Source of the DNA: Candidatus Amesbacteria bacterium GW2011_GWC2_45_19
GTDB taxonomy: Bacteria; Patescibacteriota; Microgenomatia; CAZETR01; Amesbacteraceae
Direction of reading: 5' to 3'
NCBI GenBank assembly: GCA_001001555.1
Contig: LCKS01000004.1
Location: 36,130-100,129, forward strand
DNA: 64,000 bases
In this document: positions 1 through 64,000 of the stretch, in pieces
How the letters are laid out: every line of letters begins with the position of its first letter
Position numbering within the stretch: the stretch's first letter is position 1
The notes under the pieces: generated by a model
Databases searched by the model: none
What the model saw: the letters and a program-made list of their open reading frames with translations, nothing else
What the model was told of the DNA's origin: nothing
Position numbers and translations under genes: made by a program

Positions 1-3000
1 GCCTTGGGGAATAACTTGCAGACCCAAGCTTTGCAGTTCCTTGACCAAAACGTTAAAGGACTCGGGAACGGAGGCGCTGGGAATTTCCGTGCCCTTGACG
101 ATGGCTTCAAAAGCTTTGGCCCGGCCGACGACGTCATCGGACTTGATAGTCAGCATTTCCTGCAAAGTGGCGGCGGCTTTGTGAGCTTCCAGACCCCAAA
201 CTTCCATTTCTCCCAGGCGCTGGCCGCCCATCTGGGCTTTGCCTCCCAGGGGCTGCTGGGTAATCAGGGAGTAGGGACCAGTAGAACGGGCGTGGGTTTT
301 GTCCTCCACCATATGATGGAGCTTGAGGATATAGCCGATACCCACCACCGAGGTTTGTTCGTAAGCCAAGCCGGTCCGGCCGTCAATAAGAGGGGCCTTT
401 CCGGAAACAGGCAGGCCGGCTTTGATAAGGCTGTGGGCAATTTGATCCTCCGATACCCTCTCAAAAACCGGAACAGCCACGGTTTGACCCAGTTTTCTCA
501 TGGCCCAGCCCAAACGGGCTTCCAGAAGCTGTCCCAGATTCATCCGGGCCAGAACCGAAAGAGGAGAAATCATAATATCCACCGGGGTGCCGTCAGCCAG
601 ATGGGGCATGTCTGCTACCGGAACAATTTTACTGATGACGCCTTTATTGCCGTGCCGGCCGGCCAGTTTATCCCCGACAGTAATTTTTCGCAGTTGCGCT
701 ACTTTGACGACCACCCGTTTACTGGTACCGGGGGGCAGTTCGTCTCCGGCTTCACGGTCCAAAATGTGCACGTCAACCACTATCCCCCGTTCGCCGTGGG
801 GCATGCGCAAGGAAGTGTCGCGGACGTCGCGGGCTTTTTCACCAAAGATAGCCCGCAGCAGCCGCTCTTCGGCCGAAAGCTCGGTCTCTCCTTTGGGGGC
901 GATTTTACCGACCAAAATATCGTTGGGGCGGACTTCACTCCCGACCGTGACAAAGCCGCCTTCGTCGAGGTTGGCCAGATAGCTTTCGCCGACGTTGGGA
1001 ATGTCCCGGGTTGGTTCCTCTGGTCCAAGCTTAGTGTCTACTACGTCGGCTTCGTACTTTTCAATATGAATAGACGTGAGCAGATCTTGAGTGACTAACC
1101 TATCCGAAATAACTATAGCGTCTTCGTAACCCAGACCGTCATATGAAGCGTAAGCGATGAGCAGATTTTGGCCGAGGGCGATTTCTCCGTTCTCGGTAGC
1201 CGGACCATCGGCTAAAAGAGTACCGGGGGTAACTTTTTGGCCCGGAGAGACAACCGGGGTTTGAGAAAAGTTGGTGCTGTGGGAAGTCCGCTTGAACTTG
1301 GTGAGATAGAAAGTCTGCAAATTTTCCTGGAAGACAACTTCTTCACAGCCAGCGGGGTTTTGGGGTTTTTTATCCAATTTAATTATGATTTTATTGGCGT
1401 CCACGTAGGCGACTGTCCCAGAATAGGTGGCATAAATTGCCCAGCCCATGGCAGCGGCGACCTCTTTTTCCATGCCGGTGCCCACTATAGGAGCGGAGGG
1501 GGAAAGCAGGGGCACAGCTTGAGATTGCATGTTAGTGCCCATCAGGGCCCGGTTAGCCGCGTCGTTGGCCAGGAAGGGAATAAGGGAGGCGGAGGTACCC
1601 ACCACCTGCCGGGCGACCACATCTACGAAATCAACTTGGGAGGCCGGGCCTTCGGTGAAGATATTGGCGTGGCGGATAGGCAACCACTTATCCAAAATAT
1701 AGCCCTTACTGTCTACCCGCATGTCACTGGAAGAGATCCGATACTGTTCTTCGTCGTCTGCAGTTAAATACACGATTTCGTCTGTCACCCGGCGCTTTAT
1801 AACCCGGCGGTATGGAGCTTCTAAAAATCCATATTCATTAATTCGGGCATACAGAGACAAATAAGTAATCAGGCCGATATTCGGACCTTCCGGAGAGCGG
1901 ACCGGGTCAATGCGGCTATATTGGGAGGCGTTGATATCGCGGATGCTGAAAGAGGCCCGTTCCCGGGTCAGGCCGCCGGGGCCAAAAACGGACAAGCGGC
2001 GGAGATGGTCTATCTCGGATAAGGGATTTGTCTGATCCAAAATTTGGGATAGTTGGGAGCTCCGGAAAAATTGGTTGATGGCGGAAATGACCGGGCGGGC
2101 GTTGACCAGCTGGGTAGGGGTAATCAACTCCTCGGTATAAACCAAGCTCATTTTTTCGCGGATAGCCCGTTCCAGGCGCAGCAGGCCTTCGCGAAAAGCG
2201 GTTTGAACGACAATTTCTCCCACCCGGCGGACACGGCGGTTGGCCAGATTATCGATATCGTCGGTGTAACCCTGGCCTTGAGACAGACTGATAAGATATT
2301 TAATGGCGGCTACTAAATCGTCGCGGGTAAGAATTCTGGAGTCGGAAATTCCGCCCAGACGGCGGTTTATTTTGTAACGGCCAACTGCGCCCAGGTCGTA
2401 ACGGCGGGGATTAAAAAACAGGTCGTACAAAAGTTTTTGGGCGTTTTCCAGAACAATGGGTTCTCCGGGGCGCATCTTTTTATAAACTTCGATGAGGGCG
2501 TCTTCGGTAGTTTTGGTAGTGTCTTTGGCCGCTGCAGCTTCCAGGCCTTCAGGAAATTCCGACAGACCCATAGCCCGGAGAATGGTGGTGGCTAAGAATT
2601 TGCGCCGGCGGTCAATCCTGATGTAAATAACGTCGGAACGGGCAGTTTCAAATTCCAGCCAAGTGCCGCGGATGGGCCGCAACTCGGCGGTATGCAAAAG
2701 TTTGCCGGAGGCCGCGTCCAGTTCGGCTCCAAAGTAGACTCCGGGAGAACGCACGATTTGGTTGACGACTACCCGCTCTACGCCATTGACGATGAAAGTT
2801 CCGCGGCTGGTCATTTGCGGAATATCACCCAGAAAGACTTCGCTGGCAGTGGTTTTGCGGGTTTGCTTGTTGGTCAGCTTGGCCGCAACGCGCAGGGCAG
2901 AAGAATGAGTCAGGCCTTTACGAATAGCGTGTTGGGGAGTAATTTTAGGCTTTTCCACGGAGTAAGCCCCAAATTCCAGAAGCCAGTTCTTGCCGGTAAA

Positions 3001-3147
3001 ATCCTCGACAGGGGAAATTTCAGCAACAGCTTCTTTAATTCCATCGCTAATAAACCACTGCCACGAGTCCAATTGAATCTGAGTCAGATTGAGGGGAGGA
3101 AGGTGGGCGGGTTCCTGTCCCCAAATGTAACGGCGAGATACTGGCAT
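1..3147 (-). CDS. rpoB: DNA-directed RNA polymerase subunit beta (partial; C-terminus lies beyond window start)
   Basis: Own reverse-strand translation from ATG at ~3147: MPVSRRYIWGQEPAHLPPLNLTQIQLDSWQWFISDGIKEAVAEISPVEDFTGKNWLLEFGAYSVEKPKI... It stays open to position 1 and shows RpoB N-terminal conserved blocks (LDSF-like and GTFIVNGVERVVV-like). It is absent from the ORF track because no stop falls in the window. The plus-strand ORFs listed here are antisense artefacts. Confidence 0.8.
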   Translation of the reverse strand, partial: MPVSRRYIWGQEPAHLPPLNLTQIQLDSWQWFISDGIKEAVAEISPVEDFTGKNWLLEFGAYSVEKPKITPQHAIRKGLTHSSALRVAAKLTNKQTRKTTASEVFLGDIPQMTSRGTFIVNGVERVVVNQIVRSPGVYFGAELDAASGKLLHTAELRPIRGTWLEFETARSDVIYIRIDRRRKFLATTILRAMGLSEFPEGLEAAAAKDTTKTTEDALIEVYKKMRPGEPIVLENAQKLLYDLFFNPRRYDLGAVGRYKINRRLGGISDSRILTRDDLVAAIKYLISLSQGQGYTDDIDNLANRRVRRVGEIVVQTAFREGLLRLERAIREKMSLVYTEELITPTQLVNARPVISAINQFFRSSQLSQILDQTNPLSEIDHLRRLSVFGPGGLTRERASFSIRDINASQYSRIDPVRSPEGPNIGLITYLSLYARINEYGFLEAPYRRVIKRRVTDEIVYLTADDEEQYRISSSDMRVDSKGYILDKWLPIRHANIFTEGPASQVDFVDVVARQVVGTSASLIPFLANDAANRALMGTNMQSQAVPLLSPSAPIVGTGMEKEVAAAMGWAIYATYSGTVAYVDANKIIIKLDKKPQNPAGCEEVVFQENLQTFYLTKFKRTSHSTNFSQTPVVSPGQKVTPGTLLADGPATENGEIALGQNLLIAYASYDGLGYEDAIVISDRLVTQDLLTSIHIEKYEADVVDTKLGPEEPTRDIPNVGESYLANLDEGGFVTVGSEVRPNDILVGKIAPKGETELSAEERLLRAIFGEKARDVRDTSLRMPHGERGIVVDVHILDREAGDELPPGTSKRVVVKVAQLRKITVGDKLAGRHGNKGVISKIVPVADMPHLADGTPVDIMISPLSVLARMNLGQLLEARLGWAMRKLGQTVAVPVFERVSEDQIAHSLIKAGLPVSGKAPLIDGRTGLAYEQTSVVGIGYILKLHHMVEDKTHARSTGPYSLITQQPLGGKAQMGGQRLGEMEVWGLEAHKAAATLQEMLTIKSDDVVGRAKAFEAIVKGTEIPSASVPESFNVLVKELQSLGLQVIPQG

Positions 3148-3219
3148 TTGCTTCTCTATAGCGCAAAAGACCCCTCCGGTATCTCTACCGTTCGGGGTTT
3201 CTAAGCTAGCCTGACTTTA

Positions 3220-4146
3220 TCAGCGGGTAAGATATTTGTCAATGTTCAAATTGTGTTCTTCGATAGTGACGGCATAATGAGTGGTCCCGTCGGGGGCGTG
3301 CAGATAAAACCAGTAAGGCGAAATTCGGGGAGAGCGGGCGGCTTCAATGGAGGCTAAGCCAGGATTGGCAATGGGAGTGGGGGGAAAGCCAGGATAGATG
3401 TAAGTGTTGTAGATGGAAGGATAACGCGTATCTGTAACAGGAGACCAATCGCCGCGGGCATACTGGACAGTGGCGTCTACCTGAAGGGGCCAGCCGGCCC
3501 TAAGACGTTTGAGAAGAATCCCGGCTACGATGGGACGATCGGCTACAGTTCTGGTTTCCCGCTCAACCAGTGAAGCCAAAATCAGAATATCCGGGTCGAT
3601 GGGGCCTACTTTACGGTCAAAAGTAGAAACCATAGTGTCCACAATATCTGCCGGCGTGGCGTAGGTGGGAATGAGGTAGGTATCGGGAAAGAGACGGCCT
3701 TCAAGAGTGGCGGTTAGAGACAAAAAAGTAGTAGTATCAAAATTCTCCAGATTGGAAGCTAGGCGGGCGGCAATTTGCTCCCGGCGCCAACCCTCCGGAA
3801 TGGTGACCCAAATGTCCCTAGGACCGGCGGTCAGTGAAGTGAGGAGGTTTTTGAGACCGGTACCAGAAGAAATAAGATAAGTCCCCGCTTTAATTTTTTT
3901 GTCCAGGCCGGAAAATATAAAGTATATCTTGGCCACTTGAGCCGAGCGGATAAATTTTTGGGCAAAAAGAGCCTGGGAGACGGCAGAGGCCGACTGGGCG
4001 GGAGTAATGATGAAAGAGCGATGAAGATCTGAAGCAGGATCTAGAGGAGAAAGCTGGCGGGTCCACCAGGTAAAGCCCAATAAAGCGGTTAAAGTGAGAA
4101 GAACAAACGAACCGGCCAGGAGCTTCACGATTTTAGACCTCCTCAA
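3220..4146 (-). CDS. mltG: endolytic murein transglycosylase MltG/YceG family
   Basis: N-terminal TM; motifs DTYLIP, LASLVERE, LQVDATVQYA, SIYNTYIYPGFPPTPIANPG typical of YceG/MltG. Confidence 0.8.
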   Translation of the reverse strand: MRRSKIVKLLAGSFVLLTLTALLGFTWWTRQLSPLDPASDLHRSFIITPAQSASAVSQALFAQKFIRSAQVAKIYFIFSGLDKKIKAGTYLISSGTGLKNLLTSLTAGPRDIWVTIPEGWRREQIAARLASNLENFDTTTFLSLTATLEGRLFPDTYLIPTYATPADIVDTMVSTFDRKVGPIDPDILILASLVERETRTVADRPIVAGILLKRLRAGWPLQVDATVQYARGDWSPVTDTRYPSIYNTYIYPGFPPTPIANPGLASIEAARSPRISPYWFYLHAPDGTTHYAVTIEEHNLNIDKYLTR

Positions 4147-4336
4147 ACAAGGCCCGACGATATTTGTCAGTTTCGGATTCTTTGATAAAAATGCGGCTAC
4201 ACTTTTTACAGATTATTTTAGTGCCTTTAGAGTGTTTTATAGATTTGCCCAAGGAGAGATCGGTACCACAGCCCACACAACGGCCTTGAGAGAGAAGCCA
4301 GGCCTGGACAGGGGCGATGACGTTTTTGAACATCAC
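4133..4336 (-). CDS. small zinc-ribbon protein (CxxC...CxxC), function unknown
   Basis: 67 aa with CVGCG...CKKC; same strand as neighbours; the overlapping plus ORF 4094..4342 judged less likely. Confidence 0.35.
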   Translation of the reverse strand: MMFKNVIAPVQAWLLSQGRCVGCGTDLSLGKSIKHSKGTKIICKKCSRIFIKESETDKYRRALFEEV

Positions 4337-4344
4337 TGGTGACT

Positions 4345-4833
4345 TTAACGGGTTTTAGATTTCCAGTCAAGGCGCTTGCGAAAAATTCCCTCTGTATAGC
4401 CTCCTTCTTTGATAAATTTCTCTTCCAGAGACCTTATCTGTCTATCTAAAAGATAGTTGGTTCTTCTAATAAGGTTGGCCGAATAATTAAGAGGGATAAA
4501 TGGGTTAAGATTGTCCCGTTTACCCCCCTTATCCCACTTGGGTAAAATTGTCAGTTCTCGGGTTCGGGCAAAGTCTTCATAATCTTTAAGCAGTTCTTCG
4601 TTAGACCCCCTGGTTACTCCTAAAAGTTTAATATAACCCTTGAGGCTTTTTTGGAGGTAGCCCTCAACAATACACTGCTTGCTAGATCTGGCGGCTTGAA
4701 CCATCTGTTCTCTGGTTCGTAGATATTCCCTTCCGGAAAGAAACCTGTCGCAAAATTGAATAGTCAGATCGTAGACTTCTATCGAGTTTTGGTAAGTGAT
4801 TAGATACTCGTATCCAGGTTTTGATCCAGCCAT
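4345..4833 (-). CDS. four-helix-bundle protein (Avd / 23S rRNA IVS-like family) with C-terminal extension
   Basis: YQNSIEVYDLTIQF...QMVQAARSSKQCIVEGY...LLGVTRGSNEELLKDY resembles the TIGR02436 pattern (RAA.S...NIAEG ... ArGS..EL). Confidence 0.5.
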   Translation of the reverse strand: MAGSKPGYEYLITYQNSIEVYDLTIQFCDRFLSGREYLRTREQMVQAARSSKQCIVEGYLQKSLKGYIKLLGVTRGSNEELLKDYEDFARTRELTILPKWDKGGKRDNLNPFIPLNYSANLIRRTNYLLDRQIRSLEEKFIKEGGYTEGIFRKRLDWKSKTR

Positions 4834-5156
4834 CCTTGTAATATTATAGTTGCAGACGCCGCGTGTTCCAAATTGCGTCGTTTGGACTTAGTAGTATGCA
4901 ATAGGAATCGACGGGCGTCGTGAGAAGAAAGAGTCTCGTCAACTTTATGCACAATTGCTAACTCCGACAATTTGTCTAAAAAACTTTCCGGACAATCCCC
5001 CACTACAATACCATCTATATTATGTTTACTAATCAGCAATTTAATTGACTGAAGTGCTTTGATGGTCTTAACTGTGGCCAGCGGTTCAGTCAACGGCCCA
5101 ATAGCCAACGCCACTCCCACTCTCGCCGCTCCATAATCAATTCCCAAATAGTTCAT
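4800..5156 (-). CDS. ruvX: Holliday junction resolvase-like YqgF/RuvX
   Basis: MNYLGIDYGAARVGVALA N-terminus, about 118 aa. Confidence 0.75.
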   Translation of the reverse strand: MNYLGIDYGAARVGVALAIGPLTEPLATVKTIKALQSIKLLISKHNIDGIVVGDCPESFLDKLSELAIVHKVDETLSSHDARRFLLHTTKSKRRNLEHAASATIILQGWLDQNLDTSI

Positions 5157-5221
5157 TGAAACAATGATAACAAATAACTCCCTATATTAACAATTTTAAT
5201 GCGGTCGCATTTTAATTGTTA

Positions 5222-5252
5222 AATAAAAAATCCCACTTTTCAGGCGGGATTG
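5222..5252 (-). terminator. rho-independent terminator downstream of sortase gene (hairpin AATCCCGCC..GGGATT followed by TTTTTATTT on minus strand)
   Basis: Plus-strand sequence aaaaaatcccacttttcaggcgggatt. On the minus strand this is a stem-loop followed by a T-run. The adjacent 37-bp palindrome ttaacaattttaatgcg-gtc-cgcattttaattgttaa (5196..5232) may be an operator. Confidence 0.5.
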
Positions 5253-5307
5253 GAGTAGACACGCTCCTCTATATCAAATCGTATCAAAAAGGCGTGGCCT
5301 TTCAAGG

Positions 5308-5958
5308 CTAGTTTACCAGTTCGGCGCGGGCGACGAAGCGGCGCAGATAAGTGCCTAGGGGAACACAAGTTATTAGAGTCAGCTCGTTTTTATCATAGCG
5401 CTGGGCTAAAACTTCAATTTGGGAGGGGTCAACTTCGGTAATGTTGCGCACTATGTATTTATAGGTCACGCCGTCGTACTGGATAGTGACGGCGTCGCCG
5501 ACTTTGATTTTGGGCAGAGGATTAAAAAGGGAAATGGGATCATTGGGTTTGTAGAGAGCGGGTAACGTAGAATGGCCAAAGATAACGGTGTTGCCGTAAT
5601 CACCCGGCAGCGCAGTGCCGGGAAATTGAATGGCGTTTTTTTTCAGATCAGTACCATTAATCTCTACAGGGATATCTTGAAGATTAAGCTGGGGGATAGA
5701 CAGAGTATAGTAGCGAACCCGACTAACGGTGGGGGTGGCGCTGGCTGTAGGAAACCAAGTGGTGGGTTGGGTGTAATCAGGAGTAGTTACGCCTAGGATA
5801 TTAGCAACAAAAGGCACAGGAACTAAGGCCACGGCGGTGGGGTCCAGAAGTTTCGGCTGGAGACTAAAACTTAATTGGGATAAGCCAATAGGCAACAGGA
5901 CACTTAAAAGAAGTATTAGGCCCACTATGATTAGGGACAGGGAGAGAAAACGGCGCAT
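5308..5958 (-). CDS. sortase family transpeptidase
   Basis: N-terminal TM, catalytic His (GNTVIFGHS) and TLITC Cys motif, conserved Arg downstream. Confidence 0.75.
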   Translation of the reverse strand: MRRFLSLSLIIVGLILLLSVLLPIGLSQLSFSLQPKLLDPTAVALVPVPFVANILGVTTPDYTQPTTWFPTASATPTVSRVRYYTLSIPQLNLQDIPVEINGTDLKKNAIQFPGTALPGDYGNTVIFGHSTLPALYKPNDPISLFNPLPKIKVGDAVTIQYDGVTYKYIVRNITEVDPSQIEVLAQRYDKNELTLITCVPLGTYLRRFVARAELVN

Positions 5959-8021
5959 TATTTTAGAGAACGGACGGAGACGGTAATGTGCTTAGAAACG
6001 CGAGGTAGGGTGGCCAGAAAAGCGGGCAGCCGGGGAGAAATTAGAATGTTTATTTGGCCAATGGCGGGTAAGGATTGGAGATATTCTTTAGCCCAGCCCG
6101 GATATTTGCCAGCTATGTCTTTGGCAATTTTTGCAGTATCCATTTGCGGCAGAAGCAAAGCGGCTACCCGGACTTGAAAAGTGGCGGTGTTTTTGTCGGC
6201 TTTTTTGACAGTCATGCTCTGGGTGACGTCGGTATCAAAAACGTAGCCGGCGGGTATTTGGGGATTGACCTGGGCGTCAATGATGGACTGCAGGTCAGAC
6301 TTAGAAACTACCAAGCCGCGGGCGGTGGCCGAAAGTTTAAGAGAAACGTTGTCTGCCTCTTCGTCGATCTTGTAATTAAAGTTTTCGGAGACCGACTGGA
6401 GACTGATAGATTCGGCAATAAGCTGCATGTCTGAACTGACTTTTTGAGACAGCTCGTCCTTGGCCTTATTTTTCAGAGTTTCAGTCAAGTCGGCCCGGAG
6501 TTTGGCGGCATCATCTTTGGAGACCACTTTGGCCTGCCGGCTGGTACCTCCCGAAAGGGCCGCATCGTTTTTTGCGGAGGTTTCTACAGAGGAGTAACTT
6601 CCTATACGAAAGTCTGTTCCAGCAGAAAGATTATAGTCTCCGCCAATTTGTCCGGCGGTAACTTTGGCAGTCACTTTTCCTGATTGAACGTTCGGGGCAT
6701 ATCCGCTAGCAGAGGCAACGGTGGCAATTTCATCTAAAACGAATTTCAGTCCGGATGGAGAAATTAAAATTGTCCCTGCAGTAAAAGTGCGACTGGCGGC
6801 AGCATTGTTGGTGATAACTACCGAACCCGTGGCTTTGTCGCCGACAATTTTGGAGCCAGTGGCGGGAATGGATTTGTCTGCAGAAACCGCTTCCTCCAAG
6901 CTTTCTGCCGGCAGGTCTTTGCCGCCGGCCACAAGTTCAAATTGATGCTCCAGATTCTTGGGGGTGACAAACAAAACAACTTCGGCTTTGGGTAAGTACC
7001 AGTAAGCTGCTCCTAATCCGCCGACGACAGCAAGAAATATTAACACGGAAATGATAGCTACTGCAGAAAAATTGAGGTGAATTTTTGGCAAGTGAATCGT
7101 GGGGAGTTTAAATTTGGGTTTGGGTGGCACAACCACCGGAACAGGTTCCGGTTCCGGAGGCGGCGGAAGCGGAGATTGAGCGGCCACATCTATATCTTGG
7201 ACAAACCCCAGGTCAGAGGCAGAGTGAGCCGGTTGGGATTCAGTGGTAGGTTCTTCTTCAGCCCGAGCGACTTCTGATCCTCCAGAGAGGGCAATGGCCC
7301 GGATGGTGAAATCGGCCGGCAAAATTTCTACCTTGGGAAAGTGCAGAAAAGGCAGGTGTTTTTGCGGGGCTTGCCAGGGGTGGGCCAAAAGCAATTGTTT
7401 GACTTCCTCCAAGTCTATGCCGGAATCATACAGAAGCATCCGGGAAGGCAGCATGTCAATATCGGAAAAGCGGGACAGACCTTCGACCACATCGTCGGCC
7501 AGGTGGGAACTTTTTTGCACCAGATAGGTACCGTTAATCTTACCTAATCTAACCAAGGTGATTTCCAGACAGTGCGGCCAAAAACCAATGAGAATGGCGG
7601 TGGGGGGGACACCTTCAGTGGACTGGAGATATTTGGCGGCGGCTTCGGGAGTAACTACAAATCCCACCGGCACCAGGTCCAGTTTTTCTGATAAAGCTTT
7701 AAGAAGACGAAGTTGGGAGGGGAAAATTTTGTCTGCCCCTACCCAATCGGCGGGCAGGCCAAAGATAACCTTGTGGACGTCTACTTTGCCGGTGGGGTCC
7801 AGGTGGGAAGTGGCGTCGGAAAGAGTGGCGTCCGCAATTGTGATAAGTGAGTCTTCGGCTTTGTCATCCCACGATTGGCTACTACTGACGGCTAAAACTT
7901 GGGGCTTGTCATTGATAACTGACCAAACAGCGCTTTTGATTAAACCGTGGTCGATCTCCAAAGCGAAAAAATATTCCCGGGCAGGGGTTTTTTCGGGTTT
8001 TTTAAGAAACGGCAGTTGCAT
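5958..8021 (-). CDS. membrane protein with N-terminal cytoplasmic actin-like (FtsA/PilM-like) domain, Pro-rich linker, TM, large extracytoplasmic C-terminal domain (possible PilM-PilN-like fusion)
   Basis: FALEIDHGLIKSAVWSV and ILIGFWPHCLEITLV resemble PilM/FtsA phosphate motifs; PPPPEPEPVPVVVPPKPK linker; TM AVAIISVLIFLAVVGGLGAAYWYL preceded by an IHLP/IHLNF stretch (PilN-like INLLP?). Confidence 0.4.
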   Translation of the reverse strand: MQLPFLKKPEKTPAREYFFALEIDHGLIKSAVWSVINDKPQVLAVSSSQSWDDKAEDSLITIADATLSDATSHLDPTGKVDVHKVIFGLPADWVGADKIFPSQLRLLKALSEKLDLVPVGFVVTPEAAAKYLQSTEGVPPTAILIGFWPHCLEITLVRLGKINGTYLVQKSSHLADDVVEGLSRFSDIDMLPSRMLLYDSGIDLEEVKQLLLAHPWQAPQKHLPFLHFPKVEILPADFTIRAIALSGGSEVARAEEEPTTESQPAHSASDLGFVQDIDVAAQSPLPPPPEPEPVPVVVPPKPKFKLPTIHLPKIHLNFSAVAIISVLIFLAVVGGLGAAYWYLPKAEVVLFVTPKNLEHQFELVAGGKDLPAESLEEAVSADKSIPATGSKIVGDKATGSVVITNNAAASRTFTAGTILISPSGLKFVLDEIATVASASGYAPNVQSGKVTAKVTAGQIGGDYNLSAGTDFRIGSYSSVETSAKNDAALSGGTSRQAKVVSKDDAAKLRADLTETLKNKAKDELSQKVSSDMQLIAESISLQSVSENFNYKIDEEADNVSLKLSATARGLVVSKSDLQSIIDAQVNPQIPAGYVFDTDVTQSMTVKKADKNTATFQVRVAALLLPQMDTAKIAKDIAGKYPGWAKEYLQSLPAIGQINILISPRLPAFLATLPRVSKHITVSVRSLK

Positions 8022-9792
8022 AGATGCGGCGGACGCCGGCGGATACCGCCTCCTGGCGGGTTATCTTTATCCTACCAATTTCCCCAGTGGATTGCACATG
8101 GGGACCGCCGCACAGCTCTTGGGAAAAATCCCCTATTGAATAAACCGAGGTCACCTCGGGATATTTTTCCGGGAAAAAAGCCAGGGCGCCTTCGGCCAGA
8201 GCTTGGGCTTTGGGCATTTCCACTCGCTCAATTTTAATGTCCTCTCCGATCTTTTTATTAACAATTTCCTCGACCTGTTTTATTTTGTCATCGGTAAGTT
8301 TTTCCGGATGGGAAAAATCAAAGCGTAGGCGTTCGACGGTAATATTGCTGCCTTTTTGAGACACGTGAATCCCCAGTACTCTCCTCAGGGCCGCGTGTAA
8401 AAGATGTGTGGCGGTGTGATACTTAGTAACAATTTCTGATTGGTCTTGCAGTCCTCCTTTGAACATGCTTGCGGAGGCAGTGCGAGATAACTTTTTATGT
8501 CTTTCGTTTATATGATCGAATTCATTTTTATCAAGGTCTTTCCCTTTTTGTTTAAATAATTCTTCTGTGACTTCGTAAGGGAATCCATATGTCTGATATA
8601 GATTAAAGGCGTTAAGCGCGTTCAGTTGGTTGTCTTGATATTTATTAAACTCTCGCAATCCTCTGTCTAAAGTGTCGCTGAATTTACTCATTTCTTCCTC
8701 TATTATTGACCGTACAGTTTCTCTGTCTTTAGATTCTTCGAAATACACGGCGTCTCTGTATGTTTCTAATACTGAATGACAGATAGCTTGAAAGCCAGGA
8801 ATTGGAGTTAGCCCGCCCTTGAGTTGATGCATCTTTACCGCAGCACGTCGAAGTAATCGACGAAGAAAATATCCTTGAGTCTTATTTGAGGGGGTTACTC
8901 CGTCTACCATCAAAAATGTGGCCGCCTTGAGATGGTCGGTTATTGTTCTCATTGCAGGCTTGTTTTGGTCGTCGGAATACTTTTTATCTGTATAGTCTTC
9001 GACCGTTTTAAGTATTATGGAAAATAGATCTGTTTTAAAAATGTCCGGGTCGTGGTTAACTGCGGCAGTGATTCTTTCCAATCCCCCGCCAAAATCTATG
9101 TTTTTTTTGGCTAGCGGTTCAAATCCATCTTTGGTTTTTTGATAGGTCATGAAGACGTTGTTGCCGATTTCCAAAAATCTGCCGCAGTCACAGTTGGGAT
9201 GGCAGGAGTCGCCGAATTTCGGATCGTGGGGGGTACCAAAATCATAAAAAACTTCAGAGTCTGGGCCGCCGGGTTCGCCAATTGGCATGCTGGCATAACT
9301 GCTTCTGGCCCACCAATTTTTTTCCACACCATAATAAAAAATGTGTTCTGACGAAACTCCCAACTTTTTCCAATTATCCGCGGCTTCCTCATCACGGGGA
9401 ACTTGATTATTCCCTTCAAATACGGAAACGTATAACCTTTTGGGGTCTAAGCCTAATTCTTTGGTAAAAAATTCCCAAATCCAGGCTTGTTGTTCGGCCT
9501 TGAAATAATCTCCCAGAGACCAGTTGCCCAGCATTTCAAAAAAAGTGGTGTGACAGTTGTCCCCAACTTCTTCAATATCCTGGGATCGGAAACATTTTTG
9601 GGAATCAACTAAACGGGTGCCTAAAGGGTGGGGTTGGCCCAGTAAGTATGGCAACATGGGTTGCATACCGAATCCGGTAAAGAGGGTAGTGGGATCGTTT
9701 TCGGGAACGAGAGGCGCCGAGGGAATTTCTATGTGTCCCCGGTCTTTAAAAAACTTCAGATATTTAGCTCTGACATCATTGGCCGAAACCAT
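8002..9792 (-). CDS. alaS: alanine--tRNA ligase (short form lacking C-Ala domain)
   Basis: KYLKFFKDRGHIEIPSAPLVPENDPTTLFTGFGMQP class II AlaRS N-terminus; editing domain HTATHLLHAAL and CGGPHV; 596 aa. Confidence 0.85.
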   Translation of the reverse strand: MVSANDVRAKYLKFFKDRGHIEIPSAPLVPENDPTTLFTGFGMQPMLPYLLGQPHPLGTRLVDSQKCFRSQDIEEVGDNCHTTFFEMLGNWSLGDYFKAEQQAWIWEFFTKELGLDPKRLYVSVFEGNNQVPRDEEAADNWKKLGVSSEHIFYYGVEKNWWARSSYASMPIGEPGGPDSEVFYDFGTPHDPKFGDSCHPNCDCGRFLEIGNNVFMTYQKTKDGFEPLAKKNIDFGGGLERITAAVNHDPDIFKTDLFSIILKTVEDYTDKKYSDDQNKPAMRTITDHLKAATFLMVDGVTPSNKTQGYFLRRLLRRAAVKMHQLKGGLTPIPGFQAICHSVLETYRDAVYFEESKDRETVRSIIEEEMSKFSDTLDRGLREFNKYQDNQLNALNAFNLYQTYGFPYEVTEELFKQKGKDLDKNEFDHINERHKKLSRTASASMFKGGLQDQSEIVTKYHTATHLLHAALRRVLGIHVSQKGSNITVERLRFDFSHPEKLTDDKIKQVEEIVNKKIGEDIKIERVEMPKAQALAEGALAFFPEKYPEVTSVYSIGDFSQELCGGPHVQSTGEIGRIKITRQEAVSAGVRRIYATAVS

Positions 9793-9860
9793 ATGGTAAT
9801 TTTAGCATTCATAGTGCTACTATTATGTACAGGTCTGATTTGAAGACCTACTTTGTGGTC

Positions 9861-9889
9861 TTGACAGGCAACCTAATTCCGGTTAGAAT
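9861..9889 (+). promoter_or_regulatory. sigma70-like promoter TTGACA-N17-TAGAAT driving phd/relE, near-leaderless (ATG about 7 nt after -10)
   Basis: ttgacaggcaacctaattccggttagaat directly upstream of ATG at 9896; preceded by hairpin aagacc-tactttgt-ggtctt. Confidence 0.45.
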
Positions 9890-9895
9890 TTCTAA

Positions 9896-10135
9896 ATGAC
9901 TAACCTATCTATTTCCCAACTCAAAATGAATCCGCGCCAGGCAATATTGGCGGCTCTTGACTATCCAGTAGCTATTAAAAGCCGGAATCAGGTTCAAGGT
10001 TATTTGGTCGGAAAGGATCTCTATGAAAAAATCATTACTTATATTGAAGATTTTATAGACCAAAGAGCTATCAAACATACGGACTTTTCCAAAGGTAGAG
10101 ATTTTGAAACCGTCGCCAAAAAACTGGGAATATGA
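9896..10135 (+). CDS. Phd/YefM-family antitoxin
   Basis: 79 aa; overlaps downstream RelE-like gene by 4 nt (ATGA); YefM-like length and charge pattern. Confidence 0.65.
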   Translation: MTNLSISQLKMNPRQAILAALDYPVAIKSRNQVQGYLVGKDLYEKIITYIEDFIDQRAIKHTDFSKGRDFETVAKKLGI

Positions 10136-10398
10136 GGGTCGTTCTTTCTCCCCGGGCGGAAAAGCAGTTAAAAAAATTACCTAAGATTGCCCAAATTGCG
10201 GCGGCTAATAAAATTAGATCAATAAGAGATAACGATATTACCGTCAATGAAGAGAAATTGGGCGGTTATAAGAATATCTATCGGGTCAGAATCGGAGACT
10301 ACCGGATTGTCTACCGCAAAATGGTTGGGGAACTATATATTGTCTTAATCCATCACCGTAAAGACGTTTATCTCCTACTCCATCGACTATTTAATTAG
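10132..10398 (+). CDS. RelE/ParE-family toxin (mRNA interferase)
   Basis: 88 aa, GDYRIVYRKMVGELYIVLIHHRKDVY typical of the RelE/StbE C-terminus. Confidence 0.75.
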   Translation: MRVVLSPRAEKQLKKLPKIAQIAAANKIRSIRDNDITVNEEKLGGYKNIYRVRIGDYRIVYRKMVGELYIVLIHHRKDVYLLLHRLFN

Positions 10399-10413
10399 TC
10401 TGATCGCTAGAGC

Positions 10414-10689
10414 TTGAGGGACATGCTAAAAATTCCTAAACAAATATATTTCGATCAGGAAACACTTACCCTCTATTCGGAATACGCTCAGATGGAACAT
10501 AAACCATTCGCCCTTGTCATCCGAGAAGTCTTAGCTGAAAAAGCCCCAGCGATCAAAAAACGTGTTGCCAAAACCGTAACAAAAAGTTCTTCCCTGCTTG
10601 ATCTTTATGGTTCTGTCAAAAGCCCGTACAAAAAACGTTTCTCTTCAGAGGAAGAACGGGCTTCCTTCGAAATGAGGATACGCTCATAA
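10414..10689 (+). CDS. hypothetical protein (possible orphan antitoxin-like)
   Basis: 91-aa ORF following relE; no recognisable motif. Confidence 0.35.
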   Translation: MRDMLKIPKQIYFDQETLTLYSEYAQMEHKPFALVIREVLAEKAPAIKKRVAKTVTKSSSLLDLYGSVKSPYKKRFSSEEERASFEMRIRS

Positions 10690-10856
10690 ATATACACTCG
10701 TGCTAGCCCCGGTACTTTTTTTGGAGTTAACGTGGCTACTCAATTCATTTTATAAACAGAAAAAGGACTCAGTCATTTTGATACTCAAGAAAATGCTTAG
10801 TTTCTCAAATTTTGAAGTCATTGAAAAAGAACTTGTCACAAACATGGTATCTCTAT

Positions 10857-10969
10857 AGCGAGCGGGAATGGGATCTGAGCCAGGAGGAGATGGCTTTTAA
10901 TTCAGGCTGGGAATTGTCCACATAAACCATAAAATCGGCGGCTTCTTTAAATATAAATCCCACCTGTAA
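10857..10969 (-). pseudogene. remnant of doc 3' end (diverged duplicate)
   Basis: Minus-strand translation ...FIFKEAADFMVYVDNSQPELKAISSWLRSHSRSL* aligns to Doc residues REKEIVKFMVSVANQNLSVDEISSWLKSN. It starts immediately after the vapC stop. Confidence 0.55.
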
Positions 10970-11359
10970 TTACGGTTCGAGGCGTTTTACCCAATTAAAT
11001 TTACTTAACCCCTTATCATACGAATATATCTCTCTAACATTGTCATCTTTAATAAGAAATATATTCAAACAGTCGGTCCAGTCCACAGTATGAGACTCGT
11101 AAAATTCTATTGCTTTTACAAGTATCATCTTGTTATCAATTTCAATATTAGAAGATATAACTGTTTTCAAACATTTCACGACAACACGTTTATCCAACTC
11201 ATATGCTGACCTTAATACCCACTCAATCTCAGAAAAAACAAAGCTGGAAGTCTGTAAATTTTTCGCTTCTTTTAATAAAGCTTTGCACCTGTCTGATTTG
11301 TTGCCAAACCTCACAAACACTTCAATAAAAATATTAGTATCTACGAATTTATTTACCAT
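10970..11359 (-). CDS. vapC: PIN-domain toxin VapC
   Basis: Starts at internal Met MVNKFVDTNIFIE (the ORF-track N-extension overlaps vapB); acidic PIN residues D..E..D; SYDKG motif. Confidence 0.75.
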   Translation of the reverse strand: MVNKFVDTNIFIEVFVRFGNKSDRCKALLKEAKNLQTSSFVFSEIEWVLRSAYELDKRVVVKCLKTVISSNIEIDNKMILVKAIEFYESHTVDWTDCLNIFLIKDDNVREIYSYDKGLSKFNWVKRLEP

Positions 11360-11615
11360 ATTTCTTGGCGAGTCTTTGGGCTTCTTTTTTCCTAGCGATT
11401 TCAATGATTTGTAATGTTGAATATTTTTTAGAAATAGGATGATTTGCCAAAAGACCCTGCAGACTATCCCAATCATCCTCTGCCTTTTCCAAAAAAATGG
11501 TATTATCTTTAACTTTCGTCCATAATTTACTTCCTTTATTCAGTCCCAATAGGGAGACAATAGATACCGGCAAAGTAAGCTGATTTTTTGAAGTTAACGT
11601 CAATAATGTATTCAT
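11349..11615 (-). CDS. vapB: AbrB/MazE/SpoVT-type antitoxin VapB
   Basis: 88 aa; swapped-hairpin-like N-terminus SKNQLTLPVSIVSLLGL; 11-nt overlap with vapC. Confidence 0.65.
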   Translation of the reverse strand: MNTLLTLTSKNQLTLPVSIVSLLGLNKGSKLWTKVKDNTIFLEKAEDDWDSLQGLLANHPISKKYSTLQIIEIARKKEAQRLAKKYGK

Positions 11616-11618
11616 CCC

Positions 11619-12059
11619 TTACTTTATAACATCTTCCTTACTCTTTGTCAACATCCTTACTTTTATCCTAGAGACCACCAGCATGTATCCGTTGGATTTG
11701 AGCCAGGAGGAGATTTCGTCAACGGAGAGATTTTGATTGGCTACAGAAACCATAAATTTCACTATCTCTTTCTCTCTAGCTGTGATTTTAACTCCGTTTA
11801 GGGATAGAAAGTTGTAAGTAGTAATAAAAGCGGTGCGTTTATTACCATCTATGAAGGGATGATTTTTAACGATAGACTGGATGAGGGCTCCGGCTTTGAG
11901 AAAAATGTCGGGGTATAAGTCCTGGCCATCGAAAGTGGCGAAAGGGCGGAAAATAGCTGACTGAAGCATACTGGTATCCCGAATACCAGAGGATCCGCCG
12001 TATTTTTGGATTGCCCGCTCGTGAACTGCCAAAACCTGTTTAAGAGTAAAACTTATCAC
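11619..12059 (-). CDS. doc: Doc (death-on-curing) Fic-family toxin
   Basis: Fic motif HPFIDGNKRTA; 146 aa. Confidence 0.8.
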   Translation of the reverse strand: MISFTLKQVLAVHERAIQKYGGSSGIRDTSMLQSAIFRPFATFDGQDLYPDIFLKAGALIQSIVKNHPFIDGNKRTAFITTYNFLSLNGVKITAREKEIVKFMVSVANQNLSVDEISSWLKSNGYMLVVSRIKVRMLTKSKEDVIK

Positions 12060-12307
12060 TGAAGTTGGGCTAGTTCTTTGAGAGCGTGACCATAGCGTTT
12101 TTCCACCTCTTTAATTAAATCAAACCACTCTTTATCCGGGGCGGTCGCATATTGGGTGGATCTGGGAATATGGGTAGAATAAGTGATAGATCCGTCTGTG
12201 TGGGCAACGGAAATTTTGGAATTTTTGGTGACTTTGTTTTTGGTGACAAAATCTCTTGGAAGAGTGACACCCAAAGAATTTCCAATTTGGACGACGGATT
12301 GGATCAT
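12056..12307 (-). CDS. AbrB/Phd-type antitoxin partner of Doc
   Basis: QIGNSLGVTLPRDFV swapped-hairpin motif; 4-nt overlap with doc. Confidence 0.65.
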   Translation of the reverse strand: MIQSVVQIGNSLGVTLPRDFVTKNKVTKNSKISVAHTDGSITYSTHIPRSTQYATAPDKEWFDLIKEVEKRYGHALKELAQLQ

Positions 12308-12315
12308 GGGCTTAT

Positions 12316-12343
12316 GTTATAACATGTTATAACGGTTTGTCAA
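12316..12343 (-). promoter_or_regulatory. promoter (-35 TTGACA, -10 TATAAC) overlapping two tandem copies of the palindrome GTTATAAC (putative antitoxin operator)
   Basis: Plus-strand atgttataacatgttataacggtttgtcaa immediately upstream of the antitoxin ATG at 12307; leaderless arrangement. Confidence 0.45.
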
Positions 12344-12363
12344 GAGGGCTTGAGGGGCGTGCC

Positions 12364-12576
12364 CTACTTCGCTTGTGGGCTACGTAAGGGTGAACCGCCG
12401 CGGTGGAAGAAGCGGCGCAGGTGGGTGGAAAGTTCCGGGGGAGATTTACCTTTGAATTGCTTGATAGCGATGCGGATGTCGCGCAGAAGAAGAACTGTTT
12501 CGATGGTTACAAAGACCAGGAGAATGGTCAGGGTGACGATGACTATAACGAGTAAGAATTGAGCCAAATTAGTCAT
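12364..12576 (-). CDS. small single-TM membrane protein (LapA/DUF1049-like?)
   Basis: 70 aa; TM LLVIVIVTLTILLVFVTI followed by a basic tail; abuts rodZ-like gene. Confidence 0.3.
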   Translation of the reverse strand: MTNLAQFLLVIVIVTLTILLVFVTIETVLLLRDIRIAIKQFKGKSPPELSTHLRRFFHRGGSPLRSPQAK

Positions 12577-13205
12577 TTTTTAACAACGGTACGCATCAGA
12601 CTGGCAGTCTTGCCGGACTTGGAAGTAGCCATAATAGAAATAATATTGTCTCCTGGTGTGAGAGGCAGGCGGAGAAAGAAACGGCCGCCTTTTTCCAGAG
12701 CCACCAGCTGGCCGTTAACTGAAACGGTGGCTTCCGGGCTAGTGATACCCACAACTTCAACGGTGGCCTCGGTGGTTTCTTGCCTATCAATTGGCATAAC
12801 TAGGCGCAGAGAAGGCGGGCCGGTGAGCACCCGGTATTGGAAAATGAGATAAGCCCCAAAGAGAGTAAAAATTAGGGCGATGGCGGCAATGATAGTGGTG
12901 CGCGGGGTCCAAAAACTGACTTCACTCACCGGTTTGACCATCCCCCGGGGGATAATTTGCCCTTGCTCGTTTTCCCCAAAATCCCGGCGGAAAATGGCCA
13001 GGATACTTTCCGGCTTTAACTCTAAAAATTCACTGTAATTTCTGATAAATCCCCGGGCTACCGCCCCCGAAGGCAATTGGGTGTAATCGTCGGCTTCGAC
13101 GGCATCTAAAAAGCGGGCCCGGATGCGGGTGATACGGGAAACATCCTTGAGATCCAGCTTTTGAGCGTTACGGGCTGTCTGCAGAATTTGGCCGACTGTT
13201 TTCAT
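12573..13205 (-). CDS. rodZ: RodZ-like HTH (Cro/C1-type) membrane protein
   Basis: N-terminal HTH ILQTARNAQKLDLKDVSRITRIRARFLDAVE, TM, C-terminal DUF4115-like domain. Confidence 0.6.
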   Translation of the reverse strand: MKTVGQILQTARNAQKLDLKDVSRITRIRARFLDAVEADDYTQLPSGAVARGFIRNYSEFLELKPESILAIFRRDFGENEQGQIIPRGMVKPVSEVSFWTPRTTIIAAIALIFTLFGAYLIFQYRVLTGPPSLRLVMPIDRQETTEATVEVVGITSPEATVSVNGQLVALEKGGRFFLRLPLTPGDNIISIMATSKSGKTASLMRTVVKK

Positions 13206-15288
13206 TTCCTAATTGATCCAGGCTTTTAATAAGAATATCCCGGGGTTTGGCTCCGGCGGCCGGGCCGATGATGCCGGCCTGCTGCAGCTCATCCAAAATC
13301 CGGGCGGCCCGGGCATAACCGATGCTTAACTTGCGCTGCAAAAACGAAGCGGAGGCGTTGTTAGCCGAAAGAATCAGGCGGACAGCGTCTTCAAATAATG
13401 GATCCCGGTCCTCGCCGTTGGGGGAAATGAAACTCCGGCCTTTTTGGCCCACAGACATAGAGGTGACTTCCTCGGTATAGTGGGGGGCCACTCCCTGTTT
13501 TTTCAAAAACTCGATCAACTGGTGAATTTCCCGGTCGGAAACAAAGGCGCCCTGAATACGGGTAGGTTTGGCCTGGTCCGGGGGAATGTAGAGCATATCT
13601 CCGCGTCCCAAAAGTTTTTCGGCGCCGGGCTGGTCGATGATGACTTTGGAATCGATCATGGAGGAAACGGCAAAGGCAATCCGGGTGGGAATATTGGCTT
13701 TGATCAGGCCGGTGATAATATCCACGGAGGGACGTTGGGTGGCCAAAACTAAGTGCAGGCCGGTGGCCCGGGCCATTTGGGCAATGCGGGTAATGGCATC
13801 CTCCACTTCCACCTGGGCATAGAGCATGATATCTGCCAATTCGTCGATAACAATAATGATATACGGCAAAGCCTGGAAACCGGACAATTCGTTGTAGGCG
13901 TCGATGTTTCTGGCGCCGACTTCGGCAAAAAGTTTGTAGCGGCGGTCCATTTCGCCGGTGGCCCATTTGAGGGCCGAAAGGACCTTGGCCGGTTCGACGA
14001 TAACCGGACAGAGCAAGTGAGGAATACCATTATAGTTAGTCAGTTCCACCCGTTTGGGGTCGACCATAATCAGATTAACCTCGCTGGGCGAGGTGCGGAA
14101 AAGCAGGGAGCCGATAAAAGCATTGATGCACACGGATTTGCCGGAACCGGTGGCGCCGGCGATTAAAACGTGGGGCATTTTGGCAATATCCGCTACAATA
14201 GGATTACCGGAGACGTCCAGGCCTAGAGCCACGGCCAGCTTGCTTTTGTGATGCTTCATGGGATCCGACTCCAGCATTTTGCGCAAAGACACAAATTCAG
14301 GAGAGCGGTTGGGAAGTTCTATGCCGACCAGGGACCGGCCGGGGATAGGAGCTTCAATACGGATTTGGCCGGTGGGAGCGGCCAGGGCCAAGGCTAAATC
14401 ATTAGACAGGGCGGAAATTTTGGAAAGCTTGGTGCCGATAGCTACCTCTAAAGCGTATTGGGTGACGGCCGGGCCATAATTAATTTCGGAAACTTTGGCG
14501 GTAATGCCAAAAGCGTCCAGGGTTTTTTCAATAGTACCGGCGTTGGTTTTGGTATCTCCCCGGTCGGCTTTGCCGGAGATATTTTCAGACAGCAGAGACA
14601 GGGGGGGGAAATGCCACGGCGTTTCGGAAGCGGAAGGCGGCAGGGGGGGGCGGAAATGCGACAGCTGCGCTGGAGAAGCTGGGGACGGCGGGGTAAATGG
14701 GGGAGGAGTTGCCATGCCGGAAAATTTAATGACTCTTTGAGTGGGGGCTTGGGAAACTTTTTTGAATTTGGATAAGAAATTTCTTACCCGAGAAAAAGTT
14801 TTGCCAAAAAAGGCTAAGACGTCCTCAAAAGGAATGTTGAACATAATAATCACACCAATAGATAAGCCAGCCAGTAAAAATAAGCCGGCACCCGGCGGTG
14901 ATAAAAATGAGCTGCTGCCCTGCCAGAGCTGATTACCCAATTGGCCGCCGCGGGATAGCCCGGCCAGAGCGGCCAAAACCACAAAGCTGCCAATAAAAAC
15001 ATGGGGCTCGGCCAGGCTGGATCTGATTTTGGTCAGCATCAGGCCACCCACAATAAAGGGAAAGGGCAGGAAGAAAGTGGTGAGGACGCCGAATTGAGTA
15101 GTGAGTAGTGAGTAGAGAGTGGAGAGGAGAGGTCCTTGTTTGGTAAAAGACAGCCAGATGAGGCCGGCGATAGCAAATAAGAGGATGGCGGTGATGGAGT
15201 AAATGACAGACTTTTTTAATTTGACTTTGAATGAAGTCTTGCGGCCAAAGAATGCGCGGGTTCTGGGCATGAACTTATTATACCTCAA
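13168..15288 (-). CDS. ftsK: DNA translocase FtsK/SpoIIIE
   Basis: N-terminal TMs, Pro-rich linker, Walker A GATGSGKSV, C-terminal gamma winged-helix domain. Confidence 0.85.
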   Translation of the reverse strand: MRYNKFMPRTRAFFGRKTSFKVKLKKSVIYSITAILLFAIAGLIWLSFTKQGPLLSTLYSLLTTQFGVLTTFFLPFPFIVGGLMLTKIRSSLAEPHVFIGSFVVLAALAGLSRGGQLGNQLWQGSSSFLSPPGAGLFLLAGLSIGVIIMFNIPFEDVLAFFGKTFSRVRNFLSKFKKVSQAPTQRVIKFSGMATPPPFTPPSPASPAQLSHFRPPLPPSASETPWHFPPLSLLSENISGKADRGDTKTNAGTIEKTLDAFGITAKVSEINYGPAVTQYALEVAIGTKLSKISALSNDLALALAAPTGQIRIEAPIPGRSLVGIELPNRSPEFVSLRKMLESDPMKHHKSKLAVALGLDVSGNPIVADIAKMPHVLIAGATGSGKSVCINAFIGSLLFRTSPSEVNLIMVDPKRVELTNYNGIPHLLCPVIVEPAKVLSALKWATGEMDRRYKLFAEVGARNIDAYNELSGFQALPYIIIVIDELADIMLYAQVEVEDAITRIAQMARATGLHLVLATQRPSVDIITGLIKANIPTRIAFAVSSMIDSKVIIDQPGAEKLLGRGDMLYIPPDQAKPTRIQGAFVSDREIHQLIEFLKKQGVAPHYTEEVTSMSVGQKGRSFISPNGEDRDPLFEDAVRLILSANNASASFLQRKLSIGYARAARILDELQQAGIIGPAAGAKPRDILIKSLDQLGNENSRPNSADSP

Positions 15289-16933
15289 CTACCACCGGCA
15301 GGATCATGGGGCGGCGGCCGGTGCGGTCGAAGAAGAAACGCTCCAGGGTATCGGATATTAACTCCCGCAGGCGGCGCTCGGAATCGATGTGGCCCAGGCG
15401 GCGCAGGACAGTTTGTTTAACCAGAGCCCCGGCCTCGGCTAAAAGATTAGTGTTTTCTTTGTTGAAAACAAAACCCCGGCTGATAAGGTCCACGTTTTCA
15501 ATCCGGGACAGCTGGTTTTGCTTGGCTTGGATAACGGCCACTACTACGCCCTCTTCGGCCAGGACCCGGCGGTCCCGCAGAACCACATGGCCCACATCTC
15601 CGACTCCCAGGCCATCGACCATGATGTTTTTAACATCAACCACCGGGCCGGCTTTGACGAGGTCCGGAGTTACTTCGATAGTTTGGTTGTATTCGGGAAG
15701 GAGAATTTGGGCTTCCTGATAACCCATAGATTGGGCCAGGCGGGAATATTGAACCATATGCCGGTAGGTGCCGCCGATGGGAACCAGATATTTAGGCCGG
15801 GTCAGGGCTATCATTAGCAGTAAATCTTGTTGGCTGCCGTGGCCGGAGACGTGCAGATTATCGGTGATATTGGAATAAACGACGGTGGCCCCGAGTTTAG
15901 AGAGAGAATCAATCAAAGATTGAGTGGCCGACTCGGTGCCGGGAATATAGTCCGAGGAAAAAACAATTTTGTCTCCGGGCTTGATAACGGCGTCTTGATG
16001 TTCGCCCGCAGCCAGCCGTTCCATGGCCGAGCCAGTCTGGCCCTGGGAACCGGCTACTAATAAACATAAATTTTGCGCGGGCAACTTGCGGGCTTGTTTA
16101 GGGTCGACAAATACCCCTTTGGGGACTTTGAGATAGCCTAGGTTTTGAGCTACGTTTAGGTTGCGGCCAATGGACCGGCCCAGAATGGCCACCCGCCGGC
16201 CGTGACGGATGGCGGCATCGATAGCCTGGCGGAAACGGCTAATATTGCTGCCCATGGTGGTGACGATGAATTTGCCGGGGCAATGGTTAATTTCCCGCTC
16301 AAACATTTCTTCCAGGGTTTTTTCGGAAGGAGTGTGGCCTTTGCGCTCGCTGCCCAAACAATCGGAAAGCAGGAGATGGATGCCGGAGTTGCCGGCGGCG
16401 GCGATGCGGCCGATATCGGGAAGGACGCCGTCAACAGGAGAAAAATCAAATTTAAAATCGCTGCCGTGGTAAACGGTACCGGCGGGAGTTTTAATAATTA
16501 AATTGGTGGCATCCGGAATGGAATGAGAAATGCGGGCAGATTCGACGGTAAATTTTCCCAAGGTTAGGGACTGGCCAGGAACTAAAATATTTACTTGCTT
16601 GGGAATCCCTTCGTATTCGGCCAGCTTTTCCATAACCAGGTGGGCGGTGAGTTTGCTGGCATAAACCGGTACGCCTTTGAGCTGGGGCAGGATGTAGGGC
16701 AGGGCGCCGGTGTGATCTTCGTGGCCGTGGGTGAGAACTAAAGCCCTGACCCGGTTAAGTTTGTTTTTAAGATATGAAATATCGGGAATTAATAGATCCA
16801 CTCCCAGCATGTCTTCGGTGGGAAAACCGATGCCGCAGTCAACCAACAAAATATCGTCGCCATATTCGTAAACGAACATGTTGGACGTTACCTTACCAAA
16901 ACCCCCCAATGAAATGATTTTCAAATTTTCCAT
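15278..16933 (-). CDS. rnj: ribonuclease J
   Basis: metallo-beta-lactamase HGHEDH, beta-CASP and C-terminal domain; 551 aa. Confidence 0.85.
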   Translation of the reverse strand: MENLKIISLGGFGKVTSNMFVYEYGDDILLVDCGIGFPTEDMLGVDLLIPDISYLKNKLNRVRALVLTHGHEDHTGALPYILPQLKGVPVYASKLTAHLVMEKLAEYEGIPKQVNILVPGQSLTLGKFTVESARISHSIPDATNLIIKTPAGTVYHGSDFKFDFSPVDGVLPDIGRIAAAGNSGIHLLLSDCLGSERKGHTPSEKTLEEMFEREINHCPGKFIVTTMGSNISRFRQAIDAAIRHGRRVAILGRSIGRNLNVAQNLGYLKVPKGVFVDPKQARKLPAQNLCLLVAGSQGQTGSAMERLAAGEHQDAVIKPGDKIVFSSDYIPGTESATQSLIDSLSKLGATVVYSNITDNLHVSGHGSQQDLLLMIALTRPKYLVPIGGTYRHMVQYSRLAQSMGYQEAQILLPEYNQTIEVTPDLVKAGPVVDVKNIMVDGLGVGDVGHVVLRDRRVLAEEGVVVAVIQAKQNQLSRIENVDLISRGFVFNKENTNLLAEAGALVKQTVLRRLGHIDSERRLRELISDTLERFFFDRTGRRPMILPVVVEV

Positions 16934-16934
16934 G

Positions 16935-17564
16935 TCAAAATAAACTGGCTTGACTGGGAGTATTATCCTCTATTTTGGCTTGGGGCGCCAGCAGATTTTT
17001 TAATTTAACAAAGTCGGCTTTAAAAGCGTTCATCATGGTGGTACCACGCAGGGCGGCGGCCGGGTGATACATAGGAAATATGATTAGTTGATAGTTCATG
17101 GTTGATGGTTGATAGTAGCGGGCAACGCCGTGGATTTGGGAAATGGTGACGCCGGGGATGAATTTGGTCATACTGAAACGGCCCAATGTAACAATAATCT
17201 TGGGAGAAATAATTTTTATCTGCCGGTCCAGCCAATCGGCGCAGGCGGCAATTTCGTTATCAAACGGGTCGCGGTTGTCCGGAGGCCGGAATTTAACAAT
17301 ATTGGTAATATACACATCCCCGCGCTTTAGGCCTAAAACTTCCAGTAGAGTTTTCTCCAACAACATCCCGGCTTGACCGACAAAAGGGCGGCCCTGCATA
17401 TCCTCGTTATACCCCGGCGATTCGCCGATAAACATAATGGCCGCGTCAGGATCACCCTCTCCGGGTACAGCGTGCGTAGCATTTTTAGCAATATCCAAGC
17501 CCTTAAAGGCTTTTATTTCCCGGGCAATTTTCTCCAGCTCTTGCTTTTTTTGATCCGTAGTCAT
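16935..17564 (-). CDS. uracil-DNA glycosylase family 4
   Basis: GEGDPDAAIMFIGESPG and GRPFVGQAG motifs. Confidence 0.8.
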   Translation of the reverse strand: MTTDQKKQELEKIAREIKAFKGLDIAKNATHAVPGEGDPDAAIMFIGESPGYNEDMQGRPFVGQAGMLLEKTLLEVLGLKRGDVYITNIVKFRPPDNRDPFDNEIAACADWLDRQIKIISPKIIVTLGRFSMTKFIPGVTISQIHGVARYYQPSTMNYQLIIFPMYHPAAALRGTTMMNAFKADFVKLKNLLAPQAKIEDNTPSQASLF

Positions 17565-17586
17565 CTCTCAATAACTCCCTCTCATT

Positions 17587-17610
17587 CTCCCTCTTAATCT
17601 AAGAGGGAGA
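17587..17610. repeat. palindromic hairpin TCTCCCTCTTA-atc-TAAGAGGGAGA overlapping the last codons and stop of the phosphoesterase gene (related to the CCCCCTCCTAA hairpin family)
   Basis: Perfect 10-bp stem; the minus strand reads ...SLLD* through it. Confidence 0.5.
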
Positions 17611-18100
17611 CGCTAGTATAACTGCTAGATAAGGTGTCATAAATTCCAAAAGATGCGGGAGCTAGTTTGCCGGAAATGATGCCGCAGATGGAGCCGGGGT
17701 TGGCAAGCAAAGTTTTGCCTACTTGCTCTTGATAGGCTTTGTGGGTGTGACCGTGGAAAACCGCGTCATAATCTCCCGTTCCGGCCAAAAGTTTGCCGAG
17801 TTTGGGATAATGACAGAAGGCGATTTTTTTACTTTCCAATTCTACTTCGGCAAATTCTTTGGTTAGAGGCCAAAGCTGGACAGCTTTTAATTTTTCGGAA
17901 ATGGCAAATTGATCCTCATCATTATTCCCAAAACAAGCATAAATTGGTAAGGCTGATTCGGCTAAAATTACAGCCGTAAATGGAGCGCAAAAGTCTCCGC
18001 AAAAAATTATGACCTCGCATTTTTGCTCTTTGATTATTTGAATCGCCTTCCGCAGGTTCCAAATATGATCGTGGGTATCTGATAAAACTGCTATTTTCAT
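17594..18100 (-). CDS. metallophosphoesterase (YfcE/MJ0936 family)
   Basis: MKIAVLSDTHD...GDF...GNND...GHTH motif set. Confidence 0.75.
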   Translation of the reverse strand: MKIAVLSDTHDHIWNLRKAIQIIKEQKCEVIIFCGDFCAPFTAVILAESALPIYACFGNNDEDQFAISEKLKAVQLWPLTKEFAEVELESKKIAFCHYPKLGKLLAGTGDYDAVFHGHTHKAYQEQVGKTLLANPGSICGIISGKLAPASFGIYDTLSSSYTSVSLLD

Positions 18101-18219
18101 TAGTAGGTGGGCAGGAATTGTTTGAGATTGTTTTTCATTTCCACACCCAATGGTCCGTAGTCATAAAAGTCCTGCAAGCCTTCGTTTTTGCACAGGCTGA
18201 CAATTTTTTCCATGAGGTC
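18100..18219 (-). pseudogene. remnant of lon-like gene 3' end. The last 28 nt are nearly identical to 19100..19127.
   Basis: Minus-strand [43 protein letters not shown] ends NLKQFLPTY*, identical to the C-terminus of ORF 19096..20076. Its TAA overlaps the ATG of the phosphoesterase gene. Confidence 0.5.
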
Positions 18220-18383
18220 CATGTGTTTAGTTTACAACAAAAAGCTCTTCTTTCCAATTCCGACTCGATTTGTCGTTTGGCGCGGCCGCGACTAACGGCA
18301 AAATTGACGGGTACTGACAAATAGTTTGTGGGGATAAAATACTTCAGTAGTTTTCTCCAACTCAATTTTCTTTTCATCGGTAG

Positions 18384-18803
18384 TCATCGTAAGGGGTTGA
18401 TTACTTTAATATCTTTCATAGGATAGTGCTTGATGTTCATGGTCAAAAGAGTCAGTTTGTGAATTTTGCAAGTTGCGGCGATTAAATAATCTATTAAGTT
18501 AATATTAACGTTTCGATACTTATTCCAATACTCTCCTGCCAGTTTTGCTATCGCGAAGTTTATGGGGACCTGGTTATGCCACTTGAAAAAGTGTCTGTTC
18601 GAGGCCTCTTCTTCGGGAAAAGAATTTTTGTAAATTTCGCCAACCGTTAAGATAGAGATAGCTACGAACTGATCATCCACTATTTTTGAAACTGCTTCAA
18701 TTGCCCTTTCATTCCCCCTGATTATCCAAATTGAGACATCTGAATCAAGTAAAAATCTATCTTTCCTTTTTGGGCTTGGCATAGGGAATATATGAATAAT
18801 CAC
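18384..18803 (-). CDS. PIN-domain toxin (VapC-like)
   Basis: FLLDSDVSIWIIRG N-terminus and DYLIAATCKIHKLTLLTMNIKHY C-terminus; AT-rich. Confidence 0.7.
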   Translation of the reverse strand: MIIHIFPMPSPKRKDRFLLDSDVSIWIIRGNERAIEAVSKIVDDQFVAISILTVGEIYKNSFPEEEASNRHFFKWHNQVPINFAIAKLAGEYWNKYRNVNINLIDYLIAATCKIHKLTLLTMNIKHYPMKDIKVINPLR

Positions 18804-19068
18804 GGTTAGTTGCGGCCCGGCCTTCGTTTACCCAGTTTACAATGTTTTCCATGTTTTCCCATCCAGGCCGGCTTCTTACGCCCAACACACCGGTAAACTT
18901 TCTCAACGCATCCGCATAAGAAACTTTTCTCTTTCTCAATTTCAACTGCTTGCCAACCGCCATAGCCACAAAACGGCTTCTTTGCCTAGTGGACACTTGA
19001 TCTTTCAGGTCTGAGTATAAGTCCCAAGGCAACGTAAAATTCACTCTAGTCGTTGTTTGCATATACAC
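18757..19068 (-). CDS. ribbon-helix-helix (CopG-like) antitoxin
   Basis: TRVNFTLPWDLYSDLKDQVSTRQRSRFVAMAV RHH pattern; overlaps the PIN gene. Confidence 0.6.
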   Translation of the reverse strand: MYMQTTTRVNFTLPWDLYSDLKDQVSTRQRSRFVAMAVGKQLKLRKRKVSYADALRKFTGVLGVRSRPGWENMENIVNWVNEGRAATNRDYSYIPYAKPKKER

Positions 19069-19095
19069 ACTTTATATCACCATTATACACACTTG

Positions 19096-20076
19096 TCAAT
19101 AGGTGGGTAGGAATTGTTTGAGGTTGTCGGCGGTAATATAAAATTGGTTGCCTTTGCCTTCGACTATGAGTTTGGCGGTTTTGCGGACGATGCCCTGGAT
19201 AGTGCGCTCCAGAGTGCGGATACCGGCGTCAAAGCCTAGGGGGCGGACGATTTGGGGCCAAACGGCGTCGTCGATTTTGAGAGCTGAATCCGGAAGAGAA
19301 GCATTTTTAATCTCGATGGGCAAAACGTAATCGCGGGCGATGGTGATTTTTTCCTCGTCGTTGTAGGAGGGCATAGTCAGAGGCTCGAGCCGGTCCATGA
19401 CGGCAGCAGAAATATTGGTAGTGTTGTTACAAGTGGCAATAAACAGAACCTGGGAGAGATCGAAAGGATAATCAATGTAATGATCGGTAAAACCGGCATT
19501 TTGTTCCGGGTCGAGAAGCTCGACCAATACACCCATGATTTCAGAGCGGGCGGAATCGGCCACCCGGTCGATTTCGTCCAGTAAAATTACCGGGTTTTTG
19601 GTTTGGGCCCGGCGCAGATTTTTGATGATTTGGCCCGGCTCGGCGTCGGGGTAAACCCGGGACTGGCCACGCAAGTCTAAGGCCAAGCCCATGCCGCCAA
19701 AGGGAATGCGCACAAATTTTCTGCCCATAGCTTCGGCGATGGATTTGGCCAGAGTGGTTTTGCCGGTACCCACCAGGCCCACCAGCAATAAAATCGGGGC
19801 GTGATAAATGGTGCTTTTTTGCTGATTTAGGATCAGGACTGAGAGATATTCCAGAATGCGTTGTTTTAAATCTTCCAGGCCGTAGTGGTGCCGGTCGAGA
19901 ATTTGCTTGGCGTGACCCAAGTCTAAAATATCTTTGGTGGTTTTGTCCCAGGGAAGATTAGTAATCCAATCAATATAGTGGGCCGCCTGCTCGGGATTGG
20001 TGCCCCGAGTCAAAACCTCTTCGGCTTTGGCCCGCAGGTCATCCGGCAGCGTGGCAGTCTTTAACTTGTCATCCAT
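19096..20076 (-). CDS. Lon-like AAA+ ATPase module (no N-domain, no S16 protease domain)
   Basis: Residue-level match to the Lon AAA+ region: HYGLEDLKQRILEYL, GTGKTTLAKSIAEAMGRKFVRI, ILLDEIDRV, LDPEQNAGFTDHY, ATCNNTTNI, DRLEPL. It ends ([10 protein letters not shown]) exactly where canonical Lon continues into the protease domain. Confidence 0.75.
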   Translation of the reverse strand: MDDKLKTATLPDDLRAKAEEVLTRGTNPEQAAHYIDWITNLPWDKTTKDILDLGHAKQILDRHHYGLEDLKQRILEYLSVLILNQQKSTIYHAPILLLVGLVGTGKTTLAKSIAEAMGRKFVRIPFGGMGLALDLRGQSRVYPDAEPGQIIKNLRRAQTKNPVILLDEIDRVADSARSEIMGVLVELLDPEQNAGFTDHYIDYPFDLSQVLFIATCNNTTNISAAVMDRLEPLTMPSYNDEEKITIARDYVLPIEIKNASLPDSALKIDDAVWPQIVRPLGFDAGIRTLERTIQGIVRKTAKLIVEGKGNQFYITADNLKQFLPTY

Positions 20077-20091
20077 TGGTTCTAGTTTACA

Positions 20092-22221
20092 TCAAAAGCG
20101 GCGGCGGGTGTCGCGGCGCATGGGGGCACGGAAGCGGTTGTCGGGGCGCCCGCCTTCGCTAAAGCTACGGCGAGGTGAAGGACGGGGCTCACGGGCTTTG
20201 ACTAGAGGCTGGCCGGCCGCGTCGAAAAGCATGGACAGGCTGATACGGTTTTGAGCGTCGATTTCGATGACCCACACCCGGACTTTATCGCCTTCGTGGA
20301 CAATCTGATTGGGATCGGCCACAAAACCCTGGGCCATCTGGGAAACGTGGACCAGGCCGTCCTTGCCGGGCAAAATATTTACAAAAGCGCCAAAAGGCTG
20401 GATGCGGGCCACGGTGCCTTCATAGATTTCTCCGGCTTTGACTTCCTGGCCCAAGGATGCAATCCAACTAATAGCGCCGTTTACACCATCCTGGTCGGTA
20501 CCGGAGATAAAAACGGAGCCGTTATCATTGACATCGATTGACACACTGAAGTCGGCCATGAGTTTTTTGATGACTTTGCCGCCCGGACCGATCAGCTCGC
20601 CGATCTTGTCCACGGGAATAGTGACCACATGAATTTTGGGAGCGTACTGGGATAATTCTTTTCTGGGTCCGGGAATAGTCTTGAGCATGGTTTGCAAAAT
20701 CTGCATGCGGGCGGTTCTAGCCCGGGCGAATGTTTGTTCACAAATATCCAAGGTTAATCCGGGAATTTTGACGTCTAATTGAATGGCGGTGATACCTGTT
20801 TCTGTGCCGGCGACTTTAAAATCCATATCGCCGTAGTGATCTTCCCCACCATTAATATCTGTCAACAGCTGGCGGTCAACCAGACCGATAGAAATACCGG
20901 CTACGGGAGCAATGATAGGAACTCCGGCGTCCATCAAGGACAAGGTTGAACCGCAGGTACTGGCCATGGAAGTGGAGCCGTCGGAGGACATGATTTCCGA
21001 AACCACCCGGATGGCGTAGGGAAAATCAGTTTCAGCAGGAATAACCGGGGCCAAGGCCCTTTCAGCCAAAGCTCCGTGACCGATTTCCCGCCGGCCGGGC
21101 GAACCCATGCGGCCGGTTTCTCCGGTGGAAAACGGGGGGAAATTGTAATGGCACATGTAACGTTTGGTGTCTTCTCCTTCGGCCGATTCCAGAGATTGAG
21201 ACAGAGAGGGGGCGCCGAGAGTTGTGACGGTTAGGACTTGTGTTTCTCCTCTTTGAAAAATGGCAGAGCCGTGAACCCGGGGCAAAACTCCAACTTCGGC
21301 AGAAAGCGGGCGGATTTCATCCAATTTGCGGCCGTCGGGGCGCTGGCCGGCCAGAATATTTTTGCGGAAAGCGGCAGAAAACAATTCTTCAACTATTTCT
21401 TTGACTTCTGCCTGGTCCTGGGGATCAAAGCTGGAAACGAGAGGTTCTATTTCTGCCTCATCCTGCAAATTTTTGGCGGCTTTGCGAACTTGGGCCACCA
21501 GTTCAGAATTATGATCTTTAGCGGTAACAGAAATTTTGTCCCGGCCAATTTCTTTGACCAAGTTATTGATGAGGGAGATAATTTTTTTGTTTTCGGCAAA
21601 CCCGGTTTTCAAAGCTTCCAGGATAGTAGCTTCCGGGACTTGATTGGCCCCGGCCTCAATCATAGGAATAACAGTTTCGGAACTGGTGACAACCAAGTCC
21701 AAATCCACTCCAGCGCGGTTTCCGTTTTCGGGGTTAATCACCAACTGGCCGTCGACCAATCCCATACGAACTGCGGCCACGGGTCCATTCCAGGGAATTG
21801 GGGAAATAGCCAAAGCGGCCGAGGTGGCAATGAGACCTAAAACGTCGGCATCGTTGGCGGTGTCTACGGAGAGGACGGTAATAATTACCTGGACTTCGTT
21901 TTTAAGCCCTTTGGGGAAAAGAGGGCGGATGGAACGGTCAATGAGCCGAGCTGATAAAACTTCGGCGTCGGTAGGGCGGCCTTCGCGTTTAACCCAACGC
22001 GAACCTTTGATGCGGCCGCCGGCATATAAACGCTCTTGGTACTCGACAGATAAAGGAAAATAATCTTTTTTCAGGTCTTCTTTACCCAGAACGACAGTGG
22101 CCAAAAGCGAAGTGTCCCCATAACGGGCAAAAACGGCGCTGGTGGCACGAGAAGCGAACCGACCAACCTCTAAGGTTAAAGTACGTCCGGCTAGTTCTAA
22201 AGTTTTACTGACTAATTTCAT
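20092..22221 (-). CDS. pnp: polynucleotide phosphorylase
   Basis: two RNase PH domains, KH and S1 domains; 709 aa. Confidence 0.9.
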
Positions 22222-22487
22222 TTGGATAAACCCAATTTCTTAGACAGGTCATTATATCTTTTAATGTCCTTCTTTTGTAAGTAGAATAATAGTCGGCGGC
22301 GCTTGTTGACCATAGATAGCAGGCCCCGGCGGGAATGTTCGTCCTTTTTATGGGCTTGCAAATGTTCGACCAATTTGGTGATCTTTTCGCTCAGCAGGGC
22401 CGCCTGAACTTCGGGAGAACCGGTGTCTCCTTTGCCTTGGGCAAATTTCTTGATGACGTCTTCTTTTGATTTAGGGTCTAAAGCCAT
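22218..22487 (-). CDS. rpsO: 30S ribosomal protein S15
   Basis: [24 protein letters not shown]; 89 aa. Confidence 0.9.
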
Positions 22488-22671
22488 AATAAACGTAAGA
22501 GGTAGGGCGAGAGTGAGTCCGCTTAGCGGACAAACCCCCGTTAATGTCTCTTACTGCCGGTATTATAACACAAAAATGGGTTCTAAAACCAATTTGGGCT
22601 ATTATTCGCATCAAATTATCCTCTTACAAATCCCCACGGCCGTCAAAATTTGTAAGAAACTTGTCCAAAAT

Positions 22672-23421
22672 TTAGGAAACGGTGGTGCCGGAAAAGACTT
22701 TGGGGGTGTACCAATCGGGAGACGGGTTAGTTGGTTCTTGGTTATTGGTTATCTGCGAGTTACTTGGTTCTGGAGTGAAGCCGTCGTGGCGGCGGGCACC
22801 CTGGCGCATAAGAACTGCGGCGATTTCAAAAGTATCGGCCGTGACATTAGCCGTAAAATTGGAGGTAGATTTTTCCAGTCCGGCTAAGAGATTAGAGGCG
22901 GCATCATTAGAAATAGGGAGCTTGAGAGTTTCGAGAAGGCGGGTGACTTCCTCGGATCCAGCCAGAGAAAAGTGTTTGGTTTGAGCAAAAACTTCCGGAA
23001 CTTCCGCTCCGGCCACCAGAATGATCAGATCGGCCTGGGCGCCGCCAGAGATGAAATTTAATTTGCGGTGGTCAAGACCGGGGGTGTTGGGTTTGGGAGT
23101 GATAACTAAATTCAGCTCCCCCCTATCATCTAAATGATAACTGACTTTATCCACAATTTCCGTCTGGCCGGGAAAGGTGATCACCAGGTTGCGGCTGCCA
23201 AAGTTAGAAATGACCGTATCTGCTCCCACTAAGCGGTGAAATTCCACGGTCATGGGATCGGCACAGGTCACAGAGGCGGGTTTGCCGAACTGATCCAGGG
23301 AGAGTTTGAGAGCCAGGGCGGCGGCCACGGCATCATAGCCAGGGTTTTGGGGAAGAAGAATGGCTACCGAACGGGCAGAATCCAGCAGGCCCTTAAATTG
23401 ATTGGTATCAACTGGCGCCAT
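22672..23421 (-). CDS. DHH-family (NrnA-like) domain protein with degenerate catalytic motifs
   Basis: Occupies the nrnA-like slot between infB and rpsO; AILLPQNPGYDAVAAALAL resembles DHH motif I but lacks the Asp residues and the DHH triad. Confidence 0.35.
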   Translation of the reverse strand: MAPVDTNQFKGLLDSARSVAILLPQNPGYDAVAAALALKLSLDQFGKPASVTCADPMTVEFHRLVGADTVISNFGSRNLVITFPGQTEIVDKVSYHLDDRGELNLVITPKPNTPGLDHRKLNFISGGAQADLIILVAGAEVPEVFAQTKHFSLAGSEEVTRLLETLKLPISNDAASNLLAGLEKSTSNFTANVTADTFEIAAVLMRQGARRHDGFTPEPSNSQITNNQEPTNPSPDWYTPKVFSGTTVS

Positions 23422-24796
23422 GGATAGTGACGGCTATTATAATATCACCGGTCTTGAAGTCAACTGGCGGAGAAAAAACGGCCCCGAATTCCTGGCCGGT
23501 TTTAATTTTTTCAACTTCGGCTTTGCCAATTTTAAGAGATTTTATTTTGGTAATTTTGTCACCGATTTTGATCGAGTTGGTTTTGAGTATTTCTCCTTCG
23601 GTGCATTTACCCCCGGCCACCCGTAGATTGTCTATTTTGAACCCGGCCAGAATCTGGGCCCGGCCGGTAATGGTTTCGGTCTCTTGAGGATGGACTAATT
23701 TTTCTATGGCATCTAAAAGCTCATAAATAACATTAAAAGAGTGGATTTTAACTTTGTCTATTTCGGCTAGTTTGGCGGTGGAGCCGGGAATTTTGACATT
23801 AAAAGCAATTATTTGAGAATTTGTGGAAGTGGCAAAAAGAATGTCAGATTCGGTAACTTCGCCAGTAGCTGACGAAATTAGATTGACTTCCGGGGGTAAC
23901 AAAGAAGTAATGGCCTCAAGAGAACCGAGAGTGTCGGCTTTGAGGATAATTTTGACTATATCACCCTCTCCCTTCGGCCTGCCTGCCGGCAAGGCAGGGT
24001 TTCCCCCTCTTAAATTAAGAGGGGGAACGAAAGGGGGTGATATTTTAGTGATAGCAGAACTTAGTACAGACCCTACAGGGACGACGGAAGTGAGGCCGAG
24101 AATTTCGACGGGGGTAGAAGGCAGAGCAGGATTGACAGACAGGGCCTTGGCTTTACCGACCAATTTGTCTGAAAATAGCTCCTGGCCAACTTTTAAAGTA
24201 CCGTTTTTGACGATGCACATAGCCAAAGGGCCGCGGCGGGTATCCAAGTGAGATTCAAGAACAATACACTCTAGAGAGCCGGAAGGGTCGGAGACTGGAG
24301 GTTGGAGGCTAGAAACTAGATGGACCATCTCCAAAAGTTCAGGCAAGCCCTGGCCGGTTTTGGCAGAAACGGGAATGGCAGGTACGTCACCTCCAAACCC
24401 TTCGACTAAAACTGCGTTTTCAACCAATTGGGATTTGACGGTGTCTGCGGAGGCCCCGGGAAGGTCCATTTTATTAATAGCCACAATCATGGGAATACCG
24501 GCTGATTTAATGGTGGCTATAGATTCTTTGGTCTGGGGCATGACCCCGTCTACGGCGGAAATTACCAAAATAGCAATGTCGGCAATATCAGCTCCCCGGC
24601 TGCGCATTTGAGAAAAAGCAGCGTGTCCCGGCGTGTCGATGAAAGTGATACCGTTCGTCTGGAAAGCGTGAGTGCTTTGGGTTATACCCCCGACTTCACG
24701 AGAGGCGATGTTGGTTTTACACAGAGCATCAAGAAGAAAAGTTTTGCCATGATCTACATGGCCCAAAATGACAACGATAGGTGGTCTGGTTTGCAT
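23408..24796 (-). CDS. infB: translation initiation factor IF-2 (short form starting at the G domain)
   Basis: [28 protein letters not shown] GTPase motifs; 462 aa. Confidence 0.85.
   Translation of the reverse strand: MQTRPPIVVILGHVDHGKTFLLDALCKTNIASREVGGITQSTHAFQTNGITFIDTPGHAAFSQMRSRGADIADIAILVISAVDGVMPQTKESIATIKSAGIPMIVAINKMDLPGASADTVKSQLVENAVLVEGFGGDVPAIPVSAKTGQGLPELLEMVHLVSSLQPPVSDPSGSLECIVLESHLDTRRGPLAMCIVKNGTLKVGQELFSDKLVGKAKALSVNPALPSTPVEILGLTSVVPVGSVLSSAITKISPPFVPPLNLRGGNPALPAGRPKGEGDIVKIILKADTLGSLEAITSLLPPEVNLISSATGEVTESDILFATSTNSQIIAFNVKIPGSTAKLAEIDKVKIHSFNVIYELLDAIEKLVHPQETETITGRAQILAGFKIDNLRVAGGKCTEGEILKTNSIKIGDKITKIKSLKIGKAEVEKIKTGQEFGAVFSPPVDFKTGDIIIAVTIHGAS
23939..24022. mobile_element. 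RPE-like nested palindromic element (TIR TATCACCC/GGGTGATA; inner hairpin CCCCCTCTTAA-tt-TAAGAGGGGG plus CCTGCC-GGCAA-GGCAGG) inserted in-frame within infB
   Basis: About 84 bp (28 codons). Translated within IF2 as ...VPPLNLRGGNPALPAGRPKGEGDIV. A homologous element lies in grpE. Confidence 0.55.
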
Positions 24797-24797
24797 C

Positions 24798-25769
24798 TCA
24801 TTTTTCGCTCTTGATATCGATGTGATAGCCGGTGAGCTTGCCGGCTAGTTTGGCGTTTTGACCCTCGCGGCCGATAGCCAGAGACAGTTGATCGGCGGGG
24901 GCAGTAACAACGGCCTCAGCTTTTTTGGCATTGGCTTTGACGATCAGGCCGGTGGCGGGAGACAGGGCGGAGGCGATAAATTTCTCCGTCTCTTCACTAA
25001 ACTGAACTATATCTATTTTTTCTCCGTTGAGCTCACCGATAACAGCCTGAACCCGGACGCCTTTTTGGCCTACACAGGAGCCGACCGGATCTACCCCAGA
25101 TTGGTGGGAGTAGACGGCAATTTTGGTCCGGGATCCGGGGTCGCGGGCAATGACTTTAATCTCGACAGCACCGGAGTTGACCTCGGGAACTTCTCTTTTG
25201 AACAATTCCTTGATCAGACCGGTGTTGGCCCGGGAAACGATCACTTCGCGGCCACGTAAGGAGTCGCGGATACTGTCCAGATAAAAAGTCAGGCGTTGGT
25301 TGATGTGATAGTCCTCGGAATAGACCTGTTCGGCGGGAGGCATGACGGCCTCGGCCTTGCCGATATCCACAATGATTTCGTTGCCGATGAAGCGCAGAAT
25401 CATGCCGTTGACCAGTGTGCCTAAGCGTTTTTCATATTCGGTGACGGTGGCGGATTTTTCGGCCTCGCGGATTTTCTGCATGATAACTTGCTTGGCAGTT
25501 TGGGCGGCGATGCGGCCAAACCCCGGAGGAGTGATATCCAATCTTTTTTTACCCTTGAGAACAAATACCCGGTGGTCGCCTGTTTGAGAATCGAGGTCCG
25601 AATCGTATGTTTTAGTCTCGTCGTATTGGTCGGGATGGTCTTTTTTAAAGGCGGCGACAATGGCTTGCTTAATAGTGTCCAGGACGACTTGAGGATCCAG
25701 ATTGCGCTCATGCGCCACCTGATTTAAGGCGGAGGCAAATTCGGTTCTGGCTTGCAAAACTTTGGCCAT
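24798..25769 (-). CDS. nusA: transcription termination/antitermination factor NusA (short, no AR repeats)
   Basis: N-terminal domain, S1, KH1/KH2; 323 aa. Confidence 0.85.
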   Translation of the reverse strand: MAKVLQARTEFASALNQVAHERNLDPQVVLDTIKQAIVAAFKKDHPDQYDETKTYDSDLDSQTGDHRVFVLKGKKRLDITPPGFGRIAAQTAKQVIMQKIREAEKSATVTEYEKRLGTLVNGMILRFIGNEIIVDIGKAEAVMPPAEQVYSEDYHINQRLTFYLDSIRDSLRGREVIVSRANTGLIKELFKREVPEVNSGAVEIKVIARDPGSRTKIAVYSHQSGVDPVGSCVGQKGVRVQAVIGELNGEKIDIVQFSEETEKFIASALSPATGLIVKANAKKAEAVVTAPADQLSLAIGREGQNAKLAGKLTGYHIDIKSEK

Positions 25770-25801
25770 ACAGTGGCCAATTTTATCAGAAGCTGAGGCG
25801 T

Positions 25802-25841
25802 TATACCACCCCCACCCTCCCCCTCCTAATCTAGGAGGGGG
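25802..25841. repeat. left inverted repeat TATACCACCCCCACCCTCCCCCTCCTAATCTAGGAGGGGG (contains hairpin CCCCCTCCTAA-tc-TAGGAGGGGG)
   Basis: Inverted partner at 27011..27048; the hairpin overlaps the DUF559 stop (..LTPS*). Confidence 0.6.
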
Positions 25842-26190
25842 TAAGTTCCTTTCTAATCTGGTCCACTACTTTGTCTAAATTGGACTGAACTTCCCAATTC
25901 CAAAATCTAATAACTTTGATGTTAAAAGCCCCTAGATATCTGGTTCTATACGAATCATATTTATAATTTTGCTTGTGTTGCTCGCCATCGAGTTCTATGG
26001 CAAGTTTTTTCTCCGGACAGTAAAAGTCCAAAATATAAAATGTTACACTGTGCTGTCGGCGAAACTTAAAGCCGAGGCGGCTATTTTTCAACTTGCTCCA
26101 AAGCAACCTTTCTTCTCTAGTGCCATAGTTTCTTGACCTCCTTCGTTTTTGTTTGAGTTTAGGAGTATTAAAAATAAATTCTTTTCTCAT
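25831..26190 (-). CDS. DUF559 (Vsr/restriction-endonuclease-like fold) domain protein
   Basis: YILDFYCPEKKLAIELDGEQH core motif; AT-rich. Confidence 0.7.
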   Translation of the reverse strand: MRKEFIFNTPKLKQKRRRSRNYGTREERLLWSKLKNSRLGFKFRRQHSVTFYILDFYCPEKKLAIELDGEQHKQNYKYDSYRTRYLGAFNIKVIRFWNWEVQSNLDKVVDQIRKELTPS

Positions 26191-26260
26191 AAAACTGTAG
26201 TTTTATTTCCTTAATCTTACCAGTGCGCGCCTTTTGTGTTCAGGGTGTTAATATGATCGC

Positions 26261-27022
26261 ATGGTCAGTCGTTTGTATTCCGCTATATATTTATTGGAAA
26301 AATTATCTAATTTGGGGGCCATGAAGGTTAATATGCAGTATTTAACGAAAGGTGGCCCGGAATTAAATCACTTTATCGATCGTCAGGCACACCCTGCTAG
26401 AAATGAATATCTTGATATATGCAACCTTAAAAGATTTGTTGAGAGTGGCGAATATGTGATCTCAAATAAATATGTATGTATTTCGACTACATTTGAAACT
26501 TCCGATGTCAAATATAAGGCTTTTATTGGTCTTGATGTGGAGATCGGCGATGAGAAAGTAGTGTTTAATGTTGCCAAGTTTCTCGCACATAAATTAGGTA
26601 AATCGATTGATGTATTTAAAACAACGCGCGGTTTCCACTTTTTTATTCCTGATTTGGTATTTTCTGGTGATTTTGAGTACTTAACGAAAATATTTGAAAT
26701 TGCGAACGATGCTTCTTTGCGGATTGGAGACAAGTGGGTCGCAGGATATTTTGACTGTGTAAAAAAAGCAAAAACTTATAAAGATTTACAACAAATTTCG
26801 CGAGAAATATTAAACAATTTCGGACACTATCAAGCCAGAGGAAAATACACCTTCTTTGACTTAAGACATATCGCTCATGGCATGTTCGAATATGAACGTC
26901 AGCGGGGTATTTCTGATCAGAATAATGGTGTTAGAACACAATTGTTTTTTAGAATAACATCCAAGAACCACAACGATCATCCTCCGGTGTTTATAAAACA
27001 GTTTATTTATTCCCCCTCCTAA
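26261..27022 (+). CDS. hypothetical protein, possible archaeo-eukaryotic primase-polymerase (PrimPol/AEP) domain
   Basis: IGLDVEIGDE (motif I DxE), then about 28 aa later TTRGFHFFIP (motif II sxGxH), then an acidic motif III candidate; AT-rich; start may be an internal Met. Confidence 0.35.
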   Translation: MVSRLYSAIYLLEKLSNLGAMKVNMQYLTKGGPELNHFIDRQAHPARNEYLDICNLKRFVESGEYVISNKYVCISTTFETSDVKYKAFIGLDVEIGDEKVVFNVAKFLAHKLGKSIDVFKTTRGFHFFIPDLVFSGDFEYLTKIFEIANDASLRIGDKWVAGYFDCVKKAKTYKDLQQISREILNNFGHYQARGKYTFFDLRHIAHGMFEYERQRGISDQNNGVRTQLFFRITSKNHNDHPPVFIKQFIYSPS

Positions 27023-27048
27023 GTTAGGAGGGGGACGAGGGGGTGGTA
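27011..27048. repeat. right inverted repeat (hairpin CCCCCTCCTAA-gtt-AGGAGGGGG, spacer ACGA, then GGGGGTGGTA)
   Basis: Its reverse complement TACCACCCCCTCGTCCCCCTCCTAACTTAGGAGGGGG matches the left repeat at 25802; the hairpin supplies the ...SPS* stop of the 253-aa ORF. Confidence 0.6.
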
Positions 27049-27115
27049 CTAGAGAATGTCTGCTAATTCTTCCAGTAAACGTCTTTGTTCGTGGGAAAGA
27101 TGGGCGGGGAGATCG
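27049..27115 (-). pseudogene. remnant of dnaJ 3' end (diverged duplicate)
   Basis: Minus-strand translation VEHFYIDLPAHLSHEQRRLLEELADIL* versus DnaJ C-terminus DFYIRLIIDFPTHLSHRQKQILEEFERS*. Confidence 0.55.
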
Positions 27116-27221
27116 ATGTAGAAATGTTCCACCTAAGAGATGGAACTGCCTAACTATATTAAGCTAGGCGGTCTAATTGTTTATTGACATCTGGTCTTAC
27201 CCTTGTTAACATTAGTTTACA

Positions 27222-27827
27222 ATGGAACAGGGTGATGCGGGTGTTGCTGTTCCCGAAAAGGAAGCGGCCGATGAGACGTTAAGGCCTGTTGTTGACAGGT
27301 TGCTCCTTGACACGCATTTTCGGGAAGTTCCCCTCCCAGATAACTTTGATGGTTGGACTGGCGAAGATCTAAGGAAGCGCCCCAATGAATCTCTGAAGAG
27401 AATGCTTACCCAGGAGGCGGTTGGGGAAGTTCAACAGGCTTTGGGACTAAGTTTTGAATCTAAGTTTAGTGGTCACACTGGTCGCCCATTACCGAAGGCG
27501 GAGACAAAACAAGCTGTTCCTGATTATGAAAGTTGGTCTGCAAGACTAGAGGCTTTAAGAGGAGAAATGGGCGAGAAAGTAAATGAGGCGGAAGCACGAG
27601 GCGTGAGTGTTCCAAGATTTGACGCTGAAACGGGACAGCCCCTGCCCAAAAACTCATTAAGAGTTTATGAGGCCGTGCATGGCAGACGTCAGCCTCAAGA
27701 GGCACCTCCGTCTATGTCTGATCAAGAGGCTCTTGAAATGGGTCTTAGTGCCTTGAGGGAAATGAAGGCCATAAGGCGTGAAGACGAAGCTGCTAGGAAA
27801 TCCGGAGGACTACTGCCCAGATCGTGA
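27222..27827 (+). CDS. hypothetical acidic protein
   Basis: 201 aa, no recognisable motif; higher GC than the neighbouring cassette. Confidence 0.4.
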   Translation: MEQGDAGVAVPEKEAADETLRPVVDRLLLDTHFREVPLPDNFDGWTGEDLRKRPNESLKRMLTQEAVGEVQQALGLSFESKFSGHTGRPLPKAETKQAVPDYESWSARLEALRGEMGEKVNEAEARGVSVPRFDAETGQPLPKNSLRVYEAVHGRRQPQEAPPSMSDQEALEMGLSALREMKAIRREDEAARKSGGLLPRS

Positions 27828-27849
27828 GACGGTAATTTGGGTTACCAAC

Positions 27850-29262
27850 ATGTCAGAAACTACAACCTCAGAGGTTATGGTGCCAAAACAAGCTGCTGAA
27901 CTGGGATTAGAGTTGGTTTACACGGACGAAAGTTCGCACCCCCCATTTAACGTATTACCCAAAGCGTCTATCGGAATACAGAAAAACGGCGAGAAAGCAG
28001 AATTAATAAAAGTTAGCCCGGAACACGGGCGGGCGACGGCAGATGCCAGGCTATTGTCAACAGTCGTGTGGCGTGACGATTTTGGTATACCTTTTGGGTC
28101 GGTGGATTATAAGGGGAACGTCGTGGATGATGTGGTTATTGATACGGATCAAACCGATAAATTAAGGGTGTGTGGAATTAAAACAGGAAAGGTCACCAGA
28201 AGAATTATTGCGGCCTCTCGGGCCTTGAGAGGAATGGGGTTACCAACTGAGGCCATTTACAGGATGTATAAAATTACCTGGTTTCCCGAAAACGGTCGGC
28301 GGATAAGTCCAGAAGAATGGAGAAAACAACTACTAACAGAGCTTGAATCAGATATCGAATTTGCCAGAGAACAGCTGAGGAATCCCTCAACTTACGGCCA
28401 GAAAAAGGATGAACTAGAGGAGCTTTTGGCAAAAGCTGAAGAAGAGGTCAAATTTGTAAAAGGTTATTTGAAGCAGAATGACAATTTCTATGTTTTTGAA
28501 AGGCATCTACAAACACCGATTAGATTACGAGATATCCCGCACGCCAAGACCAAAAATGACTTTGAAAATCTGGCTAAGCAGAGCATGGAGTGGCTTGACA
28601 AAATTCTAACCAGGAGACAACGAGCGAAAACTCCGGTCTGGAATAAGTTGTTACGTAAATCTAAAGACTTATGTTTTGCGCTTTGGCCCTTTTCAGGAGA
28701 CGAAAAATTTGATTTTAATAACTCGGATCATTTATCTCGAGTGTTTGTTGAGTGGCTACCTGCTCAAATGGGACAATACTTAGCGAGGCTACATAAAAAT
28801 GGCTTGATTCATGGTTTTCCCCACTCACAAAACTGGTCCTTGGGAAGTCTTTACGACTTAGACAGTGTGTATGGCCCTGCGTTGGGAGATAACCCGAGAA
28901 CCGAAGATAATTTTGTAAAGGATGTAGAGATTGCGGCAAGAGCCGTCATGGATATCTTTGCTGTACGGGCCCCAGGTTTTGACTGTGTGGGATTGACGGC
29001 AAGTCACTATCTGGCTCAGACGATTCTTGGGCAAAACAAAGATGAACTGCCTTTGGTAAAAGCTGTAGCTAACTTTGAATACGGCTACTTGGAGGCAAGA
29101 TTTAGGAAAAAGCTGACTCCTGCGAATGTTGATGGGTATGTCAGGAGGTATATGCCCCAAGTAAAGGTCGGCGGAGACGTTGTGAGAAGTTGGGCTGCCG
29201 TAAATGAGAGAATTATTAATTTGATTAAGTCTAAACTTTTGGTCTTGCGGGAGACGGGGTGA
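27850..29262 (+). CDS. hypothetical large protein (weak kinase-like HG..H..N / DLD signature, central coiled coil)
   Basis: Probable start at MSETTT after the upstream stop (the track start 27778 overlaps the previous gene); LARLHKNGLIHGFPHSQNWSLGSLYDLDSVYG. Confidence 0.45.
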   Translation: MSETTTSEVMVPKQAAELGLELVYTDESSHPPFNVLPKASIGIQKNGEKAELIKVSPEHGRATADARLLSTVVWRDDFGIPFGSVDYKGNVVDDVVIDTDQTDKLRVCGIKTGKVTRRIIAASRALRGMGLPTEAIYRMYKITWFPENGRRISPEEWRKQLLTELESDIEFAREQLRNPSTYGQKKDELEELLAKAEEEVKFVKGYLKQNDNFYVFERHLQTPIRLRDIPHAKTKNDFENLAKQSMEWLDKILTRRQRAKTPVWNKLLRKSKDLCFALWPFSGDEKFDFNNSDHLSRVFVEWLPAQMGQYLARLHKNGLIHGFPHSQNWSLGSLYDLDSVYGPALGDNPRTEDNFVKDVEIAARAVMDIFAVRAPGFDCVGLTASHYLAQTILGQNKDELPLVKAVANFEYGYLEARFRKKLTPANVDGYVRRYMPQVKVGGDVVRSWAAVNERIINLIKSKLLVLRETG

Positions 29263-29265
29263 TAT

Positions 29266-30096
29266 TTAAGATCTTTCAAACTCTTCCAGTATTTGTTTTT
29301 GGCGGTGGGAGAGGTGGGTGGGGAAATCGATGATGAGACGGATATAGAAATCGCCGCGGTTGGCTACTCCACGGCCGGCCAGGCGAACCATGGTACCGGG
29401 TTGGGTGCCGGGGCGGATTTTAAGCTTTAAGTCCGCGTCTAAGGTAGGGACACTTGTGGTCCCTCCGAGAATAGCCAGGGTGAAAGGAATTTTGTGGTCT
29501 ATATAGATGTCTGCCCCATCGCGGCGGAAAATTAGATCCGGCTCAACTTCAAAAGTAATATCAAAATCGGTAAAACGCAGATGAGTACCGGTATCAGCGC
29601 CGGCGGGAATTTTAATAGCGTGGGTCCGGCCGTCAATGGTGACGCTTTCGGTACCGCCTGAAACTGCCGTTTTAAAAGGAATGCGCAAAGAATAATGAGG
29701 CTTGGCAGGCCGGCTGCGGCCAAAGGGCGAAGCGCCGCCAAAAAATTGTTCAAATATTTCAAAAGGATCGCCCATGTCCCCGAAAGGATTTTGTCCGCCT
29801 CCAGAAGTTGAATAGTAATATTGGAAAGGGCCTTGCTGTTGCCCGGCAAAGCCGGATCCGCCGGAAAAACCACCGGGCGGAGTGTGGCCGAATTGGTCAT
29901 AAGTTTGCTTCTTTTGAGAGTCGGAAAGAACTTGATAAGCCTCGTTTATTTCTTTGAACTTCTCTTCGGCTTCGGGAGACTTATTTTTGTCCGGGTGCCA
30001 CTGCATGGCCATTTTGCGGTAGGCAGATTTGATCTGGGCATCGGAAGCGCCTTTAGAAACACCTAAAATATCATAATAATCACGCTTAGCGGCCAT
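29266..30096 (-). CDS. dnaJ: DnaJ-like co-chaperone (J domain + G/F region + C-terminal domain, no zinc finger)
   Basis: DYYDILGV...HPDKN J domain with HPD; 276 aa. Confidence 0.8.
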   Translation of the reverse strand: MAAKRDYYDILGVSKGASDAQIKSAYRKMAMQWHPDKNKSPEAEEKFKEINEAYQVLSDSQKKQTYDQFGHTPPGGFSGGSGFAGQQQGPFQYYYSTSGGGQNPFGDMGDPFEIFEQFFGGASPFGRSRPAKPHYSLRIPFKTAVSGGTESVTIDGRTHAIKIPAGADTGTHLRFTDFDITFEVEPDLIFRRDGADIYIDHKIPFTLAILGGTTSVPTLDADLKLKIRPGTQPGTMVRLAGRGVANRGDFYIRLIIDFPTHLSHRQKQILEEFERS

Positions 30097-30211
30097 AGTT
30101 CAGCTTGACATTCTATGCTATTATAAATGTTGACAAGTAATTCCCCATGCGTGGGCTGCCGGAATGGTTGCTCGAATATAGCGTGTGGGGTTTTGTCATT
30201 TTTACGGAACT

Positions 30212-30847
30212 TCAAGCAAACAGAGAGCTTTCTCCGATAATCAGGGACTTAATAATATCATAGTAACTGCTGTCTCCATATTCGTACTTTCTAAAAATTG
30301 ACCAGCTAATAAAATCGGTCGCTTGTAAAGACTTCTCTTCGTGGGGAGTTTTTATTATTACCTGTAGTTTGTGTTTATGATTCACCTTGATCTTATCAGC
30401 CAGGTACGATTTGAAATTTTCGTTCAAAAAACGATTTGTTTCCTTTCTGGAAGCTATCAGTGTTAAATTGTCCAGAGGAACTAACTTATTTTCATAAATT
30501 CTATTCAATAGGATATTAGTTACATAGTTGTACAAGACACTCTTCTCTTCTTGAAGTTTGGTATAAACTTTCTTCTTGTTTAGATATATAACCATAATTT
30601 GGCAGTCTCTGCCTGCCAATTCCCGAAGTAATCGGAATCTGGTTGTGGGCGACTCTTTATGACAATGAAGCACTCCGCTTTTCTTTTTGTGAATTTTTTT
30701 AAGTCCCGTATGAATTTTTGATACTAATTTTTCAATTAGGCGTTTTTCCTTGCAAAATAGAAATGTGACCAAAAACCATTGAGTGGTTCTCTTTTTGCTA
30801 AAGTCAAAACCTAAGTCTCCACTCTCATCCATGAATATATACGCCAT
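30212..30847 (-). CDS. DUF3800 family protein
   Basis: N-terminal MAYIFMDESGDLGF (DESG motif); strongly AT-rich; the track start 30886 probably extends too far. Confidence 0.5.
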   Translation of the reverse strand: MAYIFMDESGDLGFDFSKKRTTQWFLVTFLFCKEKRLIEKLVSKIHTGLKKIHKKKSGVLHCHKESPTTRFRLLRELAGRDCQIMVIYLNKKKVYTKLQEEKSVLYNYVTNILLNRIYENKLVPLDNLTLIASRKETNRFLNENFKSYLADKIKVNHKHKLQVIIKTPHEEKSLQATDFISWSIFRKYEYGDSSYYDIIKSLIIGESSLFA

Positions 30848-31188
30848 CTTACTGGCAATTGTACCCCGCGAGTGCCAAATTGACAAATTTTAAACATTGA
30901 GTAAGATACGAATATATGAGTTCTCAAATCGAATATGTGCTAACACGAGAAAGAGGCACTTGGGTTGATTGGTTTGTTCGGATAACATCGGTGGGGTTTT
31001 TGGGTTGGGAGAAAAATCTGGTTTCTAATACATGGGGAATGACATCTGGACCCGATGTTTCTGCGCCCAGAAAATCAGGGAGTTTCTATTGGTGGTTTTT
31101 TGGTCTGGGATGAAAGTAGAGATTGTGGAAAAGACCGAAGGTTGATACAATTGAAGAAAGCTAATTGGCTTTATTTTTTTGACCTCTT

Positions 31189-33333
31189 ATGGCTGATGTA
31201 AAGACTACTAACAGGATGGTGCCGTTGGATCGGGTGCGCAACATTGGCATAATTGCCCATATCGACGCCGGAAAGACGACGACAACCGAAAGAATTTTGT
31301 TTTACACCGGGAAAAGTTACAAGATTGGAGATATTGACGAAGGAGACACACAAATGGACTGGATGGAGCAGGAAAGAGAACGAGGAATCACCATTGTTTC
31401 GGCTGCAACTACAACCTTTTGGACAGTAAACGACGCAAATTCTCCAGTGGAGGCGGGGTCGTATCGGATAAATATCATCGACACGCCCGGACACATTGAT
31501 TTTACGGCAGAAGTAGAACGGAGCTTACGGGTATTGGATGGGGCAGTAACTGTTTTGGACGCGGAAGAAACGGTACAGTCGCAGACAGAAACGGTGTGGC
31601 GGCAGGCGGACAAATATAAAGTCCCGCGGATAATTTTTGTGAATAAAGTGGATAAACTGGGAGCCAATTTCGAAGGGACAGTCAAAGCAGTCATCGACAG
31701 GCTAGGGGCCAACCCGGCGGTCATGGCCTATCCCATTGGAGTTGAAAATACTTTCCGGGGGGTAGTTCTACTTTTGGAGCGCAAGGCTTTAATTTGGCAG
31801 GGTGACGAAACCGGGGCCAAATTTGTAGAGGAAGAAGTGCCGGCAGAGATGAAAGAAGTGGTAGAGAAATGGCGCAGCCAGTTAATTGAGCAGATTTCAG
31901 AAACAGACGATGACTTGCTAAATAAATTCCTGGCCGGAGAAGAGCCGAGCATTACGGAGCTAAAAACTGCCCTAAGAAAAGCCACTATTGCCTATAAATT
32001 GGTACCCATATACTCGGGGGCATCACTTCGCAATAAAGGGGTGCAGCCGCTTCTGGACGCAGTGGTGGAGTATCTGCCCTCCCCGGTTGACATTGACCAG
32101 GCAAAGGGAGTCAACCCCAAAACTGGGGGTGAAGAGGTCAGAAAAACTATTAATGAAGAAAAATTCTGCGGGCTGGCGTTTAAGATCCAGACCGACCCGC
32201 ATGTGGGACGGCTGACTTATCTGCGGATTTATTCAGGAAAACTCACGGCCGGGCAGGGAGTGTATAACGCCACCAAAGACAAGGAAGAGCGGATTTCCCG
32301 AATGCTTCTGATGCACGCTAACAAGCGGGAAGAGATAGACGCGGCCTACACGGGAGAGATTGTGGCTCTGGTGGGGCTGCGGGAGACGAGTACAGGACAT
32401 ACTCTATGCGACAAAAGCGCACCAATTGTACTCGAGTCTATTACGTTTTCGGAACCGGTTATTTCTTTAGCTATCGAGCCAAAAACTAAACAGGATCAGG
32501 AAAAGATGGGGTTGGCTCTGAATAAATTATCGGACGAGGATCCAACTTTCCGGATCAAGTCTAACCTGGAAACAGGACAGACGATTATTTCCGGAATGGG
32601 AGAATTGCATTTGGAAATTATCGTGGACCGGATGAAACGGGAGTTTGGAGTGGAAGCGACCACGGGAGCTCCCCAGGTGGCATACAAAGAAACTGTCAGA
32701 AAAGCCGCTGAGGCGGAAGGAAAATATATCCGCCAGTCCGGTGGCCGGGGACAATATGGCCATTGCTGGTTGAGACTTGAACCGTTACCCCGAGGCGCAG
32801 GGTTTGAATTTGAGGACGAGATTAAGGGTGGGGCAATTCCAGCAGAATTCATCCCGGCTATTGAAAAAGGGGTCAAGGAAGCTATGGAAAATGGAGTATT
32901 GGCGGGTTTTCCGGGAGTAGATATGAAAGTCGCCTTATTCGACGGAACTTATCACGATGTGGATTCTTCGGAAATGGCGTTTAAAATTGCCGGTTCAATG
33001 GCGTTTCAACATGGGGTGAAATTGGCCGATCCGTGCCTTTTAGAGCCGATCATGAAGGTGGAAGTGTCCACCCCCGAAGACTATATGGGGGATGTAATTG
33101 GTGACTTGTCCAGCAAGCGGGCGCAGATTTTGGGAACTGACAAGCGGGGGCACTTAACCATTATTAACGCTTTTGTGCCCTTGGCCGAACTATCAGGTTA
33201 TGCTACCAAACTGCGGTCCATGTCCCAAGGCCGGGCCACCTATTATATGGAGCCATCCCACTATGAAGAAGTGCCCAAAAACATCGCCGAGAACATCATT
33301 GCTAAATCTGGTAAAGTGACAGCAAATGCTTAA
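31189..33333 (+). CDS. fusA: elongation factor G
   Basis: [27 protein letters not shown]; 714 aa. Confidence 0.9.
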
Positions 33334-33898
33334 GTGGATAATTGGGATATTAATTTTGGTCGGCGGCGGAGTATGGCTGGTGAGCGGGCGGGGCGGTTTG
33401 CCGGGGGAAGCGGTGGCGGATCAGGGAAGAGAACATCGGGACCATGGCAAACTGGATGAGTTTAAATATAACTCTAATCCCCCCGCTTCCGGTCCGCATG
33501 ATGCGGATTGGATACGGCCGGGGGTTTATGGCGAGGCGCAGGATAAATACAAGTTAATCCATTCACTGGAACACGGATATGTGGTCGTGCACTATAACTG
33601 TGCAAAAGCCCTCAGCGCTCAGCCCTCAACGCTCAGTGTGAGCGCACATGAAGATAACGAGGTGGCAACGGATAGTGGAACAATTAAGACTGATTGTGCT
33701 TTGGGCCAACAATTGGCTGATTTTGCCAAGAAAATGGAGTTAAAAAAACTCATTGTCCAACCTAATCCGACGATTGATAAACCAATCATTATGGTGGCCT
33801 GGGACAGGATACTAAAAATGGATACATTTGACGAAAAGCTGGCAGAAAAATTCGTCAAAGCTTTCCGCAATAAAGGCCCGGAAGCAACAATGGAATAA
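33326..33898 (+). CDS. DUF3105 domain membrane-anchored protein
   Basis: TM then [10 protein letters not shown] and [11 protein letters not shown] motifs typical of DUF3105; overlaps the fusA stop by 8 nt. Confidence 0.55.
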
Positions 33899-33906
33899 TT
33901 TGGGAC

Positions 33907-33935
33907 TTGCGTAGAAAAATCATTTCGTTTAGAAT
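33907..33935 (+). promoter_or_regulatory. sigma70-like promoter TTGCGT-N17-TAGAAT upstream of tuf with about 6-nt leader
   Basis: ttgcgtagaaaaatcatttcgtttagaat, then the ATG at 33948. Confidence 0.4.
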
Positions 33936-33947
33936 TGAGGGCATCAT

Positions 33948-35126
33948 ATGGCTACTTTTGTCAGAAATAAACCCCACGTCAATATCGGAACCATTGGTCA
34001 TGTAGATCATGGGAAGACGACTTTGACGTCCGCTATTACCGTGGTGTTGGCCAAAAAAGGGATGGCCACTGCCAAGAGATATAATGAGATCGATTCGGCT
34101 CCGGAAGAAAAGGCCCGGGGAGTGACCATTAACCTGTCCCATCAGGAATACGAAACTGAGAAAAGACACTACGCCCACATTGATGCTCCGGGGCACGCCG
34201 ACTACATCAAGAACATGATTACGGGCGCAGCCCAGATGGACGGGGCCATTTTAGTGGTGTCCGCTCCGGACGGACCCATGCCGCAAACCCGGGAACACAT
34301 TCTGCTGGCCAAACAGGTAAATGTGCCGGCTATTGTGGTCTTTTTGAACAAATGTGACATGGTGGACGACCCGGAGCTATTAGATCTGGTGGAAATGGAA
34401 GTCCGAGAACTATTAACTAAATATGGATTCCCCGGCAATGACGTGCCTATCATCCGCGGGTCGGCATTAAAGGCTACCGAAGGAGACGCCAAAGCGGAAG
34501 AAGCGGTTTTAGAACTTATTAAGAAGGTGGATGAATATATTCCCGACCCGGTGCGCGAACTGGATAAGCCGTTTTTGATGCCGGTAGAGGATGTCTTTTC
34601 TATCAAGGGCCGGGGAACGGTGGTCACGGGCCGGATCGAGCGCGGAAAAGTGAAAATTAACGACACGATTGAAATTGTAGGCATCAAGGCTACCCAGTCT
34701 ACGGTGGTTACGGGCGTGGAAATGTTTAGAAAACAACTGGACGAGGGATTGGCCGGAGACAATGTGGGAATACTGCTAAGGGGAATTGAAAAGGATCAAG
34801 TAGAGAGGGGCCAAGTCTTGGCCAAGCCAGGCACGGTTACTCCACATACTGAATTTGAAGCTGAAGTATACGTTTTGACCAAAGAGGAGGGCGGGCGGCA
34901 CACGTCTTTCTTTTCGGGATACCGGCCCCAGTTCTACATCCGGACCACTGACGTGACCGGCGAAGTGACATTGGCGGCTGGAGTAGAGATGGTCATGCCC
35001 GGAGACAACGCCAAAGTGAAAGTAAAGCTAATTGCTCCGGTAGCTTTGGAAGAGGGACTGCGGTTTGCTATCCGTGAAGGCGGCAAGACCGTGGGTGCAG
35101 GCGCGGTGACCAAGATCATCGCATAA
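33948..35126 (+). CDS. tuf: elongation factor Tu
   Basis: [23 protein letters not shown]; 392 aa. Confidence 0.95.
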
Positions 35127-35145
35127 AACTTATTAGCACTTTAAT

Positions 35146-35454
35146 ATGGCAAAAGGAAGACTACGAGTCCGGCTGAAGTCTTTTGACCATCGGGTCGTAG
35201 ACGAAACAGCCGCCAAGATACTAGAAACGGCTTTGGCCACTGGGGCTAAAGTATCGGGTCCGGTTCCTTTGCCGACTGACCGAAAATTAATTGTGGTGAC
35301 GTCCTCGCCCCATGTGGACAAAAACGCCCGGGAACACTTTGAGATGCTGGTGCACAAACGCTTGATTGATATTCTGGACCCTACACCCAAAACAATAGAG
35401 TCTCTTTCCAACCTGGAACTGCCGGCGGGAGTGGATATTGAGATCAAGATGTAA
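35146..35454 (+). CDS. rpsJ: 30S ribosomal protein S10
   Basis: [23 protein letters not shown]; 102 aa. Confidence 0.9.
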
Positions 35455-35462
35455 AAAGCCCG

Positions 35463-35780
35463 CTATTCATTCGTGGTTGTTCCATGGCTAATTTTGGCAG
35501 ACCGGATGCGAACTTGATGGGGAGAGACAATAACAATATTTTGGCGATAATTTTTTTCATTTAGTTGTGACAGTAACTGAAAAACTCTTTGATTAATCAA
35601 TTTAATTGATAACTCGTTGGGAAAGCGGAGAACGGCCTTCTTTTGTTGAGCGAAGGAGAATATTTCCGAGTCCGAATAGCCTCGCAAGCCGTGGTCACGG
35701 ATATCGAACACGGTAAAGCCTAGGGACTCAAGAACTGGTTTTAGCGATCGATGGAGGTCCTCGTCAATTACGGCATTCAT
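35463..35780 (-). CDS. DUF5615 (PIN-like) putative toxin
   Basis: MNAVIDEDLHRSL...GFTVFDIRDHGLRGYSDSEIFSFAQQKKAVL matches the DUF5615 pattern. Confidence 0.6.
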   Translation of the reverse strand: MNAVIDEDLHRSLKPVLESLGFTVFDIRDHGLRGYSDSEIFSFAQQKKAVLRFPNELSIKLINQRVFQLLSQLNEKNYRQNIVIVSPHQVRIRSAKISHGTTTNE

Positions 35781-36010
35781 GCCGATAAAAATCGTTCTGA
35801 AGAGACAATGGCTGCGGCGTATTGGAGCGCGGCCATGACTTGCTCCCGAGTCAAGTCATACTCGCCTCTAACCGCCTCAATTTCCATACCGCCTGCGATT
35901 TTCCCCACTACCAACTCTACTGGTACTCTCGTGCCGGCAATTACCGGTTTACCAAACCGCACCTTAGGATCAACCTTAATCAACTTTTTGAGTTTAGGAG
36001 TCATGCTCAC
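35777..36010 (-). CDS. DUF433 putative antitoxin
   Basis: DPKVRFGKPVIAGTRVPVELVVGKIAGGMEIEAVRGEYDLTREQVMAAL is the DUF433 signature; 4-nt overlap with the DUF5615 gene. Confidence 0.65.
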   Translation of the reverse strand: MSMTPKLKKLIKVDPKVRFGKPVIAGTRVPVELVVGKIAGGMEIEAVRGEYDLTREQVMAALQYAAAIVSSERFLSA

Positions 36011-36065
36011 TGTGAGAATACAGGGCGCATACTGCGGATAACGTAAGTGCGGACGGCGAACTTTA

Positions 36066-36090
36066 GAAAGTGCTTTCCGGCACTTTTTTT
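36066..36090 (+). terminator. terminator-like hairpin AAAGTGC-tttccg-GCACTTT followed by T7, immediately upstream of rplC start
   Basis: 7-bp perfect stem plus a TTTTTTT run on the plus strand; it could insulate the rp operon from antisense TA transcription, or attenuate. Confidence 0.4.
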
Positions 36091-36096
36091 GTGCAT

Positions 36097-36627
36097 ATGT
36101 TGAATACTATTTTTGCCAAAAAAAAGGAAATGACCATGAGATATACCTCCGATGGAAGGCAGGCGGGGGTAACTTTGCTTTCCATATTACCCACGACTGA
36201 TGCCGGGACACGTACTGTTGAAAAACACGGGTATGCCGCCCAAATTCTTAAAATTCAAATGACAAATAACAAATATCAAATAAAAGAAGTCCGCAACGTA
36301 AAAGAGGCGGACTTTTTAGTTGGGGATGTAGTGAAAGTAAGAGGAGTGTCTAAGGGCAAAGGGTTTGCCGGGGTGGTAAAAAGACACGGATTTGCCGGCG
36401 GACCCAGAACCCACGGCCAATCTGACCGCGAAAGAGCTCCCGGATCCATCGGACAAACGACCACTCCGGGACGGGTGTACCGGGGAAAGAGAATGGCGGG
36501 CAGAATGGGTGGAGAAACTGTGACCACAAAGGGGCTCAAAGTTTTGGATATTAACGAAAAAGAGATAGCGATTATTGGAGCGATACCGGGACACCGAGGA
36601 ACGCTGGTCAGGATTACAAAAATATGA
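36097..36627 (+). CDS. rplC: 50S ribosomal protein L3
   Basis: Start chosen at ATG MLNTIFAKKKEMTMRY (the track begins at an upstream GTG); GFAGGPRTHGQSDRE..GR L3 motifs. Confidence 0.85.
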   Translation: MLNTIFAKKKEMTMRYTSDGRQAGVTLLSILPTTDAGTRTVEKHGYAAQILKIQMTNNKYQIKEVRNVKEADFLVGDVVKVRGVSKGKGFAGVVKRHGFAGGPRTHGQSDRERAPGSIGQTTTPGRVYRGKRMAGRMGGETVTTKGLKVLDINEKEIAIIGAIPGHRGTLVRITKI

Positions 36628-37238
36628 TTTCAGCTGTAACATACAACTTGAAGGGAGAAAAGGTTGAGTCAACTTCCCTGCCTGGTTCTATTTTTGAAAT
36701 TAAGGTCAAACCAGTTTTGCTGGCTCAAGCGGTACGGGTGTGGCTGTCTAACCAGCGGCGGGGAATGGCAAAAACCAAGACCCGAAGTGAGGTAGCCAAA
36801 ACAACGGCCAAAATGTATAGGCAAAAAGGCACAGGCCGGGCCAGACATGGATCTTATGCGGCTCCAATTTTCGTGGGGGGAGGCATAGCCCACGGTCCGT
36901 CAGGGAAACAAAACTACAAATTGAGCCTGCCGGCAAAAATGCGCCGGCTGGCCCTACTGGGAGCGTTGTCTGTCAAGGCTAAGGCCAAAGAGATACTAAT
37001 TGTTGAGGGAGTGGATAAGGCATTGGGGAAAACCAAACAATTAGCTTGGCTCCCCGCAGGCAAGAAACTGGTAATAATGGAGGGCGGCCAGACAAAATTC
37101 AAGCGGGCAATTCGCAATCTGGAACAAACCAGCGTCAGGGGACCGGAGAGCCTGTCGGCGTATGAGGTGTTGGCACACAAACAATTGGTTTTGACCAAAG
37201 AAGTTATTTCGAGCATTAAGAAAATATATGCTGCTTAA
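36624..37238 (+). CDS. rplD: 50S ribosomal protein L4
   Basis: 204 aa, uL4 composition; overlaps rplC/rplW. Confidence 0.85.
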   Translation: MISAVTYNLKGEKVESTSLPGSIFEIKVKPVLLAQAVRVWLSNQRRGMAKTKTRSEVAKTTAKMYRQKGTGRARHGSYAAPIFVGGGIAHGPSGKQNYKLSLPAKMRRLALLGALSVKAKAKEILIVEGVDKALGKTKQLAWLPAGKKLVIMEGGQTKFKRAIRNLEQTSVRGPESLSAYEVLAHKQLVLTKEVISSIKKIYAA

Positions 37239-37455
37239 AGCCATCATCACGGAAAAGTCTATGCGGGAAGCCCAAAACAAAAGATATACTTTTGGGGTGA
37301 CTCCGGCAGCCACCAAGTCGGGGATAAAAAGGACTGTAGAAAAGATGTTTGGAGTAAAAGTGTTAAGAGTGCACACCTTGCGGTCAGGCGGCAAAAAAAA
37401 GGCGATCGTGCAGATTAATTCCCAGCAAAGCATTGACTTATGGAAAAGAGATTAA
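37228..37455 (+). CDS. rplW: 50S ribosomal protein L23 (short)
   Basis: LLKAIITEKSMREAQNKRYTFGV. Confidence 0.8.
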   Translation: MLLKAIITEKSMREAQNKRYTFGVTPAATKSGIKRTVEKMFGVKVLRVHTLRSGGKKKAIVQINSQQSIDLWKRD

Positions 37456-38180
37456 CCTGGACATTACCAAAGAAGTCCGGCCGGAATGCTACCGGAGTAG
37501 TGACCACCCGGCACCAGGGGGCCAGAGAGAAAAGACGCTACCGGGAAATTGACTGGAAACGGGATAAGCGAGACATGCCGGCCCGGGTGGTGGCTGTTGA
37601 ATACGATCCCAATCGCACGGCAGATTTGGCTCTAGTTCAATATGCGGATGGAGAAAAAAGATATATCCTGGCACCTGAAACTCTCCGCGTGGGTCAGAAA
37701 GTAATGAGTGGTGAGTCAGCCCCCCTGACTGTCGGAAGCGCGTTGCCACTGAAGGCAATCCCGGTAGGAACCATGATCCATTGCCTGGAGCTGGCTATCG
37801 GCCGGGGAGCAAAGCTGGTACGCGGGGCGGGGGGGGCTGCCATGATTCAGGGTTTCGAAGGGCCGTGGGCTCTGGTAAAATTGCCGTCGGGTGAGATCCG
37901 GCGCATCGGAGCCGGCGCGTATGCCACTATCGGGCAGGTCGGTAATCCGGATTGGAAGAACGTAAACCTAGGTCTGGCGGGAAGAAAAAGGCATATGGGA
38001 ATCAGGCCAACCGTCCGGGGAACAGCCCAAAATCCCAGGTCTCATCCGCACGGCGGCGGGGAGGGACGGTCTGGTGAAGGCATGCATCCTAAAACACCGT
38101 GGGGCAAGTCTGCCCGGGGAAACAGGACCAGAAACAAGTCTAAATATTCGCACAAAATGATTGTGCAAAGACGCAAATGA
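37440..38180 (+). CDS. rplB: 50S ribosomal protein L2
   Basis: [40 protein letters not shown]. Confidence 0.9.
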
Positions 38181-38431
38181 AAGCACCATATCTGGATCAA
38201 AAATTAATGGCCAAAGTGGGCAAAAAAATTAATCCCATCAAGACCTGGGCCAGAAATAGTCAGATTCCCCCAGAATTTGTGGGGACGACTTTTCGGGTGC
38301 ATAACGGACATAAATTTGTGGACGTGTTTGTAAATGAATCAATGGTGGGGCACCGCTTGGGAGAATTTGCTCCCACCCGGACATTTCGTGGCCATGGAGC
38401 AATAGTTAAAAGAACTATGGAGAAAACATGA
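38177..38431 (+). CDS. rpsS: 30S ribosomal protein S19
   Basis: [33 protein letters not shown]. Confidence 0.9.
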
Positions 38432-38781
38432 TAATTAAGGCCAAAGCCAGTTCTGTAATGACCAGCCCGCGGAAATTGCGGCTGGTGGCTAACGCCGTGC
38501 GAGGGCTATCCCCCAAGGTTGCCATTGACCAGCTAAGATTGCTGCCCAAGAGAGCAGCCAGGGTCTTACTGGCCGTGTTTGAGCAAGCTATGGGTAACGC
38601 CAAAAATAACTTTAAGATGTCACCGGAAAATCTAAAAATTAAATCTCTACAAATTAACGATGGTCCGCGGGGACCAAAGCGGATGGACCGATCCCATGGA
38701 GCCAGGTTTGACAGAGGTGTCAAGAGGCGTAAGTATGCACATATTAACCTAGAGTTGGAGGAGGAAATACATGGGAAATAA
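38428..38781 (+). CDS. rplV: 50S ribosomal protein L22
   Basis: [14 protein letters not shown]. Confidence 0.9.
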
Positions 38782-39430
38782 AGTCAATCCGGTAGGATAT
38801 CGGCTACCGCTATCCCCAACCGCAACCTGGAAATCCCGGTGGTTTACTACCAACCCCAAGAAATACCGGGAATACTTGGCGGTCGATGTCAAACTAAGAA
38901 AAGCCCTCATGGAAAAATTGAGGGCAGCCGGGGTAACCAGAGTGAACATAGAAAGGTCTCTTAAAAGTTTAAAAGTAACCATCTTTGTCACCCGACCCGG
39001 AGTGGTAATCGGACGAGGTGGGGCGGGAATCGACGATCTAAAACGGTTTATCTCCAAAACGCTGGGCCGCCTAGATTTGAGGGTAGACCAACCGCAAATC
39101 GAAGAGGTCAAATTCCCGGACTTGAATGCGCATCTGGTAGCGTCTAAAATCGCCGAGCAAATTGAGCGCCGGCTGCCGGCTCGCAGGGTAGCTAAAAAAT
39201 CGCTGGAAAGAACCATGCAAGCCGGAGCCAAGGGAATAAAAATATTGATCGCCGGCAGAATTAACGGAGCGGAAATATCCCGACGGGAGCTATATCACGA
39301 AGGGTCCGTGCCACTCCAAACCTTGCGGGCGGACGTGGATTATGCCCAAATACCGGCTCTTACCCGTTCCGGATATGTGGGGGTAAAAGTATGGATTAAC
39401 CGAGGAGAAACAAATTATGCTCCAACCTAA
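38771..39430 (+). CDS. rpsC: 30S ribosomal protein S3
   Basis: [14 protein letters not shown] and C-terminal domain. Confidence 0.9.
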
Positions 39431-39827
39431 AAAGCAAAAATACCGAAAACAATTCCGGGGCCATATGGGGGGATCGGCTAGCCGGGGCAACACTTTGAAT
39501 TTTGGGGAATACGGCCTAAAGGCTATAAGCCGGGGGTGGCTGTCGGCCAAGCAAATTGAGGCGGCCAGGAAGGCCATTACCCATTACTCCCAAAGAGGCG
39601 GCAAAGTGTGGATTCGGGTTTTTCCGGATAAGCCGATTACCAAGAAAGCTCTGGGGACCAGAATGGGGTCGGGTAAGGGAGATATCGTTGATTACGTAGC
39701 GGTGGTCACCCCGGGCAGGATTATTTTTGAAATTGCCGGAGTGCCTGAAGAAGTGGCCCGAACAGCCTTTCGTAGGGCAATAGCTAAATTACCGTTTAAA
39801 TTCAGAGTCATTTCTAAAAATGATTAA
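39417..39827 (+). CDS. rplP: 50S ribosomal protein L16
   Basis: [15 protein letters not shown]. Confidence 0.9.
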
Positions 39828-39987
39828 ATTTAAGTCTCAAGTTAAAATACTGACCGCAAACGAATTAGTGGTTAAAGTGCGAGAGTTGGCGGCACAAATC
39901 GCCCGGGCCAGAGTTGAGAAAAAACCAACTCTAAAATTGCGTAAACAGTTAGCTATTGTAAAAACATATGAGAACGCTAAGCGGTAA
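39820..39987 (+). CDS. rpmC: 50S ribosomal protein L29 (not in ORF track, under 60 aa)
   Basis: Own translation [55 protein letters not shown]; ATGA overlap with the rplP stop. Confidence 0.7.
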
Positions 39988-40183
39988 GGTCATATCCAAT
40001 AAAATGGCCAAAACCGTAGTGGTAGAGGTGGAGCGGTTAGTCGTCCACCCCAAATACCACAAGCGGATAAAGAGAACGCAAAAGTTTCACGCCCATAGCG
40101 AGCTAGGGATAAAAATTGGGGATGTGGTGAAAATAGCTGAAGTTAAACCTATTTCCAGAACCAAAACCTGGAGAATTATATGA
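39968..40183 (+). CDS. rpsQ: 30S ribosomal protein S17
   Basis: [28 protein letters not shown]. Confidence 0.85.
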
Positions 40184-40551
40184 TTCAATTACGCAGCATA
40201 TTAGTCCCGGCAGACAACAGCGGCGCCAAAAAACTGAAGGTCATTCAGATTATGGGGGGCTCGAAGCGCAAATGGGGAAGCTTGGGAGACGTGGCGACGG
40301 CGGTGGTGGACGGAGCGGATCCTACCGGAGTGGTCAGGGATTCAGAGATAGTCAAAGTGGTCATTGTGCGCATCCGCAAGGAACGGCGACGCAAAGACGG
40401 CAGTTATATCCGTTTCGATGATAATGCCGGAGTGGTTATAGACATCAAAACGGGCGAGCCCAGAGGGAGCCGGATCTTTGGACCGGTGGCCCGGGAAGTA
40501 AAAGACGCCGGTTTTAATAAAATCGCATCGCTGGCGGCGGAAGTGATATGA
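40180..40551 (+). CDS. rplN: 50S ribosomal protein L14
   Basis: [18 protein letters not shown]. Confidence 0.9.
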
Positions 40552-40853
40552 AGTTACACAAAGGAGATAAAGTTCTGGTTACAGCCGGAAAAGACCGGGG
40601 GCGGGAGGGCGTGGTAGAAAAGGTGTGGGCAGATAAATCACGGGTGCTAATTCCAGGAGTAAATCAATATAAGAAGCACCGCAAGGCCCAGGGGGAAAAA
40701 CAGCCAGGAGAAATCTTGACCTTGAGCCGGCCGCTGCCGGTTGGCAACGTAGCTTTAGTTTGTCAAAAATGCAAACAGCCAACCCGGGTAGGATATAGGA
40801 TAATTAACGACAAAAAAGTTAGAATCTGCCGCAAGTGCGACCAAAATATTTAA
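40548..40853 (+). CDS. rplX: 50S ribosomal protein L24 with C-terminal Cys4 zinc-ribbon
   Basis: [22 protein letters not shown] motif; C-terminus [30 protein letters not shown]. Confidence 0.85.
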
Positions 40854-41323
40854 ATATGTGGGAAGCAAAAATCACCAAGGCCGTTTTGAATATCGGACTG
40901 AAAGAGGCCGTGACCGATAAAGGGGTGCTGGCCAAAGCTTCCGAACAACTGGCGGCTATTGCCGGACAAAAACCTAAGGTTACCCGAGCTAAAACTTCCA
41001 TCGCTAACTTTAAAGTAAGAGAAGGAGATCCGGTGGGTCTAACTGTGACCTTGCGTGGTAAAAGAATGCAAGATTTTGTGACTAAATTGATAAACATTGT
41101 TCTACCCAGGGTGCGGGATTTCCATGGCGTGCCGACCACTGCTTTCGATAAAAAGGGCAACTATACACTGGGGCTGGCTGAACAAATCGTTTTCCCGGAA
41201 ATAGACTATGCGAAAATTGATAAAATCAGGGGTCTGGAAATTACCTTGGTAAACAACGCCGACAATCCGAAGTCTGCCAAAAAGTTATTAGAATCTCTAG
41301 GGTTCAAATTTAAAAATGGCTAA
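40835..41323 (+). CDS. rplE: 50S ribosomal protein L5 (start may be ATG at ~40856)
   Basis: [12 protein letters not shown]...[19 protein letters not shown]. Confidence 0.85.
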
Positions 41324-41504
41324 AACATCTAAAGTCGTCAAACAAGAAAAAGGTTACTTAAAGTATCCGACGCAATACCGCAACCGGTGCCACCGCTGCG
41401 GCCGGCCCCGGGGTTATCTGCGGATGTTTGGCCTGTGCCGGCTGTGTTTCAGGGAGCTGGTACACCGCGGAGAATTGCCGGGGGTAAAAAAAGCATCATG
41501 GTAA
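41316..41504 (+). CDS. rpsZ: 30S ribosomal protein S14 type Z (zinc-binding)
   Basis: [23 protein letters not shown]. Confidence 0.85.
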
Positions 41505-41878
41505 ACGATCCCCTATCAGATTTGATTTCCCGAATTAAGAACGGTTACCGGGCAAATCTAACCGAAGTGCGTCTGCCGTGGAGCCGGGTAAAAGAGAATG
41601 TGGTGCGGGTGCTGGCCGAACAAAAACTAGTTGAAAAATGCGATAAGCAAAAAGACGAATTGGTAGTAAAACTGCAATATGAAGGCAAAACTCCGGCTCT
41701 GACAGATATCCGCCGGGTAAGCAGGCCGGGGGTGCGGATTTACGCCGGGGTGAAAAAGTTGCCGCGGGTTCTGGGGGGACTGGGGATTAATATCCTGTCT
41801 ACACCCCAGGGGGTTATGGCGGATAAACAGGCTAAAAAGTTACATGTGGGGGGCGAAATTATCGCCCAAGCCTGGTAA
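41498..41878 (+). CDS. rpsH: 30S ribosomal protein S8
   Basis: Own translation from ATG overlapping the rpsZ stop: [20 protein letters not shown]...; the ORF-track entry 41387..41878 is the same frame with a spurious 5' extension. Confidence 0.85.
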
Positions 41879-41882
41879 AAAT

Positions 41883-42416
41883 ATGTCCAGAATGGGCAGA
41901 CTACCGGTCCCCATCCCAGAAGCTGTAACTGTAACGGTAAACAGTAACAGGATAAGTGTCATAGGACCAAAAGGACAGCTCGAATGGACAATGCCGGATG
42001 GAGTGGAAGCAAAAATTGAGGAAGGCAGAGTAATGATAACGGCCAAGTTATCGAACTTGCATGGGCTATCCAGATCGCTAATTAATAATATGGTTTACGG
42101 AGTAAGCCAAGGCTGGAGCAAAACTTTGGAACTGACGGGGACTGGTTACCGGGCCAGCACTAGCGGGACTGAACTAAACTTGTCTTTGGGGTTCTCACAT
42201 CCGGTGAAAATCCCGGCTCCCGAAGGCATTACTTTTGAGGTGGTAGAAAACAAAATTAAGGTCCTGGGAATAGACAAGGTGAAAGTGGGAGAGGTGGCTG
42301 CTAAAATTAGGTCCTGGCGGCCGGCTGATCCTTATAAAGCCAAGGGGCTAAAATATGAAGGCGAAATTATCAGGCGAAAAGCCGGAAAAGCGGCCAAAGC
42401 TGAAATAAAAATATGA
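41883..42416 (+). CDS. rplF: 50S ribosomal protein L6
   Basis: Start at [12 protein letters not shown] after the rpsH stop; two L6 repeats. Confidence 0.85.
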
Positions 42417-42652
42417 GACTGACTGTGTTTCGCTCCAATAAATATATTTATGCCCAAGCGATTGATGACGCCAAGGGGATAACCGTGGCAGAAGCACATG
42501 GAAAGAATCCTTCCGAAGTGGGTAAGCTGGTGGCCCAAAGGGCAATCAAGGCCGGAGTGAAAAAAATTGTTTTTGACCGGGGACGATACCGATATCATGG
42601 CCAGGTCAAGATTTTGGCAGAGGCCGCCAGAGAAGGGGGGTTAACGTTTTGA
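42413..42652 (+). CDS. rplR: 50S ribosomal protein L18 (short)
   Basis: [18 protein letters not shown]...[24 protein letters not shown]. Confidence 0.8.
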
Positions 42653-43119
42653 GACCGTTTGTAAGAACCGGACAATTCAACGCGGAACCCAAGGAGTTTG
42701 ACGAAAAAACGGTGCAAGTGAACCGGGTGTCCAAAAAAACCAAGGGCGGCAACCGGATGAGCTTTTCGGTGTTAGTGGTAGTGGGAGACAAAAAAGGCCG
42801 GGTGGGAGTGGGCCTGGGGAAAGCCGCCGATGTGAGCTCTGCCATGCGCAAAGCCAGCACATATGCCCAAAAGCACCTGATCACGGTTCCTCTTAAGGGC
42901 CGGACCATTCCCCATGAGATACGGATCAAAGTGGGGGCAGCCCAAGTAATGATGAAGCCGGCTCCGGACGGGACCGGGGTGATTGCCGGCGGGCCGGTAA
43001 GAGCGGTGGTAGAAGCGGCGGGAATCCGGGATATTGTGAGTAAAATCCTAGGAACAAAAAACAAGGCGTCTAACGTATATGCGGCATTTGCAGCGCTGAA
43101 GCGTTTGAAACAGATATGA
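42649..43119 (+). CDS. rpsE: 30S ribosomal protein S5
   Basis: [24 protein letters not shown]. Confidence 0.9.
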
Positions 43120-43352
43120 ATTTAAATAAATTACCCAGAATAATCACCAGACCCAAGAAGAGGGTGGGACGGGGTATGGGATCCGGCAAAGGCAGCCACA
43201 CCGCGGGGCGGGGAACTAAGGGGCAAAAAGCCCGGGGAAAAGTGTCTATTTTATATGAGGGGACCAAAACCAAAAAATCCCTGGTCAAGCGTATTCCCAT
43301 GCTGCGCGGCAAGGGCAAATTCAAGGCCAAAGTAAAGCCGGGGACATATTAA
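43116..43352 (+). CDS. rplO: 50S ribosomal protein L15 (N-terminal half only, 78 aa)
   Basis: [26 protein letters not shown]; ends 2 nt before the secY start; no rpmD (L30) between rpsE and rplO. Confidence 0.75.
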
Positions 43353-43353
43353 A

Positions 43354-44640
43354 ATGAATAAAGTGCTGACCAGTCTGAAGCAAATTTGGGGGACGCCGGA
43401 GATACGCAAGAAATTGTTATTTACGGCGGCGGTACTGCTGATCTACCGCCTGTTGGCGCATATTCCAGTGGCGGGAATCGACCGCCAAGCTCTGGCTAAC
43501 CTGTTCTCCGGTTCACAACTTTTGGGGCTTCTGGACATTTTTTCCGGAGGGACGCTAGCCAATTTCTCGCTGATCGCTCTGGGCTTGGGGCCATATATCA
43601 ATGCCTCGATTATCTTGCAACTATTGACCATGGTATTTCCCAAGCTGGAAGAGCTGTCCAAAGAGGGAGAATCCGGCCGGGAGATGATCAACCAATATAC
43701 CCGGTGGCTGACGGTGCCCATCGCGATTTTACAGGGTTTTGGAATGTATTCGCTCCTGCGGGGGCAAAACATAATTGGACAGCTAAATTTGGGGTCACTG
43801 CTGGCTCTCATTGTCACCATGACGGCCGGGACCATCCTGGCAGTATGGCTGGGGGAGTTGATCTCTGAATATGGGGTGGGCAATGGCGTGTCTTTGCTTA
43901 TTTTTGCCGGAATTGTGGGCCGGCTGCCGGTGGTTCTGGGGCAGACAGCGGTGACTTTGGAAACGTTGTCTGTGGGGAATTTAGGGATTTTTGGGATGGT
44001 GGGGTTGATACTGGTGGCGGCGGTGGTGTTTGTGAACGAAGCTTCGCGAAAGATTCCGGTGCAGTATGCCAGACGCGTCCGGGCCGGCAAGGTATATGGC
44101 GGGCAATCCACCCATTTGCCGCTGCGGGTAAATCAGGCCGGGGTAATCCCCATCATATTTGCGGTATCTCTGGTTTTACTCCCCTCTTTGGTAGGCCAAT
44201 TTTTGCAAAATGTGAACAATGCCCAAGTAGCCTTGGCGGCCAGGTCGGTGCTGGCTTTTATGCAACCGAACGGTTGGGCTTATAACTTGATTTATTTTGC
44301 TTTGGTGGTGGGATTTACTTACTTTTATACCGCGGTGGTATTTAATCCGGTGAAAATTGCCGACGAAATCAAAAAATACGGAGGGTTTGTACCGGGAATT
44401 AGACCGGGGGGGGCAACTGCCAATTATTTAAATGGCATTATGAACAGAGTAACGGCGGCCGGAGCGGTATTTTTGGGGGCCATCGCCATTATGCCGGCCA
44501 TTGTCCAAGTGGTTTTCAGAATTCCTACTTTGAGCTTGGGGGGGACCGGGATTTTAATTGTGGTATCGGTGGTTCTGGAAACAGTCAAGTCCCTGCAATC
44601 CCAACTGTCTGTTAGAAATTACGATAGTTTTTTGCCGTGA
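43354..44640 (+). CDS. secY: preprotein translocase SecY
   Basis: 10-TM topology, [17 protein letters not shown]-terminus; 428 aa. Confidence 0.9.
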
Positions 44641-45179
44641 ACATAATTTTGCTGGGACCACAGGGGTCGGGAAAGGGAACGCAGGCGGCACTACTAGCCG
44701 AGAGGTTTGGGCTGCAGCATTTTGAAGCGGGAAAGATTTTGCGCAGCATTGCCGATTCTGATAATCAGCATGCCTCCGCCGTAAAAGCGGCGGCTAACTC
44801 GGGAAACTTGGTGCCGGATGAACTGGTGAGGTTAATTGCCTGGAACTTTGTTAACAAACACAGAAACGGCGGGTTTGTTTTTGACGGATATCCCAGATCA
44901 GCGGCCCAATACGAACATTTGCAGGATATGTTAATGAAATTTGGACAAAAAATTGACCGGGTGATTGACCTGGAAATTTCACAGGCGGAAACTATTAAAA
45001 GGCTGGCGAAAAGAGGAAGGGAAGATGATACGCCGGAAGCAATTAAAAAAAGGTTGGAGCTGTTTAGATTGCAGACAGAGCCGGTGATAGAAAAAGCCAG
45101 ACAAGACGGAATACTTCTGGAAATTGACGGAGAAAGACCGATCGACGTAATCCACCGGGACATGGTGAGTAAATTATGA
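44637..45179 (+). CDS. adk: adenylate kinase (short-lid form)
   Basis: [12 protein letters not shown]-loop, VFDGYPR. Confidence 0.85.
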
Positions 45180-45925
45180 CTAAATTAACCATCAAGACCG
45201 GAAAGGAGATAGAGATGATGAGAGAAGGGGGAGTGAAGCTGGCAGGCATTAGAGATAAGATAGTCAGAGCCGTAAGACCGGGGATAACCGCGGCGGAACT
45301 GGACAGTCTGGCGGATAAATTGATTGCCCAGGCAGGAGGAAAACCGTCGTTTAAAATGGTTCCCGGGTACAGATGGGCAACCTGTATAAATATCAACGAC
45401 GTAGTAGTACATGGAATACCTAATGATTACAAAATCAAGGCGGGAGATAAAGTAGGAATAGACATGGGCTTTTTTTATAAGGGGTGGCACACGGATACTT
45501 CGGTAACGGTGGGCGGGCCGGCCAGATTTTTAGAAGTCGGCCGGCTAGGACTGAAGAGGGCCATCGCACAGGCGCAAATGGGAAAGAGGGTAGCAGATAT
45601 TTCCGCCGCCATGCAAAAAACAGTGGAAGGGGCGGGATACAATGCGGTGCGGGCGCTGACGGGACACGGGATAGGGAGAGAGCTGCACGAAGAACCGGCT
45701 ATCCCCTGCTTTGTGCTGGGGAGTTACGGGCACAGTCCGAAATTAATTCCCGGCATGGTATTAGCTATCGAAATTATGTATAACCAGGGAGGATCGGCAG
45801 TGGTATACAAAAATAGCGACGGTTGGACAATAGTCACGGCTGATGGTAAAATATCAGGGCTGTTTGAAGAGACCGTGGCCATAACCAGTCACGGTCCCCT
45901 TGTTTTGACATGCCAAACTCGTTAA
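45176..45925 (+). CDS. map: methionine aminopeptidase type I
   Basis: 249 aa; conserved Asp/His/Glu metal ligands, HGIG region. Confidence 0.85.
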   Translation: MTKLTIKTGKEIEMMREGGVKLAGIRDKIVRAVRPGITAAELDSLADKLIAQAGGKPSFKMVPGYRWATCININDVVVHGIPNDYKIKAGDKVGIDMGFFYKGWHTDTSVTVGGPARFLEVGRLGLKRAIAQAQMGKRVADISAAMQKTVEGAGYNAVRALTGHGIGRELHEEPAIPCFVLGSYGHSPKLIPGMVLAIEIMYNQGGSAVVYKNSDGWTIVTADGKISGLFEETVAITSHGPLVLTCQTR

Positions 45926-46131
45926 TTTTTGAGGTAGAGGGAGAAGTCGTAGAAAATCTACCTAATACCTCTTTCCGGGTCAAATTAAACGGCTCGGAAA
46001 AAGTTGTATTGTGCCACTTGGCAGGCAAGATGAGAATCCACTGGATCCGCCTGTTGCCTGGGGACAAAGTAAGAGTGGCTATGGCAGGTCCTAACGAAAC
46101 ATTAGGCAGAATTATTTATAAATTAAAGTGA
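45910..46131 (+). CDS. infA: translation initiation factor IF-1
   Basis: S1-like fold; [20 protein letters not shown]...KMR. Confidence 0.85.
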
Positions 46132-46241
46132 AAGTCCAAGCATCCATCAAAACCAGGTGCAGAAACTGCAAAATTGTGAAGCGGAAAGGGGTGTTATTTG
46201 TAATTTGCACCAACCCCAAGCATAAGCAACGCCAAGGATAA
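46127..46241 (+). CDS. rpmJ: 50S ribosomal protein L36 (GTG start; not in ORF track)
   Basis: Own translation [37 protein letters not shown]. Confidence 0.7.
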
Positions 46242-46243
46242 AT

Positions 46244-46651
46244 ATGCCCAGAATCGCCGGACGAGACATTCCCGAGAACAAAAAAATAGAGTTTTCCCTG
46301 CGGTACATATATGGCATTGGGCCGACGAACGCTGCCGGAATTTTAGCCAAAGCAAAACTGGATACGAATAAAAGAACGAAAGACCTGACGGCGGAGGAGC
46401 TGGCCAGACTGCAAAAAGCAGTAGACGAAGTAAAAGTGGAGGGGGACTTGAGAAAAACTGTCCAGCAAAATATATCCAGGTTAAAGGAGATTGGGTCGTA
46501 TCGGGGCCACCGGCACGCTAAGGGATTACCTGTTCGGGGGCAACGAACGCGGACTAATGCCCGGACTAAGAGAGGTAAAAGAATGACCATCGGGGCGCTG
46601 AAGAAAGAGGTGTTAGCTACCAAGGAACCTAAAGTGGAGGAAAAGAAATGA
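46244..46651 (+). CDS. rpsM: 30S ribosomal protein S13
   Basis: [16 protein letters not shown]. Confidence 0.9.
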
Positions 46652-46989
46652 CCGGCAAAGCCTTTATTACGGCCACTTTTAATAACACCCTGGTGACTAT
46701 TACAGACATGGCGGGAAATGCTATTGCCTGGGGATCGGCAGGAGCGGCCGGATTTAAGGGCGCCCGCCGGGCTACTCCGTACGCGGCTACGACGGCAGTC
46801 GAAGTGGTGGCCAGAAAAGCCATGACAGCGGGAATTAAGGAAGTGGAGGTATATTTGAAAGGCCCGGGATCTGGACGAGACGCGGCCCTAAGAGCGTTAA
46901 AAGCGGCAGGATTAAAAATGAATCTGATTGCCGACGTAACGCCAGTTCCGCATAACGGAGTCAGGCCGAGTAAAAAGAGAAGAGTTTAG
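46648..46989 (+). CDS. rpsK: 30S ribosomal protein S11
   Basis: [18 protein letters not shown]. Confidence 0.9.
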
Positions 46990-47024
46990 TTTACCACTTC
47001 CCCTTCTTCGGCTTTTTTGGCGTC
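46987..47024 (-). pseudogene. remnant of dnaK 3' end (38 bp, 2 mismatches to 47590..47627)
   Basis: The reverse complement reads ...[12 protein letters not shown], identical to the DnaK C-terminus. Its first TAG also serves as the rpsK stop. Confidence 0.55.
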
Positions 47025-47058
47025 ATATGTTGGGCTAGTTGCTTGTTATAATGGGAAG

Positions 47059-47592
47059 ATGTTCAAAATATCGCGTTTGCATGTTTTTATCGCAACATCT
47101 TTGGGGGTAGGAGTTCTTATTGGATTTTTAATAGGGAGATATGTTAAGCCGAGGGTAGTTTATATAAAAAAAGAGAAAGAAAAGGTTGTCGTAAAATACG
47201 CTGAAGAAACAGCTGAAAACAGGATAATAAGATGTGGTTTCATCCCAGAAAATTTTAGGACAAACCAGGATCACTTTAGTGTAGTGTCAGGGCCCGATTG
47301 GTCCCCTGACTGCAGGTATATTGCTTGGGGTTTTTGGCAGTCGGGAACTTCATGGCTAGGAGATGATACTCAAGTTGTGTGGGAAAGAAAGTTGGATCAG
47401 CGGGAAGGTTTATATTTATACAACGATCGGACGGGGCGGACTAGAAAAATATACGCCCCTAAAGAACTAGATGAAAGCGTGACTTTTAACAAGTGGGTCG
47501 ATAGTGGTTCTATTGAGTTCGCTGCTAAAAGAATTGGGTATGTGTACGATATCGCGTCCGGTAAAATATCTATACAAGAAAATGGCTATTAG
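47059..47592 (+). CDS. hypothetical membrane-anchored protein
   Basis: Start at [29 protein letters not shown] (the track begins at an upstream TTG); TATAAT 7 nt upstream of the ATG; AT-rich; no motif. Confidence 0.45.
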
Positions 47593-49466
47593 TTTACTAC
47601 TTCCCCTTCCTCGGCTTTTTTGGCGTCGGCTGGTTTTTCTTCCGCGGGTTTTTCTTCTGTGGGAGGTGGGGTTTGCTTATACATTTCGGCCCCTAATTTT
47701 TGCAAAGAATCCATGAGGTCTTTGGATTTGGCTTCCAGATCTTCTTTGGTGCCGGATTCGAGAATATCTTTGAGAGCTTTTACTTTATCTTCTACCTCGG
47801 TTTTAAGTTCAGCCGGGGCTTTGTCGCCGGCATCTTTGAGAGTTTTTTCGGCGGTAAAAATTAAAGAATCTGCCTGGTTTTTGGATTCGATCTTGGTTTT
47901 CTTTTCGGCGTCTTCGGCGGCGTGGGCTTCGGCTTCTTTGCGCATTCTTTCCACTTCTTTTTCATCGAGGTTTGTGGAGTTGGTAATGGAAATGTGCTGC
48001 ATTTTGCTCGTAGCTTTGTCGAGGGCTTTGACATTAAGAATACCGGAGGCGTCAATATCGAAAGTAACTTCGATCTGGGGCACGCCACGGGGGGCAGGAG
48101 GAATACCATCCAGAATAAAGCGGCCGAGAGTTTTGTTATCCGCGGCCATGGGGCGTTCGCCCTGAAGGACGTGGATTTCGACGGAGGTCTGAGAATCAGC
48201 GGCGGTGGAAAAAACTTGAGATTTAGAAGTGGGAATAGTGGTATTCCTCTCTATAAGAGGGGTCATGACCGATCCGAGAGTCTCCAGCCCCAGGGTCAAA
48301 GGGGTGACGTCCAAAAGAACTACATCTTTGACATCGCCTGTGAGAACGCCGCCCTGAATGGCGGCGCCGACGGCCACCACTTCGTCGGGATTGACAGACT
48401 TGTTAGGCTCTTTGCCAAAGAATTTCTTGACCACTTCAATAACAGCCGGCATGCGGGTCATCCCGCCGACCAGGACCACTTCGTTAATTTTAGAAGTATC
48501 GATTTTGGCGTCCTTAAGACAGGCTTTAACTGGAGCAACGGTTTTTTGAATTAGGGAATCCACTAAAGCTTCTAATTTGGCCCGGGTGAGTTTGAGATTT
48601 AAATGCAGGGGTTGGCCGTTATTCTGAGTAATATACGGCTGATTGATCTCTGTTTCCATGGCCGAAGACAGTTCGATTTTGGCTTTCTCGGCGGCGTCGC
48701 GGACGCGCTGCAGAGCTTGGGTGTCTTTTTTAAGGTCCACACCGTTATCTTTCTTGAACTCCGAAACTATCCAATCCATAATTACCTGGTCAAAATCGTC
48801 TCCCCCTAAGTGGGTGTCGCCGTTGGTGGCTTTGACTTCAAAAACGCCGTCGCCCAGTTCGAGGACGGAAATGTCAAAAGTACCGCCACCCAGATCATAG
48901 ACGGCCACGGTGTGGGCATTTTTCTTGTCCAGACCGTAAGCCAGGGCCGCGGCGGTGGGTTCATTAATTATTCTTTCGACTTTCAGGCCGGCGATTTCCC
49001 CGGCTTGCTTGGTAGCTTGGCGCTGGGAGTCATCAAAATAAGCTGGGACGGTAATCACGGCCCGGTCGACGGTGCCACCCAGGTAAGACTCGGCGTGGGC
49101 TTTCATGATTTGCAGAATCTTGGCGGAGATTTCCTGGGGAGTGTAAGTCTTACCTTCGACCTCGACGCAAGCCATATTGTCTTTGCCGGCCACGATTTTG
49201 TAGGGCACCATTTCCATGGTGCGCTTGACTTCGGGGTCGGAAAACTTGCGGCCCATCAAACGTTTGATGGAGTAGATAGTGTTTTTGGAATTTAAGATCA
49301 TCTGGCGTTTGGCGACTTCGCCCACCAGATTTTTGACCGGTTCCACAATAGAGGGGGTGGTGTTGCGGCCGGTGTCCGCAGCGGGGATAACCTTGGGAGT
49401 CCCCCCCTCCATAACGGCCACACAGCTATTAGTGGTCCCCAAATCAATTCCGATTATCTTTGACAT
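47589..49466 (-). CDS. dnaK: molecular chaperone DnaK (Hsp70)
   Basis: [22 protein letters not shown], Hsp70 signatures; 625 aa. Confidence 0.95.
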
Positions 49467-49962
49467 ATGCTTTTATTTTAGCGGGTCTAATAACATAATT
49501 GTTAATTTTATAACCTTTAGTGACTATTTCTGCAATAGTATTATCGGGCTCTCCCGGCAAAGTTTCAAGACATTCGTGTATCTCGTGATTATATGAATCG
49601 CCTATTTTGGGAGAAATTTCCTGCAGACCTTCGGCTGTCAAGACGTCTCGAAATTGCTTAACGGCCATTTGCACCCCCTGATCTTGGGAGTGGATGGCGG
49701 CCAACTCCAAAACGTCTAGAGTGGGCAGAAGTTTGGCCATAATATTAGCCGTGGCGTAAGTGACAAAGTCTTTTTTGTCAGCGTCAACACGTTTAACCAG
49801 ATTATGATAATCAGCTAAGGCCCGTTTCCAGTTTTCTGTAAGGGTTTTAACCGTATCACCCTCGGCCTGCGGGCCACCCCCTCTTAAATCGAGCCTTGGG
49901 CTCGCGTCTGACGCCGTAAGAGGGGGATGGGGGGTGATATTGGGTGATTTTTTAGTCTTCAT
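49444..49962 (-). CDS. grpE: nucleotide exchange factor GrpE (N-terminal region carries in-frame palindromic element)
   Basis: [18 protein letters not shown]...; sits between hrcA and dnaK. Confidence 0.8.
49854..49939. mobile_element. RPE-like nested palindromic element (TIR TATCACCC/GGGTGATA, inner hairpin CCCCCTCTTA..TAAGAGGGGG) within grpE coding sequence
   Basis: Translated as ...[27 protein letters not shown]; homologous to the infB copy at 23939. Confidence 0.55.
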
Positions 49963-49969
49963 TTTTTGA

Positions 49970-50713
49970 TTACCAGCCAGAAGTCATTCCAGAAACCAGT
50001 TCAGAGAAATAACGCAAGGTGGGCAAAACGACGGGAAAATTGAGACGGCAGGGACCGATGAGTCCCAAAATGCCCCGACGGCCGGAGCCGGCAGCAAAAG
50101 GCGTAAAAGCAAAACCGACCGGCTCGAAATAATCTCCCCAACCCAGATCCTGCCCAAAAACGATATGCACTGTTTCGGCGGGGTCATATTGGCGGTCAAA
50201 AAACAGCTGGCGGATGCGAGTTTCCTGATCTAAAAGAGTCAGCACGGTGCGGGTCACGTCAATATCGTAAAACTCGGGAGTAGAAAGAATGTTGGCTGTC
50301 CCGGCATAATACACATCGCCGGCGTCGGTGACGGCTACGGACAGATTTTTGGTGCGGTCAGCCAGGGCCAAGGTGGTATGGCGCATCAGGCGGTCAAAAT
50401 CGAAACGGGAGTCCCAAACTTTTTCTTTGGCGGCCACTTCCTCCGTCACAGACATCTTTTTCTCTTGCATGAGGTGGCCGATGTAAAAGCGCAGAGCTTC
50501 CGGGGTAGGCACCCGGCCGGCAGAGGTATGGAGTTGTTTTAACAGACCCACCTCGGTCAGAGCGGCCATTTCGTTACGAATGGTGGCCGGGGAAACACCT
50601 AGGGAATATTTACGGTCCAGAACTTCGCTGCCTACCGCTTCGGCGGTGTTGATATATTCCTCGATCAGACATTTAAGGATCCGGATCTGGCGGGTAGTAA
50701 GGTTGGTGTCCAT
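49970..50713 (-). CDS. hrcA: heat-inducible transcription repressor HrcA
   Basis: N-terminal wHTH TTRQIRILKCLIEEY; 247 aa; upstream of grpE-dnaK. Confidence 0.85.
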   Translation of the reverse strand: MDTNLTTRQIRILKCLIEEYINTAEAVGSEVLDRKYSLGVSPATIRNEMAALTEVGLLKQLHTSAGRVPTPEALRFYIGHLMQEKKMSVTEEVAAKEKVWDSRFDFDRLMRHTTLALADRTKNLSVAVTDAGDVYYAGTANILSTPEFYDIDVTRTVLTLLDQETRIRQLFFDRQYDPAETVHIVFGQDLGWGDYFEPVGFAFTPFAAGSGRRGILGLIGPCRLNFPVVLPTLRYFSELVSGMTSGW

Positions 50714-50715
50714 AT

Positions 50716-50742
50716 TGTCACTCTTATATCAAGAGTGCTAAC
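50716..50742. promoter_or_regulatory. CIRCE operator (TTGTCACTC-N9-GAGTGCTAA)
   Basis: 16/18 match to TTAGCACTC-N9-GAGTGCTAA; lies between the divergent hrcA and glycoside hydrolase genes. Confidence 0.6.
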
Positions 50743-50776
50743 GATTGTCAAGGGGAGAATCTCGGAGTAGAATCAA

Positions 50777-52102
50777 ATGATGAAGAGGGACCAGATAATT
50801 TCATTGGGGGGGGTGGTGATACTGGCGCTGGCGCTGCCGCTGCTGCTGAAGGGAGTGAATTATGTGCAGAAATTAATGGTGGGGGCGGAGGGAAGATTGG
50901 CAGCCATTACGGTGGAAACGGATCGCGTTTTAGGACCTATGCCTCAACCCTGGCGGGCGCTAGCCCAAGGCGGAGAGGATCTGTTGGGTTTTATGGACCA
51001 GGTTGGAGGACAAGTGGCGGGAGTCAAGACCCAGTATGTGCGGATAGATCATATATATGACGGCTTCAACGTGGTGGGGAACGGTTTAACCTTCAACTGG
51101 ACAGGGCTGGACCGGGTGGTAGATAAAATACGGGCGGCCGGAGCCACGCCATTTTTGTCCTTGTCTTACATGCCCCTGGCCATCTCCAAAGGAGATATTT
51201 TGGATGAGCCGCGAGATTGGAACGAGTGGTCGTTAGTAGTCCGGAAAACGATTGAACACTTTAGCGGAGAAAAAAATATCCCGGGAGTGTACTACGAAGT
51301 CTGGAATGAGCCGGATCTATTTGGTAAATGGACCATGGGAGGAAATAAGGATTATAAAAAATTATATTTGTATGCCTCCAGAGGAGCACAGGCGGCCCGG
51401 GTGTCCCAATCTTTTAAATTCGGAGGACCGGCCACAACGGGACTATATAAAAATTGGATGGACCGTTTCTTTCCGTTTATTTTGGAAAACCGTTTAAGAC
51501 TGGATTTCTTCTCCTGGCATAGGTATGACGCAGATTTGGCTAAATACAGCCAGGATGTGGCCTTTGTAAACCGGTGGATAGAAAGCCACCCGTATTTTGC
51601 AAATGTGGAAAAAGTGATTTCAGAAATGGGGCCGGATAGTGAAAAAGGCGGGCAAAATGATACCCGGGCGGGGGCGGCCCATTTGCTGGCGGTAATGCGG
51701 GAGTTACTGTACCAAATAAAATACGTGTTTACATTTTCAGTAACGGGACAGTGGGGAGTGGTGGGCAAGCCCAGGTATGAAGCCTTGAGACTGCTGTCTA
51801 ATTTGGGAGATCAAAGACTGGCGGTGACCGGAGACGGGACCTGGGTGCGGGCGTTTGGAGCCAAAAAAGGCGACGCGTATCAGGTGCTAGTGGTGAATTA
51901 CGATCCCAAAGGCAGACATTCGGAAGTGGTGCCGGTGACGTTTGTAAATTTATCAAGTGAAAATTTTTTGCTGCGGCAGATAACCATGGGCGGAGGAACT
52001 ATTCAATCCGAAGTAGCCACTACAGAAGCTATACTCCAGCGAGAAATACCTATGACTCCAAATAGCGCGGTACTACTCGAACTCACACCCAAATCCCAAT
52101 AA
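50777..52102 (+). CDS. membrane-anchored glycoside hydrolase, clan GH-A (GH39/GH5-like)
   Basis: N-terminal TM; YYEVWNEPD catalytic acid motif. Confidence 0.55.
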   Translation: MMKRDQIISLGGVVILALALPLLLKGVNYVQKLMVGAEGRLAAITVETDRVLGPMPQPWRALAQGGEDLLGFMDQVGGQVAGVKTQYVRIDHIYDGFNVVGNGLTFNWTGLDRVVDKIRAAGATPFLSLSYMPLAISKGDILDEPRDWNEWSLVVRKTIEHFSGEKNIPGVYYEVWNEPDLFGKWTMGGNKDYKKLYLYASRGAQAARVSQSFKFGGPATTGLYKNWMDRFFPFILENRLRLDFFSWHRYDADLAKYSQDVAFVNRWIESHPYFANVEKVISEMGPDSEKGGQNDTRAGAAHLLAVMRELLYQIKYVFTFSVTGQWGVVGKPRYEALRLLSNLGDQRLAVTGDGTWVRAFGAKKGDAYQVLVVNYDPKGRHSEVVPVTFVNLSSENFLLRQITMGGGTIQSEVATTEAILQREIPMTPNSAVLLELTPKSQ

Positions 52103-52112
52103 ATTTGTGTTC

Positions 52113-53318
52113 TTAAATTTGAAATCCATATATTACTTTTTTTAATTTTTTGTCGGCTTTGTCCAAACTCACCACCCGGCAATTGGTTATTCCCAGCTTT
52201 AACGCCGTTCTTTCCAATTTCTGCACGTCAAATCCTCCCCCCGCCGTTTTTACCTCATAAGCTGTTCTGCCTTCCACTATAAAATCAATCTCCGCTCCGC
52301 TTTTTAGCTGGTAATACCCTATGTTTTCTTTCATGTTCCCCAATTTCCCTCCGTAAACCAATCGGATAAACAACTGGTTAAATACCTTATTTTCAAACAA
52401 TTGTCCTCGCGACACTTGAGCCACTCTGTTCAATATCCCCGTGTCTCCAAAATAGATCTTGGGTAAATGCTTAACCTGCACGTCCCGGGAACCAGATATC
52501 GGCCTTAAGTAATGAATCAAGTATGTCTGTTCAAAAAAATCTAAATAGCCCGATACGGTCTGACGGGACACACCCAAACTTTCGGCCAACTTACCTATTT
52601 CCGGCTTTGATCCCACTCGGGAAGACAATAAAAACAACAAATCTTTCAGGTTTTGATTATCCCGAAAGTTGGCCAGCGCTTGCACATCCAGCTTAAAATA
52701 TGATCCCAATATATCATCCAGCCGCAATAACTTCTCTTCCGCCGACTGGGCCAACACTACCCCCGGAAACCCCCCATATGTCAAATATTCCTCATATAGT
52801 GCCGACAGCCACTCATACCCCGCGTCCGGTCTGACCTGCGTTTCTTTAAACCATAAGAACTCTGCAAAATCTAATGGATATAACTCAAACAGGAACTTCC
52901 TCCCCGCCAGGCTTTCCGAAAACCAGTTTTTTAAATAAAAACTGCTTGATCCGGTCAGGTAAAATTTAATATTGTTATGGTCATAAAGATACTTTACTGC
53001 CGACGGCAGATTACGCACGTTCTGAATTTCATCCAAAAACACATACGCCCTCCGGCTATAATCAATCCCCAACCTGCCTAAATACGCCTTGATATTGTCA
53101 TAGTTATCATCGGCAAACACTCTTTGATTCACCGGACTTTCCATATCCAAAAAAATCTTGTTTTTGGTGGCTACACCCTCGTAAATATGTTTTAACAATT
53201 CCGTCTTCCCCACTCGCCTGAATCCAGTTACCACTATCGCTTCTTGGGCATCTGCATGCCTGGCTAAAATATCTAAAATCTTGCGCTTTTGGAACATATC
53301 TGGCATAGAGCTTAACAA
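52113..53318 (-). CDS. AAA family ATPase (AAA_14 + DUF4143)
   Basis: VTGFRRVGKTELL Walker A, FLDEIQ Walker B; 401 aa. Confidence 0.7.
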   Translation of the reverse strand: MLSSMPDMFQKRKILDILARHADAQEAIVVTGFRRVGKTELLKHIYEGVATKNKIFLDMESPVNQRVFADDNYDNIKAYLGRLGIDYSRRAYVFLDEIQNVRNLPSAVKYLYDHNNIKFYLTGSSSFYLKNWFSESLAGRKFLFELYPLDFAEFLWFKETQVRPDAGYEWLSALYEEYLTYGGFPGVVLAQSAEEKLLRLDDILGSYFKLDVQALANFRDNQNLKDLLFLLSSRVGSKPEIGKLAESLGVSRQTVSGYLDFFEQTYLIHYLRPISGSRDVQVKHLPKIYFGDTGILNRVAQVSRGQLFENKVFNQLFIRLVYGGKLGNMKENIGYYQLKSGAEIDFIVEGRTAYEVKTAGGGFDVQKLERTALKLGITNCRVVSLDKADKKLKKVIYGFQI

Positions 53319-53347
53319 AAAGCATGCTTTTTGTCAAGTAATTGCGG

Positions 53348-55111
53348 TCAATTTACTTTCAAAATCGACAGGAAGGCTTCCTGAGGGAGGTCGATTTTAC
53401 CCACACGTTTCATGCGGGCTTTGCCTTTTTTTTGTTTTTTGAGGAGCTTGTCCTTGCGGGTTTGGTCTCCCCCGGAAAGTTTGGCGATGACGTCTTTGCG
53501 GTAGGCTTTGACGTCGGCCCGGGCCAGAATACGACTGCCGATGGCGGCCTGGATGGGCACCTCAAAGTTTTGCCTAGGAATAATATTTTGCAGGGTATCG
53601 ACTAAACTTTTAGCCAAATACCGGGCTTGGGCGCTGGGGATGATTTGAGACAGGGCCTCTATTTTTTCGCCGGCGACGAGAACGTCTAGTTTAGCCAGAT
53701 CTGCTGCCTGATAACCAGCCAGTTCATAATCCAGAGTGGCAAAGCCCTGGGAAACGCTTTTGAGAGAATCGTAAAAGCCGCGGATCAGCCCGGCCAGGGG
53801 CAGAGAGTAGGACAACTGGACTAAACGAGCCAGGTATTGAATATGGGTTTGAGTACCGCGATGATTCTGGCACAGCCGGATGACCGGACCGATGTATTCT
53901 TGAGGAACAAAAATTGAGAGATTTAACATAGGTTCGCGAATTTCTTTGATGATTGACGGGTCGGGGAAGGCGGAGGCCTGGTTGATAGTTATTAGTTCAT
54001 GGTTCATGGTTAGTATTTGATAGGAAACCGAGGGGGCAGCGGCGATAACATCCAGACTAAACTCACGCTCCAGTCTTTCCTGGACGATGTCGGCGTGAAG
54101 CAGGCCCAAAAAGCCGACGCGAAAACCGTTACCCAGGGCCGGAGAAAATTCCGGAGTAAAAGTGAAAGCTGAATCGGATAGCTGAAGTTTGTCCAGAGCG
54201 CCGCGCAGGATATTTATTTCGGATCCCTCGGTGGGGTAAAAACTGATGAAAACCACGGGTTTTATTAGTTTGTAGCCAGGGAGTGAAACAGCGTTTAAAG
54301 AAGATGAAAGCGTGTCGCCAACAGTAAGAAGAGATAGATCTTTAAGGTTGGTGACAACGTAACCCACCTCTCCGGCTGATAACTTGGGAGAGGGGGTACG
54401 CTGGGGGGTAAAATAACCAACCTCAATAGCTGTGGTTGGGGCGCGGGTGCCTAGCAAAAAGAGTTTGTCGTGTGCTCTAATTTCGCCATCGACAAGCCTG
54501 ACCCAGGCAACCACTCCTAAGTGGGGGTCGAAATTACTATTGAATACCAAGGCCCGGGTGGGCCCGCCTTCGCTAGAGCTACGGCGAGGCGAGGGAATAC
54601 GATGGATGATAGTAGTGAGGAGTTCGGGGACGCCGGCGCCGGTTTTGGCCGAGACCAGTAATGGAGATTCCAAATTTAATATTTCTTTAAGCTGTTTTTC
54701 AGCGCCGGCGATATCCGCGGTAGTAATATCGATTTTATTAATGACGGGGATAATGGTTAGGCCTAACTTTTTGGCTTGGTGATAGTGGGCCAGGGTTTGG
54801 GCCTGAACGCCCTGGGTAGCGTCGACAAGTAAAATCGCTCCTTCGCATGCGGCCAGGGAGCGGCTGACTTCGTAGGAAAAATCTACATGACCCGGGGTAT
54901 CTATCAGGTTCAGAATATAATTCTGGTACTCCATCCGCACCGGTGCCAATTTAATCGTGATCCCCCGCTCTCTTTCGATAGGGTTGCTGTCTAAAAGTTG
55001 GGCCCGCATTTGCCGCTTGGGGACAGTGCCGGTGATTTCCAGCAACCGGTCGGCCAAGGTAGATTTACCATGGTCAACATGAGCAATAATGGCAAAATTG
55101 TGGATATTCAT
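53348..55111 (-). CDS. lepA: elongation factor 4 (LepA)
   Basis: Start at MNIHNFAIIAHVDHGKSTLADRLL (the track N-extension is probably spurious); its ATG overlaps the murJ stop. Confidence 0.85.
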   Translation of the reverse strand: MNIHNFAIIAHVDHGKSTLADRLLEITGTVPKRQMRAQLLDSNPIERERGITIKLAPVRMEYQNYILNLIDTPGHVDFSYEVSRSLAACEGAILLVDATQGVQAQTLAHYHQAKKLGLTIIPVINKIDITTADIAGAEKQLKEILNLESPLLVSAKTGAGVPELLTTIIHRIPSPRRSSSEGGPTRALVFNSNFDPHLGVVAWVRLVDGEIRAHDKLFLLGTRAPTTAIEVGYFTPQRTPSPKLSAGEVGYVVTNLKDLSLLTVGDTLSSSLNAVSLPGYKLIKPVVFISFYPTEGSEINILRGALDKLQLSDSAFTFTPEFSPALGNGFRVGFLGLLHADIVQERLEREFSLDVIAAAPSVSYQILTMNHELITINQASAFPDPSIIKEIREPMLNLSIFVPQEYIGPVIRLCQNHRGTQTHIQYLARLVQLSYSLPLAGLIRGFYDSLKSVSQGFATLDYELAGYQAADLAKLDVLVAGEKIEALSQIIPSAQARYLAKSLVDTLQNIIPRQNFEVPIQAAIGSRILARADVKAYRKDVIAKLSGGDQTRKDKLLKKQKKGKARMKRVGKIDLPQEAFLSILKVN

Positions 55112-56751
55112 TAATTTTGGTCCGGGGCGGGGAGAATGACGGGCTCGGAAGGCGTGGGGGCAAGAATGTTTCTCCATTTGGTAATTCGTTTAATTAAATC
55201 GACGAAAGTGGCCAGTTCTTGAATTTTGAAAACTACCGAGAGAAAGAAATAGACGGACAAACCAATGAGAGTAGTAATTCCGGTCAATAAAAGCAGGGGG
55301 AGAGTCCGGGTAGTATCGAAAACAAACTCGTCCAGAAGGCGCATGGGCAGCCACAAGAAGAGGCCGGTGATGAGGCTGGTAAGAATCATTTTGGCCAGAG
55401 GGACAAAAACCTTATGGGGAGCGACAGAGACGCGGCGGTATAGCAGCCAGGACAGGACTAGGGTTTCTAGGATGGCGGTAGCGGAAATGGCCACCGCGAT
55501 GCCTAAGATTCCCCACCCCAACCAAGTAACGGAGAAAACTGCCAGCAAAGAACTAAAAATGGCGGCCAAGAAGCCCACTAAAAGCGGAGTGCGGGTGTCG
55601 TGTAAAGCGTAAAAACCGCGGATGACTAATTGCATTACCGCGTAGAACGCTGCTGAAGCACAAAGAATGGCCAGGGTTTTGCCGGTTAAAAGAGTAGCGG
55701 CCCAAGGAAAGGTTTTGGCCCCAAAAATAAGACGCACGATGGGAATTCTCAAGATGATAAACAGGGTGCTCAGAGGAAGAGCCATGAAAGCAATTTGTAA
55801 AAATGAGGAGATGAGGGTGCTACGAAATTGATCTAGGTTGGAATGGGCAGCTTCTTTGGCCAGTTGGGGAAAAGCGGCCTGACTGATGGTCACCCCAAAA
55901 AGAGAAGTGGGGATAGTAAAAAGGAGACGGGCGGCATTAAGGAGAGATAAAGAGCCGGGAACCAAAAGCGAGGCTAGAGTAACGGCCACGAACTGTTCTA
56001 TTTGATCAATGCCCAGGGCCAAGACCCGGGGAGGCATGAGCCGGCCTACTTCCCGAACCCCGGGGTGAGAAAAATTCAAGGACAAAGAGGGACGAAAACC
56101 CAAACGCCAGGCCAACGGCAGTTGGATGAGCATGTGCAAAACCGCCCCCAGGACGACTCCCCAAGCCGGTCCGAGAATGCCCAAGGTGGGGGAGAGAAAG
56201 ACGATACCGGCGATAATACCCAGGTTATAGGCCACCGGAGCCAGGGCGGGAATAAGAAAACGCTGGTGAGACTGGATGATGCCGGTCAAAAATCCGGAAA
56301 TGGAAAAGAAAATTTGAGCCACTAACATGATCCGCAGCAACTGAACCATAGTGCCGATTTGGAAAGCGGTAAATCCGGGGGCAATCAGGCGGGAGAGCGG
56401 GTAGGCAAAGACAAAAATCAAAGCCGAGAGAAGCATAAAAATCAGAATAATCAGGTTCATGGTGGTCGAGGTCATGGTCCAGGCTTCTTTTTCATCCTTG
56501 GCCAGATATTTACTAAAGGTGGGGATGAAAGCCGCAGAAAGAGAGCCGATGACCAGAAGTTGAAAAATAGTATCAGGGATAACAAAGGCGGCGTAATACA
56601 CATCCAGCAACTGGGATTGGGCGCTAAAGAAAGAAGAGATAAGCAGGCGGGTTTTGACCAGACCGATGAGGTGGGACAAGCCATAAGTGGCCATAATGAT
56701 AAAAGCGGCGGAGAGAATATGGCTCTGGCGCCGGAAGAAAATATCCCGCAT
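55111..56751 (-). CDS. murJ: lipid II flippase MurJ/MviN
   Basis: 546 aa, about 14 TM segments, MviN-like N-terminus. Confidence 0.75.
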   Translation of the reverse strand: MRDIFFRRQSHILSAAFIIMATYGLSHLIGLVKTRLLISSFFSAQSQLLDVYYAAFVIPDTIFQLLVIGSLSAAFIPTFSKYLAKDEKEAWTMTSTTMNLIILIFMLLSALIFVFAYPLSRLIAPGFTAFQIGTMVQLLRIMLVAQIFFSISGFLTGIIQSHQRFLIPALAPVAYNLGIIAGIVFLSPTLGILGPAWGVVLGAVLHMLIQLPLAWRLGFRPSLSLNFSHPGVREVGRLMPPRVLALGIDQIEQFVAVTLASLLVPGSLSLLNAARLLFTIPTSLFGVTISQAAFPQLAKEAAHSNLDQFRSTLISSFLQIAFMALPLSTLFIILRIPIVRLIFGAKTFPWAATLLTGKTLAILCASAAFYAVMQLVIRGFYALHDTRTPLLVGFLAAIFSSLLAVFSVTWLGWGILGIAVAISATAILETLVLSWLLYRRVSVAPHKVFVPLAKMILTSLITGLFLWLPMRLLDEFVFDTTRTLPLLLLTGITTLIGLSVYFFLSVVFKIQELATFVDLIKRITKWRNILAPTPSEPVILPAPDQN

Positions 56752-56763
56752 GTGTGATATTAT

Positions 56764-57012
56764 ATGGCGGATATGCCAGTAACTCTAGGCGCAATCAGAA
56801 AGCTCCGGACTGATAAGGGCAGGACCGGGATTAATGCCGTGGTAAAGCGGATATTTAGAGAAGTAGTATCAAAGATGCGTAAACACCCGACGGCGAAGAA
56901 CCTGGTGGAGGTCTATAAAAGGCTGGACCGGGCCGCCAAATCCCAGGTCATCCACAGAAACAAGGCCGATAGGTTAAAATCCAGGCTCTCGCGTTTGCTG
57001 CGGAAAAAATAG
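56764..57012 (+). CDS. rpsT: 30S ribosomal protein S20
   Basis: AIRKLRTDKGRTGINAVVKRIFRE... Confidence 0.8.
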   Translation: MADMPVTLGAIRKLRTDKGRTGINAVVKRIFREVVSKMRKHPTAKNLVEVYKRLDRAAKSQVIHRNKADRLKSRLSRLLRKK

Positions 57013-57024
57013 TATACTACAGAC

Positions 57025-57555
57025 ATGACTGCCCCGGGTAATATCAATTTGTTGCCTAAGTCTGGTTTCGAAGCTTCTTTTTGGGGGAAATTTTTGAAAT
57101 GGGGACTGAGCACCGGAAGATACCTGGTAATTTTGACGGAGTTGGTCGTAATCGCCGCGTTTTTATCCAGATTTAAATTGGATCAGGATTACGCAGACCT
57201 AGGAGACAAAATTAACGGCAAAAAAGCGGTGCTGACAGCCATGGCCGAAACGGAAAAAAGATTTAGACTGGCTCAGGAAAGATTGGAAGCGGCCGGAAAA
57301 ATCATCGGGGGGCAGTTAGAGGCAGCAAACGAAATTGAAGAAGTGACTGCCAAAGTTCCTGTGGGAGTAGTTTTAACTGATTTGGCAGTGTCTAATAAAG
57401 TAATATCGGTAACGGGAAGCGCTGATAAAACGGATGAAATTGGAGTCTTTTTATCCCGTTTGGCAGGAGGCGGCGGTTGGAAAAGCGTGCGGGTGACCAG
57501 CTTGTCTGCTGACGGGCAGACGGGAATTAAATATTCAATTAATATTTCGCTCTAA
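57025..57555 (+). CDS. pilN: type IV pilus assembly protein PilN-like
   Basis: N-terminal INLLP motif followed by a TM and coiled coil. Confidence 0.55.
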   Translation: MTAPGNINLLPKSGFEASFWGKFLKWGLSTGRYLVILTELVVIAAFLSRFKLDQDYADLGDKINGKKAVLTAMAETEKRFRLAQERLEAAGKIIGGQLEAANEIEEVTAKVPVGVVLTDLAVSNKVISVTGSADKTDEIGVFLSRLAGGGGWKSVRVTSLSADGQTGIKYSINISL

Positions 57556-57557
57556 AT

Positions 57558-58124
57558 ATGGCTCAACTAAACTACAAAAGCAGTTTGGCTCAATACCGCA
57601 GATACTTGGCGGTAATTCGAGAACAGCCTATGTTTGCGGCTAGTTTGGGATTGGTGCTATCTTTAATGTTGGTAATAATTTTGGTATCGGCAGCCTTGAG
57701 GCCGACTTTAGTAGCTATCGCTTCCCTGCTGGGAGATATTAGGCAGCAAAGCGAAGTAGAGAAAAAATTGGATGAAAAAATTGCGGAAGTAACGGCAGCC
57801 CAAGCGGTGTACCTGAAGAATGAATCCAGGCTGAAAGTGCTGGACGAAGCATTGCCAATCGGCCGGAAATACGCGGCCTGGGCAATAAGATTGGAAGACG
57901 TCGCTTCCGAGAGTGGAGTGAAAGTGGCAGAATGGTCGCTCCTTGAAGGGAAAAATTTTAGTGTCTCCCTGGTCGGAGACGTCCCGGAGTTAAAACGGTT
58001 TTTGGCTGCTTTGGAAAACTTGCGAAGATTAGTGGAAATTGAGAGCGTGCAGCTGGCTAAAGAAAAAGAATTGACGTTAATTATGAAGGGAGTTCTGAAA
58101 TCATATGAGGAAAAACAAGATTGA
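57558..58124 (+). CDS. pilO: type IV pilus assembly protein PilO-like
   Basis: TM plus coiled coil plus C-terminal domain; immediately follows pilN. Confidence 0.45.
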   Translation: MAQLNYKSSLAQYRRYLAVIREQPMFAASLGLVLSLMLVIILVSAALRPTLVAIASLLGDIRQQSEVEKKLDEKIAEVTAAQAVYLKNESRLKVLDEALPIGRKYAAWAIRLEDVASESGVKVAEWSLLEGKNFSVSLVGDVPELKRFLAALENLRRLVEIESVQLAKEKELTLIMKGVLKSYEEKQD

Positions 58125-58305
58125 CCGTGATATTGTGATGGTACTAGTTATGACTTTGATTACGCTGACCGCGTGGGTGGGATTTGAAGTTTACCGGGCT
58201 TATACCCGAGTAAATATTTCTCCTGTCCCAGATAAGCAACTGCTAAAGTTATCTCCCACGCTGGACATCCCCGTGCTGGAAAAATTAGAAAGCAGGACCC
58301 CGTGA
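58105..58305 (+). CDS. small single-TM protein
   Basis: 66 aa, TM MVLVMTLITLTAWVGF. Confidence 0.35.
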   Translation: MRKNKIDRDIVMVLVMTLITLTAWVGFEVYRAYTRVNISPVPDKQLLKLSPTLDIPVLEKLESRTP

Positions 58306-59561
58306 GAAAAAGAGAGCTGACCATTCCTACAATCTTGGGGGTTCTGGCCATAATTGGGGGACTGGTAGGGGGGATGGTGTTATTGAACAAACCGTTACGG
58401 AATTTGGTGGGAGCTAGTCCGGAGGAAACTCCGAAAGAAGTCAAAATTACTAATATTTCCGACACAAATTTTGTAGTCAGCTGGGTGACAGACAAATCTA
58501 CTTCCGGTTATATCCAATATAATGGAGAATTGGTGGTATCCGACGACCGGGATCAGGAAAGGGGCGAAATTGGCAACTATTTTACCCATTTGGTAACGGT
58601 CAGGGGGCTGAAACCGGCTACCAAGTATAGCTTTAAAATCGGGTCCGGGGGAGATTTATACGAGGTGACGACAGCCATGACGGCGGGACAACCTCCGGCA
58701 GCAGACGTGGCATATGGACAAGTGGTGACGGCCAGCGGCGATCCGGTAGAAGGAGCTATTGTGTATTTATTGATGCCGGGAGCGGTGACCCAAGCCGCCA
58801 TGACCAAGCCCTCTGGATCGTGGGTTATTCCCGTATCTGCCGCCCGCAGCGCAGATTTAACCAGCTTCGCAGCTTACGACCGGGAAAAAGAACGGGTAGA
58901 AATTGTGGTCCAGGTGGGAATGTTGGGAACGGCGACAATAAATACGACGGCTGGAGCGACTAAACCAGTGGCAGAGATTGCTTTAGGAAAATCCAGGAAT
59001 GAGCCAGAGCCAACTACCGGATCAAAATTTCCGGCTATGGACGTGGAGAAAGAATTGGTAATTTTGACGCCCAAGTCGGGAGAGAGAGTAAATTCCCCAA
59101 AGCCGGAAATTATGGGCAGAGCTCCGGCAGGAAGCCAAGTTACCATTAAAGTGGAATCGTCCAAATTATTTACCGAGACTTTAACCGCCAGTGAAAACGG
59201 GGAATGGACGTATAGTGTTCCTGAAAACTTGGAACCCGGAGAGCATACGGTGACGGTGACGTCGATCATTGACAGTGTAACTAAAACGATCAAGAAGAAT
59301 TTTGTGGTGGAAGCGGCGGGCGTTTCTAACGCGCCAGCCAGAGTGGCTACTCCGTCTGCAACCCTAAAACCGACTCCTACGCCAACGCCGACTCCAACAC
59401 CTACTCCGACGCCAACGCCTACAATTGCTCCCAGAGTCGCTTATCCGTCCACGGAATCCGGCATTCCCGTATCTGGAAATTTGATTCCGACTTTAATTTT
59501 ACTCATACTGGGAACAGGATTAATTGTAGCCGGATATACTGGCTACAATTACAAATTCTGA
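58302..59561 (+). CDS. cell-surface protein: signal-anchor, FN3-like domain, Ig-like region, (PT)n linker, C-terminal TM anchor
   Basis: ITNISDTNFVVSWVTDKSTSGYIQYNGE FN3-like; [16 protein letters not shown]; C-terminal LIPTLILLILGTGLIVAGY. Confidence 0.5.
   Translation: MRKRELTIPTILGVLAIIGGLVGGMVLLNKPLRNLVGASPEETPKEVKITNISDTNFVVSWVTDKSTSGYIQYNGELVVSDDRDQERGEIGNYFTHLVTVRGLKPATKYSFKIGSGGDLYEVTTAMTAGQPPAADVAYGQVVTASGDPVEGAIVYLLMPGAVTQAAMTKPSGSWVIPVSAARSADLTSFAAYDREKERVEIVVQVGMLGTATINTTAGATKPVAEIALGKSRNEPEPTTGSKFPAMDVEKELVILTPKSGERVNSPKPEIMGRAPAGSQVTIKVESSKLFTETLTASENGEWTYSVPENLEPGEHTVTVTSIIDSVTKTIKKNFVVEAAGVSNAPARVATPSATLKPTPTPTPTPTPTPTPTPTIAPRVAYPSTESGIPVSGNLIPTLILLILGTGLIVAGYTGYNYKF
59377..59427 (+). 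repeat. tandem PT-encoding dinucleotide-codon repeats within surface protein gene
   Basis: ccgactcctacgccaacgccgactccaacacctactccgacgccaacgcct. Confidence 0.6.
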
Positions 59562-59675
59562 TTTCTAATTTCTAAATCCTAAATAAATTTCAATGTCAAA
59601 ATCTAAAAAGTTTAAACAATTGGAATTTAGATATTATTTAGAGTTTAGATATTAGAATTTAGAGTTTTTTAAAGT

Positions 59676-60614
59676 ATGGATTCTGTCCAAGACCTAAAAA
59701 TAATTATGCCGGGTACGGAGGAGACAACTCCCGTACCGCCTCCGCCCCCACCCACTCCGGTGATTGAACCCCCGACAACTTCAACGCCGGCTCCGGCCAG
59801 TGACAGCGCGCAAGTTATAAAGCCCCGGAAAAAATGGGGTACGGGAGTGCTAATTGGCAGCGCGACCGCATTGATGGTCTTAGTCGTGGGGCTGGGTTTT
59901 GGTATATGGCAAGTCAAGCAAAATCAAAAAATAAAACCGTCGCTAGCAGCTAATTGTCGTTGTATAACTCCAGGAAGTTCTTGTTATGGAGACAGAATTC
60001 CTAATGGTAGTTGTCCACTCGACGCAAATGGCCAAGGTCAGGCTTGTTGTGACAAGGTGGGTGATGACGAAGACGAGAACGGCGATGATAGTGCTAGGCA
60101 CTATATTACATTTACGTGCGATAGGTGTGCCAGCGATAGAAGGTGTCAAACACCTGATATAGGAACTAATCCGCGCTATTCGACGGGGGCGGCTCCCGGA
60201 GCGTGCGCTCAAGTAGATAGTTGTGAGTCACCCGGAAATAGTAATTGTAGAGTAGTATCGTTGTGTGCAGAATCGTGCAGTGGCCCCACCCCAACGCCAA
60301 GGCCAACACCTACTCCCGCCCCAACGCCACCTCCAACGAGTTCGATGTGTCAGAGGATAGATATTTTGAGAAATGGGGTAGTGATTGCTCAAAATCAAAT
60401 TCAAGTTGGAGACCAAGTTGTATTTAGAGGTTTTGCCAGCGCGGTAAATACGACGGTGACGGCTATTAATTTTGCTGTTTCTCAAAACGGAGTCGTTACT
60501 AGTTATGCAGGAACTGGTTTACAGTTGGTGGGTGGGTTATGGCAAGCAGACTCCCCGACTATTACTATAGTTGCCGCTAGTTATTCGGTGACGGCGACAC
60601 CAATATATCCATGA
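59676..60614 (+). CDS. Cys-rich secreted/membrane-anchored protein with Pro/Thr linkers
   Basis: N-terminal Pro-rich region plus TM, at least 16 Cys in the central region, [17 protein letters not shown] linker. Confidence 0.5.
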
Positions 60615-61201
60615 ATTTAGATACGCAGCCAAAAATAAATGTCATTGGGCCGAAAAAGGGGTTGGATTGGCCCAGATTTCCAAAAATAAGTCCAACTTGG
60701 GTGGTGGCGGCAACAGTGGTGTTGGCAATAATATCGGTGATTTCGGCGGTGCTTTTGTATCAAAGAAGGCAGGAGTCGGTGGCGCCGACAGCAGGAATTC
60801 CTAGCCAGGCGGCAGTGGGTACATCTTGTACAATTGCATTTAATGTAACTGCTTCTCCCACTCCGACGCCATCTCCATCGTCTACACCCACACCGTCACC
60901 CACGCCAACGGGAACCCCGGATCCCACCCCAACCCCCACCACTACACCAACCCCCACACCTACTCCATCGCCATCCCCATTCCCCACCCCGACGCCAACG
61001 GGCACTCCACAACCTACTCCCACCCCGACGCCAATTGTGAGCGGGCCGACGCCTACCTCAACGCCGGTGACTATTGTGAGCGGGCCGACGCCCACTCCGG
61101 TAGAATTGGCAAAGGCGGGCGATGTAACCGGAACCTGGACCATCTCAATTGCCGGTATACTGCTTTTGGGCTTGGGAAGCTTACTAATGTTAGCGTTTTG
61201 A
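60611..61201 (+). CDS. PT-rich surface protein with N- and C-terminal TM anchors
   Basis: About 80 aa of PT/PS repeats; tandem 40-bp repeat IVSGPTPT; C-terminus [31 protein letters not shown]. Confidence 0.5.
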
Positions 61202-61269
61202 TCTGGAGTTATGGTGGTATTATGTTAATCCGCTTTTCCCGCGGCCGCTGAAGAATGGGATTAAAAAAT

Positions 61270-62469
61270 CTATTTCCAGGAGGGGAACCAGAAGTACGAA
61301 TTGGCCAGAGATTTGGGAATGTGAATGCCTGTCCAGTGAGAATAGAAATATACAAAAACCACAAATCCCAGGCCACAAATCCCAAGCGTGATAAATTTGT
61401 TATTTAACTTTTGCAAAGTGTAAGCCAAAGCGATATATAAAAAGGGGATCGAAGGCAAGTAGTGATAAAGAAACATAATGCGGGGGGCCCGGGCCCAAGG
61501 AAGCCAGAAGACCAGAAAACCACAAATCCCAAGCCACAAGCGCCAAGAGCGGGTTTTAAAAGCTGAATAAAGAGTGTAGAGAATTGCCGGAATGCCCAGC
61601 CACCATAAAATGGGATTGCCCATGGCATAAATATTGGCAATTTTATCGCCGGCATAATCCACAAAATACCACACCGGCCGCAGCATGAAAGGCCAAGTCC
61701 ACCAATCTGACTGGTAGGTATGAGTGGCCTTAAGAGTAGTGTTGTACCACCACATCTGATTCTGCAACTCCAGGAAATTTTTCCAGGTGCCGCCTAAAAC
61801 AAAGTACTGGGAATACGACAGCACATATAGAACAGCGGGGATGAAAACCAGAGAAATAAATATAGAGGGCCAGTTTTTAATCTTTTTGAGATTTTGCAGT
61901 CCGATCCAGCCGCCGAATAAGACGATGGCGTAGAGACCTGTCCATTTGGTTGCAATTAACAGTCCAAGAATAAACCCTAGTCTAAGCAGAGATAATTTAC
62001 TAGTTTTGAGCTGATACTTAATAAATGCCCAGAAAGAGAAAAGAATAAAAAAAGTAGCCACAATGTCGTTCATGTTGATGCGGGATTGGACGAGGAGAAG
62101 ACCATCGAGGCTGGCAAAGCCGGCAGCCAAAAGAGCCCAGCGCTTAGTGCCTAATAAATCTTTGGCAATTAGGTAAGTCAGATAAATTGCACCGGTGCCG
62201 ATTAGGACGTTGGCGATGCGCCATCCAAATGAATTGGGGCCGAAAACCAGAATGCCGGTGGCGTCAATTAGTTTGGCTAGGGGCGGATGTGTCCAGCCGT
62301 AGGCGGTCCCGGGGGGAGTAGTGTGGAACCATTCATAGGCGTCTTTGTTACCTTTGGCAATTTCCAGGGTGGTAAAAGCGTTGTAGACCTCGTCAAAATA
62401 AAAATTCGGAGGGTAAGAAAGGTTGAAAATGCGGGTAAGAAAAGCAAACGCTAAAATTAAGCCCAACAT
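61270..62469 (-). CDS. GT39/GT83-type (PMT/ArnT-like) integral membrane glycosyltransferase
   Basis: YFDEVY motif in the first loop, multiple TM segments; 399 aa. Confidence 0.6.
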   Translation of the reverse strand: MLGLILAFAFLTRIFNLSYPPNFYFDEVYNAFTTLEIAKGNKDAYEWFHTTPPGTAYGWTHPPLAKLIDATGILVFGPNSFGWRIANVLIGTGAIYLTYLIAKDLLGTKRWALLAAGFASLDGLLLVQSRINMNDIVATFFILFSFWAFIKYQLKTSKLSLLRLGFILGLLIATKWTGLYAIVLFGGWIGLQNLKKIKNWPSIFISLVFIPAVLYVLSYSQYFVLGGTWKNFLELQNQMWWYNTTLKATHTYQSDWWTWPFMLRPVWYFVDYAGDKIANIYAMGNPILWWLGIPAILYTLYSAFKTRSWRLWLGICGFLVFWLPWARAPRIMFLYHYLPSIPFLYIALAYTLQKLNNKFITLGICGLGFVVFVYFYSHWTGIHIPKSLANSYFWFPSWK

Positions 62470-62485
62470 ACGCTAAAATAATATC

Positions 62486-64000
62486 ATGCTGGGGCTAATA
62501 TTGGGAACGATGATAGGAACATGGGCCAGTTTTTTAGTGTCTCTGGTGACAAAACAGGTTGAAGTGTGGCCATTTGTTGTTGTGATGTTAATTTTTGTGA
62601 CAAGAATTTCACTGCGAATAAAAGAGACTAAGGTTTTTTGGATAACGACGGTGGGATGGGGAATATTTTTGGTAAAACTTTTTTCGCAGATGATGGTGGT
62701 GAGACCGGATGGAATTTGGGCCGGGGGGAGTAATGTGTGGGGAGATTGGGCGGGACACGTGGGATACATTGCCAACTGGCTATATGGCAGTAATTTTCCA
62801 CCGCAAAATCCCTGGTACGCCGGCATCCGCTTGTCGTATCCGTTCTTATTCGATTTTACCAGTGCAATATTAGCCAAAATGGGACTGTCCATTCCCTGGT
62901 CGATGGAGTTACCTGGGATCGTTTTTGGGTTAACGATTGTAATTCTGTTGTTTAAACTGGCTGAAAAGATTTCGGGGAAGGCGGCGGTGGGGGCAATAGC
63001 GGTAGCAATTTTTATGCTCTCGGGAGGATTGGGATTTGTGTATCTAAAAGACGGAGCAAAAGAGGCCACGCACTATTATGAAAAGAATATCCAGTGGGTA
63101 AATTTTGTGATTTCGGAAATGGTGCCGCAAAGGGGAATATTAATAGGCATTGCGGCGGCACTGCTGATATTTAATTTATGGTGGGATGGCTATGAGAAGA
63201 ATGATAGCAAAAAGTTTTTACTGTCTGGAGTGATTGCCGGGCTGGTCCCCTTTTTTCACGCGCATACTTTTTTGGTTCTGGCCGCGGTTTCAGGATTTTT
63301 GTTTTTAATAAAACCCAAAAAGGTATGGTGGTACTTTTTCATTCCGGCGGGGATATTGGTCCTCCCCCAGTTGGCTTATTTTGTGCCGCAAGTGGCCGGT
63401 TATAGTCCGGGATTTATGAGGTGGCAGCCGGGGTGGACGGCTTATGTGCAAAGCGACAATTGGTTTTGGTTTTGGATAAAAAACATAGGACCGGCGGCCA
63501 TCCTTATCCCGGTGGCGTGGGCCACAGCTTGGAAAAAAGACCGGAAATTATTTTGGCTGTATATGCCGTTTGTGATTATTTTTGCGGCGGCAAATTTATG
63601 GATATTCCAGCCATGGGAAAACGACAATTCCAAATTGCTGCGATTTTGGTATTTGGGATCGGCAATACTGATGGGGTGGTGGCTGGCGAGAATACCTAGG
63701 GTTTTGGCTGTAATTTTCTTGATAATGATAACTTTGGCGGGAGCGATAGACGCGGGTAGCTGGCTGAATTTTGAGAAAAACAAATTAATGATGTGGAACA
63801 ACTCTGATATGTCTCTAGCCGAGTGGACGAAAGACAATACGCCAAAAGATGCTATTTTTTTGACAACAGATGCGCATAACCATTGGGTGGTGGATTTAGC
63901 GGGAAGAAAAATTGTCATGGGATTTAAGGGATGGCTATGGAGCTGGGGTATAAACTATGGCGAGAGAGAAAAAGACGTAGAAAAAATGTGGAACACCGGC
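62486..64000 (+). CDS. polytopic membrane protein, probable GT-C-type glycosyltransferase (partial, runs off window end)
   Basis: Own translation from ATG 62486: MLGLILGTMIGTWASFLVSLVTKQVEVWPFVVVML...; open for more than 500 codons to the window end; W/F/Y-rich TM segments. It is not in the ORF track (no stop). The antisense ORF 62473..63069 is spurious. Confidence 0.5.
   Translation, partial: MLGLILGTMIGTWASFLVSLVTKQVEVWPFVVVMLIFVTRISLRIKETKVFWITTVGWGIFLVKLFSQMMVVRPDGIWAGGSNVWGDWAGHVGYIANWLYGSNFPPQNPWYAGIRLSYPFLFDFTSAILAKMGLSIPWSMELPGIVFGLTIVILLFKLAEKISGKAAVGAIAVAIFMLSGGLGFVYLKDGAKEATHYYEKNIQWVNFVISEMVPQRGILIGIAAALLIFNLWWDGYEKNDSKKFLLSGVIAGLVPFFHAHTFLVLAAVSGFLFLIKPKKVWWYFFIPAGILVLPQLAYFVPQVAGYSPGFMRWQPGWTAYVQSDNWFWFWIKNIGPAAILIPVAWATAWKKDRKLFWLYMPFVIIFAAANLWIFQPWENDNSKLLRFWYLGSAILMGWWLARIPRVLAVIFLIMITLAGAIDAGSWLNFEKNKLMMWNNSDMSLAEWTKDNTPKDAIFLTTDAHNHWVVDLAGRKIVMGFKGWLWSWGINYGEREKDVEKMWNTG

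Follow-up and report, generated by a model that had tools for sequence, protein, structure and literature searches.

Four cassettes in a stretch of Candidatus Amesbacteria DNA (the window, 64,000 nt) are each followed by a short copy of the 3' end of the gene behind which they lie. In this report, we found, by comparison with relatives, that this remnant is the native terminus in its original position at all four loci, and that the terminus of the complete gene arrived with the cassette (at doc, with the whole phd-doc pair). We consider it fairly probable that these scars reflect terminal displacement at recombination hot spots by general recombination with DNA of related lineages, and not the work of a mobile-element enzyme. 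Similar displacement has been described before, at Rhs and T6SS toxin loci and under homology-facilitated illegitimate recombination (HFIR). In this small groundwater bacterium, accessory genes have come to lie just behind conserved genes, and the original last codons of each such gene stay downstream as a scar.

Four copied gene ends

An earlier sequence-only reading of this DNA had described four 3'-end remnants next to cassettes, and all four are indeed copies of host-gene 3' ends (Table 1). When the last 120 nt of each gene were aligned against the 3 kb downstream, every pair scored above 300/300 shuffles (z = 6.0, 9.7, 13.0 and 19.8), and three of the four pairs belong to the most extensive families of direct repeats over 41 kb. 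The end coordinate given previously for the pattern, 47627, truncates dnaK, which extends to 49466.

Chance similarity or a chimeric assembly might be suspected, given that the window derives from a metagenome-assembled genome and that contigs of other assemblies stop at cassette borders (12147, 12175, 18387 and 18510). These stops show strain heterogeneity there. The same structure is present at 99.3-100% identity in independent assemblies from several samples (MEGAHIT k127, NCBI, JGI), which excludes an assembly artefact; the k of 127 is longer than the repeats. Further, the same scar type exists in unrelated samples and lineages, and the controls of our survey (below) never reach a score of 15. 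This explanation is thus extremely improbable and, for practical purposes, refuted.

Table 1. Features of the four loci, by position in the window; origins (native, imported, donor) are those given in the text, and repeat coordinates come from local alignment.
Locus	Feature	Positions	Strand	Remarks
doc	phd-type (AbrB/MazE) antitoxin	12056..12307	-	Pfam MazE_antitoxin; imported along with doc
doc	complete doc (Fic/Doc toxin)	11619..12059	-	Pfam Fic; imported allele
doc	vapBC cassette	10970..11615	-	AbrB-type VapB 11349-11615, PIN VapC 10970-11359; Pfam MazE_antitoxin and PIN
doc	displaced native doc terminus	10854..10949	-	95 nt; ends ...KEAADFMVYVDNSQPELKAISSWLRSHSRSL*
doc	repeat pair	11694-11756 vs 10871-10933
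lon	Lon-like AAA+ gene	19096..20076	-	ORF; Pfam AAA, Lon_lid; last 28 nt are repeat copy 1
lon	RHH-like antitoxin and PIN toxin cassette	18384..19068	-	18757-19068 and 18384-18803; PIN Pfam match
lon	udg 5' fragment	18351..18387	-	donor flank brought with RHH-PIN cassette
lon	ectopic GlyRS N-terminal fragment (filler)	18132..18222	-	in-frame fusion to lon remnant
lon	displaced native lon terminus	18104..18131	-
lon	repeat pair	19100-19127 vs 18104-18131		26/28 identical; repeat family D6
lon	metallophosphoesterase (pde)	17594..18100	-	Pfam Metallophos; resident downstream gene
dnaJ	dnaJ	29266..30096	-	3' end 29253-29332 is repeat copy 1, L010/L015-like
dnaJ	two-gene island	27222..29262	+	201 aa and 494 aa; convergent with dnaJ
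dnaJ	hairpin T1 (GTTCCATCTCTTAGGTGGAAC)	27126..27146	-	donor-type flank, between island and dnaJ remnant
dnaJ	displaced native dnaJ terminus (...DLPAHLSHEQRRLLEELADIL*)	27010..27118	-	with its own downstream hairpin
dnaJ	repeat pair	29253-29332 vs 27037-27118		54-nt core at 78%
dnaK	dnaK	47589..49466	-	last 39 nt (47589-47627) are repeat copy 1
dnaK	177-aa membrane-anchored ORF (cassette)	47059..47592	+	antisense to dnaK
dnaK	displaced native dnaK terminus	46986..47024	-	stop overlaps rpsK stop
dnaK	repeat pair	47589-47627 vs 46986-47024		37/39 identical; repeat family D3

Native and imported termini

The complete doc is a xenolog that came in with the whole phd-doc pair. The phd-doc tract (12333-11691) is 83% identical in nucleotides to L026 (relatives carry L numbers), whereas its flanks are only 65% identical, and the complete Doc shares 91% of its amino acids with Doc of L026/L027 but 48% with native Doc of L006/L008. 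It departs from L026 after ...SSWLKS, its last codons being cassette-side sequence. The remnant, which was extended to 10854-10949 through comparison with relatives, is 81% identical over 95 nt to doc of L006 and 88% over 74 nt to that of L008/L015; vapBC is absent from the doc position in L006, L015 and L026. What had been read as an insertion behind doc is actually a whole-gene replacement, the complete doc itself being imported.

At lon, the sequence-only reading had recognized the RHH-PIN cassette but had overlooked two fragments beside it. The udg 5' fragment matches the sequence around the udg start codon in L008, L012, L014, L017, L018 and L020 at 86-91% identity, and in L012 udg lies directly 3' of the PIN gene. 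In the GlyRS fragment, 21 residues match T. thermophilus GlyRS residues 27-47 (E = 2e-6), and the fragment joins the lon remnant at a 12-nt microhomology, AAYCTCAAACAA. This joint combines microhomology with GlyRS filler; no glyS gene was found in the window or in any of the loci fetched. The RHH-PIN pair is likewise found 3' of lon in L006 (82% nt); L012, L023, L024 and L028 have it too, in other orders. The stop of the lon remnant overlaps the pde start (TAATG), and this junction is that of L041, in which pde adjoins lon; in L007, one small ORF lies between them. In distant relatives, udg or rnj begins 0-25 nt past lon. Genes of at least ten families, variously ordered, occupy the lon-udg slot.

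Across most of dnaJ upstream, L012 is a closer relative than L010/L015, but the last 60-nt window is 85% identical to L010/L015 and 75% to L012. Hairpin T1 lies directly 3' of the dnaJ stop in L010/L015. The dnaJ remnant with its hairpin matches the intact L012 dnaJ end at 90.8% over 109 nt (E = 3e-39). The empty site is seen in L006 and L010, where dnaJ and nusA are adjacent, and the two-gene island is absent from L006, L010, L012 and L015. Neither island protein has a Pfam match; the 494-aa protein has remote relatives only, and the 10 that were sampled have no Pfam family.

Both nucleotide differences between the dnaK repeats fall in the complete copy, which, compared with L095 and L096, has two derived synonymous changes. 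The remnant and its rpsK junction match the empty site of L096/L098; throughout L096-L098, dnaK and rpsK are convergent and overlapping, and the cassette ORF (191 aa if started at TTG 47017; no Pfam match) is absent from L096, L097 and L098. L103 carries an 83% homologue of this ORF in the same layout.

The remnants are native, matching intact termini or junctions of relatives (doc, L006/L015; lon, L041; dnaJ, L012; dnaK, L096), and the imported termini are alleles present in other lineages. The udg 5' fragment after PIN and the T1 hairpin after the dnaJ island are donor-flank fragments. The doc and dnaJ copies do differ, as had been stated, but they are alternative alleles of the terminus and not decayed duplicates. 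The topology first proposed, with the incoming terminus on the complete gene and the native end at the far border, agrees with these data at all four loci, and related genomes give empty or differently occupied sites at 4/4. Neither cassette-free remnants, nor insignificant similarity, nor tandem duplication as the common cause, the outcomes that the sequence-only reading had set against its own proposal, was found.

Recurrence in relatives

The suggestion of a general route also held: the pattern recurs and is general in relatives. In our survey, 13 of 663 gene ends had a downstream 3'-end copy scoring at least 15, and neither of the two controls had any (0/663 each); of the 13, about ten represent genuine cassette scars. 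The same slots hold many insertions without any remnant. In L088, successive genes of an array each end in, or precede, a dnaJ-end copy, and L055 has real tandem paralogues with repeated 3' ends. The last eight lon codons rank 8th of 330 windows in third-position conservation, a modest signal.

One cassette, MNT-HEPN, always lies between two lon-end copies, in four downstream contexts, and its right joint always falls 0-4 nt past the HEPN stop. The L017 and L024 versions are 88-98% identical, with lon flanks at about 75% and unrelated downstream DNA, and the shared segment terminates exactly at both lon-end repeats. Across lineages, right-hand lon-end copies share ACATATT(A/G)A and left-hand copies TACTAG. 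The cassette thus appears to have spread between diverged lineages, although part of the pattern might also be produced by ancient vertical inheritance and gene conversion, given that the divergence of the L028 cassette equals that of the backbone.

Routes to the scars

If a tyrosine or serine recombinase encoded elsewhere in the genome, or Xer, had integrated the cassettes site-specifically, the gene ends would be attL and attR. Two inserts are flanked by direct repeats (28 and 39 nt) as long as att cores typically are, and this underlies the earlier analogy with islands at tRNA/tmRNA genes, where incoming DNA restores the 3' end of the target and the native end stays at the far border. The analogy fails here for want of a recombinase, a shared or fixed att core and terminal inverted repeats. 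No integrase or transposase is among the window ORFs scanned (the former as previously noted), the window has no tRNA, tmRNA or Rfam match, no terminal inverted repeats were found at the inserts and the four repeats have no sequence motif in common; neither mobility genes nor mobility sites are present. Further, repeat length at the same site varies from 22 to 42 nt among lineages, and doc represents replacement of a whole gene pair. The inserts are not discrete elements: donor flanks and filler were dragged along inside them and joined by microhomology. Site-specific integration is therefore disfavoured, and we think it very improbable.

Under general recombination, DNA would enter, probably by natural transformation, from a related Amesbacteria lineage with a different cassette in the same slot; it may have been linear, as in HFIR, or a circle taken in by a single crossover. 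It would pair with the chromosome via the 3' region of the conserved gene, with a homologous crossover on the gene side, and short-homology or illegitimate recombination would attach its far end a few dozen nt upstream of the resident stop. The resulting order would be imported terminus, cassette, sometimes a scrap of donor flank or filler, and then the resident terminus and downstream gene. Neighbours in these genomes lie 0-25 nt apart or overlap, leaving almost no intergenic space. Remnants would be held to 25-110 nt because of this, a joint further downstream destroying the next start or overlapping convergent stop, and because long identical repeats would be lost again through recombination. 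The phd-doc tract with its less similar flanks and the L010/L015-type last 60 nt of dnaJ support general recombination. So do the empty or alternative sites, the native remnants, the donor flanks, the illegitimate lon joint, the missing mobility features, the varied contents of the lon-udg slot, the survey counts and the precedents of HFIR and of displacement at T6SS and Rhs arrays (PMC5361080, PMC2935791). On the other side, sliding-window identity, which would place the gene-side crossover, gives only a weak switch near the dnaJ and lon ends and none for dnaK. With an apparent length below about 100 nt, the imported tract within dnaJ is short by the standards of a classical HFIR anchor. The remnant-free insertions at the same slots, the constant MNT-HEPN right joints and the dnaJ island, for which no donor was found, also count against general recombination.

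Another possibility, which we hold to be rather unlikely but worthy of consideration, is that integrase-free cassettes travel with R, the last 25-45 nt of the conserved gene, and are addressed by short homology. R-R recombination would excise a circle, which a single RecA-type crossover would insert into R in a different genome. In the other version, R of two sister chromatids would pair with a linear R-cassette-R strand. Both routes would yield integron-like arrays. The bounds of MNT-HEPN in its four contexts, the limits of the L017/L024 segment, the side-specific motifs, the L088 array and the conservation of the lon codons all favour such cassettes, and the constant MNT-HEPN joints fit a repeat-mediated (circle or alternative-pairing) route better than independent illegitimate joints. 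The same model was put forward for Rhs tips (PMC2935791). As precedents, circle single crossovers in E. coli produced 109-950 bp duplications (PMC3240628), and alternative repeat pairing during transformation creates duplications (PMC3784515). However, a circular form was never observed, the lon signal is modest, and vertical inheritance could account for part of the MNT-HEPN pattern. Donor flanks, filler and an illegitimate joint occur in the lon, dnaJ and doc inserts of the window; the founding events, at least, were therefore not repeat-mediated. At 23-42 nt, the repeats also do not exceed the length that RecA recombination usually requires.

Ordinary tandem duplication of a gene end or slot, after which one copy diverged or was replaced, has its example in the L055 paralogues, and the lon locus formally resembles two units running from lon end to udg start. 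Yet the DNA between the copies has no relation to the host gene and is not the same in the two units (RHH-PIN in one, pde in the other), an ectopic glyS fragment sits at the joint, and the diverged copies have intact counterparts among the alleles of other lineages. These allele matches largely refute tandem duplication, which we consider very improbable.

HFIR is a laboratory phenomenon usually reported with deletion of recipient DNA, whereas here a short duplication accompanies every retained event, with anchors that may be very short. Common to both are one homologous anchor, one few-nucleotide microhomology joint and occasional filler DNA; HFIR was reportedly described in transformable bacteria by de Vries and Wackernagel in 2002 and by Prudhomme et al. 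in 2002. The minimal mobile elements of Neisseria are likewise alternative cassettes in the same slot between conserved genes, without mobility genes, exchanged by transformation and recombination (PMC3787668), but they enter by clean double crossover in both flanks and leave no duplicated gene ends.

C-terminal displacement at rhs and orphan cdiA-CT/cdiI loci (Jackson et al. 2009, PMC2935791) also leaves a complete gene, a foreign insert and a displaced older 3' end with a short conserved piece, in arrays from successive events; host homologous recombination via a circle, with no dedicated recombinase, was proposed. In the window, in contrast, the pattern affects no polymorphic toxins but three housekeeping genes (dnaK, dnaJ, lon-like) and one TA toxin, the displaced tip spans a mere 9-30 codons and has no function of its own, the gain is a free-standing cassette instead of a new C-terminal domain, and illegitimate joints and donor flanks are visible. 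Vibrio T6SS effector-immunity arrays grow by homology-facilitated illegitimate recombination, with the module anchored upstream, its far end illegitimate, and the old genes and 3' remnant shifted back (Kirchberger et al. 2017, PMC5361080). There, the immunity gene of the displaced old effector is retained for a selective reason (PMC5361080), whereas the remnants in the window seem to be retained solely for the start or overlapping stop of the next gene.

Duplicated gene ends at four loci

The sequence-only reading had claimed that at doc, the lon-like AAA+ gene (lon hereafter), dnaJ and dnaK a complete gene is followed by a cassette and then by a remnant, i.e. a short copy of the gene's own 3' end. 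All four duplicates are confirmed. When direct-repeat families were ranked over 41 kb, the dnaJ pair came 1st, the dnaK pair 3rd and the lon pair 6th, and the doc pair appeared as two collinear families; local alignment delimited all four. That reading had also proposed a shuffled-sequence null for the remnant similarities. With the last 120 nt of each gene aligned to the 3 kb downstream, all four pairs were significant, beating 300/300 shuffles (z = 6.0, 9.7, 13.0 and 19.8).

Repeat pairs at the four loci, as delimited by local alignment
Gene	Copy in complete gene	Copy in remnant	Identical positions	Intervening cassette
doc	11694-11756	10871-10933		vapBC
lon	19100-19127	18104-18131	26/28	RHH-PIN
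dnaJ	29253-29332	27037-27118		two-gene island (201 aa + 494 aa)
dnaK	47589-47627	46986-47024	37/39	177-aa antisense ORF

Near-identity is confined to the short repeats of lon (28 nt) and dnaK (39 nt). At 63-109 nt the other two pairs are longer and diverged, doc and dnaJ each having two different alleles of the terminus. Chimeric assembly is rejected as the source of this arrangement, as the regions studied, which come from a Candidatus Amesbacteria (Microgenomates) genome assembled out of Rifle aquifer groundwater, are reproduced at 99.3-100% identity in independent assemblies of other samples.

Resident and imported termini

Empty sites, which the sequence-only reading had proposed seeking in relatives, were found at dnaJ and dnaK. 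Among the loci of related genomes and metagenome contigs used for comparison (L numbers), fusA, dnaJ and nusA are adjacent in L006 and L010, and dnaK and rpsK are convergent with overlapping stops in L096, L097 and L098. A scan of a genome collection with PNPase yielded five loci that were decisive for dnaJ and doc. Exact-protein look-ups of rpsK and of pde, the metallophosphoesterase gene downstream of the lon remnant, returned the same species only, all with cassettes and none with an empty site.

In L096-L098, whose DnaK is 93% identical, the dnaK-rpsK sequence (...GAAGAAGGGGAAGTGGTAAACTAAACTCTTCTCTTTTT...) is found unchanged in the window where the remnant meets rpsK. Therefore, the dnaK remnant is the native terminus and has not moved. 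The dnaK copies differ at just two places (GAG and GTA), and in both it is the copy of the complete gene that deviates. The slot has other occupants as well. L095 (DnaK 96% identical) has a gene of the 23S_rRNA_IVP family there and no remnant, and the somewhat more distant L103 has the same antisense ORF as the window (83% amino-acid identity), a decayed dnaK remnant and, beside rpsK, a relic of the L095-type cassette.

At dnaJ, the remnant and its following hairpin (27010-27118) match the intact dnaJ terminus and hairpin of L012 at 90.8% over 109 nt; what had been called a "diverged duplicate" is thus the resident allele of the terminus, an alternative to the one on the complete gene. Over its last 60 nt, the complete dnaJ shares 85% with the L010/L015 type and 75% with L012, even though L012 is the closer relative over most of dnaJ upstream of this stretch. 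Further, hairpin GTTCCAYCTCTTAGGTGGAAC, which directly follows dnaJ in L010 and L015, sits between the island and the remnant in the window (27126-27146). Thus, besides the island, the incoming piece brought a terminus and some downstream flank, both of donor type. A word-based search for the donor of the island matched only the same species. Its 494-aa protein (27778-29262) belongs to a remote family of at least 356 representative clusters (exhaustive HMMER, E up to 0.001), and a Pfam domain was found in none of ten sampled members.

The doc remnant (10854-10949) is 81-88% identical to doc of L006 and L008/L015. The complete doc is only 48% identical to the L006/L008/L015 proteins and 91% identical to doc of L026/L027, and the phd + doc tract (12333-11691) is 83% identical to L026, with 65% for the flanking rodZ. 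It follows that a foreign phd-doc with vapBC replaced most of a resident phd-doc, of which the last 95 nt were left; the doc event is a replacement, not an insertion behind doc. Between alaS and the remnant (9896-10689) lie two opposite-strand genes, a Phd/YefM-type antitoxin, recognized by eye and with no recorded Pfam match, and a ParE/RelE toxin, together with a 91-aa ORF. All of these, phd-doc and vapBC included, make up a toxin-antitoxin island of low GC (0.36-0.39).

The lon locus is the most intricate. The backbone order dnaJ-nusA-infB-...-rpsO-pnp-lon-(pde)-udg-rnj-ftsK-rodZ-...-alaS is kept across about 80 related metagenome loci. Within it, udg or rnj follows lon after 0-25 nt in distant relatives. 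The lon-udg interval of Amesbacteria-level relatives measures 250-3300 nt and contains genes of at least ten families in shuffled sets, among them RHH-PIN, MNT-HEPN, pde and a deformylase-like gene; whichever gene comes first usually overlaps the stop of lon. The window has, immediately after the PIN stop, a 37-nt fragment of the udg 5' end (18351-18387), 86-91% identical to the udg starts of relatives; in L012, PIN leads directly into udg. About 200 nt of filler come next, including an N-terminal GlyRS fragment (E = 2e-6 to Thermus thermophilus GlyRS). No glyS gene was found near the locus, and the filler is ectopic. The GlyRS fragment (...KNNLKQ) is joined in frame to the lon remnant at a 12-nt microhomology, AAYCTCAAACAA, and the remnant continues into pde exactly as lon does in L041. 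The resulting layout, lon, RHH-PIN, udg fragment, filler, lon remnant, pde, udg, consists of two alternative alleles of the lon slot, stacked via an illegitimate joint.

The sequence-only reading's proposal of an imported terminus on the complete gene and a displaced native terminus at the far end is thereby supported at dnaK, dnaJ, doc and lon-pde.

Several further observations concern these neighborhoods. Contigs of other same-species assemblies stop at 12147, 12175, 18387 and 18510, inside the phd-doc import and at the border between PIN and the udg fragment, which points to strain differences within the population at precisely those cassettes. The GlyRS fragment and the lon remnant make up an intact 40-codon ORF with its own ATG (18100-18222), whose stop overlaps the pde start (TAATG); this mini-ORF could keep pde translationally coupled after the insertion, and annotation is likely to list it as a spurious small gene. 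Directly preceding udg in L019 (5308-6243), L024 (13339-14283) and L028 (9671-10552) is a gene of about 311 aa with a LAGLIDADG-like motif (...YVLGFTFADGNI...), recognized by eye only; a homing-type endonuclease could add to the instability of the lon-udg slot.

Near dnaJ, a 23-nt palindromic hairpin, CCCCCTCCTAAnnTAGGAGGGGG, occurs at 25819-25841 and 27012-27034, with related copies at 24002-24025 and 17590-17606 (seven matches to the pattern vs 0.1 expected). The two copies flank a block of a DUF559 endonuclease-like gene (25831-26190) and a 253-aa ORF (26261-27022). L012 has the same hairpin pair around the block, and L006 and L015 have no block. It may be a fifth insertion, one that duplicated an intergenic terminator and not a gene end. 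Between the divergent starts of fusA and dnaJ, where L006, L010, L012 and L015 have only about 68 nt, the window has a DUF3800 gene (30212-30886); L024 carries another gene at this position. Upstream of the DUF3800 insert, motif TTGGCACTCGCGGGGTACA resembles the native dnaJ promoter region, TTAGCAGTCTTGGGGTACAAT.

In the region of dnaK, dnaK and dnaJ stand apart (29266-49466), with 17 kb of opposite-strand ribosomal-protein genes between them, and rpsK is followed by the convergent dnaK instead of rpsD-rpoA; in the more distant relatives L044, L071 and L100, hrcA-grpE-dnaK-dnaJ are contiguous. Where lepA and a GH39 gene overlap directly in L096 and L100, the window has an AAA_14/DUF4143 ATPase gene (52113-53318) between them, and GC skew there is strongly negative (-0.32). 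The window's lepA ends in ...FLSILKVN* in place of ...FLSILASTPTAPRS*, so this insertion replaced the last codons of lepA without a duplicate; a lepA remnant was looked for there, and none exists.

Recurrence in related genomes

The last 60 nt of 663 ORFs, from 79 non-redundant loci and the window, were each compared with same-strand sequence 100-4000 nt downstream. An ungapped score of at least 15 was reached by 13 of the 663 gene ends, and by 0/663 in both the internal-segment and the reverse-complement controls. Three of the 13 (L055, L009 and L029) were rejected as tandem paralogues; all others are cassette scars, located at lon, dnaJ and dnaK. The suggestion that accessory genes generally enter by such a route is thus supported among these relatives. 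The survey added a 32-nt dnaJ-end copy in L075, and in L088 there is an array of successive genes that each end in, or are then followed by, a copy of the dnaJ end. Few true remnants of the 5' ends of downstream genes were found, so the scars are mainly of 3' ends. Insertions with no remnant also occur, namely that of L095 at dnaK-rpsK, HicAB in L096 (a secY remnant was looked for there, and none exists) and those of L006 and L012 at lon.

A second cassette recurs at the lon end. In L015, L017, L024 and L028, MNT-HEPN lies between the lon stop and a 22-42 nt copy of the lon end, and four different downstream genes follow it. The cassettes of L017 and L024 are 88-98% identical, their lon flanks are about 75% identical, their downstream DNA is unrelated and the shared segment stops at the two repeats. 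This comparison shows horizontal exchange of a repeat-bounded unit, and it is the strongest argument for a repeat-mediated route, which, if true, would constitute an integrase-free cassette system. In its fullest form, the last 25-45 nt of conserved genes would serve as portable homology "address tags". Cassettes with two copies, such as MNT-HEPN at the lon end, would be mobile with no integrase: host recombination alone would excise and re-insert them, move them between lineages whose flanking genes have diverged by about 25% and stack them in integron-like arrays. We consider this form rather unlikely. If true, it would give mobile-element-poor genomes of the Candidate Phyla Radiation (CPR) a general way to trade defense genes.

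Known systems and the proposed displacement

The sequence-only reading had likened these loci to integrative islands at tRNA/tmRNA genes, an analogy that does not hold. Such islands have an integrase and a tRNA/tmRNA target, and the window loci lack both: no Pfam match to an integrase, recombinase or transposase was found in the cassette proteins or the other scanned window ORFs, and ARAGORN found no tRNA or tmRNA in the window, which rejects such a target. The four repeats share no sequence motif. On an att core, identical and of fixed length at both borders, the loci give a mixed picture: lon and dnaK have near-identical repeats of 28 and 39 nt, repeat length at the lon site ranges over 22-42 nt among lineages, and the doc and dnaJ pairs are made up of different alleles. 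A known RNA element is likewise rejected, as no Rfam family matches the window. Transposons, insertion sequences and MITEs bring inverted repeats, a short fixed duplication and a transposase, whereas the duplications here are variable (28-109 nt) and the cassette borders lack terminal inverted repeats; a transposon origin is rejected on the latter ground. Integron cassettes depend on intI, attI and attC hairpins, whereas the scanned ORFs include no integrase, the cassette borders have no conserved imperfect palindrome, and the repeats are the coding 3' ends of different genes.

Two other systems come closer. In the minimal mobile elements of Neisseria, alternative cassettes occupy the same flanks with no mobility genes, as in the lon-udg, dnaJ-nusA and dnaK-rpsK slots. 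Those elements are exchanged by clean double homologous crossover, with no duplication, whereas gene ends are duplicated at the four window loci and in several relatives, some other insertions being clean. In Rhs-type displacement, a complete gene is followed by dissociated 3' fragments that keep a conserved piece, as seen at all four loci of the window and, in relatives, at lon and dnaJ, and the dissociated fragment is the older resident end, the attached end being laterally acquired, as at dnaK, dnaJ, doc and lon-pde. The difference lies in the host gene, which in the Rhs case is a polymorphic toxin with a functional variable tip and here is dnaK, dnaJ, the lon-like gene or doc, with separate payload genes.

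The sequence evidence fits terminal displacement by general recombination. Incoming DNA would pair homologously within the conserved gene; shortly before the resident stop, a second joint would form, either at a short homology or illegitimately. With no intergenic DNA to spare, a joint downstream of the stop would destroy the start of the next gene; the resident terminus would be kept because that start lies in it. Remnant length would be set by two filters, sparing of the next gene's start and loss of long identical repeats by recombination, and the restriction of near-identity to the shortest repeats is in line with the latter. Sliding-window identity gave only weak signals of a homologous crossover: a non-native look is limited to the final ~60 nt of dnaJ and of lon, and dnaK gave no signal. 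The lon terminus ranked 8th of 330 windows in synonymous-site conservation, which is suggestive, though not decisive, of a recombination substrate. The intermediate may have been linear, by homology-facilitated illegitimate recombination (HFIR), or circular, by a single crossover. HFIR occurs during uptake of linear DNA (transformation) and is RecA-dependent. Its hallmark, an illegitimate joint at microhomology, is present at lon, there with ectopic filler; the match at the dnaJ joint (GGYG(G)AAC/GGCGAC) is weaker. Single crossovers of circles in E. coli duplicate 109-950 bp (PMC3240628), and repeat-bridged duplications arise in pneumococcal transformation (PMC3784515). The same displacement logic has been proposed for the C-termini of Rhs proteins (PMC2935791) and for T6SS effector-immunity arrays (PMC5361080).

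Descriptions of terminal displacement have so far come from polymorphic-toxin loci; if correct, this reading adds housekeeping genes. The genomes of CPR/Patescibacteria are very small and compact and have few classical mobile elements, yet they hold many strain-specific toxin-antitoxin and defense genes. The scars would be a readable record of how accessory genes enter them: through recombination with relatives, right at the termini of conserved genes. Metagenome-assembled genomes could be scanned for remnants as markers of recently gained genes, and the short remnant ORFs are to be regarded as artefacts of annotation and not as genes.

The window also carries PilN- and PilO-like genes (57025-58124), the only circumstantial sign of transformation. 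These fit a type IV pilus, which could serve the DNA uptake that the proposed mechanism needs.

Follow-up and report, generated by a model that had tools for sequence, protein, structure and literature searches.

How does a toxin-antitoxin (TA) operon that is accompanied by no mobility gene come to lie at the end of another toxin gene, and what is the doc-like sequence that follows it? The question is raised by four consecutive minus-strand genes, phd, doc, vapB and vapC, in the stretch of DNA analysed here (the window; 64 kb in length with an overall GC content of 48%).

The resident phd-doc module and its neighbourhood

From established knowledge of the families, Doc toxins are Fic-fold kinases that act on EF-Tu by inactivating it and are countered by Phd, and VapC toxins are PIN RNases countered by VapB; these are the likely activities here too. 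In the window, the phd stop overlaps the GTG start of doc by 4 nt (GTGA), and a promoter scan finds a promoter-like TTGACA-18-TAACAT upstream of phd (12343-12314). The 83-aa phd ORF scores 23.5 bits against the Pfam MazE_antitoxin model, below the cut-off of 24.7, and keeps its place in the gene order of the sister genomes L013, L017 and L104. The Fic/Doc motif HPFIDGNKRT is intact in doc, conforms to the HxFxDGNKR motif of the Phd-Doc family and occupies columns that are invariant among the aligned homologues. In their toxin domains, catalytic motifs, gene order and overlaps, both modules resemble their families. The exception is the end of doc: a typical family member has about 125-130 aa and a C-terminus of the form …SWLKSHSxxL, whereas this ORF has 146 aa and a 24-residue C-terminal replacement.

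Beyond vapC, the minus-strand doc-like tail converges with a plus-strand fragment matching columns 39-84 of a VapC alignment (hhalign probability 95.9%, E 5e-9), and both frames stop within the palindrome CTATAG. Antisense to this PIN fragment lies a 17-nt match to the start of vapB (10717-10733), with similarity going no further; we regard this match as probably coincidental. The single terminator-like site in the scanned interval 9700-12700 is on the plus strand at 9831-9849. The same arrangement is present in all 12 fetched contigs, which come from several independent groundwater metagenome assemblies and are identical across 9800-12400 except for one SNP and one N-run.

Table 1. Features of the phd-doc-vapBC locus and its downstream neighbourhood (window coordinates)
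Feature	Position	Strand	Description
phd-type antitoxin of the resident phd-doc module	12056..12307	-	83 aa, AbrB/MazE-like; ORF call, synteny
doc ORF	11619-12059	-	146 aa; Pfam Fic/DOC PF02661, E 1.6e-19
Native part of doc	11694..12059	-	Codons 1-122, ending …ISSWLKS; PF02661; homologue alignment
Core repeat, copy 1	11694..11714	-	ATCTCCTCCTGGCTCAAATCC = ISSWLKS; last native doc sequence
Foreign 3' end of doc ORF	11619..11693	-	Codons 123-146 and TAA; 25-nt filler and vapB promoter region
Filler between core and cassette	11669..11693	-	25 nt, AACGGATACATGCTGGTGGTCTCTA
vapBC cassette	10969..11668	-	700 nt, 32.7% GC; 53 nt promoter/operator-like, vapB and vapC
vapB antitoxin	11349..11615	-	88 aa, AbrB/MazE-like N-terminus; ATG at 11615
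vapC toxin	10970..11359	-	129 aa, PIN domain; overlaps vapB by 11 nt
Spacer after vapC stop	10949..10968	-	20 nt
doc-like mid segment, other doc lineage (docB)	10892..10948	-	KEAADFMVYVDNSQPELKA; register of codons 97-115
Core repeat, copy 2	10871..10891	-	ATCTCCTCCTGGCTCAGATCC = ISSWLRS
Displaced native doc tail	10853..10870	-	HSRSL and TAG; sister doc ends
Truncated PIN/VapC-like fragment	10700..10858	+	Central third only; hhalign against VapC alignment
RHH-like antitoxin	10414-10689		Ahead of the PIN fragment
Phd/YefM-ParE module	9896-10398		ParE E 2.2e-8; PhdYeFM E 4.7e-5

The cassette lies within doc

The sequence-only reading had taken doc as the insertion target and had placed the cassette just after the doc stop, with that stop 3 nt ahead of vapB. 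The doc ORF indeed ends in a TAA 3 nt before the vapB ATG, and comparison with other strains bears out doc as the target: L013, L017 and L104 have the same gene order (FtsK, a RodZ-like gene, phd, doc … alaS) around a cassette-free doc of 127-128 aa, ending in HSRLL, HSHSL or HSTTIV before the stop codon. The intact module in these sister genomes shows phd-doc to be, on sequence comparison, ancestral at the locus. The position of the insertion has to be corrected. The native part of doc is 76-87% identical at the nucleotide level to the three sister genes, and this homology ends at 11691-11695, right after codon 122, to resume at 10891-10853; the cassette is thus inside doc, five codons short of the native stop. 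Close Doc homologues (87-90% identical) likewise span just 87-88% of the query and end at residues 127-128. As sister homology ends after codon 122 and sister doc genes encode 127-128 aa, the present stop and last 24 residues of doc are encoded by inserted DNA. Residues about 132-146 correspond to the cassette promoter region: they match the sequence upstream of vapB in the related loci L018, L019 and L021, which is non-coding or upstream sequence in the Gottesmanbacteria copies. The native last codons of doc are now found 823 nt further downstream, preceded by a second copy of the 21-nt core with which the native part ends, and each core copy aligns to the one doc end present in L013, L017 and L104.

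The vapBC cassette as a foreign unit

The vapB product matches the Pfam MazE_antitoxin model with E 2.9e-4 and 21.2 bits, below the cut-off of 24.7, and its ORF is the conserved partner of the PIN gene in the related loci L018-L022. The PIN domain of VapC is clearly recognised (PF01850, E 8.4e-10, 39.7 bits against a cut-off of 23.6); residues D7, E44, E46, D93, D96 and D115 are invariant among 21 homologues including the window protein, and every close homologue is 129 aa long. Both the PIN domain and the conserved acidic active site of a VapBC module are therefore present, and established knowledge of the family makes it likely that these putative products act as a toxin and its neutralising antitoxin. 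Ahead of vapB, promoter-like hexamers can be read directly (TTGACA at 11651-11646 and TATAAA at 11628-11623) and are conserved in L018, L019 and L021; the automatic scan does not list this promoter because the last base of the site is A. Three AGTAAGG repeats with 19-nt spacing (11662-11655, 11643-11636 and 11624-11617) lie in the same part of the cassette.

Over exactly 700 nt the cassette is 89.6% identical at the nucleotide level to a copy in Candidatus Gottesmanbacteria (L019), a different candidate phylum, with values of 84.5% for L021 and L022 and 65% for L018. The ends are sharp, and nothing beyond the cassette aligns between the window and the L018, L019, L021 or L022 loci. Its GC content is 33-34% in every host, and the AT-richness remarked on earlier is evident against native doc (42.9%), ftsK (52.5%) and the window as a whole. 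The 89.6% identity with a copy in Gottesmanbacteria indicates horizontal transfer, and sequence comparison thus indicates that vapBC is a horizontally acquired, foreign, AT-rich unit.

The 823-nt interval contains vapB and vapC only, and a mobility gene is absent from it. The filler on one side of the cassette aligns neither to the sister doc genes nor to L019, L021 or L018. We also considered it as a relic of the carbohydrate-kinase tail found beside the cassette in Gottesmanbacteria; local alignment was not significant (p about 0.3, with p 0.04, uncorrected, for one variant), and we keep the idea only as a lead. The 20-nt spacer on the other side finds no match in L019 or in doc genes. Fourteen more distant vapBC relatives from metagenomes lack flanking repeats and doc or kinase fragments, and the repeats are accordingly not a property of the whole protein family.

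A mosaic doc remnant behind vapC

Directly after the vapC stop, the same frame continues as LQVGFIFKEAADFMVYVDNSQPELKAISSWLRSHSRSL and a stop (10969-10853). The alignment of this peptide to Doc, pointed out in the sequence-only reading, stands: residues 97-127 are matched with 14/31 identities (BLASTP, E 1e-6 for the pair), and a six-frame search of the 64 kb finds it as the sole second match to the Doc C-terminus (E 0.004; reverse 1.4e-4). At the nucleotide level, the similarity centres on the 21-mer ATCTCCTCCTGGCTCA[A/G]ATCC at 11714-11694 and 10891-10871, the two copies of which are identical at 20 of 21 positions; a search allowing up to 4 mismatches finds it nowhere else on either strand of the window. 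A second block in the same register and with the same 823-nt spacing (10913-10933 against 11736-11756) is identical at 18 of 21 positions. Core copy 2 and the next two bases match L013 at 22 of 23 positions. At the one variable base of the core, copy 1 shares an A with the three sister genomes whereas copy 2 has G, as would be expected if the crossover took place at the core's 3' end.

The earlier description of this stretch as a diverged doc 3' remnant was right about a doc-derived 3' fragment downstream of the cassette; the fragment is not simply a diverged copy of the resident end, since its last 39 nt are the displaced native end itself and the preceding 57 nt are closer to another doc sequence, P0191 (locus L023). 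The 39 nt, comprising the core, HSRSL and the stop (10891-10853), are 82% identical to the last 39 nt of the L017 doc (E 5e-5), and 38 nt at the end of the L104 doc are likewise 82% identical to the core and tail of the remnant. For the mid segment, an exhaustive search of 1.84 billion representatives returned P0191 as the only credible match (E 7e-4, 62% identity), and a word-indexed search for relatives of the remnant peptide yielded no candidate. P0191 itself is a doc with an internal deletion, located after an AbrB-type antitoxin gene. The mid segment shares with it the derived features ADFM, VDN and PELK, and agrees with the L023 nucleotide sequence at 36 of 57 positions as against 30 of 57 for the resident doc. 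Informative sites switch at the 5' edge of the core, from docB-like (12 of 18) to like the resident lineage, docA (17-18 of 18-19). This breakpoint is significant (Fisher p 1e-4, permutation p 0.001) whichever of L017 and L104 represents docA, and over the 78-nt in-register stretch the mosaic is only about 64% identical to the resident doc. Judged by its sequence, then, the remnant is a mosaic of a stretch from another doc lineage, a second core and the displaced native tail HSRSL with its stop. The docB lineage is represented here by a single sequence, P0191/L023, which is 62% identical and is itself a deleted gene; a docB-type parent that already had a docA-like tail is a conceivable alternative source.

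A proposed crossover at the core and its alternatives

We favour, with moderate confidence, the explanation that a self-contained, horizontally acquired vapBC addiction cassette entered the resident doc near its 3' end by recombination. On the incoming DNA, vapC would have been followed by a doc 3' part from another lineage, acquired at an earlier doc address, and the crossover with the resident doc would have taken place within the core ISSWL(K/R)S, the one patch where the two are nearly identical. Either Campbell-type integration of a circle of ~0.82 kb or an equivalent short-homology exchange with linear DNA could have brought this about. The product would be doc(1-122)-core, followed by filler-vapBC-docB piece and then core-native tail. 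Excision would restore doc as …CTGGCTCA[A/G]ATCCCATTCCCGCTCGCTATAG, right after the codons ending GTTGACGAA (VDE, 11723-11715), and the junction of the excised circle would read …AAAGCCATCTCCTCCTGGCTCA[A/G]ATCCAACGGATACATGCTGG. Such a crossover accounts for the mid segment standing in the register of a real doc, which a simple staggered-cut duplication does not. At 21 nt, the core is at or below the length usually deemed efficient for RecA-dependent exchange. Protein searches found no donor with vapBC beside a docB-type gene, the predicted restored Doc (127 aa, K or R variant) is absent from a collection of 15 billion proteins, and neither an excised circle nor a restored doc allele was detected, the 12 population contigs being alike over the region. 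The single end state seen here would be compatible with one step or with several. The outcome is a four-gene phd-doc-vapB-vapC array with two predicted promoters, and transcription of all four genes from the phd promoter is plausible.

A rather unlikely course, which nonetheless deserves the most weight among the alternatives, starts from tandem docA and docB modules with vapBC in or near docB, followed by a deletion that removed the last five codons of docA, phdB and most of docB. The remnant would then be wholly the 3' end of docB, and its docA-like core and tail would reflect family conservation or local gene conversion. TA modules do accumulate and decay nearby, as witnessed by the PIN fragment, the orphan RHH-like antitoxin and the Phd-ParE module; a docB-type lineage with its own antitoxin exists, and the C-terminal ISSWLKSHS is fairly conserved across the family. 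Against this, more steps are required, and it would be a coincidence that docA homology ends exactly at the 3' edge of the 20/21 patch. The docB representative agrees with the remnant at only 11 of 21 nt in the core and 4 of 18 nt in the tail, precisely where the remnant is 82% identical to docA orthologues, and no second doc lies downstream in L013, L017 or L104.

We regard as improbable that a trans-acting site-specific recombinase, integron-like, Xer-like or of another type, used the repeats as att sites. The recurring layout, a cassette with its own promoter and a gene-end copy behind it, would suit such an enzyme, as would the shuffled order of the arrays in L018, L019 and L107, and the left junction ATCCAAC fits RYYYAAC (GTTGGAT on the other strand). 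However, no recombinase gene is found in the gene tables within about 6 kb on either side, and the core-site consensus occurs at one boundary only. An attC-like hairpin is absent (z +0.6 and +0.9), the doc, kinase, Lon-like and dnaK repeats have no common motif, and the 14 more distant family members mentioned above lack flanking repeats.

Still less probable is an in-situ long target duplication, in which about 96 nt of the resident doc 3' end were copied and the untranslated copy then drifted. It would account for direct repeats in register around a cassette without mobility genes and for the single copy in empty-site genomes, a pattern like that described by Furuta et al. 2010 (PMC2853133). 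Nevertheless, identity with the resident sequence is uneven (mid segment 30/57, core 20/21, tail 14/18 with L017 as the reference for the tail), whereas the cassette itself has diverged by only about 10% from its Gottesmanbacteria relative. The native tail is unduplicated, being present downstream only, and random decay cannot yield the ADFM, VDN and PELK features shared with an independent doc lineage that emerged from an unbiased search. On these sequence comparisons, we consider this reading largely refuted. Chance similarity or an assembly chimera is refuted: with its 38 codons the remnant is short, and it was spotted by eye, but its pairwise E value is 1e-6, it is the sole second match in the window, by our estimate nearby pairs in 64 kb would yield a 20/21 21-mer about 5e-3 times, it matches three orthologous doc ends, and independent assemblies show the identical arrangement.

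The movement of 'naked' TA operons between genomes without transposases or integrases has been poorly documented at nucleotide resolution so far. At this locus, both junctions can be compared with an empty site and with a donor-like copy from another candidate phylum, and the mosaic scar would, on the crossover favoured here, record a previous address. A toxin gene serves as the landing site for a second addiction module, with the C-terminus of the first toxin rewritten by the promoter of the second. To our knowledge, no arrangement has been described in which a toxin gene is the landing site and the promoter of a second module lies inside the frame of the first toxin. Our literature search likewise found no TA cassette nested in a toxin gene and no such pattern in Patescibacteria.

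Relation to known mobile systems

Insertion with long target duplication was reportedly described for restriction-modification gene complexes by Nobusato and colleagues in 2000. Furuta, Abe and Kobayashi reported restriction-modification complexes inserted with long target duplication, using a repeat threshold of 30 bp, and some of the published repeats extend over the final bases of a gene (Furuta et al., 2010; PMC2853133). The vapBC cassette resembles these as a small 'selfish' unit of the post-segregational-killing type without a transposase or integrase, with a GC content deviating from that of the host, with no mobility gene in its 823-nt interval and with direct repeats that align to one copy in an insert-free relative. 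It differs in its TA cargo, its patescibacterial host and its near-identical repeat, which at 21 nt falls short of that study's threshold. Moreover, one arm comes from another doc lineage and the copies at parallel inserts differ mostly at synonymous positions; this points to a gene-end copy that the cassette brought along and recombined through, and not to a duplication made on insertion.

The layout also parallels the B-O-P' … P-O-B' organization of elements that integrate at the 3' ends of genes and tRNAs, in having an identical core at both junctions, element-specific arms and a displaced native 3' end at the far junction; the accretion seen in L018, L019 and L107 is reminiscent of tandem islands between att copies. 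Unlike these elements, the 0.8-kb unit has no recombinase within it or nearby, independent sites do not share a core, and the target doc is not restored, gaining a 24-residue foreign tail instead. Integron cassettes, among them the TA cassettes of chromosomal integrons, and the Xer-dependent pdif modules of Acinetobacter plasmids offer a third parallel, as TA units of ~0.7-1 kb, each followed by a recombination-site-like repeat, in shuffled arrays. In contrast to both, the present repeats copy the adjacent host gene end rather than a conserved site, and there is no attC fold or dif-like inverted arm. The reconstructed circle junction and the region 10840-10975 fold no better than shuffled sequences (z +0.64 and +0.90). 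The integron core GTTRRRY occurs as GTTGGAT at 11691-11697 (plus strand) and is replaced by ATGGGAT at the other boundary, and the genes called within about 6 kb to each side include no integron integrase (intI). A comparison of the doc and kinase repeats for a common att motif gave nothing significant in either orientation (p 0.58 and 0.16), and the Lon-like and dnaK repeats are unrelated in sequence too.

Parallel inserts at other gene ends

The vapBC cassette is one of at least three inserts flanked by gene ends within the window. A second vapBC-type cassette has a copy of the last 9 codons of a Lon-like gene on each side, whereas the sister genome L107 has this gene end only once; immediately behind its PIN stop, the cassette retains 38 nt of its former flank. 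The dnaK end, too, is present twice, with a 191-aa ORF in between. No empty site was found for this dnaK-end insert, which is present in every contig with an identical S11 protein. Elsewhere, the L019 copy of the doc-associated cassette has at its flanks a repeated 26-nt piece from the end of a carbohydrate-kinase gene, spaced at 812 nt, and cassette arrays flanked by duplicated gene ends, with their order shuffled between relatives, occur in L018, L019 and L107. Across four repeat pairs, 7 of the 10 differences are synonymous third-position changes (binomial p, by our estimate, about 0.007 against roughly 28% expected under neutrality), and with this synonymous excess the second copies look like the ends of once-functional alleles that were recombined in.

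The same process appears to be recurrent at gene ends in this genome and its relatives. That one small genome has several such inserts suggests a route of gene gain that is general, and open to testing, in ultra-small groundwater bacteria, in which gene flow is otherwise difficult to study. More tentatively, it is possible that Patescibacteria, at least the Amesbacteria, Gottesmanbacteria and their relatives, harbour minimal recombinase-less mobile cassettes. These would often be TA operons with their own promoter and a copy of a host gene end downstream, excised and integrated through short homology. If this is true, the arrays would be integron-like, with a copy of the last-occupied gene boundary as the 'attachment site', and doc and other widespread, horizontally mobile genes whose 3' motif is conserved would be portable landing pads for cassettes passing between distant lineages.

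Insertion of the vapBC cassette inside doc

Both the phd-doc and the vapBC module are of ordinary, known types. As members of their families, Doc would be a Fic-fold kinase that blocks EF-Tu and has Phd as its antidote, and VapC a PIN RNase counteracted by VapB; the catalytic motifs of both toxins are retained. The modules belong to an island of toxin-antitoxin genes that is poor in GC (38.5% vs 52% in ftsK) and has as its neighbours alaS (8002-9792) on one side and, from 12573 on, the RodZ-like and FtsK genes on the other.

Features of the island and of the second vapBC-type cassette in the window
Feature	Coordinates	Strand	Remarks
phd-type antitoxin	12307-12056	-	
doc	12059-11619	-	146 aa; Pfam Fic/DOC E 1.6e-19
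filler	11693-11669	-	25 nt
vapBC cassette	11668-10969	-	700 nt
vapB	11615-11349	-	
vapC	11359-10970	-	Pfam PIN E 8.4e-10
doc-like remnant	10969-10853	-	same frame as vapC; reads LQVGFIFKEAADFMVYVDNSQPELKAISSWLRSHSRSL, then stop
spacer	10968-10949	-	20 nt
VapC-like PIN fragment	10700-10858	+	52 codons; hhalign to VapC family columns 39-84, probability 95.9%
RHH-like antitoxin	10414-10689	+	apparently intact
Phd/YefM-ParE pair	9896-10398	+
second cassette, antitoxin	18757-19068		103 aa
second cassette, PIN toxin	18384-18803		Pfam E 1.8e-10

The sequence-only reading had placed the cassette just after the doc stop, with a diverged doc 3' remnant behind it, and had taken a toxin gene to be the target of a second toxin-antitoxin module. 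As a whole its observation is confirmed and its interpretation supported in part. In gene coordinates 3 nt separate the doc stop from the vapB ATG, as it had noted, and a doc-like frame does run on directly from the vapC stop. Protein and nucleotide alignment gave significant similarity between this remnant and doc: 14 of 31 residues of the 38-residue remnant are identical to Doc residues 97-127 (BLASTP, E 1e-6), and it is the sole second match to the Doc C-terminus in a six-frame search of all 64 kb. A 21-mer, ATCTCCTCCTGGCTCA[A/G]ATCC (the core), is present at 11714-11694 and 10891-10871, with no further copies in the window on either strand at up to 4 mismatches. A second block, identical at 18/21 positions, recurs at the same 823-nt offset, so the doc end and the remnant are in register. 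This arrangement is identical in 12/12 fetched contigs from several independent groundwater metagenome assemblies and is thus no assembly artefact; an identical VapC protein carries the source name Candidatus Amesbacteria GW2011_GWB1_47_26.

The closest homologues of Doc are 127-128 aa long and 87-90% identical, and end in …SWLKSHSRLL, …HSHSL or …HSTTIV. Three of them come from sister genomes (L013/L107, L017 and L104) that share the gene order of the window (UDG, RNase J, FtsK, RodZ-like, phd, doc, …, alaS) and have an intact doc without vapBC, which bears out the view that a toxin gene was the insertion target. The nucleotide homology of the sister doc genes ends after codon 122 and returns in the remnant; the cassette therefore lies inside doc, five codons ahead of its native stop, instead of behind the gene. 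Doc residues 123-146 and the stop are encoded by inserted, foreign DNA, with residues ~132-146 translated from the vapB promoter region, and the native tail HSRSL with its stop now sits at 10870-10853, behind the second core copy.

Matches of doc relatives to the window (nucleotide identity) and identical nucleotides in the remnant segments mid (10892-10948), core (10871-10891) and tail (10853-10870)
Relative	phd-doc	doc end in remnant	mid	core	tail
resident doc			30/57	20/21
L013	12695-11691, 76%	10891-10869, 22/23
L017	12333-11695, 84%	10891-10853, 82% of the last 39 nt of doc, stop included	30/57	18/21	14/18
L104	12279-11691, 87%	10891-10854, 82% over 38 nt	30/57	19/21	12/18
L023 (docB)			36/57	11/21	4/18

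A mosaic remnant and a mobile cassette

An exhaustive phmmer search of the remnant's 38 residues against 1.84 billion representatives returned one credible match, the protein P0191 (E 7e-4, 62% identity over 29 residues). Its gene, a doc of 47 codons in contig L023 with an internal deletion that joins ~10 N-terminal codons to the final ~35, comes after an intact AbrB-type antitoxin (the two together at 1234-1663). P0191 and the remnant have in common the motifs ADFM, VDN and PELK, which are absent from the resident Doc family (docA). We refer to the P0191 type, known from this one sequence, as the docB lineage. A maximum-chi-square scan of informative sites found one breakpoint, at the 5' edge of the core, with docA-like to docB-like sites at 6:12 to its left and 17-18:1 to its right (Fisher 1e-4; permutation p ~0.001). 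This switch of identity resolves the remnant into a docB-type piece, the core and the native docA tail. The stretch is thus doc-derived, as first proposed, but not simply a copy of the resident gene's end, and the mosaic largely rules out its being a decayed copy of that end.

The cassette reaches from 53 nt ahead of vapB to the vapC stop. Its relatives align over window positions 11668-10969 (700 nt, 89.6% nucleotide identity) in L019, a locus of Candidatus Gottesmanbacteria (GCA_016218205.1), 11664-10969 (84.5%) in L021 and L022, and 11668-10966 (65%) in L018; beyond the cassette, no other alignable sequence was found between the 64-kb window and these four loci. Amesbacteria and Gottesmanbacteria are different candidate phyla of the Microgenomates group in the NCBI taxonomy. 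The cassette has a GC content of 33-34% in every host vs 45-48% around it, in agreement with the AT-richness first noticed. By these alignments it is a discrete unit that moves horizontally. By direct reading, the 53 nt ahead of vapB hold a promoter-like TTGACA-17 nt-TATAAA, kept in the relatives, which a simple promoter scan omitted because its last base is A. Three AGTAAGG repeats with an exact 19-nt spacing (11617-11662, minus strand), conserved in L018, L019 and L021, extend across this promoter-like region and are candidate VapB operator sites, which have come to lie within the doc reading frame; the last covers the doc stop (11619-11621) and is shortly followed by the vapB start.

A probable crossover within the core

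Most likely, the resident doc recombined through a single crossover inside the core with DNA from outside, which would have carried a docB-type gene end beside the vapBC cassette, as expected if the cassette had previously resided at a docB gene. Such an event would yield doc(1-122)-core, then filler-vapBC-docB piece, then core-native tail; a circle of ~0.82 kb would suffice, and linear DNA with two short exchanges would be equivalent. Three observations agree with this: the docB piece enters the core in the correct doc register, the native tail is present after the downstream core only, and the variable core base is A in the upstream copy and all three sister genomes and G in the downstream copy. 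In the main rival reading, insertion and deletion acted on a docA-docB tandem already present in the ancestor. This requires more steps, and docA homology would have to break off by chance just where the best-conserved patch has its edge; with a single docB sequence known, the rival keeps some probability.

No recombinase gene was found among the genes within ~6 kb of the locus, nor any attC-like fold, and unlike in an integron the core-site consensus is present at one boundary of the insert only. The repeats of independent insertion sites share no common motif, and around 14 more distantly related members of this vapBC family such flanking repeats are absent. Among described phenomena, the nearest is insertion with long target duplication, as seen for restriction-modification systems (PMC2853133); the near-identical repeat here is below the length threshold of that study, and the copies are not clean duplicates but allelic or mosaic. 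The locus shows in good resolution how a toxin-antitoxin cassette that has no recombinase moved between candidate phyla and landed in another toxin gene.

Recurrent insertion at gene ends

The doc insertion belongs to a recurrent pattern of gene-end insertion in these genomes. First, the L019 copy of the cassette is enclosed by the last codons of a carbohydrate-kinase gene (PF01256), present as a 26-nt direct repeat whose two copies match at 25/26 positions and are spaced 812 nt apart. In the Gottesmanbacteria-type contigs L018 (144-4447) and L019 (2093-4495), three diverged kinase-end copies each, comprising the last ~15-20 codons, and the complete ones also a stop codon of their own, separate different cassettes (vapBC, an RHH-PIN pair, unknown genes), whose order differs between the genomes. 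Second, another vapBC-type cassette in the window has the last 9 codons of a Lon-like AAA+ gene (19100-19127) on one side and a second, direct 28-nt copy of them (18104-18131) on the other. This second copy still has the native TAATG, where the stop overlaps the start of the following gene. The gene end is single-copy in sister genome L107, where the homologous module lies at another place, amid three copies of a LAGLIDADG-like gene's 5' start. Of that former flank the window cassette retains a 38-nt relic right behind its PIN stop (18351-18388, 89% identical), which parallels the docB piece after vapC. Third, a 191-aa ORF without a Pfam match (47017-47592), between rpsK and dnaK, is flanked by 39-nt direct repeats (46986-47024 and 47589-47627; 37/39 identical, both differences synonymous) of the last 12 codons and stop of dnaK; an empty-site relative was looked for and not found.

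Across four repeat pairs, 7/10 differences fall at third positions and are synonymous, where neutrality would predict roughly 28% (binomial p ~0.007 by our own estimate). This excess suggests that functional alleles formerly ended in these second copies, a pattern that would fit cassettes travelling with a gene-end copy and recombining there, not duplication at insertion.

Other features

A long perfect palindrome (GGGGAGTTGACAACAATAACGCGGCCGCGTTATTGTTGTCAACTCCCC) immediately follows the downstream kinase-end repeat in L019 (~4485-4550). The repeated LAGLIDADG-like unit of L107 (MTTDEKKIELE…; 2074-2131, 2765-2786, 3529-3586) is a gene start, not a gene end, and its copies separate a peptide-deformylase gene, a 216-aa gene and an RHH-PIN module. 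The 3' end of the L107 sortase gene is duplicated 179 nt downstream with its in-frame stop kept (16038-16081 and 16217-16260; 44 nt, 82% identical).

In the island, the plus-strand PIN fragment is the central third of a VapC-like toxin with both ends missing, and together with the RHH-like antitoxin it looks like an inactivated toxin whose antitoxin survives. The fragment and the doc tail share the palindrome CTATAG (10853-10858) as the place where their reading frames stop. A 32-nt direct repeat (10717-10748 vs 11584-11615; 78% identical, 17-nt core 94%) places a vapB-start-like copy antisense to the fragment; this is probably coincidental, since the similarity extends no further. The alaS product (minus strand) has only 596 aa, and 571-574 aa in the sister genomes; bacterial alanyl-tRNA synthetases are usually much longer, so its C-terminal part appears to be absent.

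Elsewhere in the window, a GC-rich hairpin motif (TCCCCCTCCTAA…TTAGGAGGGGG) has three copies 1.2-1.8 kb apart (24002-24025, 25818-25841 and 27011-27034), which could be terminators between genes or else members of a small family of repeats. Two stretches of extended Pro/Thr-rich coding repeats with ACNCCN periodicity (59343-61090) presumably encode a surface-protein linker.

Follow-up and report, generated by a model that had tools for sequence, protein, structure and literature searches.

Palindromic repeats dispersed among bacterial genes have been described in two forms that bear on the present work. The REP palindromes of REP/RAYT (REPIN) systems are marked at one end by a conserved tetranucleotide, GTAG or CGTC (PMC3733652). 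Rickettsia palindromic elements (RPE) and other in-frame MITEs (ERIC, BOX and the Coxiella QMITE) are palindromes found in frame in unrelated housekeeping genes, where they are translated, or extending the 3' ends of such genes (PMC10969869, PMC3184786). The repeats described here resemble the former in being short, high-copy palindromes that bracket one small nuclease-type gene, and the latter in their in-frame translated insertion or 3'-end extension, a likeness of insertion behaviour. They were analysed in a 64-kb stretch of a Candidatus Amesbacteria (CPR) groundwater genome, hereafter the window, within which all positions are counted.

Hairpin copies in the window

The window holds one hairpin family, represented by five copies (A-E) and one solo arm. 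Each unit consists of a pyrimidine-run hairpin, CCCCCTCYTAA-loop-TTARGAGGGGG, to which one outer arm or two are joined, the arm consensus being TA[A/T/C]C-N-CCCCC / GGGGG-N-G[T/A/G]TA. The relevant features are as follows.

17571..17610, no strand assigned: copy E, half unit composed of arm' ATAACTCCCTCTC (17571-17583) and a hairpin
17586-17610: hairpin of E, TCTCCCTCTTA-atc-TAAGAGGGAGA, 11-bp stem
23959..24042, minus strand: copy A, full unit, in frame within infB (IF-2 linker ..ISPPFVPPLNLRGGNPALPAGRPKGEGDIV..)
23978-23998: extra module of A, a 21-nt mini-hairpin
24001-24027: inner hairpin of A, 13-bp stem
25804..25841, no strand assigned: copy C, arm' TACCACCCCC (25804-25813), spacer and hairpin
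25819-25841: hairpin of C, CCCCCTCCTA-atc-TAGGAGGGGG, 10-bp stem, containing the DUF559 stop (..LTPS-stop)
25831..26190, minus strand: DUF559 (PF04480) endonuclease gene, 119 aa, Pfam E 1.9e-32
26261..27022, plus strand: cargo gene, 253-aa ORFan, its fold weakly AEP-primase-like and its last codons and stop (..YSPS-stop) derived from hairpin D
27011..27048, no strand assigned: copy D, mirror partner of C, with hairpin, spacer ACGA and arm GGGGGTGGTA (27039-27048)
27011-27035: hairpin of D, TCCCCCTCCTAA-g-TTAGGAGGGGGA, 12-bp stem
27049..27099, minus strand: leftover 3' end of DnaJ (..LSHEQRRLLEELADIL-stop), abutting the arm of D
29256..29264, no strand assigned: solo arm, GGGGTGATA, in which TGA is the stop of a 494-aa ORF
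49854..49939, minus strand: copy B, full unit of the long-loop type, in frame near the GrpE N-terminus
49877-49886 / 49917-49926: inner stem of B, with a 30-nt loop

The hairpins lie where the initial annotation had placed them and the outer arms are as it described, those of A and B forming a pair (TATCACCC…GGGGGTGATA) that was also recovered in the folding analysis, with TACCACCCCC to the left of C and GGGGGTGGTA to the right of D; its proposal of a single element family, with full copies bearing both arms and half copies, is likewise supported. DNA folding z-scores were -7.2, -4.9, -3.6, -3.2 and -5.5 for A to E, respectively, and the core CCCTCYTAA was observed 8 times in the window against 1.6 expected, a number reached in 0 of 100 shuffles. 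On the minus strand, copy E presents in succession the stop of the phosphoesterase ORF within the hairpin, the arm GAGAGGGAGTTAT and the ATG of the UDG gene (17564), while copy C is located immediately upstream of the nusA -10 box. The real DnaJ stop is found 2 nt past the solo arm on the opposite strand, and a similar case of an ORF stopping in an arm occurs at locus L258.

Distribution and coding consequences

The window hairpins belong to a palindromic repeat that is both modular and widespread. Outside the window, the exact hairpin is present at at least 120 loci of species-representative genomes, and the matches listed belong to many phyla, including Patescibacteria, Nitrospirota, Desulfuromonadales/Geobacter, Chloroflexota, Vampirovibrionales, Bacteroidota and others. 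The hairpin is also carried by 39 viral contigs, in which 33 of 47 copies possess arms. Flanks outside the search pattern are conserved (TAAC[T/G]CCCCC…GGGGG[A/C]GTTATG), and copies occupy intergenic positions as well as the ends and the interior of genes. Half copies dominate, perfectly paired outer arms being present in only 21 of 442 hairpins, and compact copies always follow the order arm'-hairpin-arm (49 outward versus 0 inward pairs). The initial annotation contained neither this cross-phylum spread nor a link to DUF559.

Six-frame translation of each hairpin revealed that, on either strand, one frame reads SPS-stop or TPS-stop, one reads PLLx-stop and one is open, encoding PPLNLRGG / PPPxLGGG. 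The palindrome thus provides stop codons in either orientation, as had been proposed, while the accompanying statement that either strand reads Pro-Ser-stop applies to one of the two closed frames, and the further claim that the element ends any ORF however it inserts does not stand, since the third frame reads through. Two closed frames and one open frame account both for the termination of three ORFs within hairpins and for the in-frame copies in IF-2 and GrpE, which exist because the third frame is open. DUF559 ends in C and the 253-aa ORF in D, as initially annotated; the phosphoesterase also stops within hairpin E, although in the second closed frame (..VSLLD-stop) and not as Pro-Ser-stop. 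Since TAA or TAG closes two of the three frames of either strand, the repeat either ends incoming ORFs or persists in essential genes only in the open frame, where it is translated as a PPLNLRGG-like linker. The predicted enrichment at gene 3' ends extends beyond the window, with ORF ends at elements amounting to 15% versus 7.5% for controls, and the stops concerned fall on the hairpin TAA or the arm TAA. Start codons are provided as well: the arm supplies GGAG-TT-ATG, from which DUF559 genes commonly take their ATG, and GTTATG follows 48 of 106 arms, approximately 13 of these ATGs opening ORFs of at least 67 codons.

Copies within long open frames account for 19 of 134, and in-frame, translated insertion into unrelated genes is observed in IF-2, GrpE, transketolase (two copies), MurB and MurC. 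Close relatives carry GrpE alleles that are empty (L217) or contain a short 66-nt form (L218), compared to the long 93-nt form of the window, and the long and short forms differ cleanly, by one loop module of 27 nt. Alignment of empty and filled GrpE alleles revealed a 66- or 93-nt insertion with no clean direct repeat, leaving a target-site duplication undefinable. Among relatives, the IF-2 element of L132 lacks the 21-nt module, that of L134 has a 30-nt loop module, and L135 and L136 carry a different variant at this site; both arms change together among these linker variants and the peptide is not conserved.

The DUF559 gene and the DnaJ-nusA locus

The DUF559 gene of the window encodes a candidate partner enzyme of the elements, and the link between this gene and the hairpins is new to this study. 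Its product matches PDB entry 3hrl (E 9e-30), and an AF2 model (pLDDT 90.8) retrieved by Foldseek 3hrl first and then the homing endonuclease I-Bth0305I (3r3p; E 9e-5, TM 0.73), with whose catalytic domain the predicted fold agrees; the Foldseek match to 1vsr was weaker than that to 3r3p, and the protein matched the family TIGR00632 vsr (E 0.0015) below the cut-off of that family. Of 73 diverse DUF559 genes, 50 have a hairpin no further than 80 nt ahead of the start, and 53 of 74 have one at the 3' end, corresponding to approximately 70% per side and to a roughly 50-fold excess over the background of 0.14 hairpins per kb. Palindrome-type C-terminal tails were found in 27 of 72 cluster representatives. 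Hairpin type and nuclease lineage covary: proteins of one flank class share 55.4% identity and those of different classes 45.1%, a gap reached in 0 of 1000 permutations, and co-inheritance alone could account for the covariation. DUF559 genes of L142 and L148 have the hairpin variant of E on their upstream side.

The DnaJ-nusA locus can be compared with that of a relative (L135), in which the borders are identical, including that of C, while the cargo gene is different (2',5' RNA ligase-like). At the L135 borders, arm, spacer and stem are fully complementary over 24 nt, and D is identical to the left L135 border at 39 of 39 bases while dS in DUF559 is approximately 1.35. The DnaJ leftover probably marks the ancestral DnaJ-element junction, as the window junction is homologous to DnaJ-TAG followed by TACCACCCCC in L135, and L136 represents the empty allele, from which both the whole block and the element are absent. 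The two half copies recognised initially in C and D would therefore not be independent; the comparison suggests one element split around DUF559 and a swappable cargo gene. An intact full element free of DUF559 was not found at the DnaJ-nusA site, where L259 holds right-half remnants only. DUF559 has been inherited vertically with nusA at this locus and is hence not visibly mobile on that timescale (83.8% and 83.4% nucleotide identity between window and relative for DUF559 and nusA, respectively; dN/dS of 0.036 for DUF559 against L135).

The data show the repeat family, its distribution and coding consequences, its empty and filled alleles and its genetic coupling to small DUF559 (Vsr/I-Bth0305I-like) nuclease genes; an action of DUF559 on the repeats, and the way in which copies move, are inferred. 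We consider this reading as a whole somewhat probable, and DUF559 may be the mobilising or maintaining enzyme of the repeats. The nuclease would recognise the hairpin-plus-arm module and cut at or near it, and repair of the break against other copies would spread and homogenise both the repeats and the nuclease gene, in a scheme analogous to REP/RAYT systems and homing endonuclease genes. At DnaJ-nusA, one original full element would have been split, and its hairpin duplicated, by DUF559 and its cargo, giving rise to D and C. Counted against this model are the presence of DUF559 within approximately 4 kb of only 5 of the 120 hairpin-selected loci listed, the arm and hairpin classes of A, B and E, which differ from the class beside the window DUF559, the vertical inheritance, the undefinable target-site duplication and the lack of an intact DUF559-free element at DnaJ-nusA.

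Alternative explanations and relation to known systems

The repeats might instead serve the host as punctuation, acting as RNA to stabilise 3' ends and to couple a stop to the next start (arm' TAA, hairpin, arm GGAG-TT-ATG), with DUF559 as one of many bracketed small genes or as a housekeeping nuclease that controls palindromes. Copy E, which sits at a spacing of 30 nt between two co-directional genes and provides the preceding gene with its stop and the following gene with the SD-like GAGGGAG, would fit such a role, as would the GTTATG starts, the constant order of compact copies and the conservation of borders despite saturated synonymous sites. We nonetheless regard it as unlikely, because it leaves unexplained the in-frame insertions, the empty and filled alleles, the near-identity across phyla and viral contigs, the DUF559 enrichment and the covariation with nuclease lineage; moreover, a normal SD needs more than the 2 nt found between GGAG and ATG. 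A composite transposon, with C and D as terminal inverted repeats of a 1.25-kb unit carrying DUF559 and the AEP-like gene and with A and B as deletion derivatives (MITEs), is less probable still. Its borders would be the near-perfect inverted repeats, the entire block is missing from L136, and the 253-aa protein has a weakly primase-polymerase-like fold; yet the left cargo differs between identical borders, the 253-aa family occurs elsewhere without hairpins (these homologs ending at the same place), arms beside DUF559 face inward and not outward in most other loci, A and B carry other arm and hairpin variants, and a target-site duplication was not found.

Integron-type recombination sites have the attC core-site consensus RYYYAAC / GTTRRRY, which the ends of the commonest variant here (..CATAAC and GTTATG..) resemble, and ORFs that start and stop within the site would make the flanked genes cassette-like. 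The context contradicts such sites and renders them very improbable: among the 120 loci listed neither a tyrosine recombinase (intI) nor any other recurrent gene lies nearby, copies do not form co-oriented arrays but are scattered between housekeeping genes and within them, the window variants read CAC/GTG (ATCAC / GTGAT, ACCAC / GTGGT) instead of AAC/GTT, and half copies prevail. Chance GC-rich hairpins or ordinary intrinsic terminators are scarcely credible. Stable stems do occur at three gene ends, and a terminator-like stem had been noted initially, but the scans refute both: the U-tract is absent (T-runs follow no more than 6 of 117 copies, and no hairpin of the window was called in the terminator scan), the motif exceeds its shuffles and identical sequences recur at hundreds of loci.

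The coupling of repeat and nuclease remains our preferred reading. More tentatively, and with rather less confidence, DUF559 could be the enzyme of an unrecognised cross-phylum palindrome system, parallel to REPIN/RAYT and with a Vsr/homing-endonuclease fold, whose repeats, as portable stop, start and linker modules, have reshaped essential CPR proteins (IF-2, GrpE, transketolase, Mur ligases) and extend to viral genomes. If true, this would provide a testable function for DUF559, a very large nuclease family without an assigned role (21,544 cluster representatives at E<=0.001), and a second, mechanistically different system of repeat and dedicated enzyme beside REP/RAYT. The repeats show that CPR bacteria with small genomes tolerate, and retain over long times, selfish or semi-domesticated palindromes in genes of the core translation and chaperone machinery. 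They explain odd low-complexity linkers (PPLNLRGG, GEGDIVK, LTPPxLPL tails) as well as many annotated gene ends and gene starts of metagenome-assembled genomes, and they also give rise to artefacts of gene calling, for example ORFs that are fused or extended.

Among known systems, REP/RAYT shares with the present one repeats that vastly outnumber the gene they flank in inverted orientation, a repeat type that covaries with enzyme lineage, and an enzyme gene that is vertical and under purifying selection. It differs in its enzyme, which is an HUH Y1 transposase and not a PD-(D/E)XK Vsr-like DUF559 protein; no Y1 transposase recurs among the 120 loci listed, and the bracketed gene is DUF559 (PF04480). 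The repeats themselves end in TAAC / TATC / TACC ... GTTA / GATA / GGTA with no GTAG/CGTC tag, form compound units (hairpin, arms and optional mini-hairpins), are common inside genes and span many phyla as one sequence family. Compared to RPE and other in-frame MITEs, they are shorter (approximately 40-90 nt), not confined to one genus and linked to a specific nuclease gene, with clear nucleic-acid-level compensatory changes and modular 21-30 nt insertions in loops. Terminal inverted repeats of the MITE kind are present in A and B, yet rarely perfect in the family at large, and no transposase family that could represent a parent IS recurs near copies, DUF559 being the only gene that shares their ends. 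Fungal mitochondrial GC-clusters are likewise GC-rich palindromes of small size; they spread within a genome and may lie in frame in coding sequence, but they are organellar, unrelated in sequence and without a bracketed dedicated nuclease gene. The free-standing EDxHD/Vsr-like homing endonuclease genes, the class of I-Bth0305I, share the catalytic fold with DUF559, as far as its model indicates, and are similarly present or absent at a conserved locus and flanked by duplicated specific sequence. I-Bth0305I is, however, encoded by a group I intron and carries additional DNA-binding domains, whereas DUF559 is a bare 119-aa domain whose putative target is a dispersed palindrome and not a unique gene site, and whose homing is hypothetical.

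Distribution and architecture of the repeat

The repeat unit, a pyrimidine-run hairpin (CCCCCTCYTAA-loop-TTARGAGGGGG) with one or two outer arms, is real, modular and present across phyla, and its reading-frame properties and insertion alleles are established. A direct scan of the 64 kb window identified pyrimidine-run hairpins in copies A to E only, all of them lying where the initial annotation had placed them, and the core CCCTCYTAA occurs eight times in the window as compared to 1.6 expected, a count reached by none of the shuffles.

Repeat copies and associated genes in the window
17571-83: arm of copy E, ATAACTCCCTCTC
17586-17610: hairpin of copy E
24001-24027: inner hairpin of copy A, inside infB (IF-2), flanked by arms TATCACCC/GGGGGTGATA
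25819-25841: hairpin of copy C, arm TACCACCCCC on its left side
25831-26190, minus strand: DUF559 (PF04480) gene
26261-27022, plus strand: 253-aa ORF
27011-27035: hairpin of copy D, arm GGGGGTGGTA on its right side
29256-64: solo arm, GGGGTGATA
49877-86 / 49917-26: inner stem of copy B, inside GrpE, flanked by the same arms as copy A

DNA folding found all five copies to be much stabler than shuffled sequences (z -3.2 to -7.2), with copies A and B adopting nested multi-branch folds closed by their outer arms. Searching the whole window against Rfam returned zero families at gathering score, while the sole match at a relaxed threshold, engA over copy A, was at chance level (E=5).

That the hairpin also occurs elsewhere was confirmed at no fewer than 120 loci in one-genome-per-species contigs using an exact pattern (loop of 1-31 nt) which under-samples copy diversity; these loci are genome fragments, and copy counts are consequently per locus and not per genome. 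The matches listed derive from Patescibacteria, Nitrospirota, Geobacter/Desulfuromonadales, Chloroflexota, Vampirovibrionales, Bacteroidota and others. Conservation extends outside the search pattern as cATAAC[T/G]CCCCC-nn-hairpin-nn-GGGGG[A/C]GTTATGa, the less common arm variants ATCACC and ACCACC being the same as those in the window, and a sister hairpin, CCTCCCCTTA..TAAGGGGAGG, carries its own arms. Half units predominate, with perfectly paired arms in just 21 of the 442 hairpins listed, and compact pairs face outward in 49 cases and inward in none, the order always being arm'-hairpin-arm (arm' denoting the opposite-side arm). Strict co-selection of the two arms across the family was rejected, since AACG is often found opposite AGTT at the variable fourth base (approximately six matched versus nine mismatched full copies, as judged by eye).

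In IMG/VR the hairpin is present in 39 contigs, with arms on 33 of 47 copies. These putative viral contigs (L219-L257) harbour true, arm-bearing family members and no DUF559 gene, one of them (L221) having four copies in 11 kb; they possibly represent a route of inter-phylum spread or, alternatively, a sign of phage invasion by the repeats. A conserved arm of approximately 45 nt, GGGGGCGGTTAAAC...GTTTAACCTC, comes after the hairpin in Vampirovibrionales-labelled MAGs and in one with a Gammaproteobacteria label (L026 67-90 / 7640-7663, L090 940 / 4505, also L017, L058 and L096). As the pairs face inward 3.5-7.5 kb apart, they may belong to a larger transposon sharing the repeat ends.

Coding consequences and insertions within genes

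In a six-frame reading, stop codons interrupt two frames of each hairpin on either strand (SPS*/TPS* and PLLx*), while the third reads through (PPLNLRGG or PPPxLGGG), and the earlier proposal that the hairpin supplies stop codons in both orientations is thus correct for two frames. As annotated, the DUF559 gene terminates within C (..LTPS*) and the 253-aa ORF within D (..YSPS*); the phosphoesterase stop does lie inside E, although it is read in the other closed frame (..VSLLD*) and not as the Pro-Ser-stop initially assigned. The stop of a 494-aa ORF is the TGA of the solo arm. In the relative L258 (1125-1145), which has a remnant of the repeat upstream of nusA, a 350-aa ORF ends at the TGA of arm GGAGAGGTGATA.

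The open frame is that through which copy A is translated in IF-2, in the segment joining the EF-G_D2 domain to the IF-2 domain, and copy B close to the GrpE N-terminus. Long open frames hold 19 of the 134 copies listed, including two in a single transketolase gene and one each in Uhrbacteria MurB and MurC. The window comes from Rifle groundwater and shares an identical GrpE with Candidatus Amesbacteria GW2011_GWB1_47_26; among close relatives GrpE takes three forms, namely empty (starting MAAKTTTKTLEENW), a 66-nt insert and the 93-nt insert of the window, the two inserts differing by a clean 27-nt module within the hairpin loop. The IF-2 linker carries the basic element in L132, an additional 21-nt mini-hairpin in the window and an additional 30-nt loop module in L134, and at the same site L135 and L136 possess a different variant in which both arms have changed jointly (ATCACCC/GGGTGAT to ACCTC.CCC/GGGTGAGGT). 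This joint change, together with the lack of conservation of the encoded peptide, shows that constraint acts on the nucleic acid rather than on the protein. Five near-identical Rifle contigs showed no indels as strain polymorphism. In Uhrbacteria, a single ORF (L074 3641-5314, minus strand) combines an N-terminal PDDEXK_3 nuclease domain with MurB and has an in-frame hairpin copy further downstream; this could reflect either two genes fused in gene calling or another small nuclease family tied to the repeats.

Association with DUF559 and the DnaJ-nusA locus

Among the matches listed, DUF559 is the sole family that recurrently adjoins the hairpins (five loci, at 0-94 nt). Conversely, 80 diverse metagenome DUF559 loci were sampled, their proteins being 39-54% identical to that of the window: a pyrimidine-run hairpin preceded the start by no more than 80 nt in 50 of 73 cases and occupied the 3' end in 53 of 74, the background rate being 0.14 hairpins per kb. 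The start codon is typically the ATG of GGGGGAGTTATG, and arm' together with the hairpin supplies the codons for the C-terminal LTPPxLPL, such tails being present in 27 of the 72 cluster representatives checked (from 21,544 at E<=0.001). When flanks were classed as CTCCT..AGGAG with GGTGGT arms or CTCTTA/CCCCTTA with G[AC]GTTA arms, DUF559 protein identity was 55.4% within and 45.1% between classes, a gap matched by 0 of 1000 permutations. The association is strong and lineage-specific. The DUF559 model (pLDDT 91) best matches 3hrl and resembles the catalytic domain of the homing endonuclease I-Bth0305I (E 9e-5, TM 0.73), with Vsr a weaker match. In a Desulfuromonadaceae MAG (L038 2700-4210), an intact DUF559 gene is preceded by four tandem units of approximately 220 bp, each comprising the upstream gene's last ~90 nt, arm'-hairpin2, hairpin1-arm and the first ~50 nt of DUF559, which looks like the product of repeated aborted copying events.

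Copies C and D border DUF559 and the 253-aa ORF between DnaJ and nusA. This site is empty in L136, where the nusA -10 box directly follows the DnaJ stop. In L135, whose IF-2 is 77% identical to that of the window, the DnaJ TAG is followed by TACCACCCCC-TCGT-hairpin and a 2',5' RNA ligase-like gene (reverse strand), and on the right DUF559 (forward strand) precedes hairpin-ACGA-GGGGGTGGTA and nusA. Both borders recur in the window, 39/39 bases being identical on the D side, as does DUF559, with the 253-aa ORFan replacing the ligase-like gene. Between the two DUF559 orthologs dN/dS is 0.036, dS is approximately 1.35 and nucleotide identity equals that of nusA, which shows the gene to be functional and vertically inherited, its borders having remained identical meanwhile. 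The borders are complementary in arm, spacer and stem, the outcome that would be expected of one full element split by a hairpin-duplicating insertion; at this site, relatives show only the empty site, unrelated inserts and remnants, and no intact full element without DUF559. Remnants upstream of nusA in L259 (2880-2960) consist of right halves only (TAAGAGGGG, TTAGGAGGGGTGATA, GGGGGTGGTA), next to a flank identical in kind to that of the window.

The DnaJ 3' end is duplicated in the window: a leftover fragment (27049-27099, minus strand) adjoins copy D, and DnaJ itself (29266-30096), followed by the solo arm (29256-29268 region), lies 2.1 kb away, with the 494-aa ORF and a 201-aa ORF, both without assigned function, in between. 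A small conserved hairpin, TTCCA(C/T)CTCTTAGGTGGAA, is found close to the DnaJ 3' end in both L259 and the window; it contains the DnaJ stop in L259 (2880-2898) and is just upstream of the leftover fragment in the window (27120-27140).

The 253-aa ORF (motifs GLDVEIGDE and TTRGFHFFIPD) has three homologs only, which adjoin tRNA genes or an IS; its AF2 model (pLDDT 75) is weakly similar to archaeo-eukaryotic primase/LigD polymerase domains (Foldseek E ~3e-3, TM ~0.3). As these hairpin-less homologs end at the same residue, hairpin D has taken the place of the gene's last codons.

Proposed mechanism and known systems

The reading to which we commit, and which we consider somewhat better than evenly supported, is that DUF559 acts on the hairpin-plus-arm module and that repair then spreads the repeats and DUF559. 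DUF559 would recognise the module and nick or cut, repair using other copies as template would spread and homogenise the repeats, and the same repair could bring DUF559 and adjacent cargo into an element. Such a model would account for the swapping of short and long loop forms at one site, for duplicated flanking 3' gene fragments (window 27049-99 and the L038 array) and for differing cargo between identical borders.

The main rival, that the repeat is an RNA punctuation element serving the host, appears to us rather improbable.

Enrichment at gene ends was found, ORFs of at least 100 codons ending in a hairpin or arm TAA amounting to 15% versus 7.5% in controls among the matches listed; the terminator-like stem that had been suggested was not borne out, as a T-run follows only 6 of the 117 copies listed and no hairpin of the window is picked up in a terminator scan. 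The hairpins are not terminators. An integron reading was ruled out on context, since all-against-all clustering of 847 ORFs flanking the matches listed produced no recurrent integrase or transposase and the neighbours are ordinary housekeeping genes, and the 253-aa ORF was dismissed as mobilising enzyme given its three homologs without hairpins.

In the literature searched, coverage of which is incomplete, no description of the hairpin family or of a DUF559-palindrome link was found, and the family is not described in the Geobacter 'multicopy nucleotide sequences' papers and supplements or among in-frame CPR palindromes. Although the hairpin repeat, among the copies listed, lacks traits that define REP/RAYT (a RAYT gene and a GTAG or CGTC tag), MITEs (a parent transposase), attC sites (a neighbouring intI) and terminators (a regular U-tract), the repeat/DUF559 system would work similarly to REP/RAYT, while its in-frame copies liken it to RPEs.
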